Below, piece after piece: positions 1 to 64,000 of a DNA stretch of 64,000 nt (positions within the stretch are counted from its first letter, which is position 1; each line of letters starts with the position of its first letter). The notes beneath the pieces were generated by a model. That model had not been told where the DNA came from. It did not search any database and saw only the letters and a list, made by a program, of their open reading frames with translations. The translations under genes were made by a program, and so were the position numbers. This DNA comes from the human T2T-CHM13v2.0 reference genome, Homo sapiens, in the NCBI RefSeq assembly GCF_009914755.1, contig NC_060939.1; one strand, given 5' to 3'.

Positions 1-3000
1 CTGGCAGAGCTGGAAATCTCCAAACAAGGCCTCAATCTATCCTCCAAATAAGCGAACAATTACCATACATACTCAAAACCCATTGCAGAAGGTACTTACA
101 AAATCTGTAAGTGTTCTAAGGGGCCCTGAGATTCTTGTTCATGCCCCATCTTTGCATTTTTACCAAGATTATACTGGTAACAAATAAGACACCGCATGCA
201 ACCTCAATAATCTTAGTGAAATTTCTCCATCAATGTTGATTGAGTGCAGTAGCCAATTTTTCTTTGCTTAGGTAGTTAATTGCATATTAAATGTTTGAAA
301 CATCCCGTTTAAGGTCCTCTGGCGCTACTAAGCATCTATCCTAGAGTGTGAGAGATTTTCCTCTTGCAATTTACCTGCAGATTTATATTAGTAACGGTTT
401 GCCAACTGTGGAACCAATTGTTGACATTCTATAAGAACCTGTTTGAACCCGTCAGAAGGTTTGATTATGAGGACCAGGATCTTAGTGAGGGCTCCATGCT
501 GGGGCCTCCTGGTATCCCCATCTTGTATTAGTGTTTGTTTTTTTAATAGCCACATCTTTAGCAAGCTTTACAATACTCAAAAGTTCTTTTATTTGCTGAC
601 CATTTTTAGTAGAGGCTCCTGCTGAGATTGAGAACTCTGTTTGTTCACAAACAAGACCAAGAACTACACACAAAGCATACGTGCCACCAGCACTCTCCTA
701 TCTCACTCAAACTGACCAGATCTGTAGAGCGAAATGAGTCCTGTCATCTGGCAGATTTTGCCTCTGGTAGTGATTATAAGGGTGAAGTATGTCACATCAT
801 GTGCCATCTGATATTCTTTTGTCCCAGTCTTAAAGTACAGCACATCAAAGAACAAGATGAAACATGGATTTTTAAAAAGAGATTACTAATACATCTATTT
901 AGGGCATAGTTTGTAAACAAAGACAGTACACAGCTTCTTCTTAAGGTAATGGAAAAAGTAGCAATTTTGAAAGTATTGCCATAAGTAATAAAGATGTGAG
1001 GTGCTGATGTGAAGTAATATTTCATAGGAATTTAAGCCTCTATGCTGAAAAGTATGTATTTTCAATTTTGTGTATTTTCAGTAAAGGTTATCCAGCAAGA
1101 GGGACTATGAAACTTAAAGGAGACCCTAACCTAAACCAAGCCAGCAGAGGCTTCCAGTAATTTAGCTGTTGTGGCTATTGCCACTGGGTGAAGATACAGA
1201 CTTCAATGAGCTGGCCCCTGAGGATTCTCCTGAAATGCATTTAGAACACCAAGAGCTTATCCCCAGCACTCATATACAAACTGGTAGAGAGTTCTGTGAT
1301 AATTAGGTAGGCCTAAAGTGGGAGGTCATTGGAAGGCTAATTTTAACTCACAAAAATCTCTTTGTGATTAGGTTCTTAGGGCTCAGTTTTGGCTACTCAT
1401 AAAGTGGGTAAGTCAGAGAGATGGGAAATTTTGGAAAATTTTGGAATGTTCTGCAATAAGCATCCAAGGAAACCCAGGAATCCTCTTAATGATCTCTTAA
1501 CTACTAGCCTGAAAAGTTTTGGATAGCTTATAATCTATCAGGCATAAAGGATTCATCTTCTTGGGATAAATCACATCATAGGTAACGAACTTAAACAAAA
1601 TTCTAACTTCTCTTTGGAAATTGTATGACCTTTCTGAGCTAAAACAAAGTAGATAGGTAGAATAAGTCTTAGAACTTGCTTTGTCTTTAGAACACAGTCA
1701 CTGGTCATTCATATTATCTATTGATAAGAGTGGAATCACAGAAATTTAGGGTCCTTGAAATCGTTGTGAAAAGTAGGAAGGTATCTAAGTAAATCCAGGG
1801 GATATAGTACAAGTATGCTGTTGATTTTGCCTAGGGTGTACCAACAAGTATAGAGTATTTTAATACAAAGGCACTATAACAAAAAAGTAGAACACAAATC
1901 TGCCACTATAAGATATGCAGCCTCAAGGACTCAGTGGAAATAAGATGGTATTTGGGTGGGGTATGATAAAGAAACAGCGATTATTCTATTTATGGTTCTG
2001 AAGTCCTGAAAAAATCTGCTATCTCTGCCACTGGGTTTTTGAGCATGGAGTGTAAAAGAATTATAAGGGCTGTTACAAAGTTTTTAGCTATTATTTTAGT
2101 CCTTTAGTCCTTTTTAATCTCTTGGTTTTAGAAGAGATTGTGCAAGTTGGGTAGCAGTTAAGGTGGATAAATCTGAGTCTTAACCGGGTTTATCCATAAG
2201 AATGTCAAGCACTTCCTTGAGATCTTCAATTTTGGCTTGATTTAGATTCAATAGTAGTCGTGAATCAATGTCCAGATTATCTATGGTTTCTTTATGAGTG
2301 AGGGAGTCAGAGACTCAAGGTCTAGACCATCCAGATAGCATTTAATTTACAGTTCCACCCACGTAGTAACTTCCTACCTATCATGTGAGTGAATATGGTA
2401 TTACAGAGAAAGAAAGAGTGTAATTTAGTTAAAGTCCAAGGGTGGCTGTAATGGGCTGGGATGTGAGGAATATTTGATAATTATTGCAGAAACCTACCAT
2501 GTGAGTAGTTTATTTTCAATGAAGAGGTTGTGTAATAGTGATAAGGTTTAAGGTTGATGATATTTAGCACCCATATCAGTTAAAAAAATTTGCAGAGTTG
2601 TCATTTAATATTTAGAGAAAGTTTTCTTTTTGACTTGAAAGATGAAATGTTTTGTGCTTGATACCCACCGGAAGCACCTTGATTTGTCACTTATTTCATG
2701 TTTTGCCCTTTGATTCTGAGCTAATGCAAAACAAGTGTTTTCCAATTTCCTTACTGCTTACAGGCGTCTTTATCAAGAGACTTCCTTATTCCGGGTTTAA
2801 TGTCTGGGATAGGAGGATGTAATTTTATCTCTACTTTGATTTTTTTTAATGAAACTCTTTCAAAATGTTTAGTGAGGTGCTAGAGATCTGATAATGGGAA
2901 TAATATTGCTCATTGTAGTTTTTTTTTACATATTAAATCCTGTTTTTTTGGCTTCAGTTCCTTTCTGCAAAATGGGGAAAGATGTGTGTGGGCTCATATC

Positions 3001-4629
3001 TGCTTCAAGGTCTACTGAGTCCTTCCTAAGGGTATTAAAGAGCCTATCTTCAATTTCTCCAATGGACACATCCTTTCTTTGCTTGCAGGACTGGATTATA
3101 AAACAATCTATTTTCACAGGGAAGACTTTAGGGGTAGTCTCCAAAAGACCTTGTCCAATATCTTCAGTTTTTCTAAAATTCTTTGTTTCCTGTAAAATTT
3201 GAAACTCTTTGGTTTCCTGTGGTCTTTTATGTCACCACTGAGACTGACCCATTTTGCCTTTTTCATGTACTTTTTTGCATCTAGGGTTATCACTAAAATA
3301 TGAACTCCTTGGTATAGATTTGGGAGCCCTGGATTCTAACTTCCTAAAGATGTTTTATAATCCTCGCAAGTTTTCCTCTATTCTGCCTGTGCTTTGAAGA
3401 GCCTTTGACGGGGTCTCTCATCTCAGAGTTAGATGGCTTAAAATCAACCACAGATGTTTCCCTGTTGTGAGGGTAGTTTAACATGAAGAGGTCATTGAGC
3501 TTTGGGGTTTTCTGGCTGTCTGAAAGAGAAGAAAAATTGTTCAGAGGGAGAGATGGGGGAGAGAATAATAATAGGATAAAGTCTATTTGGTTTGAGTTAT
3601 GATTTGTTGGTATCTAAAACAGAGAGAGAGTTTTTTTTTTCTTTTGCCCTGGCTAACAAATTTCATAAGAAAGCAGTTTTGAAATCTGAATTGCCTTTGG
3701 ATGTTTCTCAGATTAATTAAAAATGTAGACTACTGGATGTTTGAAATTTTGATCTATTTTTATTTTAATGTACTCTTAAAAAATTTTGTTCATAGAAAAA
3801 CTTCCCCCAAAGTGGCTGCTATAATTGTAACTCATCTCTGTTGAAATTATGCCATTTAAATAAGTATATGAATGTGGATTATCTTATAAACATATGGAAG
3901 AAGAAGTCCAGAGGGCGTTTGGAATTAGAATGAGACTGGAGGCATACCCTGAAAGTGTGGTAAAACTCTGAAAAAAATGTTGCTTATGACCCCTTGGGTC
4001 TCTCAACCTGATTTCTACATTGTCTAACTGTAGACCTGAAGGAATTTGCAGTTTCTTGGGGGTACATAAGATGTTAATAGGGGATTTCTCTTAGAACCAG
4101 ACTGATGATCAAGACAAGATTGAGGAAAATTGTCATAGGTTTTGATAAGGACCTAGGGAAAAATTTCTCCAAAGGACAGCAGGCTGAGAAGAAATCTTAC
4201 AAACTTCTCCATCCCTGGGGCTGTCTTGAGGGATCCACTTACCTGGGTCTCTCTCACTCTCTTCCCTATGAACATTCCTTATATATACACATGAAGTGGC
4301 AAAGACAAAGGCGAAGAGTAGCATCACTAGTAATAAGGCAGTTTCACCAAAGATAAATTTTTTTCAAGTCTGATCAAAGTGTTCCTGAAAAGAGTTCCTT
4401 ACCCTTAGGAGACAAAATAATCTCAGTATACTGGGAGTTCAATGAAAATATACTGGGGCTCAGTCCAATTTGATTTACTTAATACACTGTTGCACTAAGA
4501 GATAGTCCTGACCAGGAAGCTAAAAGGATATCTGAGGAGGACAATGAATTAAGGTTCTGAATTAAGGTTCTTGTGCCTAGGCTGCAAAGAGGTCTCAATC
4601 TTTATGGATCTTGGTGAGATCTCCAAGAT
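1..4629 (-). mobile_element. Decayed ERV internal region (gag-pro-pol), probably ERV1 class
   Basis: RNase H-like remnant SAGASTKNGQQIKELL (ORF 482-673). Protease-like motif FLTDMGA at 2566-2586. Capsid-like PKVFPVKIDCFIIQSCKQRKD (ORF 2926-3144). Gene order is correct relative to the PBS and LTR. Confidence 0.8.
4608..4625 (-). promoter_or_regulatory. Retroviral primer-binding site, tRNA-Gln type
   Basis: Plus strand ATCTTGGTGAGATCTCCA matches the tRNA-Gln 3' end ATCTCGGTGGGACCTCCA at 15/18, all mismatches being transitions. It lies 4 nt from the LTR end. Confidence 0.7.
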
Positions 4630-5129
4630 TGTTCAATACTGAATTCCTAGAAATACAACCTGAAGAATATTTTGATAAGGCAAAGCTGAGTTTATTCTTA
4701 ATGTGGTAAGAGAAAGCAATCCCCTAATAGATATTAATAACATTTTGGACAAGGAAGGACAAAGTTAGAATATTTATGAGACTTTAAAGGCTCATTTAAG
4801 ATGGGTCTTTAAATGCCAGGGCTTGATTAGGATTTGGCGAGGATTATGATAAAAGAGTTTACTGTTGGTGGACACAGCAAAGTAAAGATTTGGAGGTGAG
4901 GGATTCAAAAACTCTTAGAATATAAGCTATTGTCTGATGTTTTCTACTGATGAGTTAATAAGTTTCTAAGGAAGTTCTTGTAATAAATAATAAACATTAT
5001 TCACAACTTTTATTTTTCTGAGCAAGAATTTACTGGAATAGTAAAGTGAAAATAGTGCCAGTGAAAATAGTGGAAAATTTAAATTGGAGGCAATTAGCCA
5101 TGAGAGTGTACATGATTTTGTTTCTCACA
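4630..5129 (-). mobile_element. 5' LTR of the minus-strand ERV
   Basis: TG...CA termini (TGTGAGAAAC...TTGAACA), AATAAA at 4691-4696, adjacent PBS. The outer boundary is less certain. Confidence 0.65.
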
Positions 5130-5139
5130 GTGTCAGTTA

Positions 5140-5580
5140 ACATTTCCCCTCTGTGCAAATCCTTCAATAGTTTACAATTTGTTTATAATAAATGTCCGTA
5201 GAATGGCCCACAAAACTGGACCTGGTCAAGCCACTTTCTGTCACCTCTTACCTCTTAGCTACTACTTGCTGTTCTGGAACCACTGGGCCAGCTTCTGCAC
5301 CAGATTCTCTCTTGGCCCCAAGCATTTTTCCACCGTCTCTCTCTCTCTGCTTACTCCTCTGCCATCATCAGTTGTCAACTAGGCTAACCTGGTACACTTC
5401 TCTAAGTATCAATATCACTACAGTGTTGCTCTTTACCCCTTTCCACTATTTTCAACACTGATCATGTAATATAAAATATTATTTAATATTTTAAATGATT
5501 ATCCATCTCCTTGCACTAGAATGTAAACATGCTGACTGTAGAGATTTTTGTCTTTGTCTTTTACTGCTCCAACACCAATT
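5140..5580 (+). mobile_element. L2 LINE 3' fragment
   Basis: Resembles the L2 3' end (ctagaatgtaaacatgctgactgtagagatttttgtc); highly diverged. Confidence 0.5.
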
Positions 5581-6159
5581 CTCTGACTTTGAAGGCAATA
5601 AAAACTGACTTTAAACCTGAAAAGAAAGAGCTAAATTGCCTTCCAGTTCTTTGAAGTAAAAGTTTATACTTCAAAAGAATTGCTCTGGAAAGGGAGAAAC
5701 TGCAAGAGAAATTTCAACTTCTTGCTTCTCAAAGAGAAAGGCAAAATTATATAAAATTTTGAGGAAGGGTGGCATTTAGGTTAAATTTATAATAAACAGT
5801 ATAGCTGGGTTAGATGGAAGCAAATGGAGTTGGTCAGATGGGGTTGATTTGATCAAAGCCAAGTGGAAATGATTGGAAGGATTAGAGAGCAGACCAGTAC
5901 AAGCAGTGCTTGCTGATGTGGACATTTAAGTGAAAACTCATTTTGACCAATTTTGCAGCTTCCTGAGTATGGGGTGAGGATATCCTGTTCTTTAGGGGAT
6001 AATAAGATTTTCAGCTTCTTTTGTACATGTGATGATGCCTTTAGGCAAGGGTGATATTTTTCATTCTCATGACCAAAGCACAGACCATAAGTCTGAACAC
6101 AGAACACTATACATGGTAATCTAGGTACTCTATTTGCCTTTGTAGGTGATTGCAATTTT

Positions 6160-6952
6160 TTCCTTATTTAAAATTTTAAGACCATAAAGAATACTTGAAA
6201 AGTAACTTTTTACCAATCATTTAAAAAATACTGATTAAATGATAAAATCCCTTAAAAACACAGTTAATGCAAAAGCCACAAAAAGAAATATAAAATATAG
6301 CTTTACATCTGTTAAAGACACTGAACACATAATTAAAATATTCCCAAACAACAATGCTCCATGCTGAAATGTTCCACTAGTAAATTTTTACAAATATTTA
6401 AGGGAAAAATGTATAATTTTCATTTTCTCAGGATAGCTGACTTCTAGTAACTAAACATGACAAAGAACTATAAAAATTGAATTTACAGAACATGGCTACT
6501 AGGAATATAGATCCAAGTAGCCTGAACACAATAATAGTAAATCAAATTATGTGAATTTTTTTTTTTTTGAGATGGAGTCTTGCTCTCTTGCCCATGTTGG
6601 AGTGCAGTGGCACGATCTCTGCTCACTACAACCTTACAACCTCCACATCCCAGGTTCAAGTGATCCTCCTGCCTCAGCCCCACTAGTAGCTGGGATTACA
6701 GGCACTTGCCACCATGCCAGTTTAATTTTTGTATTTTTAGTAGAGACAGGGTTTTGCCATGCTGGCCAGGCTGGTCTTGAACTCCCGACCTCAGGTGATC
6801 CACCTGCCTCGGCCTCCCAAAGTGCTGGGATTATAGGCATGAGCCACCGCACCCAGCCAAAATATTTTTTTAAAAGGTCACTGCATTATAATCATTTGGG
6901 GTTTACTTGAGAAATGAAGATTTTTTTTTTAAACATTCAAAAAATCATTCAA
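6160..6952 (+). mobile_element. Old L1M ORF2 fragment (outer L1, left part; interrupted by an Alu)
   Basis: A-rich ORF2-like sequence that continues collinearly at 14690. Confidence 0.65.
6556..6858 (-). mobile_element. Alu (AluS-type)
   Basis: Poly-T followed by a full antisense Alu dimer ending gagccaccgcacccagcc. Confidence 0.97.
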
Positions 6953-14677
<7,725 letters not shown>

Positions 14678-14689
14678 AAAATCACTCAA

Positions 14690-16740
14690 TGTAAATCACT
14701 ATGGTAACATAAGAGAGAAGAAAAGTTATATGATCATCTCAAAAGAGAAAAAGCATTTGATAAAATATAAAAACTATTCTTTATAAATCTCTTTATTGGA
14801 ACTACGAATTTATGGGAACTAAAAATTGAAAAAAATTTAATGAGATAAAGGGTATTTACAAAATAAATTAATTGTAAAATTATTGACAGTGGAGATAGAG
14901 AAAGCTTTTTTATGAGATTGGGAATAAAAGAGGATTTTTTTTCATCATTTCTATTCATTACTATACTGGATGTCCTAACTAGGGGAGTAGAGTCATAGAA
15001 TAAGGATTGGAAATGGAAAGGTATAAGTTTCATTATTTACTGACAAGAAACAAGTCTGAACATGATCAATTAAAATTAGGAAGTTAATTGAGCAAGATTG
15101 CTGGGTTAAAAAGCAGATAACTAAAATGTATTTCTATGTAAAATGACAAATGAAAAATGAAGTTTTTAAAAGATAACATTTTTGGGAACATCAGAAACAT
15201 CAATTCCATAGGAAAAAATTCACACAAAATATTATGAAACATTATGGAAAGGAAGCAAGTAATACCTTACAAATGGAGGGATATAATATATTCACAGTGG
15301 CAAATGCAATTACATATACTATACATGTTAATTCTCCCCCAAATTCACTTAAAGATCCCAACGTAAGAGCATTCTAAATCTGAATGCCATTTATTAAATG
15401 TTCAATCTAATTTCAAGAATTATATATGACACAAAAAGTCAAGAAGAGCCAAGATAGTCTTGATGAAGATGACAATTTTGCATGAGTTACATGGCCAAAA
15501 TTTAAGGCCTACTATTGCAAGGTTACAGTTACTGACAAAAGACAGAAAACTAGCCTAATGGAGCAAAATAGAGACTCCACTCCACAAGCAGATCAATAGA
15601 TATATGATTACTTGCTTTATGATAAAAGTGCCACTCCTGCATGATGAGGAAAGAATGGTTTGTTCAATAGTTAGTGCTGGATATCAATACATAAAAAAGT
15701 GAATTCCTTTTCAAACCATACAGATCCATCATTTCTAGGTGTAATGTTGGTCTATTCATGAAAGGCAAAACAGTAAAGCTTCTTGAGCATAACATAACAT
15801 AGGAGGGTGTCATCATAATTTGGCAGAAAGTGAAAAATACCAATAACACTAAGCATAAAGGAAAATATTGATGAATTAGTCTGCATCCAAATTAAAATTT
15901 TTATTTCTCAAAGTATATAATCAGTGAAGAAGCATCGTATAAAAGATACAACTTGTACATGTCAAAAAGTTAGAAAACACTTAAATGGGTACTTCACAAA
16001 AGAGGATATCTGAATGGCCAATAAGCCTATGAAAAGGTATTCAAGGTCATTAGCCATGAGAAAAATAATTCAGACAACAATCAGATAAACATCTTCCAGT
16101 ATATCTAGACAGTCCCCAATTTATAATGGTTTGATTTATGATTTTTCCACTTTATGATGTTGTGAAAGTGGTATGCATTCAGTAGAAACCATACCTTGGA
16201 TTTTGAATTTTCATTTCCCGGGCTAGCCACTGGCAGTATGATACTCTAGTGAGGCTAGGCAGCAGCAGTGAGCCATAGCTCCTAGCAGTCATGCAGTTAT
16301 GAAGGTAAACAACCAATACTTCATCGCGTACTGTGCTGCCACCATTTTGACCCACTGTAGGCTAATGTAAGTGTTCTGAGCACATTTAAGGTAGGCTAGG
16401 CAAAGCTATGATGTTCAGTACATTAGGTGTACTAAAAGCATTTTTTATTTACAGTGTTTTTAACTTATAGTAGGTTTATTAGGAGGTAACTCCTTCATAA
16501 ATCAAGGATCATCTGTTTAAAATTTGAAAGTGTGTGTTTTTTAGAATTCTCTTAGTATTCACTGAAGTTGAATGGAGGCAACATACTCTCAGGTATATGG
16601 TTAACAAAAATTCATGCATGATTGACCCAAAATATGTATACATGAATGCTTATCATGGTGCCATATCTAATAGCAAAAATGGAAAACAAAGTGCCCAGGA
16701 GGAGTTGAAGGATAAGTAAACCTTAAAATATGCACATATT
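14690..16740 (+). mobile_element. Old L1M ORF2/3' region (outer L1, right part; interrupted by MER47)
   Basis: tatgatcatctcaaaagagaaaaagcatttgataaaat encodes the RT MIIS...KAFDKI region; further ORF2 C-terminal motifs follow. Confidence 0.75.
16106..16515 (-). mobile_element. MER47-like TcMar-Tigger non-autonomous DNA transposon
   Basis: Degenerate terminal inverted repeats; internal ctgtaggctaatgtaagtgttctgagcacatttaaggtaggctagg is typical of MER47. Confidence 0.8.
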
Positions 16741-17771
16741 CTCTCAAGGAACGTGGATAGTATTGTGACTGATTCTTCTCCATGTGTGATCCACATAGAT
16801 GATAAGATCATCATGAGAAGAACTTAATTTTATACTTGAGCTTTGCTTTGACTGAAAGATGAGAAATTTTGTGATTATTGGTATCATCTCTATGATGTCA
16901 TATTACCTAGATTCACATATTCTTAACTCCATTAAAATAGAAATTATATTTGTGGGCGGGGAACTTATTTTCATCCATCTCTGTTTCCTTCCAATTGAGC
17001 AATTCCTTATTTTATGTTAACCTGATTTTAGTGGTTCATTGCCATAATTCTTAGAAATTATATCTCATTTTTTCCTGTGATTTTACTGTATTGAAGTAAA
17101 TCTGGTTGGCAGGATATACAATATTACATGAATGAAATTTGCCTTTGGTAACTGAGAAAGTTCAAATAGACCTTGGTTCTAGCGAAGACTTGTTTCTAAG
17201 GAATTTAGATTCATTCTTTCAGACAGTATGAATATCATTATGGGGTCTTCTTCATGAGTTATGTATGTGATGGGATTCTTGTAAGATTTTCACCTTTTAC
17301 CTGAGCTTGCCTTGACTGAAAGTTGAGAAAATTTTGTGATTCATTGGTATAATTTCTACAGTGCAATATTTATTTGGATCTAAGCATGCAAGTAAAAAAA
17401 TTCATCCCTGTTATAGTATTTCAGGTTTGCAGTACGTTATGACATTTGTAGATCATTGATGGACTATGAATATTCAAGGGACCTGGCAATTGTACCCAGG
17501 GGATTGAGATCCAGATACTTGTTTGTTTGCCCATAGATATAAAATTAGGAGCTTCCTGATATCTAATTTACTTTTTTAGGAATAACACCCATGAGATACA
17601 GTTCTCATCTACTGCCCTACTCCTGTCCTTAGATAAATAACACCGGAAGAAGAAGACTCTCTGGCCTCTTACATCAGGGACACATGAAAAGCCACACTGA
17701 ATATGTATGAACTCCAATATACTTTCACAGAAGGGTTTAAGGATGCCATCCCTGGTTATAATTTTTAGGAC

Positions 17772-17774
<3 letters not shown>

Positions 17775-17825
<51 letters not shown>

Positions 17826-17836
17826 TACACACACAT
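17775..17836. repeat. (AT)n(AC)n compound microsatellite
   Basis: About 21 perfect AT units followed by an imperfect AC run. Confidence 0.97.
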
Positions 17837-20800
17837 TTAGGATAGATATATATTTAGGATATATAGGATAAATATATATATTTAGTGCCATGGTTTGGGT
17901 CATGAGGAGGTTTGATGACATAAAAATTATGCTCATAAGTATTATGCTGAGACCCATTCTTGGGAGGAGATGTGGGGGTGTCCTAGGCTGTGCAAAACAT
18001 AGCTATGGAAACAGAAGTTATTAAGAGAAAAGAACAAGCAGTCAGTGAGAATTTAGATAAGAGACTGTAATAGAATAAAAGTATCAGATTAGTGAATGGT
18101 TGTCCTAGTAATTTGGAAGAAAAGGAATAAAAAATGGAGTCAGACTACTAAATGGCAAAAATAAAGACTTGAAGAACTTAATTTTATACCTGAGCTTTGC
18201 TTTGATTGAAAGTTGAGAAATCTTGTGATTTGTCGGTATCATCATCTCAAATCAACTTATTTTTCATCTCAACATGAAGAATATCAGCTCTAGCCTTTTG
18301 GAATTTCAGCAACTCAGATGCTTGTTAGAACTTATCCAGGACTGCTTGCAGGACCCAAAATACTAATAATCCATATGCCTTTTTTTCCAGCTGAAATTAG
18401 CTGTCTTAAGAGTTGTTTTTCAGTGCTCTGAGGATATCCACAAATATATCCCAAGGCACTCTGAAGTGTGTTTTCAATCTTTGGCCCTGCACACTGGGGA
18501 TGCCCACTGGATGTTGCATGGAGTGTTGCCTCCAGTTGACTTTGATAGACACAATAAACACCACGTGAGAGCCCCCTCATGAAGGAGGGCTGAGGACTTG
18601 GAGTCCAATTCTCCACCTCCCCTGACAGATAGGCTATTCAATGCCTTGGGAATCCGACATGAAGGACTGCTTATAGCAGTCCTTGAAAACTTTCTACAGA
18701 ATGTGAACTGGGAGAAGCTAAATGCTGTACTCACAAGCTGGGTGACTTCTCCATTGATTTTTACCATAGCTCACTGAAACATTTTCTAAATTAACAGGTA
18801 TAAATTCACAGACAGATCAGAATAGATCCTTGGTCCTTTCCATTTTTCTGGCACTTTTGTTGCCAGGAATTCAAATACAACTAAGAGAAAAAGTGGGTAG
18901 CTAGCAAGAACAGATAGTTTCTCAAATATTAGTGGCAGTAACCCAACTTTGAGAAAATATGGAGAAAGAGAAGAAAAAACCCTTAAGACTGCAGTGTTAG
19001 CTGCCCAGTTACAATTATTCACAAAGTGAGCAAATACTTATTTGGGCCACCAATAAATAAGAGGGCACAAGCTAATGGGAAATTAATACGTCACTCATGT
19101 AAAAAGTCAACACATTAGAAAAAGGAATCTTGGATGAGATTGAGAAAGATGCAAGGGATAAAACCTGACAAGCTTTACAACCTCCTTGAGGAGGTCTTCC
19201 CTACTCTGTAAAATCAGACAGAAAATCATTGGCAAATGGAGCAAAGCATGGGCAAAACTGATATAATGAGGAAACAGAGCTGGGAAAGGATAAATTTATG
19301 TGTCTGTTTCTGTTTCCTATCTTTTAATCCTTTTTTACCCTTTCTTCTGGATACTGGAGCAACGTATTCTGCAATTTCTACAGGCCTTTTCTGTTTTATC
19401 CTAAACTAGGAAAATATCCAGATATAAGTATTTCTGGACTATCTGCTACCTCTTCTTTCTCCTCTGAGGTTTTCATGCAAATAGGCGAGGTCCTATTTGC
19501 ATAAAATAGGAAGAATATGCCTTGTCTCCTAATATGCCCAATAATCTTTTAAGAAAGGGCCTGCTGTGTAAACCAAGGGCTATGATCTTCTGTACTCTGA
19601 AGAGAGTGCTTTTGGAGCTTCTGGGATGCAAGGTATCTACATTGCTAAATATGTGCTTTCTGAAACAAAAGATGGCTGTGGGAGAGTAGGAGTCTCACTC
19701 AATGCTGGAGAAGCACTCCCAAGTTACAGAAAATAAACCCATATCTATGAGTCCTAGGAACAAATGATAAAGATTTAACAAAAGAGATCAATACCATTGT
19801 TGTAACTTACAACAGAGAAAAACCTTGGCCATGTATAGAACATTTTCTCTATTTTTACCTCAAATATGATGTAATTAGAAAAATTTTAAAAAACGTGGCA
19901 TAGTTAAAAAAAAATGGCACATTCACTTCATAATGCTTCCATATTGCCTGTGGGAAAGTTAGGAAAACTTGACAGGGAAGGTCAAACTGTTTATAGATTT
20001 ATGCATGATCTTAGAGAAACAAGTTGTGATTCCTCTGACACTTGTAATTCCCAGCCTTGCCACTGTTTTAATATCTGTTCCTGAGTTATCTAAGTATTTT
20101 TCTGTCATGGATTTATGTTCAATGTTTTGTTCTCCATGTTTAGCTGGGGAGTCGAGGTTCCTGTTTGAGTTTACCTGTGGAGCGGGAGGCTTTCAATATT
20201 TGTGGCAACGGATCTTCCTGGAATTCAGAGAGTCACCTACTCCATTCTCTGGGCATTTATAAGAAAATATAAAGAATATTCCTCACATTAGGATTCCATA
20301 CTAATTGTTATTGATAGCTGCTAATAACTTACATGCTAGTAAAGAAGACATTTTAGCTTTACTAAATTTCTTAGACTCCCAGGACGTAAAACCTCGCTAG
20401 CTAAGTTGCAATATTACCAACTGAAGTAAAATATTTGGGATCTGTGTTATTGGCAGATGGAAGGTGGTTGCATCTTGAAGTCAGCCTAATATACAAATGA
20501 AACAACATGCCAAAAAAAAACTTCACCGATTTTGAGGATTAATTGTAGATCTTTGCGTTTTATGAAAAGGCTAAGCCTCTCACTGAGATGTTACATGAAA
20601 CATCACTAGAACTCTTTATTAAAGTCAAAATAAGGCTGAAGAAGTCTTTTATGCCCTTAAAATAGCTGCTATTTCTTCACTTGTATTACTTTTTTAACCT
20701 TGTTAAAAAAGGAGTTCTACCTTTTCTGTCTTGAGATTAAGGGTTACTCCAAAATGAGGCCTTGATTATAGGCACATTGCTTACTTTCCCAGGTTCTTGT

Positions 20801-23189
20801 ATTTTGTCTCTCTGGAAATGCGATGATATTTATAAGGTACAGTGGCAACCACTCCCCTGATTAAAAAGGCTCATTCAGTCCTTGACTCTGAGAAATTTAA
20901 CTTACTTACAGGTACTTCATGTTGTTACTGCTATTTTACAAGTTCATAAGACACAACACTTGTCAGTATGCTGTCAAACGAGCTAAGAACAAGTCTTATT
21001 GTCTGATCCTAATGCTATTCTAGGAAGGTGTAACCTTTTGACAGCTATTCTGTGGCCAGATCTTGACAGAATAAGTTGAACTTGACTGTCTCAGAGTCAT
21101 TGAGGAAGACACTGGAGCATGGTCTAATTTTTCTAATATTCCTATTCCCAATGTTGACTGAATATTCATCAATATATTCTGTGTGAAAGACCCACAAAGG
21201 AATATAAAAGCATCTTCTACGGTAATCAACCCTCATGAAGCTTAGAGGCTTCTGTTTTTCGAAACATAAAATCAGCCCAAGTGGCAGAATTGTAGTTATT
21301 ATACCAGCTGTTAAATTAGCCACCAGTTATAAAGCAGATATCTATACTGGTAATAACTATATGTTTGTGGTCTGTTATGTGACTAGCCAACTTTGGAAGA
21401 ATAGATGCTAACGTCAATAGGAACTAAAATATTACATGAGAAGCTAATTTCTGATTTAGTAGAGTCATTCAAACTTCTCTAACAGATTTATGTAATTTAT
21501 TGTAGAGCTCACAGTGGAAAACAAGATTAACTCTTTAAAAAGAAATTAATTTGCAGACCTAGCTGTGAAGGGCTTCTGACGTTTAGACTGGGGAAATCAA
21601 ACCTCTATCACTTCTGTCCAAAACCTCCTATTCATAATTTCAGAAATAGCCAACTCTCTTAAGAATTAGAAAATTAGGAATGAAGGAGAACTAAGATGAA
21701 CACCATAGGAAAATGAGAATTACATAATGAAATCTTTCCTTTATTCCGATTGTTATATGATTGAGTGGCTTTTTCATGCCACCAACAAGTTCGTTCAAGC
21801 AAAAGGAATATGCTGACAACTTGAAATCTTTGTAATAGCATCATATAATTCAGGAAATAATATGAAGATATGCTCTTTGTCAGAAAAATTCTTTCCTTAC
21901 CTAAAATAAGTCAAGAAAGCCTACTAAGGCCCATGATACCTAGGATCTGCTGGCACAAGAACTTTATAGAACTTCCACCTTTAGAAGATAGTAAATATTT
22001 TTACCAGTGTTGTGTATTGGTGTCTGGATAGGCTAAAGCAGATGCTCAAACAGTGATCAAGCTCTTACTGAATCATATCATCTCAACCACTGGAATTCCT
22101 GAATATCTGGAATTCAGTAGGGGAATCATTCTGTATTTGTGGGAATTCGGGAATTTTGTAATACTCTACAAATACCAATAATTTACCTACCTGTTATCCC
22201 CAGTCTTCTGAACAAGTGGAATGAGTGAACCACATACCCTAAAGAATTATTTAGCTGAATTATTTAGCTAAGTTATGTAAAACCTTACCATCCGTTTCAT
22301 TTAAAATAAGATTAAATCCCTCTAGCAAGCCCAACATTACTCCCTTTGAGTTTGGAAGGTCTACTAATCTTGGGCTTAAGCCTAACCCTTTCTCTGATAC
22401 AATGGAAAATCCTCATGACCATATATGATACTTAAAGAGTTTGTGGGTTTCCCTAGGCTCACCTTGCCAACATGTGGCCAGATGCTGAAAAAGCCGCCTG
22501 GGGAAGTGTGTCATTGATATTGAACAGGAGATTCAGTCTATATCAAAGTGTTCTGATGACAGACTGTGACCACACTGGACAGAACCCTATCAAGTGTGGT
22601 TGAGAATTCATAGTGCTATCAAGATGAAGGAGAAACCCAAGTGGATACACGCTTCACATGTGAGACCAACATCCACCATCGAGTGGGGTATAATTCCCAT
22701 TTAGGACCTTAAGGATAAATTCTCTAGATAGTAACCTTGAATAATATGCAAGCTAAAGAGAAAAACTTATTTGATAGACAGCAGGAGAGATAGACTGTTT
22801 TGTTATTAATACGTTCTTCTTAATTATTTTGACCATTATAATTTTGATACTTAGTTTGTATTTTGATACTTAGTTTGTATCAATTGAACATAAAGCTTAT
22901 TATTAGTCTTTCTTTTAAAAGTTAGTATCTCAACCTCAAGGAATTTTGTGGTAATTAAAAATTGTCCTGAATATGAGATCAGGACTTAAGAAACCCCTTT
23001 CTTTGTCATAATACTTCAAACTCACCAACTGGATGATTTAAATTCAGAAGACATGAAAAATTTCAAATCTTCCCACTGATTAGTCAATATTACAAAAATC
23101 TTAAATATCATCACCCTTTGTGTTATTGAAGATACTGATGAGAAGAAATTTTTAACTAATTAAGTTGAACGTAATTATATTCAAATTGA

Positions 23190-23523
<334 letters not shown>

Positions 23524-23860
23524 CAACTCTAGATCTTAAATAGCCATGGGGGTCCAATTTAATAAAGCTTAAATAGACACACAGATGAGAAAATATCCCA
23601 GCCCAAATGGTGAGGGTTAGTTTCTTCAAAACCCCCAAAACGTATCATCACCTAAAAATGAGCTTACCCTGTTTAGAACCTGGCAGTCTCCAGTCCCCAT
23701 ACTTACAAACTCGAGGATAATTAAATGGTCTGTATCATTTAATATTACAATAGCTAATGTGAGTAAACTGAATTCTACTTGTACATGATAGGCTTTACCA
23801 CTATGAAATGTTTTTACACAGGGACTAAAATGGCACTATGATCAAACTGAAAGAGATTTC

Positions 23861-24137
23861 TTTTTTTAATAGATGGGGTCTGGCTTTGTTGCCTACACTG
23901 GAGTGCAGTAGCACAATCATAGCTGTCTATCGCCTGTAACTCCTGGGCTCAAGGGCTTCCTCCGTCTCAGCTTCCTGAGTAGCTGGGACTACAGGGACAT
24001 GCCACCATGCCTGCCTATTTTTTTTTGTAGAGTCAGGGTCTTGCTCAGGCTGGTTTCGAACTTCTGGCCTCAAGTGATCCTGCTGCCTCGGCCTTCCGAA
24101 GCACTGGGTTCGCAGACATAAGCCACCATACCTGGCC
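23861..24137 (-). mobile_element. Alu (AluJ-like, diverged)
   Basis: Antisense dimer flanked by agagatt direct repeats. Confidence 0.93.
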
Positions 24138-25226
24138 AGAGATTATTAAATACAGTATTAGGGGGAATAAAACTAGGACTACAATTGTAAACTCTTCTGA
24201 TATAGAAACAATTACTGATAAACAGTGCATTGGACAATTTGCAGAAAGATGCAAACATGATAGAATCAAAATCTAAACAAGATATGACAAAGAAAAACAA
24301 AAATGGAATTGGGAAAGCATTTGGAATTGGACATCTGGTAATAAAATTCTATTGCAAAAAAATATATAGTAAAGAATTTTCAGAAGCCTTCACTTGCATT
24401 AGTGCACAACCACTGGTTATTCAACAACTACAATGTATACTTGCTGGTACTGAAGTACAAGATTATACCTACTCAGACAAACAATTAGGTATTGGACATA
24501 CTACTGTCTATGTAGAGATTAAATGATAGTGTAAAAAGGTTGATCATATTATAGGTAAAAGAGCTGAAATCTGGCATTGCAGATTGAAATTTCTGAAAAC
24601 TGAAATAATAAAACTAATTTCACTAAAGTATGTACATTTTCTTATTTACATAGTTTATAATGTGTTATATAATTCATGAATCTTCAAAAGAAATATACTG
24701 AGCTATTCAATAAAAATTTACATTACAGCTTTAGGCCACCAAGCCCCATCTATTGATTATGTACTTGGTGTAAATTGGCGGGGGGAACAAAACAAGAGTG
24801 AAAACTGAGCCTCAAAATACAAAGCATGTAGCAAAACAGACTACTAAAATTATTCTCAATTTCTAAGCCCATTATATGATGCAGGAGAATTCTTATGTGT
24901 AGGTAATAAAGAATCTGTTCAAATATGCATCAGTGGTATGACAGTTTCAAATAACCCACTGAACTAGGAAATATTCACCACCAAGGAGGTCAGGTATACT
25001 GATTTGGTCAACCTGGATATTGACATGGGATGTTCTTACGGATTGACAGCTCCACTTGATGCTATCCTATCACAAAATATTATTACCTGATGTTGATATA
25101 ATTAACAAGTCAATACAAAAAGTAAGGTCTCTCTACAAGACAAGACTAACATCTCTGTAATATAAATGGGACTCTGAGTGTAATAGATTTAGGGTTTCTG
25201 CAAGAATTTTGAAAGTTAAGGATCCA

Positions 25227-25522
<296 letters not shown>

Positions 25523-26043
25523 TTAAGGATCCTACCAACAAAATTGGAATATGAGACTGAGGAAATTCCTATTCCAGCTAAACCCAGAATTGATTATGTT
25601 GATGAACACATGAATTTCATGTGTGTGAAAACATATGAACTCCTCATTGTCAGTCTAATGAGAGTGAAAACAACACATCGAAGATGCGGGGAGACGACAA
25701 TACAGAGTGGGCTCATAACTGCATTCTAGATACTGGGATTACTTTCCATTAAGGTATATAATTTTAGAATATCTCACAAATAGCCCATGCAAAATCCTGC
25801 GGAAAGGCAACCATAAATATAGAGAGAATATGTAAAAAAGTGGCATGGTCTAGTATATGCCAAACAAGGCAAGGGTATACAAAAACCTCAAGGTCCCAGT
25901 ATGACAAATCATGCTTGTATTGCACACCCATTAAAAAGTCTTCTAAAAAGTTTTTTTAATGGTGTGCAGGCAGGTTTATTCAGAAAAAGCTCGGATTCAT
26001 ACTTGTAAAAGTCTGAGAAAAGCATTAAAATGCTATTATGATA

Positions 26044-26451
26044 CAGTTGACCCAAACAACACAGGTTTGAGCTGTGCAGGTCCACTTATCTGTGGATTTT
26101 CTTCTACCTCTGCCACTGAGACAGAAAGACAAACTCCTCCTGCTCCTCAGACTACTCAGCATGAAGATGAGGATGAAGACCTTTAGGATGATTCACTTCT
26201 TCCTAATGAATAGTGAATGTATTACTTCCTTAATAACGTTTTTTTTTCTCTAGCTTCTTGTAAGAATACAGTATATAATATATGCAACACAAAAAATACG
26301 TGTTAATCAACTGCTTTATGTTATCAGTAAGGCTTCCAGTCAATGGGAGACTAACTACTAATTAAGTTTTTGGGGAGTCAAGTTATATGCAGATTCTCCA
26401 CTGAGCAAATGTTCAGCACTCTTAACTCCTGTGGTGTTCAAGTGTCAACTG
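26044..26451 (+). mobile_element. Tigger2a-like DNA transposon
   Basis: TIRs CAGTTGACC...GTGTCAACTG with TA target duplication; internal gaagatgaggatgaagacc motif. Confidence 0.88.
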
Positions 26452-27289
26452 TATATATGTTTAAGAGTTATTGTTTACCCAGTAGATCAAGCCAAGACCA
26501 AGTTAGGTTTATGTGTTTTTGGCTTAACCTAAGAAAATGTTCAGACTAAAGCAGTCCATCAATAGAACAGACTGCCTTTTAAACCAGGGAACAACTTGTC
26601 TTTGTAGGTATTTTAGGTATATGAATGACCATATGTGATCTGCTTTGGGTCATCTATGGTCCCTTCCAACTTAAAACTTCTCTATTCATGAACATTGCAT
26701 AACTGAATTGTGGATTTCATATAAATAATATCTTGTTGCCTACTTTAGGTTTGAAATGTTTTCCTTCTCAGTTGCATAGATATGTATAGCACCATCCCCA
26801 CTATGAACTCTCATGTAGAAAATACCAGATTCTAAAGTCATCTGTGAGGCTAAATGTCAGACTTAGGCACTTCCACATAATGCTGCAAAAAGCAACAGCT
26901 TAAAGGTATTACTTGCTCAACATGTCATTCCAAACACATACACTATGATTAGCAGCTGAATTTAACAGTATCTTTCCACTTTGAAAAACACTTTATATAC
27001 CTTTACAAAGAAGCCATAGTATCTCAGGGTAGAAAAACTCAACAGGTAGAAAACATGGCCTTCTCTTAGAAATGAGCTACATAATTTTGAGTACTTATCT
27101 CAAAATCATTGCAGAAACATATCTAGTGCTTATGGAAAAAGAATCAAAAGATCTTTTTTTTTAGCTAAAGATTTTGAGTTTTTCTTGTGACATTTAAGTC
27201 TTTTAATGTATGCTGATTTTTATGATTATCTAACTGTTTCATAATGGTTATTCTTGCCTCCATGAAAGGGAAGACTAGAACAAAAACCT

Positions 27290-27460
27290 GACAAGAACAA
27301 GTTCTAGCTCCATCACCGACTTACTGAGTGACCCTAGGCAAATCATGTGGGCTCTTTCTTGTGTTTTAAGTTTTACCTCCAATGAAGTAACTGCCTCAGA
27401 CTAGCTGTGAAGCTCTCATAAAGTGATGGATTTGAAAATGCCTTGCAAAGAATGAGCAGT
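27290..27460 (+). mobile_element. MIR SINE fragment
   Basis: Core-like gttctagctcc...acttactgagtgaccctaggcaaatca. Confidence 0.5.
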
Positions 27461-27784
27461 TAATACATAGAAAGTTTCATGTACTTCCGTATATTGCATG
27501 ATGCCCACCCAGGGTTAGGTTGATAACAGTTGTTGATCCAATAATGAAAGAAATAAAAAGAACTCTTTAAAATAACGAAGTAAAATAGCTAATTTTCCTG
27601 TTGTAGTTTTAAAAATTATATAAACTATATAACTAAACATATTTATGTTTATTATATATAATATGATATGCAATTACATAAGACATTATTATATAATGTT
27701 TTTATATAATGCTTAAGTAATTAAACAATTATATTTAAATATAAGTTATACTTTCCTTCCCCAGATAAGACAAAGAACCTGTTT

Positions 27785-28366
27785 ACTTCTCTGAGGGATT
27801 TATTGGTTCCTGTGAAATCTGTGGAGGCCGCTAACACTCCATAGCCAGAGAATGACAACATATGATTTTCTTTTCAGTCTTGTAGTATCCACAGTAGTGA
27901 TGTCTGTCCATGTACAAGTGTCTGTCCAGGACATCCATTAAATTCCATGCCTGCTCTGTGTGTTATGGGGGCAGGGACAGAAGACAGATTCACTGGTGGT
28001 ACTTTCAAACAATGTGGTAGGCCTTCCTTTTGGGGTCTGCCATGACAATGATACCCCAGGCGGCAATGCTAAGGCCCATGACCATCTTCATAATGGTCCA
28101 TGGACCCGGGGGGTATCCCATCTTCATGGGCTTCTGTGCCACCCAGTACACATACCCGCCTGCCCCCATCAGCCGCAACCCAGAAAGCACGTGACAGCTC
28201 CAGCAGGTCTCCAACAGGTGGTGTTCTGCTGGTGAGGTCGGCGATCCGGGTGTAGCTGGGGTTGCAGGCTTGGCAGGCACGGCGGCGGTATCGGGAGGCA
28301 CAGCGATCTTGAGGGACTCAAAAGGCTGGGACAACTGAGACCCCGTGTTCTGGAACTCGGCCTCCC
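27785..28366 (-). pseudogene. DMAC1P1: Processed pseudogene of DMAC1/TMEM261 (mitochondrial complex I assembly factor)
   Basis: Intronless frame 28346-28005 reads (T)GSQLSQPFES...CWSCHVLSGLRLMGAGGYVYWVAQKPMKMGYPP...ADPKRKAYHIV*, matching DMAC1 as I recall it. Start codon is ACG. 3' UTR follows, with AATAAA at 27799-27804 on the minus strand. Confidence 0.92.
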
Positions 28367-29205
28367 TAAAAATTATGTTTTAAAAAATACATAGAATCGG
28401 TAAGATGAGGAAAAAGCATAAAACGGTCAAAAACACTGGGATAATTCAAGGTTCATTTTGACAATGGTAATACAAATAGAAAAACTGACAAAAAAGAAAA
28501 TACATCTTACATTAGAAAACATACAAGAGTAGTTGTATACAAACGAAGATACGTACCAAAAATAAGTTACAAAATATGAATGCATATACATAAAAAATGT
28601 AGTTTCAAACAATTCAAAAGTAAAATGATGCAAGACATTAAAATATTCACAAACACGCTCGAAAAATAAGAGCTGACGCCCAAATTAGACGAGTTCAACG
28701 GAAGTGTGGGGTGTGGTTGGGGATCCGCCGCAGAAATCACGTGGCGCCCAGGCCAAGGCTGCAATTTCCCATGCCGCTTGGAGAAGACGCCTGGGAGGGC
28801 TCCCACCATGCCCAGGGGCAGGCTATGTGACTGCCCGGTCTGCAGCTGTAAGTGGTTTCTGGGCCAGTCTCTTTGTCTGGTCATGACCTGGTTGGTGGCC
28901 CTAGCTTGTGCCGAGTGGTCCCGGAGTGGCCCAGGGGGTTGTGTGTGGGGAGCCAGCGTGGGCAGCGGAGGTGCTCCCTGGGGCCTGCAGTAGGGCACAG
29001 CCTCTGCATCTTGTGTGAGCCCAGTGACCCGCCTGTCCTGTCCTTCCAGGGTTGGGTGGCAGGGAGGGCCAAGGGTGCCCTGCGTCCGTGACGGGTCAGC
29101 GTTTCCAGCAAATGGGTCCATGGAGGGAGAGCCTAGCTGAGCCGGCGGGCTCTACCACCTTCATGAGGTTCTGTTTGGACACCTGTCCTACTCCTGTTCC
29201 CCCAG

Positions 29206-29336
29206 ATGGTGACCACGGAGGAAGACTTGTGTTGGGCCCAATGGCCCTCGGCCAGTGTCCGTCTGCCAGGTGCCAGCCCCCAGTGCGCTGAAGCTCAGGC
29301 CATTCCTGATGCCCTGGCCTCCTGCACTGAGTTGTG
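29206..29336 (+). other. Predicted 131-nt non-coding host exon upstream of copy 1 (homologues in most units)
   Basis: Acceptor ctcctgttcccccAG ending at 29205; donor GTG|GTGAGC at 29337. Both motifs recur in most units. Confidence 0.65.
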
Positions 29337-29391
29337 GTGAGCCCATCTGGGTCCTGCTGGATACATGGGCGGGGAGGGGGGTGCCCTGGGT

Positions 29392-29475
29392 TGTGTTGAT
29401 GATGAGAACCTTATATTATCCTGAAGAGAGGTGATGACTTAAAAATCATGCTCAATAGGATTACGCTGAGGCCCA
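29392..29475 (+). ncRNA. SNORD115-1: C/D box snoRNA SNORD115 copy 1
   Basis: Box C ATGATGA 29399-29405, D' CTGA 29421-29424, C' GTGATGA 29431-29437, guide ATGCTCAATAGGATTACG 29448-29465 (complement of HTR2C exon Vb), box D CTGA 29466-29469. First copy of the array. Confidence 0.97.
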
Positions 29476-29717
29476 GCCTAGGTGAGAATTTTGGAAGAGG
29501 ATGCTGGGATCCAGAGGCCCCCGACGGGGCCACTGTATTTCGGGCTGCAGACCTAGAGGCCCTGAAGGGCATCTGAAGGTGGCCCAAGCCTATCTCTGAG
29601 CAACCCCGTGAGGCAGTCAAGGATCCCTGTGTGGGCATAGGCTGGGGCTCTGGTTCCCTAGGGGCAGGGCATGTGGGTGGCTCCTCCCTGACCCCCATTC
29701 TCCCCTGTGTCTTTCAG

Positions 29718-29762
29718 TGAGCTCTTCTGCCCAGGCAGGCCCCCTGGCATTGACCGGCATAG
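29718..29762 (+). other. Predicted 45-nt host micro-exon downstream of copy 1 (homologue in each unit, e.g. 31620-31664)
   Basis: Acceptor ttctcccctgtgtctttcAG ending at 29717; donor TAG|GTGAGT at 29763. Strongly conserved across units. Confidence 0.7.
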
Positions 29763-31303
29763 GTGAGTGGATCCTGCTGGGGTCATGGGCCATGAGCCAG
29801 GCTGCTGGGGTCGCCAAGGGTCAGCCTTTGGGACAGGAGGGTTTCCTTAGGGAGCCAACCTGAATCCCCACTGGGGAGGGCTAGGTTCTCCAGGAGGGCA
29901 GCTTCCTTGGGAGTCTGACCCAAGGAGGATATCTTCTCTAAAGCCCTGCAGTGGTGAGGGTGGTCCAGGCAGCAAAGGGTTCCTTCAACCCCACCCAGGA
30001 CAGCGCCCAGCTGAGACTCAGTGTGCAGGTCTGGCCATGAGGACTGCCCAGGTCACATAAGGGGGTCCATAGGAGCTCCGGGGCACCACAGGGGTCACAC
30101 AGGAGCTCTCCTTCCCCAGAGAGGGGTGAGCGATTGGGCCTATGGGGTCAGGCCTTTGGAGATCAAGGATTGGGCCCCACCCATGAACCTGAATGGGACT
30201 GAGCCTTTGAGCAATGGACCATCCCAGTGGTGCCTCGGAGCCTAGTCGGGGGTGATGTGGCTTCAAGGGGGTTGGGTCAAGGCTGAGCTCTGGCCGGTGC
30301 CTGGTAGTGCTGCAGGCTGGCCCTGGGACTCGCTGGCTTTGGGCAAAGGGGCCAGCCCGTGTCCCACTGGAGGTCACCCCTTCCCTGTGGGCAACTAGCA
30401 GGAAGGGTGGCATCCTTAGCTGGGAAGGCCCACTGTCGAGGGTCCTGTCCAGGGAATTTGCCTCCCAGGCTTCTTCTGATCCACGGACTCACCTCCAGGG
30501 TGGTGGGGTCTTGGGCCCGAGGAAAGGAGAAGATACCCTGTGTTCCCCAGTTGGCTGAGTGTGGCTTGGCTCTGTGTTTGGGAGGTGTGTAGGGTATGAA
30601 TGGGGACCCACCAGAGAACACACATGGCCCAGGGCCCCAGGTTATGATTTCCCATGCACACTTGGAGAGAACTCTGGGTGAGTGCCCTCCACTCCCAGGC
30701 ACAGGCTATGCAACTGCCAGGTCTGCAGTGGCATGTGGCTTCCAGGTCAGCCTCCTTGGTTGGCCATGAGCAGGTTGGTTGCCCTGTCCTGTGCCCAGTG
30801 GTCTTGGAGTGGCCCAGGGGTCCTGCAGGGGAGCTGGTGTGGGTAGTGGAGGTGCTTGTGGGGCCTGCAATAGAGCGCAGCCTAGGTGCCTTGCACGAGC
30901 TCAGTGACCCACCTGCCCTGTCCTAGTCCTAGCTCAGTGACCCACCCCCGCTTTGCAGTGATGGGGAGTACCAAGCGTCTCCTGCGTCTGTGATGGGTCA
31001 GTGTTCCCATCACATGGGTCCATGGAGGGAGAGCATGCATGAGCTGGCACCACCCACCACCTTCCCACTATGGAGGCGTGAGGCCATGTTTGGACACATG
31101 TCTTCTTGTCCCCCCAGACAGTGAGCCTGGAGGAAGACTTGCCCTGGTCCCACTGTCCCTGGGCCAGTGTCCATCAGCCAGGTGCCCAGACCCCAGTGCG
31201 CTGAAGCTCAGCCCTCCCTGGCACTCTGGTCTCCTGCACTGAGCTGTGGTGAGCACATCCAGGTCCTGCTGGATGTTTGCATGGGGAGGGGCTTTCCCCG
31301 GGT

Positions 31304-31387
31304 TGGGTCGATGATGAGAAGCTTCTGTTTTCTTGAAGAGAGGTGATGACTTAAAAATCATGCTCAATAGGATTATGCTGAGGCCCA
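31304..31387 (+). ncRNA. SNORD115-2: SNORD115 copy 2 (diverged 5' half, D' TTGA, guide ends TATG)
   Basis: C, C' and D boxes intact; numbering by order. Confidence 0.93.
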
Positions 31388-32542
31388 GCCTAGGTGAGAA
31401 TTTTGGAAGAGGATGCTGGGATCCCCGGCAGGAGGGATTTTGGGCTGGAGACCTGGAGGCCCTGAAGGGTATCTGCAGGGGCCCCATCCCTGTCTCTGCA
31501 CTTGTCTGTGAGGCAGCCCAGTTTCCCTGTGTGGGCTTCGTGTCAGTGCTCTGGTTCCCTGGAGCAGGGCACGTGGGTGGCTCATCCCTGAAGTCACGTT
31601 CTCCCTTTGTGTCTTTCAGTGAGCTCTTCCGCCCATGAGGGCCCCCTGGCCTTGAGCAGCATAGGTGAGCGGATCCTGCTGGGCTCATGGACCAGGCCAC
31701 ATGGGGTCACTGAGGGTCAGCCTTCAGGACAGGAGGGATTCCTCAGGGAGACAACCTGAATCCCCACTGGTGAGGGATTGGTTCTCCAGGAGAGCCACCT
31801 CCTTGGGAATCTGACCCAAGGAGGACACCTTCCCTGAAGCCCTGCAGGAGTGACAGTGGTCCAGGCAGGAAAGGGTTCCATTAGTCCCATGCAGGGCAGC
31901 TCCCAGCTGAGACTTGGTGCTAGGGTCTGGCCTCGAGGACTGCCCAGGCCACATGAGGCAGGGTCTCAGGCTGCTATTTCCAGTGCATGCTTGGAGAGGG
32001 AGCCTGGGTAGGCCCCCTCCCTGTGCAGGGGCAGGCTGTGCATCTGCTGGGGCTGCAGCGGTGCCTGCCTTCAGGACCAGCCTCCTTGGTTGGCTTGAGC
32101 TGGATAGTGGCCTTGGCCCCACCCAGGGGTCATGGTGCAGCCCAGGAATTGCAGGGGAGCTGGCATGGGGAGTGGAGGTGCTCCAGGGGCTTGCAGTAGG
32201 GCACAGCCTGGGCATCTTGCTTGAGCCCAGTGACCAGCCTGCCCTGTTTTCCAGGGTTCAGTGGCAGGGAGGACCAAGGGTCCCCCACGTCCATGACTAT
32301 CACTGTTTCACATGGATCCCATCAGGTGGGTCCATGGAGGGAGAGCATGTGTGAGTCAGCACCCCCTGCCTCCTTTCCCGCATGGAGGCATGAGGTTCTG
32401 TTCGGACACTTTTCCCTGTCTCTCCAGATGGTGACCCTGAAGGAGGACTTGTGTTGGGCCCAATGGCCTGGGGCCAGTGTCTGTCAGCCAGGTGCCCAGC
32501 CCCTGGCGTGCTGAAGTTTGGGCCCTTCCTGGTGCCCTGTTC

Positions 32543-33517
32543 TATCGGGGGAACCCGCCCCCAATAATTCAACGTAGGTCCTTTTCTATTTTCCCTAAGT
32601 GTCGGCCGGTCTGAGAAATAAAGGGAAAGAGTACAAAAGAAAGAAATTTTAAAGCTGGGTGTCCGGGGGAGACATCACATGTCGGCAGGTTCCATGATGC
32701 CACCCAAGCTGCAAAACCAGCAAGTTTTTATTAGTGATTTTCAAAGGGGAGGGAGTGTACAAATAGGGTGTGGGTCACAGAAATCACATGCTTCACAAGG
32801 CAATAAAATATCAGAAGGCAAATGAGGGCAGAGCACCAGGGCCAAATTGAAATTGCTAATGAAGTTTCGGGCACGCATTGTCATTGATAACATCTTATCA
32901 GGAGACAGGGTTTGAGAGCAGACAACCGGTCTGACCAAAATTTATTAGGCAGGAATTTCCTCGTCCTAATAGGCCTAGGAGCGCTTCGGGAGACCAGGGC
33001 TTATTTCATCCCTTATCTACAACTGTATAAGACAGACATTCCCAGAGCGGCCATTTTAGAGACCTCCCCCTAGGAAGGCATTCTCTTTCTCAGGGTTGTT
33101 CCTTGCTGAGAAAAATAATTCAGCAATATTTCTCCTATTCGCTTTTGTAAGAAGAGAAATATGGCTCTGTTCCGCCCGGCTCTCAGGCAGTCAGGCCTGA
33201 TGGTTGTCTCCCTTGTTCCCTGAACATCGCTGTTATCCTGTTCTTTTTTCAAGGTGCCCAGATTTCATATTGTTTAAACACACATGTTTTACGAACAATT
33301 TGTGCAGTGAACGCAATCATCACAGGGTCCTGAGGCGAAATACATCCTCAGCTTACGAAGATGACGGGATTAAGAGATTAAAGTAAAGACAGGCATAGGA
33401 AATAATAAGAGTATTGATTTGGGAAGTGATAAATGTCCATGAAATCTTCACAATTTGTGTTCTTCTGCCATGGCTTCAGCAGGTCCCTCCGTTTGGGGTC
33501 CCTGACTTCCCTCAACA
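32543..33517 (-). mobile_element. Solo LTR, MER11 family (HERV-K11/HML-8)
   Basis: Minus strand begins TGTTGAGGGAAGTCAGGGACCCCAAACGGAGGGACC and ends GGTTCCCCCGATA. AATAAA at 32727-32732. 6-bp TSD ctgttc (32537-32542) / ctggtc (33518-33523). Confidence 0.92.
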
Positions 33518-33595
33518 CTGGTCTCTTCCACTGAGCCTTGGTGAGCCCATCTAGGTCCTACTGGATGCATGTGTGGGGAGGGGGGTGCCCTGGGT

Positions 33596-33679
33596 TGGGT
33601 CAATGATGAGAACCTTATATTGTCCTGAAGAGAGGTGATGACTTAAAAATCATGCTTAGTAGGATTACGCTGAGGCCTA
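33596..33679 (+). ncRNA. SNORD115-3: SNORD115 copy 3 (guide ATGCTTAGTAGGATTACG)
   Basis: All four boxes intact; two guide substitutions. Confidence 0.93.
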
Positions 33680-35500
33680 GCCTAGGTGAGAATGTTGGAA
33701 GAGGATACTGGATGCTGAGGTCCCTGGCTGAGCTACTGTATTTTGGGATGGAGATCTGGTGACTCTAAGGGCACCTGAAGGGCCAGACCCTGTCTCTATG
33801 AGGCAGCCCAGGCTCCCTGTGCAGGCTTGCTGTTGGCACTCTGGTTCCCTGGGGTGGGACATATTGGTGGCTCCTCCCTGAGCCCTGTTCTCCCCTTGTG
33901 TCTTTCAGTGAGCTCTTCCACCAAGGAGGGCCCCCTGGCATTGACTGGCATAGGTGAGTGGATCCTGCTGGTGTCATGGGCCATGGGCCAGGCCACGTGG
34001 GGTCACCAAGGGTCAGCCTTCAGGAAAGAAGGGTTTCCTCAGGGAGCCAAACTGAATCCCCACTGGGAAGAGATGGGTTCTCCAGGAGGGCGGCTTCCTG
34101 GGAAACAGGAACCAAGGAGGACGCCTTCCCTGAAGCCCTGCAGGGGTGACGGTGGTCCAGGCAGGAAAGGGTTCCTTCAATTCCACCCAGGGCAGCTCCC
34201 AGCTGAGTCTCGGTGCTCGCGTCTGGACTGCCCTGACTATGTGGGGGGCCACAGGGGCTCTGGGGTGCCTTGGGGGTCACACAGGTGCTCTTTGTCCCTG
34301 GAGAAAGGTGGGTGATCAGGCCCATGGAGTTGAGCAGTGGAGATTCAAGGATTGCACCTGACACATGGTCCTGAATGGAACCCACCCTGTTGAGCAATGG
34401 GCCATCCCATGGGCCTCTTCAAGCCTGAAGAGGGGCGGTGCTGTTTCACTGGGTTTAGGTCAAGGCTGAGCTCTGGCCGGTGCCTGGTGGTGCTGCAGTC
34501 CAGCTGTTGGACTCGTGGGCTTTGGGCCAGTGGGGCAGCCTGCATCCCTCTGGAAGTCACCCCTTCCCTGTGGCTGGAAGTTACCCCTTCCCAGTGGGCG
34601 AATGTGGGGAAGGGTCACCTCCTGAAGTGAGAAGGCCCACTATTGAGGGTCCTGTCCTGGCAATTTGCTGCCCATGCTGCTTCTGAGCCATGGAGACACC
34701 TCCAGTGTGGTGGGATCTTGGGCCCAAGGAAGGGAGAAGACACTGTGCCCCCCGATTAGCTGAGTGTGGCCAGGCTGTGTGTTTATGAGGTGTGAGGGGC
34801 ATGGATGGAAACTCACCAGAGAAAGCATGTGGCCCTGGGACCCCAGGTCGTGGTTTCCAGTATGTGCCCAGATACAGCACATGGGTGGGTGCCCACCATG
34901 CACAGGGACTGGCTATGTGACTGCCAGCTGTGCAGCAGCATCAGGCATATGGGCCAGCCTCCTTGGTTGACAATGAACTGGTTGCTGGCCCTGGCCTGTG
35001 CCCAGTAGTCCTGGGGTGACCCTGGTGTCATACAGGGGAGCTGGCATGTGTAGTGGAGGTGCTTGTGGGGCTTGCAGTAGGGCACAGCCCTGGCTTCTAG
35101 CCTGAGCCCAGTGACCTGCCTGTCCTATCCTTTCGGTGTTCAGTGGCGGAGAGAGCATTGGGTGCCCTGCATCCATGATGGGTAAGTATTCCACATGGAT
35201 CTCATCACATGGGTCCATGGAAGGTGAGCATCCCTGAGCTGGCACACCACACCTTCTGTCCACATGGAGGGGTGAGGTTGTGTTTGGGCACTTGTCCTCT
35301 TCCTGTTCCTTGAGATGGTGACCCCAGAGGAGGACATGCGTTGGGCCCGCTGTCCCTGGCCAGTGGCCATCAGCCAAGTGCCTAGCCCCTATTGCACTGA
35401 AACTCGGGCCCTTCCTGTCACCTTGGTCTCCTGCGTTGAGCTTGGGTGAGCCCATCCGGGTGCCACTGGATGCCTAGGCAGGGAGGGGGGTGCCCTGGGT

Positions 35501-35584
35501 TGGGTCGATGATGAGAACTTTATATTGTTCTGAAGAGAGGTGATGACTTAAAAATCATGCTCAATAGGATTACGCTGAGGCCCA
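35501..35584 (+). ncRNA. SNORD115-4: SNORD115 copy 4
   Basis: All boxes and canonical guide. Confidence 0.94.
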
Positions 35585-37406
35585 GCCTAGGTGAGAATTT
35601 TGGAAGGGGACACTAGAATCCCGAGGTCCCCAGCAGGGCTGCTGTATTTTAGGCTGGATACCTCGAGGCCCTGAAGGGCACCTCATGGAGGGGCCCAATC
35701 CTGTCTGTGCTCCTCTATTAGGCACACCAGACTTTCTGTGTGGGCTTGGTGTCCACGCTCAGCTTCCCTGGGGTGGGACACGTTGGCGGCTCCTCCGTGA
35801 GCCCCATTATCCTCTGTGTCTTTCAGTGAGCTCTTCCCCCCAGCAGACCCCTGGGATTGACGAGCATAGGTGAGTGGAGACTGCTGGTGTCATGGGCCAT
35901 GAGCCAAGCTGCGTGGGGTCCCCAAGGGTCAGCCCTCGGGCCACCTGGGTTTCCTCAGGAGCTGATCTGAATCCCAACTGGGGATGTGTTCTCCAGGAGG
36001 GCAGCTTCCTTGGGAATCAGACATAAGGAGGAGGCCTTCTCTGAAGCCCCGCAGGGGTGGCAGTTGTCCAGGCAGGAAAGGGTTTCCTCAGCCCCACGCA
36101 GGGCAGTGCTCAGCTCAGACTTGGTGCTTGGGTCAGGCCTCTAACATGGCCAGGCCACATGAGGGGGGCAACAAGGGCTCCGGGGAGCCAAGGGCATCTC
36201 ACGGGGGCTCTCCAACCCTGGAGAAGGGTGGGTGATTCGGTCCATGGGGTCAGGCCATGGAGATTCATGGATTGCAGCAAACCCAGGACCCTCAATGGGA
36301 CTGACCCTATAAGCAGTGGGCCCTCCCAGTGGCACCTCTTTGAGCCATTTGTGGGGCGGCGCTGTTTCTCTGAGGTTGGGTCAAGACTAGCTCTGGCCAG
36401 TGCCTGATGGTGGTGCAATCCACTCCTGGGACTCGTGGGCTCTGGGCCAAGGCTGCAGCCCATGTCCCGCTGGGGGTCACCCCTTCATTGTGGGCGAGTG
36501 GCAGTAATGGCCTCCTGAGTTGGGAAGGCCCGCAGTGGAAGGACCTTTCCTGGAAATTTGCAGTCCAGGCTGCTTCTCAGCCATTAGGACAACTCCAGCG
36601 GGTTGGGGGGCAGGGGCGGGTCTTAGGCCCAAAGAAAGGAGAAGATACCATATGTCTCCCGGTTGGCTGAGTGTGGCCCTGCTGTGTGTGTGGGAGGTGT
36701 TGTGTGGGGCATGGATTGGGACACACCAGAGAAAGCTTGTGGCCCTGGAGCCCCAGGCTGCGATTTCCAGTGCACCTTGAGGAAAGGAGGGTGGGTGCCC
36801 TCCATGCACAGGGCAGACTGTGCAACTGCCAGGTAGGCAACAGCACGTGGTGTCCGGGCCAGGGTCCTTGGTTTGCTGTGAGCTCTTTGGTGTCCGTGGC
36901 CCCTACCCAAGGATCCAGATACCACCCGGGGTCATGCAGGGGAGCTAGCATGGGCAATGGAGGTGCTCAAGGGGCCTGCAGTAGGGCACAGCCCAGGTGT
37001 CTTGCCTGAGCCCAGGAACCCACCTGCCCTGTCCTTCCATGGTTCAGTGGCTGGGAGAGCAAAGGGTTCCGCTGATCTATGACACATCAGTGTTTCCCAT
37101 GGATCCCATCACATGGGTCCACGGAGAGAGAGCATGTGTGAGCTGGCACCCCCAACCCCATTCCCTGTATGGAGGCGTGAGCCCATGGTTGGACACATGT
37201 CCTCCTCCTGTCCCCCCAGATGGTGACTGTGGAAGAAGACTTGCTTTGGGACCGCTGGCCCCAGGCCAGTGGTTGTCATCCAGGTGCCCAGCCCTTGGTG
37301 CACTTGAGCTCAAGCCCTTCCTGGTGCCCTGGCCTCCTGCCCTAAGCTGTGGTGAGCCCATCCAGGTCCCACTGGATGCATGCATGGGGAGGAGGGTGCC
37401 CTGGGT

Positions 37407-37490
37407 TGGATCGATGATGAGAACCTTATATTGTCCTGAAGAGAGGTGATGACTTAAAAATCATGCTCAATAGGATTACGCTGAGGCCCA
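37407..37490 (+). ncRNA. SNORD115-5: SNORD115 copy 5
   Basis: All boxes and canonical guide. Confidence 0.94.
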
Positions 37491-39165
37491 GCCTTGGTGA
37501 GAATTTTGGAAGAGGATGCTGAGATCCCAAGGTCTCTGGCAGGGCCACTGTATTTTGGGCTGGAGACCTGGAGGCCCTGAAGGGCATCTTAGGGGTGCCC
37601 GACCCCATCTCTGCGCTCCTCCTTGAGGCAGCCCAGGCTCCCTTGCGGGCTTGGTGTCAGCCCTCCAGTTCCCTGGGGTTGAGGCACATTGGAGGCTCCT
37701 TCCTGAGCCCCCATTCTCCCCTGTGTCTTTCAGCGAGCTCTTCTGCCCAGGGGGACCCCTGGCCTTAAGTGGGATAGGTAAGTGGATCCTGCTGGGGTCG
37801 TGGACCATGAGCCAGGTCGCTTTGGGTCACTGAGAGTCACCCTTCAGGCCACGAGGGATTCCTCAGGGAGCCCATCTGAAACCCACCAGGGACGGATGGT
37901 TTCTCCAGGAGGACAGCTTCCTTGGAAGTCGGTCCCAAGAAGGATGCCTTCCCTGAAGCCGTGCAGAGATGATGGACGTCCAAGCAGGAAGGGCTTCCTT
38001 CAACTCAATGCAGTGCACATCCTAGCTGAGACTCAGTGCACAAGTCAGGCCTGGAGGACTTCCCAGGCCACATGAGGGGGTCCACAGGGTCTCCAGGGGC
38101 CACGGGTGTTATGAGGGTGCTCTCTGTCCCCGAGGCTTGCAGAGGGGCAGGGTGTGGGTGATCGGACTTATGGAGTCAGGCCGTGAAGATTCAAGGATTG
38201 GGCCCAACCCATGGCCCAGCATGGGCCGAACCTGTAGAGCAATGGGCCATCCCGGTGGTGCATCCTTGAGCCTTGTGGGGGTGGTGTGACCTTAGTGGGG
38301 TTGGGTCAAGCCTGAGCTCTGGCCTTCACCTGGTGGTGCTGCAGGCTGGCCCTGGGAATTTGGGCTTTGGGCCAAGGGTGCAGTCTGTGTCCCGCTAAAG
38401 GTCACCCCTCCCCAAAGTGGAGTGGCCAGAAGGATGGCATCCTGTGGTAGAAGTCCCACTGTCAAGGGTCCTGTCCTGGCAATTTGTTGCCCAGGCTGCT
38501 TCTAAGCCATGGGTTCACCTCCAAAGTGGCGGGGTCTTGAGCCGAAGGAAAGGGGAAGACATCATGTGTTCCCTGATTGACTGAGCATGGCCTGGCTCTG
38601 CATTTGGAGGTGTGCGGTGCACGAATGGGGACCCATCAGAGAAGGCATGTGGCCCTGGGGCTCCAGGATTTGATTTCTGGTGTGAGCTTTTACAGGGGGT
38701 CTGTAGTGGCACGTAGCATTCAGGTCAGCCTACTTGGTTTGCTCTGAGCTTGTTGGTGGTCCTGGCCCTGCCCAGTGGTCCCATTGTGGCATAGAGTCAT
38801 GTGAGGGAGCTGTGGCAAGGAGGGCCAAGGGTTCCCCACATTCATGATCGTTACTGTTTACATGGATCCCATCTCTTGAGTCCATGGAGGGACAGCATGT
38901 GTGAGCCAGCACCCCCTGCCCACTTTCCTGCATGGAGGCGTGAGGCCGTATTTCTATACGTGTCCCCCACCCCTCCAGATGGTGACCCCAGAGGAAGACG
39001 TGCATTGGGTCCGCTGGCCCCAGGCCAGTGTCTCTCAGCCATGTGCTCAACACCTGGTGAGCTGAAGCTCAGGCCCTTCCTGGCATCCTGGTCTCCTGCA
39101 CTGAGCTGTGGTGAGCACATCTGGGTTCCTCTGGATACGTGTGCAGGGAGGGGGATGCACTGGGT

Positions 39166-39249
39166 CGGGTCAATGATGAGAACCTTATATTGTTCTGAAG
39201 AGAGGTGATGACTTAAAAATCATGCTCAATAGGATTACGCTGAGGCCCA
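39166..39249 (+). ncRNA. SNORD115-6: SNORD115 copy 6
   Basis: All boxes and canonical guide. Confidence 0.94.
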
Positions 39250-41053
39250 GCCTAGGTGAGAATTTTGGAAGAGGATGCTGGGATCCCAAGTTCCCCAGCA
39301 TGGCCAGTATATTTTAGGCAGGAGACCCTGAGGCTCTGAACGGCATCTCCGGGGGGCACAACCCTGGCTCTGGGCTCCTCTGGGAGGCAGCCCAGGTTCC
39401 CTGTGCAGGCTTGGGCTCTGGTTCCCTGAGCCCCCATTCTCCCTCGTGTGTTTCAGTGAGCTCGTCCTCCTAGGTGGGGCCCCCAGGCATTGACCGGCAT
39501 AGGTGAGTGGTCCTGCTGGGGTCATGGGTCATCAGCAGGTTGGAGTCACCAAGGGTCAGCCTTTGAGACAGGAGGGTTTCCACAGGCAGCCGACCTGAAT
39601 CCACACCATGGAGGGATAGATTGGTCCTCCAAGAGGGCTGTTTTTTTTCGGAATCAGACCCAAGGAGGATACCTTCCCTGCAGCCCTGCGGGGATGACGG
39701 TGGTCCAGGCAGGGAAGGGTTCCTTCAGTCTCACGCAGGTCAGCTCCCAGCTGAGTCTCAGTGCATTGGTCTGGCCTCCAGGACTGACCAGGCCACGTGA
39801 GGGGGGCAACAGGGGCTTCGGGATGCAGTGGGGTCACACAGGATCTCTCCATCCCCAGAGAAAGGTGGGCATAGAACCCATGGATTCGAGCTGCAGAGAT
39901 TCAAGAATCGCACACGAATTATTGCCCTGAATGGGACCCACCCTGTTGAGCAATGTCCCATCCCAGGGCACCTCTTTGAGCCTGAAGGGGGTGGTGCTGT
40001 TTCCCTAGGTTTGGGTCAAGGCTGAGCTCTGGCCAGTGCCTGGTGGTGCTGTAGTCCTGTCATGGACTCGTTAGCTTTACGCCAAGGGGTCAGCCCACGT
40101 CCTACTGGGGATCTCCCCTTCCCTGTGGCTGGAAGTCACCCCTTCCCCATTGGCAAGTGTCAGGAAGGGTGACCTCCTGAGGTGGAAGTCCTGTTGAGGG
40201 TCTTGTCCCTGGAATATGCCACGCATGCTGCTTCTGAGCCATGGGGTCACCTCCAGGGTAGCGGGTCTTGGGCCCAAGGAAAGGAGAAGTCACCATGTGT
40301 CCCCCGATTAGCCAAGTGCGGCCCTGCTCTGTGTTTAGGAGGTGTGTGGGGCATGGATGGGGACCCACCAGAGAAAGCATGTGGCCCAGGGACCCCAGGT
40401 TGCAATTTCTAGGACATGCTGGGATAGGGCACCTGTGTGGGTGTCCACAGTGCACAGGGATAGGCTATGTGACTTGCAGGTCTGCAGCGGCATCTGGCAT
40501 CCAGGCCAGCCTCCTTGGTGGGCCGTGAACTGAATGGTGGCGCTGGCCTGTGCCCAGTATATCTGGTATGACCCTGGGGTCGTGTGGGGGAGCCGGCATG
40601 GGCAGTGGAGGTGCTTATGGGACCTGCAGTAGGACACAGTCGGGGCTTCTTGCCCAAGCCCAGTGACCCGCTTGCCCTGTCCTTCCAGGGTTCGGTGGCT
40701 GAGAGAGCTTTTGTTGCCCTGTGTCCGTGACGGGCCAGTGTTCTGCATGCATCCCATCACATGGATCCATGGAGGGTGAGCATCCCTGGGCTGACACACC
40801 CCACCTTCTGCCCCCATGGAGGGGTGAGGTTGTGTTTTCACACCTGTCTTACTCCTGTTTCCCCAGATGTTGAGCCCAGAGGAAGACTTGCACTGGGCCC
40901 AATGGCCCCAGGTCAGCGTCCATCAGCCAGGTGTCCAGCCCCTGGTGCACTGAAGATCGGGCCCTTCCTGGTGCCCTGGTCTCCTGCATTGAGCTGTGGT
41001 GAGCACATCCGGATCCTGCTGGATGCGTGTGCGGGGAAGGGGGTGCCCTGGGT

Positions 41054-41137
41054 TGGGTCAATGAGAACCTTATATTGTCCTGAAGAGAGGTGATAACTTA
41101 AAAATCATGCTCAATAATAGGATTACGCTGAGGCCCA
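41054..41137 (+). ncRNA. SNORD115-7: SNORD115 copy 7, degenerate (3-nt deletion in box C, C' GTGATAA, 3-nt insertion in guide)
   Basis: TGGGTCAATGAGAACC...GTGATAA...ATGCTCAATAATAGGATTACG-CTGA. Confidence 0.9.
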
Positions 41138-42974
41138 GTCTAGGTGAGAGGTTTGGAAGAGGATGCTGGGATTCCGAGGTCCCCAGGAGGGCCCCTGTAT
41201 TTTTGGCTGGAGACCTGGAGGCCCTGAAGGGCATCTTGTGGGTGCCCAACCCTGTCTCTGCGCTCCTCCTTGAGGCAGCCCAGGCTCCCTGTGCAGGCTT
41301 GGTGTCAGCCCTCCAGTTCCCTGGGTTTGAGGCACATGGGAAGCTCCTTTCTGAGCCCCGTTCTCCTCTTGTGTCTTTCAGTGAGCTCTTCCACATGGAA
41401 GACCCCTGTCATTGACTGGCATAGGTGAGTGGCTGGCATCATGGGCCATGAGCCAGGCCGCGTGAGGTCGCCAAGGGTCAGCCTTCGGGAAAGAAGGGTT
41501 TCCTCAGGGAGCCAACCTGAATCCCCACTGGGAAGATATGGGTTCTCCAGGAGGGCGACTTCCTGGGAAACAAGAACCAAGGAGGTCCCCTTCCCTGAAG
41601 CCCTGCAGGGGTGACGGTGGTCCAGGCAGGAAAGGGTTCCTTCAGTTCCACCCAGGGCAGCTCCCAGCTGAGGCTCGGTGCTTGCGTCTGGACTTAAGGA
41701 CTGCCCTGGCCATATGAGGGGTGCCACAGTGGCTCTGGGGTGCCATGGGGTCACACAGGCACTCTCTGTCCCTGGAGAAAGGTGGGTGATTGGGCCCATG
41801 GAGTTGAGCTGTTGAGATGCAAGTTTTGCACCTGACACATGGCCCTGAATGGGACCCACCCTGTTGAGCAATGGGCCATCCCATGGGCCTCTTCGAGCCT
41901 GAAGGGGGGCGGTGCTGTTTCACTGGGTTTAGGTCAAAGCTGACCTCTGGCCGCCACCTGGTGGTGCTGCAGTCCAGCCCTTGGACTCGTGGGCTTTGGG
42001 CCAAGGGGGCAGCCTGCATCCCACTGAAAGTCACCCCTTCCCTGTGGCTGGAAGTTATCCCTTCCTCATGGGCGAGTGTTGGGAAGGGTGGCCTCCTGAA
42101 GTGGGAAGGCCCGCTATTGAGGGTCTGCTCCTGGCAATTTGCTGCCCATGCTGCTTCTGAGCCATGGAGTCACCACCAGTGTGGTGGGGTCTTGGACCCG
42201 AAGAAAGGAGAAGACACTGTGCCCCCCGATTAGCTGAGTGTGGCCAGGCTGTGTGTTTGCGAGGTGTGAAGGGCATGGATGGAGACTCACCAGAGAAAGC
42301 ATGTGGCCCTGGGGCCCCAGGTTGTGGTTTCCAGTATGTGCTTGGATATGGCATATGGGTGGGTGCCTACCATGCACAGGGACTGGCTATGTGACTGCCA
42401 GCTGTGCAGCAGCATCAGGCATACGGGCCAGCCTCCTTGGTTGACCATGAACTGGTTGCTGGCCCTGGCCTGTGCCCAGTAGTCCTGGGGTGACCCTGGT
42501 GTCATGTAGGGGAGCTGGCATGTGTAGTGGAGGTGCTCGTGTGGTCTGCAGTAGGGAGCAGCCCTGGCTTCTAGCCTGAGCCCAGTGACCTGCCTGTCCT
42601 GTCCTTTCAGGGTTCAGTGGCGGAGAGAGCATCAGGTGGCCCACGTCTGTGATGGGCCAGTATTCCACATGGATCTCATCACATGGGTCCATGGAAGGCG
42701 AGCATCCCTGAGCTGGCACACCCCACCTTCTGCCAGCATGGAAGGGTGAGGTTGCATTTGGCACCTGTCCTCTTCCTGTTCCTCGAGATGGTGACCCCAG
42801 AGGAGGACTTGCATTGGGCCCACTGTCCCCGGGCCAGTGGCCATCAGCCGGGTGCCTAGCCCCTGTTGCACTGAAGCTCAGGCCCTTCCTGTTGCCCTGG
42901 TCTCCTGCATTGAGCTTGGGTGAGCCCATCCGGTTGCCACTGGATGCCTAAGCAGGGAGGGGGGTTCCCTGGGT

Positions 42975-43058
42975 TGGGTCAATGATGAGAACCTTACATT
43001 GTTCTGAAGAGAGATGATGACTTAAAAATCATGCTCAATAGGATTACGCTGAGGCCCA
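42975..43058 (+). ncRNA. SNORD115-8: SNORD115 copy 8
   Basis: All boxes (C' ATGATGA) and canonical guide. Confidence 0.94.
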
Positions 43059-44299
43059 GCCTAGGTGAGAATTTTGGAAGAGGACGCTGGGATCCCTAGG
43101 TCCCTGACAGGGCCACTGTATTTTGGGCTGGAGACCTGGAGTCCTTGAAGGGCATCTGGAGGGGGCCCAAACCTGTCTCTACGTTCCTCCATGAGGCAGT
43201 CCAGGCTCCCTGTGCGAGCTTCGTGTCGGTGCTCAGATTCCCCTTGGTGGTGCATGTGGGTGGCTCATCCCTGAGCCCCTGTTCTCCCCTTGTGTCTTTC
43301 AGTGAACTCGTTTGCCCAGGAGGACCCCTGGCCTTGAGCAGCATAGGTCAGTGGATCCTACTGGGGTCATGGGCCATGGACCAGGCCACGTGGGGTCACT
43401 GAGGGTCAGCTATCAGGACAGGAGGGATTCCTCAGGGAGACAACCTGAATCCCCACTGGTGAGGGATTGGTTCTCCAGAAGGGCCGCCTCCTTGGGAATC
43501 TGACCCAAGGAGGACACCTTCCCTGAAGTGCTACAGGAGTGACATTGGTCCAGGCAGGAAAGGGTTCCATTAGTCCCATGCAGGTCAGCTCCCAGCTGAG
43601 ACTTGGTGCTAGGGTCTGGCCTTGAGGACTGCCCAAGCCACATGAAGGTGGCCCCAGGCTGTGATTTTTGGTGCGTGCTTGGAGAGGGAGTCTGGGCACC
43701 CTCCCTGCACAGGGGCAGGCTGTGCGTCTGCCAGGTCTACAGTGGCGCCTAGCTTCAGAGCAAGCTTCCTTGGTTGGCCTTAGCTGGTTGGTGGCCCTGG
43801 CTCCTACCCAGGGGTCACAATGCAGCCCAGGAAGTGCAGGGAAGCCGGCTTGGACAGTGGAGGTGCTCCAGGGGCCTGCGGTAGGGCACAGCCTCGGCAT
43901 CTTGCCTGAGCCTAGTTACTCGCCTGTCCTGTCCTTCCAGGGTTTGGTGGTGGGGAGATACAAGGGTTCCCCAGGTCCATAACTGTCCTCGTTTCACATG
44001 GATCCCATCACATGAGTCCACGGATGTAGAGCATGTGTAGCCAGCAGCCCCTCCCCGCTTTCCTGCATGGAATCTTAAGGCCCTATTTGGACACCTTTCC
44101 CCGTCCCTCCAGATGGTGAGCACAGAGGAAGAATTGCGTTAGGCCCTTTGGCCCCGGACCAGTGTCTGCCAGCCACGTGCTCAGCCTCCCGTGCGCTAAA
44201 GCTCAGGTCCTTCCTGTCATCCTGGTATCCTGCACTGAGGTGTGGTGAGTCCATCCAGGTCCCTCTGGATGTGTGAGTGGGGATGGGGGTGTCCTGGGT

Positions 44300-44383
44300 T
44301 GGGTCGATGATGAGAACCTTATATTGTCCTGAAGAGAGGTGATGACTTAAAAATCATGCTCAATAGGATTACGCTGAGGCCCA
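44300..44383 (+). ncRNA. SNORD115-9: SNORD115 copy 9
   Basis: All boxes and canonical guide. Confidence 0.94.
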
Positions 44384-46204
44384 ACTTAGGTGAGAATTTT
44401 GAAAGAGGATGCTGGGAATCACAAGGTCCCCGGCAGGACCACTGTATTTTAGGCGGGAGACCTCGAGGCCCTGAAGGGCATATCATGGAGGGGTACCCAA
44501 CCCAGTCTGTGCTCCTCCATTAGGCACACCAGGCTTCCTGTGTGGGCTTGGTGTCTGCACTCAGCTTCCCCGGGGGTGGGACACATTGGTGGCTCCTTCC
44601 TGAGTCGCATTCTCCTCTGTGTCTTTCAGTGAGCTCTTCCCCCCAGCAGGCCCCCTGGGATTGACTGGCAAAGGTGAGTGGATACTGCTCGTGTCATGGG
44701 CTGTGAGCCAAGCTGCGTGGGGTCCCCAAGGGTCAGCCCTCGGGTCACCTGGGTTTCCTCAGGAGCTGATCTGAATCCTGACTGGGGATGTGTTCTCCAG
44801 GAGGGCAGCTTCCTTGGGAATCTGACACAAGGAGGAGGCCTTCTCTGGAGCCCTGCAGGGGTGGTGGTGGTCCAGGCAGGAAAGGGTTTCCTCAGCTCCA
44901 CACAGGACAGTGGAGCTGGGCAGTGCTCAGCTCAGACTTGGTGCTCAGGTCAGGCCTCTAGGATGGCCAGGCCACATGACGGGGGCCACAAGGGCTCCAG
45001 GGCACCACAGACATCTCATGGGGGCTCTCCAACCCTGGAGAAGGGTGGGCAATTTGGCCCATTGGGTCGGGTCATGGAGCTTCAAGGATTGCACCAAACC
45101 CATATCCCTCAATGGGACCGACCCTATTAAGCAATGGGCCATCCCAGTGGCACCTCTTTGAGCCATGTGGTGGGTGGCGCTGTTTCTCTGAGGTTGGGTC
45201 AAGACTAGCTCCGGCCAGTGCCTGATGGTGGTGCAGTCCAGTCCTGGGACTCGTGGGCTTTGGGCCAAGGGTGCAGCCCGTGTCCTACTGGGGATCACCC
45301 CTTCCTTATGAGGGAGTGGTGGGAAGGGTATCCTCCTGAGGTAGGAAGGCCCGCTGTGGAAGGAACTTTCCTGGAAATTTGCAGTCCAGACTGCTTCTGA
45401 GCCATGAGGTCATCTCCGGGGTGGCGGGGTCTTGGGCCCAAGGAAAGGAGAAGACACCATATGTCTCCCGATTGGTTGAGTATGGCTCCACTCTGTGTGT
45501 GGGAGGTGTTGTGTGGGGCATGGATTGGGACCCACCAGAGAAAGCTCGTGGCACTGGAACCCCAAGCTGCAATTTCCAGTGCACCTTGGGAAGGGGACTG
45601 GGTGCTCACCCTCCATGCACAGGGCAGGCTGTGCAGCTGCCAAGTTGGCAGTGGTGCGTGGCATCCGGGCCAGCGTCCTTGGTTCGCTGTGAGCTGGTTG
45701 GTGTCCTTGACGCCTGCCCAGGGGTCCCAGTGCTGCTTGGGGTCATGAGGGGAGCCAGCGTGGGCAAGGGAGGCCTGCAGTAGGGCACAGCCCGGGGGTC
45801 TTGCCTGAGCCCAGGATCCTGCCGGCCCTGTCCTTCCATGGTTCGGTGGCTGGGAGGGCAAAGGGTCCCCCACGTCTGAGACACATCAGTGTTTCACATG
45901 GATCTCATCACATGGGTCCATAGAGAGAGAGCAAGCGTGAGCTGACACCCCCCACCCCCTTCCCTGTATAGAGGTCTGAGCCCCTGGTTGGACACATGTC
46001 TTCCTCCTGTCCCCCCAGATGGTGTCTGTGGAGGAAGACTTGCCATTGGGTTGCTGGCCCCAGGCCAGTGGTTGTCATCCAGGTGCCCAGCCTTGGTGCA
46101 CTGAAGCTCAGGCCCTTCCTGGTGCTCTGGTCTCCTGCACTGAGCTGTGGTGAGCACATCCGGGTCCCACTGGATGGGTGTGTGTGGTGGGGGGTGCCCT
46201 GGGT

Positions 46205-46287
46205 TGGGTCGATGATGAGAACCTTATATTGTCTGAAGAGAGGTGATGACTTAAAAATCATGCTCAATAGGATTACGCTGAGGCCCA
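46205..46287 (+). ncRNA. SNORD115-10: SNORD115 copy 10 (1-nt deletion before D')
   Basis: All boxes and canonical guide. Confidence 0.94.
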
Positions 46288-48082
46288 GCCTAGGTGAGAA
46301 TTTTGGAAGAGGATGCTGGGAATTACAAGTTCCCTGTGAAGTCCACTGTATTTTGAGCTAGAGACCTGGAGGCTCTGAGGGCATCTGGAGGGTGCCCAAC
46401 CCTGTCTCTGCACTCCTCCATGAGGCAGCCCAGGCTCACTCTGTGGGCTTGGTGTCGGCGCTCCTGTTACCCAAGGGTGGGGTACTTTGGCATCTCCTCC
46501 CTGAGCCCCCATTCTCCCCTGTGTCTTTCAGTGACCTCTTTTGCCCGGCAGACCCCCTGGCATTGACCAGCATAGGTGAGTGGATCCTGCTGGGGTCATG
46601 GGTCATGAGCCAGGCTGTGTGGGGTTGCCGAGCATCAGCCTTTGGCTGCAAGGGTTTCCTCAGGAACTGACCCGAATGCCCACCTGGGATGGGTTCTCCA
46701 GGAGGGCAGCTTCCTTAGGAATCGGACCCAAGGAGGATACCTTCCATGAAGCCCTGCAGGGGTTGTGGTGGTCCAGGCAGTAAAGGGTTTCCTCAGCCCC
46801 ATGCAGGGCAGCACCCAGCTGAAACTCGGTGCTTAAGTCAGGCCTCTAGGATGGCCCGTCCACATGAGGGGAACCACAAGGGCACTGGGGCGCCAAGGGG
46901 GTCTTATGGGGGCTCTCCGACCTTGGAGAGGTATGTGTGATTCGGCCCATGAGGTCAGGTTTTGGATTTTCAAGGATCTCTCCAAACCCATGGCCCTGAA
47001 TGGGACCGACCCTATTAAGCTATGGGCCATCCCAGTGGTGCCTCTTTGAGCCAAGTGTGGGGTGGCACTGTTTCCATGAGGTTGGGTCAAGACTAGCTCT
47101 GGTGACCCCATGATGGTGCTGCAGTCTGGCCCTGGGACTCGTGGGCTTTGGGCCAAGCGTATAGCCCATGTCCCACCAGGGGCCACACCTTCCTTGTGGG
47201 CAAGTGGCGGACAGGGTGTCCTCCTGAGGTGAGAAGGCCTGCTGTGGAAGGACCTGTCCAGGCTGCTTCCAAGCTATGGGGTCACCTACAGGGTGGTGGG
47301 GTCAAGGAAAGGAGAAGACACCATGTGTCTCCCGATTGGCTGAGTGTGGCCCCACTCTGTGTGTGGGAGGTGTTGTGTGAGGCATGGATGGGGACATATC
47401 AGAGAACACACGAGGCCCTGGGTCCCCAGGCTGCAATTTCCGGTGTGGTGTGGAGCAGGGCCTGGGTGCTTGCCCTCCACACACAGGGGCAGGCTGTGCT
47501 ACTGCCAGATTGGCAGCAGTACGTGGCATCCAGGCCAGCCTCCTTGGTTGGCCGTGAGACGGTAGGTGGCCCTGGCTGACACCCAGGGGCCAGTACAGCC
47601 CTGGGGTCATGTGAGGCAACTGGAGTGGGTAGTGGAGGTGCTCAAGGTGCCTGCAGTAGGGCATAGCCAGGGCGTCTTGCCTGAGCCCAGTGACCTACCT
47701 GCCCTGTCCTTCCAGGGTTCAGTGGTGCAGAGGGCCAAAGTTCCCCTGTGTCCATGACACATCAGTGTTTCACATGGATCCCATCACATGGGTCCATGGT
47801 GGGAGAGCAATCGTGAGCTAGCATCCCCCACCCCCTTCCTGCATGGAGGCGTGAGGTTCCATTTGGACACATGTCCACCTCCTGTCCCCCAGATAGTGAG
47901 ACTGGAAGAAAACTTTCATTGGGCCCGCTGTCCCGGGGTGAGTGGTCATCAGTCAGGTGCCCAGCCCTTGGTGTGGTGAAGCTCAGGCTCTTCCTGGCGC
48001 CCTGGTCTCCTGCACGGAGCTGCGGTGAGCACATCCGGGTCCCGATGGATGCATGCGTGGGGATGGAGGGCGTGCCCTGAGT

Positions 48083-48166
48083 TGGGTCAATGATGAGAAC
48101 CTTATATTGTCCTGAAGAGAGGTGATGACTTAAAAATCATGCTCAATAGGATTACGCTGAGGCCCA
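48083..48166 (+). ncRNA. SNORD115-11: SNORD115 copy 11
   Basis: All boxes and canonical guide. Confidence 0.94.
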
Positions 48167-50084
48167 GCTTAGGTGAGAATTCTGGAAGAGGATGCTGAGA
48201 TCCGAAGTCCCCTGGAAGGGCCACTGTATTTTGGGCTGGAGTCCTTGAGGCCCTGAAGGACACCTTCGGGGTGCCCAACCCAGTCTCTGCACTCCTCTGT
48301 GTGGCAGCCAAGGCTCCTTGTGCAGGCTTGGTGTTGGCATTCTGGTTCCCTGGGGGTGGAGCACATCGACGGCTCCTCCCTGAGCCCCCGTTCTTCTCTG
48401 TGTCTTTCAGTGAGCTCTTCTACCCAGGCGGGCCCCTGCCCTTGAGCGGCATAGGTGAGTGGATCTTGCTGGGGTCACGGGCCAAGAGCCAGGCCACGGG
48501 GGGTCGCTGAGGGTCACCTTTCAGGCCACGAGGGTTTCCTTAGGGAGCTGACCTGAATCCCCACCAGAGATGGATGGTTTCTCCGGAAGGGCAGCTTCCT
48601 TGTTAATTGATCCCAAGAAGGACGCCTTCCCTGAAACCCTGCAGGGGTAATGGAGGCCCAGGCAGCAGAGAGTTCCTTCAACCCAATACAGTGCAGCAGC
48701 TTGTTGCCTTGATGCTCCCCCTCCCTGGAGAAAGGTGGGCATAGGGCCCGTGGAGTTGAGTTGCAGAGATTTAAGGATCGCACAGGACTTATTGACCTAA
48801 ATGGGACTGACCCTGTTGAGCAACGTGCACTTGGTGCATGGGTCAGGTGTGGAGCACTGCCCAGGCCACATGAGGGGTCCACTGGGTCTCTGGGGGCCAC
48901 GGGTGTTATGCAGGAGCTCTCCGTCCCCAAGGCTTGCAGGGGGGTAGGATGTCGGTGATCGAGCTTATGCAGTCAGGCCGTGAAGATTCAAGGATTGGGC
49001 CCAACCCATGGCCCTGATGGGACCGACCCTGTTGAGCAATGGGCTATCCCACTGGTGCCTCCTTGAGCCTGGTGGGGGCAGTGCGGCCTCAGTGGGCTTG
49101 GATCAAGGCTGAGCTCTGGCCAGCACCTGGTGTTTGGCCCTGGGAATCGTGGGCTTTGGGCCAAGGGTTCAGCCTGTGTCCCACTGGAGTTCATCCCTAC
49201 CGGAAGTGGAGTGGATGGAAGGGTGGCATCCTGTGGTGGAAGACCCACCGTTAAGGGTCCTGTCCTGGCAATTTGATGCCCAGGCTACTTCTGAGCCATG
49301 GAGTCACCTCCAGGGTAGCAGGGTCTTGAGCCAAAGGAAAGTTGAGGACATCATGTGTCCTCTGATTGGCCGAGCGTGGCCCAGCTCTGTGTTTAGGAGG
49401 TGTGCGGTGCATGAATGGGGACCCACCAGAGAAGGCATGTGGCCCTGGGGCCCCAGGATGTGATTTCTGGTGTGTGCTTATAAAGGGTGCCTGGATGGGT
49501 TCATTTAATGCCCAGGGGCAGGCCATGTGACTGCCAGGTCTGCAGTGGTACGTGGCATCCAGGCCAGCCTCCTTGATTTGCTGTGAGCTATTTGGTGCCC
49601 ATGGCCCTGCCCAGTGGTCCTGATGCAGCCCAGATTCGAGCAGGGGATTTGGCGTGGGCAGTGGAGGTGCTCCAGGGTCCTGCACTAGGGTGCAGCCTGG
49701 GCGTTTTGCTCGAACCCTGTGACCCTCCTGCCCCGTCCTTCCAGGGTTCAGTGGCCAAGGGTTCCTCGCGTAAATGACCATCACTGTTTTACATGGATCT
49801 CATCTCATGAGTCCATGGAGGGAGAGCATGTGTGAGCCAGCACCCCCTGCCCACTTTCCTGCATGGAGGCATGAGGCCTTGTTTGGACACCTGTCCCCCA
49901 CCCTTCCAGATGGTGACCCCAGAGGAAGACTTGCGTTGGGCCCACTGGCTCTGGGCTCAGCCCCTGGTGAGCTGAAGCTCAGGCCCTTCCTGGCACCCTG
50001 GTCTGCTGCACTGAGCTGCGGTGAGCCTATCTGGGTCCCACTGGATGCATGGGTTGCGGGGCAGTGGAGGGTGATGCCCTGGGT

Positions 50085-50168
50085 TGGGTCGATGATGAGA
50101 ACCTTATATTGTCCTGAAGAGAGGTGATGACTTAAAAATCATGCTCAATAGGATTACGCTGAGGCCCA
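50085..50168 (+). ncRNA. SNORD115-12: SNORD115 copy 12
   Basis: All boxes and canonical guide. Confidence 0.94.
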
Positions 50169-51989
50169 GCCTAGGTGAGAATTTTGGAAGAAGGTGCTGG
50201 GATCCGGAGTTCCCTGGAATGACCAATGTATTTTGGGCTGGAGACCTTGAGGCCCTGAACAGCAGCATCTCGTGGGGGCCCAACCCCTTCTCCGTGCTCC
50301 TCTGTGAGGCAGCCCAGGCTCCCTGTGTGGGCTTGGTGTTAGTGCTCCGGTTCTGTGAACCCCCATTCTCCCCTTGTGTCTTTCAGTGAGCTCTTCCACC
50401 CAGGTGCAACCCCCTGGCATTGACCAGCATAGGTGAGTGGTCCCGCTGGGGTCATGGGTCATCAGTCATGCAGTGTGGGGTCACCAAGAGTCAGCCTTTG
50501 AGACAGGAGGGTTTCCACAGGCAGCTGACCTGAATCCACACCATGGAAGGGTAGGTTGGTCCTCCAAGAGGGCTGTTTTTTTGGGAATCGGACCCAAGGA
50601 TGATATCTTTCCTGCAGCCCTGCAGTGATGACGGTGGTCCAGGCAGGAAAAGTTTCCTTCAATCTCATGCAGGGCAGCTCCCAGCTGAGTCTCAGTGCAC
50701 TGGTCTGGCCTCGAGGACTGACCAGGCCACGTGAGGGGGGCCACAGGGGCTTTGGGATGCCATGGGGTCACACAAGAGCTCCCCATCCCTGGAGAAAGGT
50801 GGGCATAGAGCCCATGGAGTTGAGCTGCAGATATTTAAGGATCACACAGGATTTATAGCCCTGAATGGGACCGACCCTGTTGAGCAATGTGCCATCCATC
50901 CTATGGTACCTCTTTGGGCCTGGATGGGGTGTTGCTGTTTCCCTAGGTTTTGGTCAAGGCTGAGCTCTGGCCAGTGCCTGGTGGTGCTACAGTCCAGCCA
51001 CGGACTTGTTAGCTTTAGGCCAAGGGATCAGTCCACGTCCTGCTGGGGATCTCCCCTTCCCTGTGGCTGGAAGTCACCCCTTCCCCATTGGCAAGTGTGA
51101 GGAAGGGTGGCCTCCTGAGGTGGAAGGCCTGCTGTTGAGGGTCTTGTCCCTGGAATATGCCACCCACACTGCTTCTGAGCCATAGGGTCACCTCCAGGAT
51201 AGTGGGTATTGGGCCAAAGGAAAGAAGTCACCATGTGTCCCCTGATTAGCCAAGTGTGGCCCTGCTCTGTGTTTAGGAGGTGTGTGGGGCATGGATGGGG
51301 ACCCACCAGAGAAAGCATGTGGCCCTGGGACTCCAGGTTGTGATTTCCAGTTCATGCTGGGATAGGGCACCTGGATGGGTGCCCACAATGCACCGGGGCA
51401 GGCTATGTGACTGCCAGCTTTGCAGCGGCATCTGGCATCCGGGCCAGCCTCCTTGGTTGGCCATGAACTGGTTGGTGGCCCTGGCCTGTGCCCAGTAGCT
51501 CTGTCGTAATCCTGGGGTCATGCGAGGGAGCCGGCATGGGCAGTGGAGGTGCTCGTGGGACCTGCGGTAGGACACAGCCAGGTCTTCTTGCCCGAGCCCA
51601 GTGACCCACCTGCCCTGTCCTTCCAGGGTTCAGTGGTTGAGAGTACAGGGTGACTTGTGTCTGTGACAAGCCAGTGTTCTGCATGGATCCCATCACGTGG
51701 ATCCATGGACGGCAAGCATCCCTGAGCCGCCACACCCCACCTTCTGCCTCCATGGAGGGGTGAGGTTGTGTGTGGACGCCTGTCCTACTCCTGTTTCCCC
51801 AGGTATTGAGCCTGGAGGAAGACTTGAATTGGTCCCAATGGTCCCAGGCCAGCATCCATCAGCTAGGTGCTGAGCCCCTGGTGCACTGAAGATTGGGCAC
51901 TTCCTGGCACCCTGGTGTGCTGCACCGAGCTGTGATGAGCACATCCGGGTCCTGCTGGATGCATGCGCCGGGAAGGACGTGCCCTGAGT

Positions 51990-52073
51990 TGGGTCGATGA
52001 TGAGAACCTTATATTATCCTGAAGAGAGGTGATGACTTAAAAATCATGCTCAATAGGATTACGCTGAGGCCCA
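51990..52073 (+). ncRNA. SNORD115-13: SNORD115 copy 13
   Basis: All boxes and canonical guide. Confidence 0.94.
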
Positions 52074-53589
52074 GTCTAGGTGAGAGTTTTGGAAGAGGAT
52101 GCTGGGATCCTGAGGTCCCCTGGTAGAGCCAATTGTATTTTGGGCTGGAGACCTGGAAGCCCTGAAGGGCATCTGGGAGGCCCAACCCTGTCTCTGTGCT
52201 CCTCCATGAGGCAGCCCTGGCTCCCCATGTAGGCTTGGTGATGGCCTTCCTGTTCCCTGGGGGTGGGGCACATGGGTAGCTCCTCCCTGACCCCCATTCT
52301 CTCCTGTGTCTTTCAGTGAGCTCTTCCCTACAGGTGGGCCCCCTGGCATTGACTAGCATCGGTGAGTGGATCCTGCTGGGGTCGTGGGCCGTGCACCAGG
52401 CTGCATGGGGTCACCAAGTATTAGCCTTCAGGACAGGAGGGTTTCCTCAGGGAGTCGACCTTAATCCTCACCTGTGGAGAGATGGGTTTGTCCTCTAGGA
52501 GGGCAGCTTCCTGGGAAATCAGACCCAAGACGATGCCTTCCCTGAAGCCCTGCAGGGGTGACGGTGGTCCAGTCTGGAAAGGGTTCCTTCAGTCTCATGC
52601 AGGGCAGCTCCCAGCTGACACTTGGTGTGAGAGTCTGTCCTTGAGGACTGCCCAGGACAAATGAGTGGGACAACAGAGGCTCCCGGATACCACAGGGATC
52701 ACTCAGGGGCTCTCCGTCCCTGGAAATGGGTGGGCGATCGGGCCCATGGGGTGGGGCTGCGGAGATTCAAGGATCGTGCCCTGCTCATGGCCCTGAATGC
52801 AAATGACCCTGTTGAGCAATGGGTCACACCAGTAGCTCCTTTTTGAGCCTGGTGGGTGGCGGCTCAGCTTCAACTGGTTGGGTCAAGGCTGAGCCATGAC
52901 TGGTGCTTTGTGGTGCCGCAGGCCAACCCTGGGACTCATGGGCTTTGGGTCAAGGGTGCAGCCCGCCTGCTGCTGGGGGTCACCCCTTCTTCGAGGTCAG
53001 TGGCGGGAAGGGTCACGTCCCGAGGTTGGAAAGCCCCCTCATGAGGGACCTGTCCTGGGAATTTGTTGCCCAGGCTGCTTCTGAGCCATGTGGTCACTTC
53101 CGGGTGGCGGGGTCTTGGGCCCAAGGAAAGGAGAGGGCACCATGTGGCTCCTGATTGGCTCAGTGTGGCCCAGCTCTGTGTTTGACAGGGGTCTGGGGTG
53201 TGGATGAGGACCCACCAGACAAAGCACGTGGCCCTGGGCCCAGGCTGTGATTTCTGGTGCGTGCTTGGAGAAGGATCCTGGGCAGGCATTCTCTCCAAAC
53301 AGGGGCAGGTTGTGGGACTGCCAGATTGGCAGCAGTGCCTGGCATCCAGGCCAGCATCCTTGGTTGGCTGTGAGCTGGTTGGTGACCTTGGACCCTGCCC
53401 AGGGTTTCCGTTGTGGTCCAGAGTCATGCAGTGGGGCCAGTGTGAGCAGTGGAGGTGCTCCAGGGGCCTGCTGTATGGCACAGCCAGGGCATCTTACCCA
53501 AGCCCTCCTGCACTGGTCTCCTGCACTGAGCTGTGGTGAGCCCATCTGGGTTCCTGTGATGCCTGTGCGGGGAGGGGGTTGCCCTGGGT

Positions 53590-53672
53590 TGGGTCGATGA
53601 TGAGAAACTTATATTGTCTGAAGAGAGGTGATGACTTAAAAATCATGCTCAATAGGATTACGCTGAGGCCCA
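53590..53672 (+). ncRNA. SNORD115-14: SNORD115 copy 14 (1-nt deletion before D', as in copy 10)
   Basis: All boxes and canonical guide. Confidence 0.94.
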
Positions 53673-56244
53673 GCCTAGGTGAGAATTTTGGAAGAGGATG
53701 CTGGGAATTATGAGTTCCCTGGCAGAACCACTGTATTTTGGGCTGGAGACCTGGAGGCTCTGAGGGCATCTGGAGGGTGCCCAACCCTGTCTCTGCGCTC
53801 CTCCGTGAGGCAGCCCAGGCTCACTATGTGGGCTTGGTGTTGGCACTCCTGTTACCCGGGGGTGGGGCATTTTGGCATCTCCTTTCTGAGCCCCCAATCT
53901 CCCCTGTGTCTTTCAGTGAGCTCTTCTGCCCAGCAGCCTCCCTGGCAGTGACCAGCATAGGTGAGTGGATCCTGCTGGGGTAATGGCCCATGAGCCAGGC
54001 TGTGTGGGGTCACCAAGCATCAGCCTTCAGCCATAAGAGTTTCCTCAGGAGCTGACCCGAATGCCCACCTGGGATGGGTTCTCCAGAAGAGTGGCTTCCT
54101 TGGAAATCATACCCAAGGAAGATACCTTCCCTGAAGCCCTGCAGGGGTTGCAGTGGTCCAGGCAGTAAAGGGTTTTCTCAACCTCATGCAGGGCAGTGCC
54201 CCACTAAGACTCAGTGCTCTGGTCAGGCCTTTAGGATGGCCAGGCCACATGAGAGGGGCCACAAGGGCTCTGGGGCACCAAGGGGTTCTTGCAGGGGCTC
54301 TTCAACCTTGGAGAGGTGTGTGTAATTCAGCCCATGAGGTCAGGCTGTGGATTTTCAAGGATTGCACCAAACCCATGGCCCTGAATGGGACAAACCCTAA
54401 TAAGTTATGGGCCATCCCAGTGGTGCCTCTTTGAGCCAAGTGTGGGGTGGCACTGTTTCCTAAGGGTGAGTCAAGACTAGCTCTGGCTGGCACCTGATGG
54501 TGGTGCAATCCTGCCCTGGGATTGGTGGGCTTTGGGACATGGGTACAGCCCATGTCCCATTGGGGTCACCCCTTCATTGTGGACAGGTGGCGGGAAGCAT
54601 GTCCTCCTGAGGTGGGAAGGCCTGCTGTGGAAGACCCTGTCTCAGAAATTTGCTGTCTTGGCTGCTTCTGAGCTATGGCGTCACCTCTGTGGTGGCGGGA
54701 GTCTCGGGTGAATGGATCCTGCTGGGGTCATGGGCCATGAGCCAGGCCGGGGTGGGGTCCCTGAGCGTCACCTTTCGGGTCATGAGGGTTTCCTAAGGGA
54801 GCCGACCTGAATCCCCACCAGGGATGAATGGTTTCTCTGGGAAGCAGGTTTCCTTGGAAATCAGTCCCAAGAAGGACACCTTCCCTGAAACCTTGCAGGG
54901 GTAACAGAGGTCCAGGCAAGAGAGGGTTCTTTCAACCCAACGCAGTGCAGATCCTAGCTGAGACTTGGTGCACAGGTGAGTCCTGGAGGACTGCCCAGGC
55001 CACATGAGGGCATCCACAGGGTCTCCGTGGCCAGGAGTCTTATACGGGAGCCCTCTGTCCCCGAGGCTTGCAGAGGGGTTGGGTGTGGGTGATCTGGCTT
55101 ACGGAGTCAGGCCGTGAACATTCAAGGGTCGGGAACCACCCATGGCCCTGAATGGGACCGACCCTGTTGAGCAATGGCCATCCTGGTGGTGGCACCTTGA
55201 GCCTGGTGGGGGTGGCGCTGCCTCAGTGGGGTTGGGTCAAGGCTGAGCTCTGCCTGTCACCTTGTGGTTGGCCCTGGGAATCATGGGCTTTGGGCCAAGG
55301 GTGCAGCCTGCGTCCCGCTTGAGGTCACTCCTACCTGAAGTGGAGTGGCCGGAAGGGTGGCATCCTGTGGTGGGAGACCCACGGTCAAGGATCCTGTGCT
55401 GGCAATTTGCTGCGCAGCCTGGTTCTGAGTCATGGGGTCACCTCCAGGGTGACAGGGTCTTTGTCAAAGGGAAGGAGAGGACATTATGTGGCCCCTGATT
55501 GGCCAAGCATGGCCCAGCTCTGTGTTTGGGAGGTATGCGGTGCCTGAATGGGGACCCACCAGAGAAGGCACATGGCCCCGGGGCCCCAGGATGGTATTTC
55601 TGGTGTGAGCTTATAAAGGGTGCATGGATGGGTGCATTCCATGCCCAGTGGCGGGTTATGTGACTGCCAGGTCTGCAGTGGCACATGGGGTCCGGGCCAG
55701 CCTCCTTGGTTTGCCATGAGCTGGTTGGTGGCCCAGGCCCTGCCTAGTGGTCTCATTGCAGCCCAGAGTCATGTGGGGGAGCTGGCGTGGGCAGTCGAGG
55801 TGCTCCAGGGTCCTACAGTAGGGTGCAGCCTGGGCGTCTTGCTGGAATCCCATGACCCACCTGCCCTATCCTTCCAGGGTTGAGTGGCAGGGAGGGCCAA
55901 GGGTTCCTCGTGTGCATGACTGTCACTGTTTTACATGGATCTCATCTCATGAGTCCATGGTGGGAGAGCATGTGTGAGCCAGCACACCCTACCCACTTTG
56001 CCCTATGGAGGCACAAGGCCCTGTTTGGACACCTGTCCCCCACCCCTCCAGATGCTGACCCTGGAGGAAGAATTGCACTGGGCCCACTGGCCCCGGGAAA
56101 ATGTCCCTCAGCCAGGTGCTTAGCCCCTGGTAATCTGAAGCTCAGGCCCTTCCTGATGCCCTGGTCTCCTGCACTGAGCTGTGGTGAGCACATCTGGGTC
56201 CCAATGGATGCATGCATGCGTTGTGGGGTGGTGGTGTCCTGGGT

Positions 56245-56327
56245 TGGGTCGATGATGAGAACCTTATATGTTCTGAAGAGAGGTGATGACTTAAAAATCA
56301 TGCTCAATAGGATTACGCTGAGGCCCA
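56245..56327 (+). ncRNA. SNORD115-15: SNORD115 copy 15 (1-nt deletion in D' guide region)
   Basis: All boxes and canonical guide. Confidence 0.94.
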
Positions 56328-58116
56328 GCCTAGGTGAGAATTTTGGAAGAGGATGCTGGGATTTCTAGGTCCCTGTCATGGGCACTGTATTTTGGACTGG
56401 AGACCTCCGGGCCCTGAACAGCATCTCGGGGGGGACTCTACCCTGTCTCCACATTACATGTGAGGCAGCCCAGGCTCCCTTTGTGGGCTTGGTGTCTGCA
56501 CTCTGGTTCCCTGTGGTAGGGCAGCTTGCTGGGTCCTTCCTGAGCCCCTGTTCTCCCTTTGTGTCTTCTGTCTTTCAGTGAGCTCTTCAGCCCAGGTGGG
56601 CTCCCTGACACTGATGCGCATAGGTGAGTGGATTCTGCTGGCATCATGGGCCATGAGCCAAGCTGCGTAGGGTCACCAAAGGTCACTCTTTAGGCCACGT
56701 GGGTTTCCTCAGGGAGCCGACCTGAATCCCCACCAGGTTGGGACAGTTTCTCCAGGAGGCTGGCTTCCTTGGGAATCAGACCCAAGACAATGCCTTCCCT
56801 GAAGCCTTACAGGGGTAACAGTTGTCCAGACAGGAAAGGGTCCCCTCAGTCCCATTGAAGGCAGCTCCCAGCTGAGACTCAGTGTGCGAGTCTGGCCTCA
56901 AGGATGGCCCAGGCCACATGAAGGAGGCCACAGGGGCTCTGGGGTGCCACAGGGGTCACACGAGAGCTCTCTTTCCCTGGAGTGGGGTGCTCGAATGAGC
57001 CCATGGGGTCAGGCTGCAGAGATTCAAGGATCGCATCCCAACCGTGGCCCTAAATGCGACCGACCATGTTGAGTAATGGGCCATCTCAGTGGGGCCTCTT
57101 TGAGCCTGGTGGGGGGCGGGGCTGTTTCCCTGGGTTTGGGTCAAGGCTGAGCTCTGGCCAGCGCCTGGTGATGCTGCAGGCCAGCCCAGGTTCTTGTGGG
57201 CGTTGGTCCATTCGGCAGCCCTGTCCTCCTGGAGGTCACCCCTTGCCTATTGGTGATTGGCTGGATCCTGAGGTGGAAAGACCTGCTGTTGATGGTCCTG
57301 TCCCAGGAATTTACCACCCAGGCTGCTTCTGAGCCATGGGGTCACCTCCAGGGTGGCGGAGTCTTGGGGCTAAGAAAAAAGAGGACACTATGTAGCCCAC
57401 GGTTGGCCAAGGGTGGCCTGACTCTGTGTTTGGGACATGTGCGGGGCATGGATAGGGACCCGCCAGAGAAAGCACGTGGCCCGGGGACTCCAGGCTTCGA
57501 TTTCAGGTGTGGCTTGCAAATAGCACCTAGGCAGGTGCCCACCACGCCCTGGGGCAGGCTATGCAACTTCCATCTCCACAGTGGCGCATGGCTTCTGGGC
57601 CATTCTCCTTGGTTGGCCATGAGCTGATTGGTTCCCCTGGCCTGTGCCCTGTGGTCCCGGAGTGGCTCTGGGATCGTGTGGGGCAGCCAGCATGGACAGT
57701 GGAGATGCTATCAAGGCCTTCAGTAGGGTGCAGCCCAGGTTTCTTGCCTGAACCCAGTGACCCACCTACCCTGTGTTTTCAGGGTTTGCTGACAGGGAAG
57801 GCCAAACGTGCCCCACGTCCATGCTAGGTCAGTGTTCCTCATGGACCCCATCACATGGGTATCCCTTACCCCTTCCCCACATGGAAGTATGAGGCTCTGT
57901 TTGGACACATGTCCTCTTCCTGTCCCCCCAGATGGTGAGCCTGGAGGAAGACTTGCATTGGGCCCAATGGACCCAGGCCAGTGGCCATCAGCCAGGTGCC
58001 CACCCTGGTGTGCTGAAGCGCGGGACCTACCTGTTGTCCTGGTTTCCTACACTGAGCTGAGGTGAGCACATCTGGGTCCCTCTGGATGCATGCATGGGGC
58101 GGGGGGTGCCCTGGTT

Positions 58117-58200
58117 TGGGTCAATGATGAGAACCTTATATTATCCTGAAGAGAGGTGATGACTTAAAAATCATGCTCAATAGGATTACGCTGAGGCCCA
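58117..58200 (+). ncRNA. SNORD115-16: SNORD115 copy 16
   Basis: All boxes and canonical guide. Confidence 0.94.
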
Positions 58201-59991
58201 GCCTAGGTGAGAATTTGGAAGAGGATGCTGGGATCCCAAAGTCCCAGTAGGGGACTTTATTTATTTATTTTGGGCTGGAGCCCTGGAGGCCCTGAAGGGC
58301 ATCTGGGGGGCCCAGCCCTGTCTCTGTGCTCCTCCGTGAGGCAGCCCAGCCTCCCTGTGTGGGCTTGCTGTTGGTGGTCCAGTTCCTTGGGGCGGGGCAC
58401 GTGGACAGCTCCTCCTTGAGCCCCCCTGCTCCACTTGTGTCTTTCAGTGAGCTCTTCAACCCAGGCGGGGCACCCTGGCATTCACCAGCATAGGTGAGTG
58501 GATCCTGCTGCCATCGTGGGCCATGGGCCAGGCTGGGTAGAGTCACTGAGGGTCAGCCTTCGGGACAGGAGAGTTTCCTCAGGGAGCGAACCTGAATCCC
58601 CACCAGGGAGGGATAGGTTGGTCCTCCAGAAGGGTGGCTTCCTGAGAAATCGGACCCAAGGGGGACGCCTTCCCTGGAGCCCTGCAGTGATGACGGTGGT
58701 CCAGGCAGGAGAGGGTTCCTTCAGTCTCACACATAGTAGCTCCCAGCTGAGTCTAGGTGTTCGAGTCTGGCCTTGAGGACTGCCCAGGCCACCTGAGGGG
58801 CCAACAGGGACTCTGGGACACCATGGGGGTCACATAGGAGCTCTCCATTCATGGAGAAAGATGGATGATAGGGCCCATGGAGTCGAGCTGTGGAGATTTA
58901 AGGATTGCGCCCAATGTATGGCCCTGAATGGGACAGACCCTGTTGAGTAATGAGCCATTCTATGGGCCTCATCGAGCCTTGAGCGGGGCGGTGCTGTTTC
59001 CCTATGTTTGAGTCAAGGCTGGACTCTGGCCGGTGCCTGGTGGTGCTGAGGTCTGGCCATGGACTCGTTGGCTTTGGGCCAAGGGGTCAGCCTGCTCCCC
59101 CTGGAAGTCCCCCCTTCCCCGTGGCTGGAAGTCATCCCTTCCCAAGGGGCAAGTGTCGGGAATGGTTGCCTCCTGAGGTTGCAAGGCCTGCTATCTAGGG
59201 TCTTGTCTTTGGAATATGCTGCCCATGCTGCTTCTGAGTCATGGGGTCACCTCCAGGGTAGCGGATCTTGGGCCCAGGGACAGAAGATGCCGTGTGTCCC
59301 CTGATTAGCTGATTGTAGCCCTGCTCTGTGTTCAGGAGGTGTGTGGGGCATGGATGCAGACCCACCAGAGAAAACTGTGGCCCTTAGACCCCAGGTTGCA
59401 ATTTCCATTATGTGCTGGGATAGGGCATCTGGGTGGGCACCCACTATGCACAGAGATAGGCTATGTGACTGCCAGGGCTGTAGCGGCATCTGACATCTAG
59501 GCCAGCTTCCTTGGTTTCCTGCGAATGAGTTGGTGGCCCTGGCCTGTGCCTAGTAGTTCTGGGGTGACCCCGGGTCGTGTGGGGGAGCCAGCAGGGGCCC
59601 AGTGACCAGCCTGCCCTGTCCTTCCAGAGTTCTGTGGCTAAGAGAGCACTGGGTACCCTGTGTCCGTGATGGGCCAGTGTTCCGCATGCAAACGATCACA
59701 TGGGTCCATGGAGGGCAAGCATACTTGAACTGCCACACCCCACCTTCTGCTCACATACAGGAGTGAGGTTGTGTTTGGACAGCTGTCCTACTCCTGTTCC
59801 CCTAGACTGTGAAATGGGAGGAAGAATTGTGTTGGGCCCAATGGCCCTGGGCCAGTATCCGTCAGCCTGGTGTCCAGCCCCTGGTGTGCTGAAGCTCATG
59901 CCCTTCCTGGTGCCCTAGTTTCCTGCACTGAGCTTGGTGAGCCCATTTGGGTACTGCTGGATGCATGGGTGGGGAGGGAGGTGCCCTGGGT

Positions 59992-60075
59992 TGGGTCGAT
60001 GATGAGAACCTTATATTGTCCTGAAGAGAGGTGATGACTTAAAAATCATTCTCAAAAGGATTATGCTGAGGCCCA
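59992..60075 (+). ncRNA. SNORD115-17: SNORD115 copy 17 (variant guide ATTCTCAAAAGGATTATG)
   Basis: All boxes intact; three guide substitutions. Confidence 0.93.
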
Positions 60076-61895
60076 CCCTAGGTGACAATTTTGGAAGAGG
60101 ACACTGGAAATCAATGAGGTCCCTGGCAGGGCCACTATAATTTGGGGTGGAGACCTGGAAGCCCTGCAGGGCACCTCGTGGGGGCCCAACCCTGTCTCTT
60201 CACTCCCCTGTGAGGCAGCCCAAGCTCCCTCTGTAGGCTTGGTGTCGGCACTCTGCTTTCCTGGAGGCGGGGCATTTTGGCTGCTCCTTCCTGAGCCCCT
60301 GTTCTCCCCTGTGTCTTTCAGTGAGCTCTTTTGCCCAGAAGACTCCCTGGCATTGATCGGCATAGGTGAGTGTCTCCTGCTTGGGTCATGGGCCATGAGC
60401 CAGACCATAGGGTTGCCGAGGGTCAGCATTTGAGCCATGAGGGTTTCCTCAGGAGGCGACCTGAATCCCCACCTGGGATGGGTTCTCCAGGAGGGCAGCT
60501 TCCTTGTGAATCTGAGCCAAGTAAGATGCCTTCTCTGAAGCCCTGCAGGGGTGCCAGTTGTGCAGGCAAGAAAGGGTTCCCTCAGCCCCAGGCAGGGCAG
60601 CGCCCAGCAGAGACTCGGTGGTTGGGTTAGGCCTCTAGGATGACCAGGCCACATGAGGGGGGCCACAAGGGCTCTGGGGCACAACAGGGGCTTCGCAGGG
60701 TCTCTGCGACCCCAAAGAGTGGTGGGCGATTCGGCCCATGGGATCGGGCCCCAGATTCAAAGATCACACCACACCCATGGCCCTGAATGGAACCGACCCT
60801 GTTAAGCATTGGGGCATCCCAGGGGTGCCACTTTGAACCTGGTGTGGGGTGCCGCTGTTTGCCTGAGGTTGGGTCGAGACTAGCTCCGGCCAGCACCTGA
60901 TGGTGGTGCAGTCCGGCCCTGAGATTAGTGGGCTGTGGGCCCAGGGTGCAGCCTGTGTCCCGCTGGGGGTCACCTCTTCCTTGTGGGCGAGTGGTGGAAG
61001 GGCATCCTCCTGAAGTGGGAAGGCCCGCTGTGGAAGGAACTGTCCTGGAAATTTGCCATCCAGGCTGCTTCTGAGCCATGGGGTCGCCTCCAGAGTGGCA
61101 GGGTCTTGGGCCCAAGGAAAGGAGAGGACACTGTGTTTCCCTCAATTAGCTGAGTGTGGCCCTGCTCTCTGTGTGGGAGGTGTTGTGTGGGGCATGGATA
61201 GGGACCCACCAGAGACAACACATGGCCCTCGGGCCCCAGGCTGCAATTTCTCAGTGCATGCTTGGAGACGGTCCTGGGCCTCCTCCATGCCCAGGGTCAG
61301 GCTGTGCAACTGTCAGGTTAGCGGCGGCATGTGGTGTCTGGGCCTGTCTACTTCGTTGTCCGTGAGCTGCTGGTGGCCCTAGCCCTTTCCCAGGGGTTCA
61401 GGTGCAGCCCTGGGGTTGTGTGGGACAGCCAGTGTGGGCAGTGGAGCTGCTCTGGAGGCCTGCTTTAGGGTGCAGCCTGGGTGTCTTGCCCGAGTGTAGT
61501 GACCCGCCTGCCGTGTCCTCACGGGGTTCCCTAGCAGGAAGGGCCAAGGGTCCCCTGTGTCTGTGACACGTGAGTGTTTCCCATGGGTCCCATCAAATGG
61601 GTCCACGGAGGGAGAGCATGAGTGAACTGGTACCCCCCACCCCCACCCTCTTCCCCACCTGGAGGCATGAGCCCCTGGTTGGACATATGTCCTCCTCCTG
61701 TACCCCCAGATGGCAGCGCTGGAGGAGGACTTGTACTGGGGCCGCTGGCCCCACATCAGTGTCCGTCATCCCGGCGTCCAGCCCCTGGTGTGCTGAAGCT
61801 CAGGCCCTTCCTTGTGCCCTAGTCTCCTGCACTGAGCTTGGTGAGCCCATTCGGATACTGCTGGATGCATGGGTCGGGAGGGAGGTGCCCTGGGT

Positions 61896-61979
61896 TGGGT
61901 CGATGATGAGAACCTTATATTGTCCTGAAGAGAGGTGATGACTTAAAAATCATTCTCAAAAGGATTATGCTGAGGCCCG
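61896..61979 (+). ncRNA. SNORD115-18: SNORD115 copy 18 (variant guide)
   Basis: All boxes intact; same guide as copy 17. Confidence 0.93.
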
Positions 61980-63025
61980 GCCTAGGTTAGAATTTTGGAA
62001 GAGGATGCTGGGATCCTGAGGTCCCCAGGAGAGCCCCTTTATTTTTGGCTGGAGACCTGGAGGCCCTGAAGGGTATCTGGGGGGCCCAGCCCTGTCCCTA
62101 TACTCCTCTGTGAGGCAGCCCAGGCTCTCTGTGTGGGCTTGGTGTTGGCACTCTGGTTTTCTGGGGGCGGTTCAGGTTGCTGGTTCCTTCTGAACCATTG
62201 TTCTCCCCTTGATTCTTTCAGTGAGCTCTTCTGCTCAGGCGGGTCCCCTGGCATTGACCAGCATAGGTAAGTGGATCCTGCTGGGTTCATGGGCCATGAG
62301 CCAGACCACATGGAGTGACTGAGGGTCAGCCTTCAGGACAGGAAGATTTCCTCGGGGAGCCAACCTGAATCCCCACCGTGGAGGGATGTGTTAGTCCTCC
62401 AGGAGGGTGGCTTCCTAGGGAATCTGACCCCAGGAGGACACCTTTGCTGAAGCCCTGCAGGGGTGATGGTGGTCCAGGCTGGAAAGTTTTCCTTCAGTCT
62501 CATGTGGGGCAGCTCCCTGCTGACATTCCGTGCCTGCGTCTGACCTTGAGGACTGCCCGGGCCACATGAGTGGGGCAACAAGGGCTCCAGGGTGCCACGG
62601 GGATTATGAGTGGGGCTCTCCATCCCCGGAGAGAGGTGGGCAATCAGGCCCATGTGGTCAGGCTTGTAGGGTTCGGTGGTGGGGAGAGCCAAGGTTTCCC
62701 TGGGTCCATTACCGTCACTGTTTCACCTGGATCCCATCACATGGGTCCATGGAGGGAGAGCATGTGTGAACAGGCACCCCTTGCTCCCTTTCCCACATGA
62801 GCCCCTGGTTGGACATATGTCCTCCTCCTGTCCCCCCAGATGGTGGCCCTGGAGGAGGACTTGTATTGGGGCCACTGGCCCCACGTCAGTGTTCGTCAGC
62901 CTGGCATCCAGCCCCTGGTGTGCTGAAGCTCAGGCCCTTCCTGTTGCCCTAGTCTCCTGCACTGAGCTTGGTGAGTCCATTCGGGGACTGCTGGATGCAT
63001 GGGCGGGTAGGGAGGTGCCCTGGGT

Positions 63026-63109
63026 TGGGTCGATGATGAGAACCTTATATTGTCCTGAAGAGAGGTGATGACTTAAAAATCATTCTCAAAAGGATTATGC
63101 TGAGGCCCG
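63026..63109 (+). ncRNA. SNORD115-19: SNORD115 copy 19 (variant guide)
   Basis: All boxes intact; identical to copy 18. Confidence 0.93.
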
Positions 63110-64000
63110 GCCTAGGTTAGAATTTTGGAAGAGGATTCTCGGATCCTGAGATCCCCAGCCAGGCCACTGAATTTTTGGCTGGAGTCCTTGAGGCCCTGAA
63201 GGGTGTCTGAGGGCTGCTGAAACCTGTCTCTGTGCTTGTCCGTGAGGCAACCCACATTCGCTGTGTGGACTTGGTGTTGGCCTTCCCGTTCTCCGGGGAT
63301 GGGACATACTGTCAGCTTGTCCCTGAGTACCCGTTCTCCCCTGTGTCTTTCAGTGAGCTCTTCTGCCCAGGTGGTCCCCCTGGTCTTGATGGGCATAGGT
63401 GAGTACATCCTGCTGGTGTCCTGGTCCATGAGCCAGGGTGCGTACGGTTGCCGGAGGTCACCTTTAGGCCATGTGGGTTTCCTCAGGGAGCTGACCTGAA
63501 TCCCCACTGGGAGGGATGGTTTCTCCAGGAGGATGTCTTCCATAGAAACTGGTTCCAAGAAGGATGCCTTCCCTGAAGCTGTGCAGGGGTGACGATGGTC
63601 CAGGCAGGAAAGGGTCCATTCAACCCAATGCAGTACAGCTTCTAGCTGAGACTCGGTGCACGGGTGAGGGCTTGAGGACTCCCAGGCAACATGAGGGGTT
63701 CCACAGGATCTCCGGAGGCCACAGGTGTTAAGCAGGAACTCTCCATCCTTGAGGCTTGCTGGGGGTGGCGGGATGGCAGCAGGGTGTGGGTGATCGAGTT
63801 TATGGATTCAGGCCAAGATTCAAGGGTCAGGCCCCACCCATTGCCCTGATGGGACCAACCCTGTTGTGCAATGGGCTGTCCCACTGGTGCCTCCTTGAGC
63901 CTGGTGTGGGCAGCGTGGCTTCAATGGGGTTGGGTCAAGGCTGAGCTCTGGCCCGCACCTGGTGGTTGGCCCTGGGAATTGTGGACTTTGGGCCAAGGGT

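What the first reader, a model, noticed from the sequence alone, without database searches (positions are those of the whole stretch)
29392..63109. Nineteen tandem intron-encoded SNORD115 C/D snoRNAs with an 18-nt guide to HTR2C (the main system; known)
Seen: an 83-84-nt element with C/D'/C'/D boxes recurs 19 times, about 1.9 kb apart, and is far better conserved than the spacers. The guide ATGCTCAATAGGATTACG is exact in 13 of 19 copies. Established: SNORD115/HBII-52 is brain-specific and paternally expressed, and is complementary to serotonin receptor 2C exon Vb (CGUAAUCCUAUUGAGCAU); the D+5 rule targets the C editing-site adenosine. The ORF track misses this system entirely. It is not undescribed.
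Basis: partly seen in the sequence, partly recalled or inferred. Interest (0 to 1): 0.8.

Follow-up and report, generated by a model that had tools for sequence, protein, structure and literature searches.

The report
Known SNORD115 snoRNA gene array
These are the first 19 copies of the well-known human SNORD115 small nucleolar RNA gene array on chromosome 15, whose guide sequence matches the serotonin 2C receptor message; it is real but already annotated and described in print.

Summary
Rfam SNORD115 (RF00105) hits 19 full-length copies at exactly the RefSeq coordinates 29393-63108, at 90.5-114.2 bits against a cut-off of 39. A weak relic lies at 17897-17955.

- **Guide:** the 18-nt guide is exact in 13 of 19 copies.
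- **Size and spacing:** copies are 81-82 nt, not 83-84. Spacing is 1130-2655 nt, median about 1905.
- **Conservation:** the snoRNA is 95.4% conserved between units, against 75.6% for the rest of the unit. The host exons are no better conserved than the introns.
- **Target:** in the whole assembly the guide occurs 29 times in the chr15 array. Its reverse complement occurs exactly once, in the exon that encodes 5-HT2C receptor residues 104-170. D+5 falls on the second A of the AAT codon, the C editing site.

The identification is correct and already known. One caveat: "guide to HTR2C" is established as complementarity and in transfected cells. A Snord115 knockout mouse showed no splicing change and only modest editing changes (PMC7673782).

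Side observations:
- A strongly conserved 28-nt 3' flank carries a 5'-splice-site-like motif.
- Copy 7 has lost its C and C' boxes.
- Copies 17-19 share a short gene-conversion tract.

The parts
17897..17955 (+). Isolated degenerate SNORD115 relic (LOC124903592). About 23 nt covering the C box and ASE1 are missing and the guide is mutated. It has no unit-like flanks.
   Evidence: Rfam 42.9 bits; sequence; BLAST of a unit against 1-29132 matches only the 58 nt of the snoRNA part
28704..29132 (+). Proximal edge of the array: the tail of a unit spacer that precedes unit 1.
   Evidence: 74% identity over 402 nt to the end of unit 12's spacer; nothing unit-like further upstream except the relic
29206..29336 (+). 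Host-gene 'exon A' of unit 1, the example of the 131-nt exon that recurs in each unit. Its donor lies 56 nt upstream of the snoRNA.
   Evidence: Hub annotation; donor GGTGAG kept in 18/19 units; exon body identity 0.73, no better than intron
29393..29474 (+). SNORD115-1; guide exact; two changes in the 5' stem.
   Evidence: 99.8 bits
29475..29502 (+). Conserved 28-nt 3' flank (example, unit 1). Positions +1..+8 form the 3' arm of the external stem. Positions +6..+13 are a 5'-splice-site-like AG|GTGAGA, followed by a purine-rich stretch.
29718..29762 (+). Host-gene 'exon B' of unit 1 (45 nt), 243 nt downstream of the snoRNA.
   Evidence: Hub annotation; acceptor TTTCAG in 19/19 units and donor GT in 19/19
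31305..31386 (+). SNORD115-2; the guide C17>T is wobble-compatible; D' is TTGA; ASE1 is diverged.
   Evidence: 101.5 bits
32361..33336 (+). Partial unit without a snoRNA: a 183-nt exon-A-like piece followed by sequence unique to unit 2, which overlaps the stretches the hub lists as masked repeats (32576 onward).
   Evidence: hub repeat list
33597..33678 (+). SNORD115-3; two guide changes, both G-U compatible.
   Evidence: 106.2 bits; duplex -26.7 kcal/mol over 18 pairs
35502..35583 (+). SNORD115-4; guide exact.
   Evidence: 111.3 bits
37408..37489 (+). SNORD115-5; guide exact.
   Evidence: 106.4 bits
39167..39248 (+). SNORD115-6; guide exact.
   Evidence: 113.7 bits
41055..41136 (+). SNORD115-7; probably a dead copy. 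It has a 3-nt deletion that removes the C box, C' reads TGATAA, and there is a 3-nt insertion in the guide.
   Evidence: Lowest full-length score, 90.5 bits
42976..43057 (+). SNORD115-8; guide exact; its unit is shortened to 1325 nt.
   Evidence: 111.5 bits
44301..44382 (+). SNORD115-9; guide exact.
   Evidence: 113 bits
46206..46286 (+). SNORD115-10; guide exact; 1-nt deletion in ASE1 (81 nt).
   Evidence: 106.6 bits
48084..48165 (+). SNORD115-11; identical to the Rfam consensus.
   Evidence: 114.2 bits, alignment shown
50086..50167 (+). SNORD115-12; guide exact.
   Evidence: 113 bits
51991..52072 (+). SNORD115-13; guide exact. It lies inside annotated exon 51803-52079 because the exon-A donor is GT>AT. 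That exon ends at the conserved post-snoRNA GT motif.
   Evidence: 111.5 bits; hub annotation
53591..53671 (+). SNORD115-14; guide exact; 81 nt.
   Evidence: 105.5 bits
54674..55430 (+). Extra partial spacer copy inside unit 14, with no snoRNA.
   Evidence: 82% identity over 734 nt to 37777-38506 of unit 5
56246..56326 (+). SNORD115-15; guide exact; 81 nt.
   Evidence: 104.7 bits
58118..58199 (+). SNORD115-16; guide exact.
   Evidence: 112.8 bits
59993..60074 (+). SNORD115-17; variant guide ATTCTCAAAAGGATTATG (two pair-breaking changes and one wobble).
   Evidence: 105 bits
61897..61978 (+). SNORD115-18; snoRNA identical to copy 17; its unit is shortened to 1130 nt.
   Evidence: 105 bits
63027..63108 (+). 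SNORD115-19; snoRNA identical to copies 17 and 18. The array continues beyond the window.
   Evidence: 105 bits

Best explanation
Window 28704-64000 is the proximal part of the human SNORD115 (HBII-52) tandem array at 15q11.2. It holds copies 1-19 of a 44-copy main array. Three degenerate distal copies and one upstream relic also lie on the same chromosome.

Each unit of about 1.9 kb is a two-exon mini-gene of the non-coding host SNHG14: a 131-nt exon, an intron of about 380 nt, a 45-nt exon, and an intron of about 1.35 kb. The 82-nt box C/D snoRNA sits in the short intron, 56 nt after the donor and about 245 nt before the acceptor.

Shown here:
- Covariance-model membership.
- Intact C/D'/C'/D boxes in 17 of 19 copies (copy 2 lacks D', copy 7 lacks C and C').
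- A 13-bp terminal helix, 8 bp of which lie outside the mature RNA.
- Conserved splice signals around unconserved exon bodies.
- Conservation focused on the snoRNA.
- An 18-nt element ending at the D box whose only complement in the assembly lies in HTR2C exon Vb, with D+5 on the C editing-site adenosine.

Inferred from established C/D snoRNA biology (recalled, and as cited in PMC3845636 and PMC7673782): the snoRNA is released from the spliced intron by debranching and exonucleolytic trimming. It is protected by the core snoRNP on the C/D kink-turn. The long external stem compensates for the non-optimal distance to the acceptor.

Most likely action (my odds about 0.5): the snoRNP pairs with HTR2C pre-mRNA over the E, C and D editing sites and slightly dampens editing there, by 2'-O-methylation of the C site and/or by occupying the ADAR substrate. 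The net effect in vivo is small.

In this window 15 of 19 copies can form the full 18-pair duplex, 3 are weakened, and 1 is probably dead.

The confidence given (0.95) is for the identity, anatomy and pairing potential, not for the action in vivo.
For: - Rfam: 19 of 19 at 90.5-114.2 bits, cut-off 39.
- Boxes.
- Terminal helix: 96.2% of 234 cells paired, against 54-61% when slid by one column. RNAalifold predicts the same 13 pairs on its own (18 of the 19 copies were given, copy 7 left out because of its indels).
- Conservation: snoRNA identity 0.954, against 0.756 for the rest and 0.73/0.78 for the exons.
- Splice signals: exon B acceptor 19/19, exon B donor 19/19, exon A donor 18/19.
- Distances: 56-65 nt from the exon A donor to the snoRNA; 219-252 nt from the snoRNA to exon B.
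- Genome-wide guide search: 29 forward hits, all in the chr15 array; 1 reverse hit at C23:113256814-113256831; the backwards-read control pattern gave 0 and 0.
- That site lies in an exon whose translation is 100% identical over 67 aa to solved 5-HT2C receptor chains, residues 104-170, E 8e-41.
- Duplex energies: -28.9 kcal/mol for 13 copies; -27.1 and -26.7 for copies 2 and 3; -16.4 for copies 17-19; 500 shuffled guides gave -10.9 +/- 2.3.
- Family-wide: 49 RF00105 hits in the assembly, 48 of them on chr15.
- Literature: array, imprinting and neuronal expression, and the proposed editing and splicing roles (PMC7673782 Introduction). ASE2 is conserved and HTR2C is the only target conserved between human and mouse (PMC12429941 sections 14 and 20). 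D+5 is the C site (PMC5865145 passages; PMC4063771 passages).
Against: Nothing speaks against the identity.

Against the proposed action:
- A CRISPR deletion of the whole mouse Snord115 array left Htr2c alternative splicing unchanged. It changed editing only modestly and region-specifically, and gave no feeding, metabolic or anxiety phenotype. [quoted passage not shown]
- The snoRNA accumulates in the nucleolus while the pre-mRNA does not; the same Discussion raises this differential compartmentalisation as a concern.
- Stem covariation among the 19 paralogues is not significant. The covariation score is reached by 111 of 500 shuffles, and only 1 pair shows a compensatory change.
- Guide substitutions across the 44 main-array copies are not clearly enriched for wobble-compatible changes: 4 of 9 distinct changes.
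Confidence: 0.95

Rival explanations
1. The same snoRNA array, but the guide acts mainly as a methylation-independent antisense mask. It would cover a splicing silencer in exon Vb, promote use of the distal donor and so favour the full-length receptor (the Kishore and Stamm model).
For: The complementary 18-mer starts 13 nt downstream of the alternative (proximal) GU donor inside the 95-nt exon Vb (the same distance is stated in PMC3845636). PMC5865145 passages favour this model on the basis of a differentiating cell line.
Against: The Snord115 knockout mouse shows no change in the ratio of regular to truncated Htr2c isoforms in many brain regions. Oligonucleotides that mimic the Snord115 pairing had no effect on splicing in vivo (PMC7673782 Discussion).
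Confidence: 0.15
2. The snoRNAs are real, but their selected function does not involve HTR2C. Candidates are other RNA targets, shorter processed forms, non-canonical protein partners, or a role of the repeated host transcript itself in the imprinted domain (for example as part of the UBE3A antisense transcript).
For: - The knockout phenotype on the HTR2C pathway is weak.
- Several copies carry altered guides. Copies 17-19 do. Copy 23, outside the window, has a guide region that differs at 8 of 18 positions in an ungapped comparison (sequence), and the paper reports it as highly expressed (PMC12429941 sections 13-14).
- Splice signals and a 3'-flank motif are conserved as well.
Against: - Conservation peaks sharply on the snoRNA, not on the host exons.
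- The 18-nt guide plus the 10 nt before it are among the best-kept parts: 0.94 and 1.00.
- The guide has a single complement in 3.1 Gb, and it falls precisely on a regulated site.
- A search for targets conserved between human and mouse gave only Htr2c (PMC12429941 section 14).
Confidence: 0.25
3. The similarity of the snoRNA copies reflects homogenisation by non-allelic gene conversion rather than selection on each copy. Many copies would then be functionally redundant passengers.
For: - Copies 17-19 have identical snoRNAs carrying three derived guide changes, yet their spacers are only 75-77% alike.
- Their spacers group with different units; unit 19 groups with units 5 and 11 at support 0.998.
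- Tracts of 90-100% identity, a few hundred nt long, surround these snoRNAs.
- Conversion in this array is reported from human polymorphism data (PMC12429941 section 12).
Against: Conversion alone does not explain why conservation across all units drops so sharply at the 5' boundary of the external stem: 0.90 at -9..0, against 0.70-0.79 at -49..-10. It also does not explain why ASE1 varies more than ASE2 inside the same 82 nt. Conversion and selection are not exclusive.
Confidence: 0.1

Closest known systems
SNORD115 / HBII-52 (Rfam RF00105), human 15q11.2 array in SNHG14
   Same: It is this family. All 19 copies match the model end to end at the RefSeq SNORD115-1..19 coordinates, with the published 18-nt complementarity to HTR2C exon Vb.
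   Different: Nothing categorical. Per-copy details differ: copy 7 has lost its C and C' boxes, copies 17-19 have a weakened guide, and copy 13 is exonic in the RefSeq model.
SNORD116 / HBII-85 array, immediately upstream in the same host gene
   Same: A tandem, imprinted, neuronal box C/D array with one snoRNA per intron of the same host transcript. It is also shaped by conversion and by birth-and-death evolution (PMC12429941, PMC4063771).
   Different: It is a different family. No SNORD116 hit lies in this window. Its targets are unknown, and it is the array genetically tied to Prader-Willi syndrome (PMC7673782 Introduction).
Mouse/rat Snord115 (MBII-52) and rat L-Snord115
   Same: Orthologous array with the same guide. 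In one rat copy the 3' flanking intron supplies an alternative D box (PMC3845636 abstract and passages).
   Different: Copy number and units are lineage-specific. The human 3' flank mostly reads CTGG rather than CTGA at the comparable place; CTGA is present in copies 5 and 11. No rodent sequence could be examined here.
SNORD113/SNORD114 arrays at imprinted 14q32
   Same: Tandem intronic orphan C/D snoRNA arrays in an imprinted non-coding host, located far from the acceptor site (PMC3845636 Introduction passage).
   Different: They are maternally expressed (recalled), belong to a different family, and have no known mRNA complementarity.

Membership tests
SNORD115 (Rfam RF00105) | Covariance-model score at or above the curated gathering score (39 bits), full-length match | tested here: met
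   19 of 19 copies score 90.5-114.2 bits over model positions 1-82; the relic at 17897 scores only 42.9 bits
SNORD115 (Rfam RF00105) | 18-nt antisense element ending at the D box, complementary to HTR2C exon Vb, with the fifth pair on the C editing-site adenosine | tested here: met
   Exact in 13 of 19 copies and full 18 pairs with G-U in 2 more. The single complement in the assembly lies in the 5-HT2C exon. The D+5 position was counted on L030; the site name comes from PMC5865145 and PMC4063771. Not met in copy 7, and weakened in copies 17-19.
SNORD115 (Rfam RF00105) | Location: tandem units of about 1.9 kb in introns of SNHG14 at 15q11.2, distal to SNORD116/IPW | tested here: met
   Spacing has a median of about 1905 nt. 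All 48 chr15 hits are clustered at C15:22.896-23.007 Mb. Gene names come from the hub annotation, not from my own tools.
SNORD115 (Rfam RF00105) | Paternal-allele-only, neuron-specific expression | not testable with these tools
   Literature only (PMC7673782 Introduction)
Box C/D snoRNA class | C box (RUGAUGA) near the 5' end and D box (CUGA) near the 3' end, brought together by a terminal stem | tested here: met
   C box in 18/19 copies and D box in 19/19. The 13-bp helix has 96.2% of cells paired and is also predicted by RNAalifold. Copy 7 fails the C box.
Box C/D snoRNA class | Internal D' and C' boxes | tested here: met
   D' in 18/19 (copy 2 has TTGA); C' in 18/19 (copy 7 has TGATAA)
Box C/D snoRNA class | Assembly with fibrillarin/SNU13/NOP56/NOP58 and 2'-O-methylation of the paired target | not testable with these tools
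   Methylation of the HTR2C C site has not been demonstrated in vivo, according to the PMC7673782 Discussion

The most novel reading that the evidence does not exclude
The 28 nt right after each SNORD115 copy are a selected cis-element. Its single-stranded part is a competent 5' splice site (TAG|GTGAGA) that competes with the weaker exon-A donor 56 nt upstream of the snoRNA.

When the external stem and the snoRNP form, this site is occluded. The upstream donor is then used and the snoRNA is released in the intron. Otherwise the snoRNA is exonised into the host lncRNA. On this reading the motif sets snoRNA yield per copy, which could explain the unexplained large differences in expression between nearly identical copies.

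Support:
- It is the best-conserved non-snoRNA stretch of the unit.
- It is unpaired beyond +8 in the consensus fold.
- GT is kept in 19/19 window copies and 38/44 main-array copies.
- Its match to the donor consensus is 6.8/9, against 6.1/9 for the annotated exon-A donor.
- It is used as the donor in the RefSeq model in exactly the unit whose exon-A donor is GT>AT (and hub annotation).

I found no description of it in 2 searches. PMC12429941 section 13 calls the flanking regulatory elements 'yet to be characterized'.
Probability: 0.25. Interest if true: 0.35.

Novelty: already known. Interest (0 to 1): 0.1.

Why it matters
SNORD115 is the textbook case of a snoRNA predicted to act on an mRNA. 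It lies in the Prader-Willi/Angelman imprinted domain and is deleted in most Prader-Willi patients.

For this scan the result is a positive control. A reader working from raw sequence recovered a real, annotated non-coding RNA array and its target, and the tools confirm every structural claim. Nothing new about the family follows from it.

The open question is whether, and how, the snoRNA acts on HTR2C in vivo. That is an experimental matter that sequence analysis of this window cannot settle.

The conserved 3' flank with its splice-donor motif is a small, testable lead on how snoRNA release from this host gene is controlled.

Tried and rejected
1. Tandem Repeats Finder did not report the array, because its longest period here is 500 nt. 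This is not evidence against the repeat; the unit alignment replaced it.
2. The variant guide of copies 17-19 has one exact complement outside the array, at C10:108983292. By my own arithmetic about 0.1 such hits are expected by chance for this AT-rich 18-mer in 3.1 Gb. With one mismatch there are 30 hits, against 10 for the backwards-read control. I treat it as chance and did not examine the place.
3. I looked for enrichment of wobble-compatible changes in the guide. Four of 9 distinct substitutions across the 44 main-array copies keep the pair, close to what transitions alone would give. No claim is made.
4. Covariation in the terminal helix among paralogues is not above shuffles: 111-145 of 500 shuffles reach the observed values. 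The helix rests on pairing percentage and the slide control only.
5. Mechanical ORFs: 26 ORFs of 120 aa or more overlap 29000-64000 on both strands. No evidence was sought or found that any is a gene. RefSeq annotates none, and the GC-rich repeat explains open frames.
6. The chr10 RF00105 hit is not a retrocopy of the snoRNA. It shares at least 713 bp at 90% identity with the most distal chr15 copy, flanks included.
8. No other mammalian genome is reachable with these tools, so cross-species conservation of the flank and of the units was not tested.

Full report
**Observation**

A covariance-model scan of the whole 64-kb window against Rfam 15, both strands, gives 20 hits. All are SNORD115 (RF00105) and all lie on the + strand. 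Nineteen are full-length matches (model 1-82) at 29393-29474 through 63027-63108. These are the RefSeq coordinates of SNORD115-1 to -19. They score 90.5-114.2 bits against a gathering score of 39. The twentieth hit is a 59-nt relic at 17897-17955 (42.9 bits).

- Copy 2 has one change and copy 3 has two.
- Copies 17-19 share the same three changes.
- Copy 7 escapes the search because it has a 3-nt insertion.

Copies are 81-82 nt long, not 83-84. The 18 intervals range from 1130 to 2655 nt with a median of 1904.5. Tandem Repeats Finder cannot see a period this long.

**Anatomy of the snoRNA**

Box counts come:
- C box TGATGA in 18 of 19 copies.
- D' CTGA in 18 of 19; copy 2 has TTGA.
- C' TGATGA in 18 of 19.
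- D CTGA in 19 of 19.

Copy 7 combines three defects: a 3-nt deletion that removes the C box, a C' box reading TGATAA, and the 3-nt insertion in the guide. It has the lowest full-length score, and I take it to be a dead copy.

The 5 terminal pairs of the mature RNA continue into 8 further pairs formed by the flanks (CCTGGGTT upstream, AGCCTAGG downstream).
- Over the 13 pairs, 96.2% of 234 cells are standard pairs.
- That falls to 54-61% when the partner is slid by one column.
- RNAalifold predicts the same 13 pairs unprompted (18 of 19 copies given, copy 7 left out).
- Covariation among these close paralogues is not above shuffles, so the helix rests on pairing alone.

**Anatomy of the unit**

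I aligned the 19 units with MAFFT.

| Part of the unit | Mean pairwise identity |
|---|---|
| snoRNA | 0.954 |
| 131-nt host exon | 0.73 |
| 45-nt host exon | 0.78 |
| Remaining 1644 kept columns | 0.756 |

Only 3 of 1822 sliding 82-column windows reach the snoRNA's value, and all three lie on the snoRNA.

The exon bodies are therefore not conserved, but their splice signals are:
- Exon B acceptor TTTCAG in 19/19 units.
- Exon B donor GT in 19/19.
- Exon A donor GGTGAG in 18/19.

The snoRNA lies 56-65 nt after the exon A donor and 219-252 nt before exon B. This is the known one-snoRNA-per-intron design of a non-coding host whose exons matter only as splice substrates. The distance to the acceptor is far from the 70-80 nt optimum for splicing-coupled C/D assembly. 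Such snoRNAs, including the chr14 and chr15 clusters, are held to be processed independently of splicing factors (PMC3845636 Introduction passage). The long external stem fits that picture; this last point is an inference.

Inside the snoRNA, identities differ by segment:
- ASE1: 0.91.
- The 10 nt before the guide: 1.00.
- The guide: 0.94.
- The boxes: 0.97-1.00.

This agrees with published analyses (PMC4063771 passages; PMC12429941 section 14).

**Irregular units**

- The array begins near 28704 with the tail of a spacer. Upstream, only the relic at 17897 resembles a unit, and only over its snoRNA part.
- Unit 2 carries a partial extra unit at 32361-33336. It is a 183-nt exon-A-like piece followed by sequence unique to unit 2, which overlaps the stretches the hub lists as masked repeats.
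- Unit 14 carries an extra 757-nt copy of the spacer that follows exon B.
- Units 8, 13 and 18 have deletions of 569, 304 and 771 alignment columns.

**Target**

A search of the whole 3.1-Gb assembly for the guide gives 29 forward hits, all in the chr15 array. It gives exactly one reverse-strand hit, at C23:113256814-113256831. The control pattern gives none.

The site lies in an exon that translates to DYVWPL...DRYVAIRNPIEHSRF...AISI. This is 100% identical over 67 residues to solved 5-HT2C receptor chains, residues 104-170. On locus L030:
- The complement occupies positions 1501-1518.
- The alternative GU donor is at 1488, 13 nt upstream, as stated in PMC3845636.
- The exon ends at 1582, so the alternative part (exon Vb) is 95 nt.
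- Counting five pairs from the D box lands on A1505, the second A of the AAT codon. This is the position the literature calls editing site C (PMC5865145 figure legend passage; PMC4063771 passage).

Predicted duplex energies:

| Copies | Energy (kcal/mol) | Note |
|---|---|---|
| 13 exact copies | -28.9 | |
| Copy 2 | -27.1 | Change keeps G-U pair; all 18 pairs retained |
| Copy 3 | -26.7 | Changes keep G-U pairs; all 18 pairs retained |
| Copy 7 | -22.5 | With a bulge |
| Copies 17-19 | -16.4 | |
| 500 shuffled guides | -10.9 +/- 2.3 | Control |

**What is and is not established about function**

From the papers I read:
- The array, its paternal and neuronal expression, and the complementarity date from 2000.
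- Effects on C-site editing and on exon Vb inclusion were shown in transfected cells with minigenes (PMC7673782 Introduction; PMC5865145 passages).
- A CRISPR deletion of the entire mouse array left Htr2c splicing unchanged and altered editing only modestly and regionally. It gave no behavioural or metabolic phenotype.
- The authors note that methylation at the C site has never been shown in vivo (PMC7673782 abstract and part 1 of 2 of the Discussion).
- A 2024 comparative study finds Htr2c to be the only target conserved between human and mouse, and documents non-allelic gene conversion in the array (PMC12429941 sections 12-14 and 20).

I did not read Cavaille 2000, Vitali 2005, Kishore and Stamm 2006 or Hirose 2003. 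They are cited only through these papers.

My reading is as follows. Identity and pairing potential are certain. A small dampening of editing under the duplex is the most likely action, at about even odds. The splicing model, HTR2C-independent roles, and homogenisation without per-copy function are the rivals.

**Wider array**

RF00105 has 49 hits in the assembly. Forty-eight are on chr15 between 22,895,897 and 23,006,525, and one is on chr10. I fetched the rest of the array and aligned 47 chr15 copies. Of the 44 main-array copies, 29 have the exact guide, 8 have one change, 1 has two, 4 have three, and 2 are more diverged. The chr10 hit is a DNA-level duplication of the most distal chr15 copy (at least 713 bp at 90%), not a retrocopy.

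**Side observation 1: gene conversion among copies 17-19**

Their snoRNAs are identical and share three derived guide changes. Yet their spacers are only 75-77% alike and group with different units; unit 19 groups with units 5 and 11 at support 0.998.

Pairwise identity is 90-100% only in a tract of a few hundred nt around the snoRNA. In 60-column windows the tract runs from windows starting at -132 to +39 for 17 versus 18. It runs from about -215 to +69 for 18 versus 19. This is the signature of short-tract conversion, a process already reported for this array.

More generally, adjacent units are no more alike than distant ones (0.751 against 0.756).

**Side observation 2: a conserved 3' flank**

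The 28 nt after the snoRNA (consensus AGCCTAGGTGAGAATTTTGGAAGAGGAT) are the best-conserved part of the unit outside the snoRNA.
- Identity is 0.913, and the top seven of 1767 28-column windows all lie in it. The exon B acceptor comes next.
- Across the 44 main-array copies, +1..+8 scores 0.865 and +9..+28 scores 0.871.
- Upstream, conservation extends only about 10 nt.
- Positions +1 to +8 belong to the external stem. The rest is unpaired in the consensus fold.
- It reads TAG|GTGAGA, a 5'-splice-site-like motif; the donor consensus is recalled.
- GT is kept in 19 of 19 window copies and 38 of 44 main-array copies.
- It matches the donor consensus at 6.8 of 9 positions on average, against 6.1 for the annotated exon A donor.

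In unit 13 the exon A donor is GT>AT. The RefSeq exon 51803-52079 then runs through SNORD115-13 and ends exactly at this motif. That explains why this one copy is exonic, and it shows the motif can serve as a donor.

Whether the motif is selected as a regulatory alternative donor is untested. Two literature searches found no description of it, and PMC12429941 section 13 calls the flanking regulatory elements uncharacterised.

**Verdict**

This is a correct identification of a known, annotated system. Novelty: already known. Interest is low, and the value here is as a positive control. The most novel reading that remains is the function of the 3'-flank donor motif.

Noticed in passing
window 29475-29502 and the equivalent 28 nt after each of the 19 copies: The 3' flank (AGCCTAGGTGAGAATTTTGGAAGAGGAT) is the best-conserved non-snoRNA stretch of the unit. 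Beyond the external stem it carries a 5'-splice-site-like TAG|GTGAGA, kept in 19/19 window copies and 38/44 main-array copies.
   Followed up: partly
window 51803-52079 (unit 13): The exon-A donor is GT>AT in this unit only. The annotated exon therefore reads through SNORD115-13 and ends at the post-snoRNA GT motif, which makes this copy exonic in the RefSeq model.
   Followed up: yes
window 59733-64000 (units 17-19): The snoRNAs are identical and share three guide changes, but the spacers are only 75-77% alike and have different nearest relatives. A tract of 90-100% identity, a few hundred nt long, surrounds the snoRNA. This indicates short-tract non-allelic gene conversion.
   Followed up: yes
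window 41055-41136 (copy 7): It has a 3-nt deletion that removes the C box, a C' box reading TGATAA, and a 3-nt AAT insertion in the guide. It is probably a pseudogene although it is annotated as SNORD115-7.
   Followed up: partly
window 32361-33336 and 54674-55430: Partial units without a snoRNA. The first is an exon-A-like piece followed by sequence that overlaps the hub's masked repeats. The second is an extra copy of the post-exon-B spacer, closest (82%) to unit 5.
   Followed up: partly
whole array, units 1-19: Spacers of different units are only about 75% identical, and adjacent units are no closer than distant ones. The units therefore look much older than the human-chimpanzee split. 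This sits oddly with the published estimate that 31 of 41 human copies are human-specific gains (PMC4063771 passage).
   Followed up: no
L030 1618-1645 (HTR2C intron after exon V): The intronic stretch ATGCTCAATACTTTCGGATTATG resembles the snoRNA guide. By recall this is the editing-complementary sequence that pairs with the same exon segment, so the snoRNA and the intron would compete for one site.
   Followed up: no
L048 (G000:C10:29605854-29606929): The one RF00105 hit outside chr15 (68 bits) lies in a duplication of at least 713 bp, 90% identical to the most distal chr15 copy with its flanks. It is not a retrocopy.
   Followed up: partly
L031 (G000:C10:108983292-108983309): This is the single exact complement of the variant guide of copies 17-19 outside the array. 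By my arithmetic it is probably chance, and the place was not examined.
   Followed up: no
window 17897-17955: A 59-nt SNORD115 relic lies 11.5 kb upstream of the array. It keeps the terminal stem, C' and D boxes but lacks the C box and ASE1, and no unit-like sequence surrounds it.
   Followed up: partly
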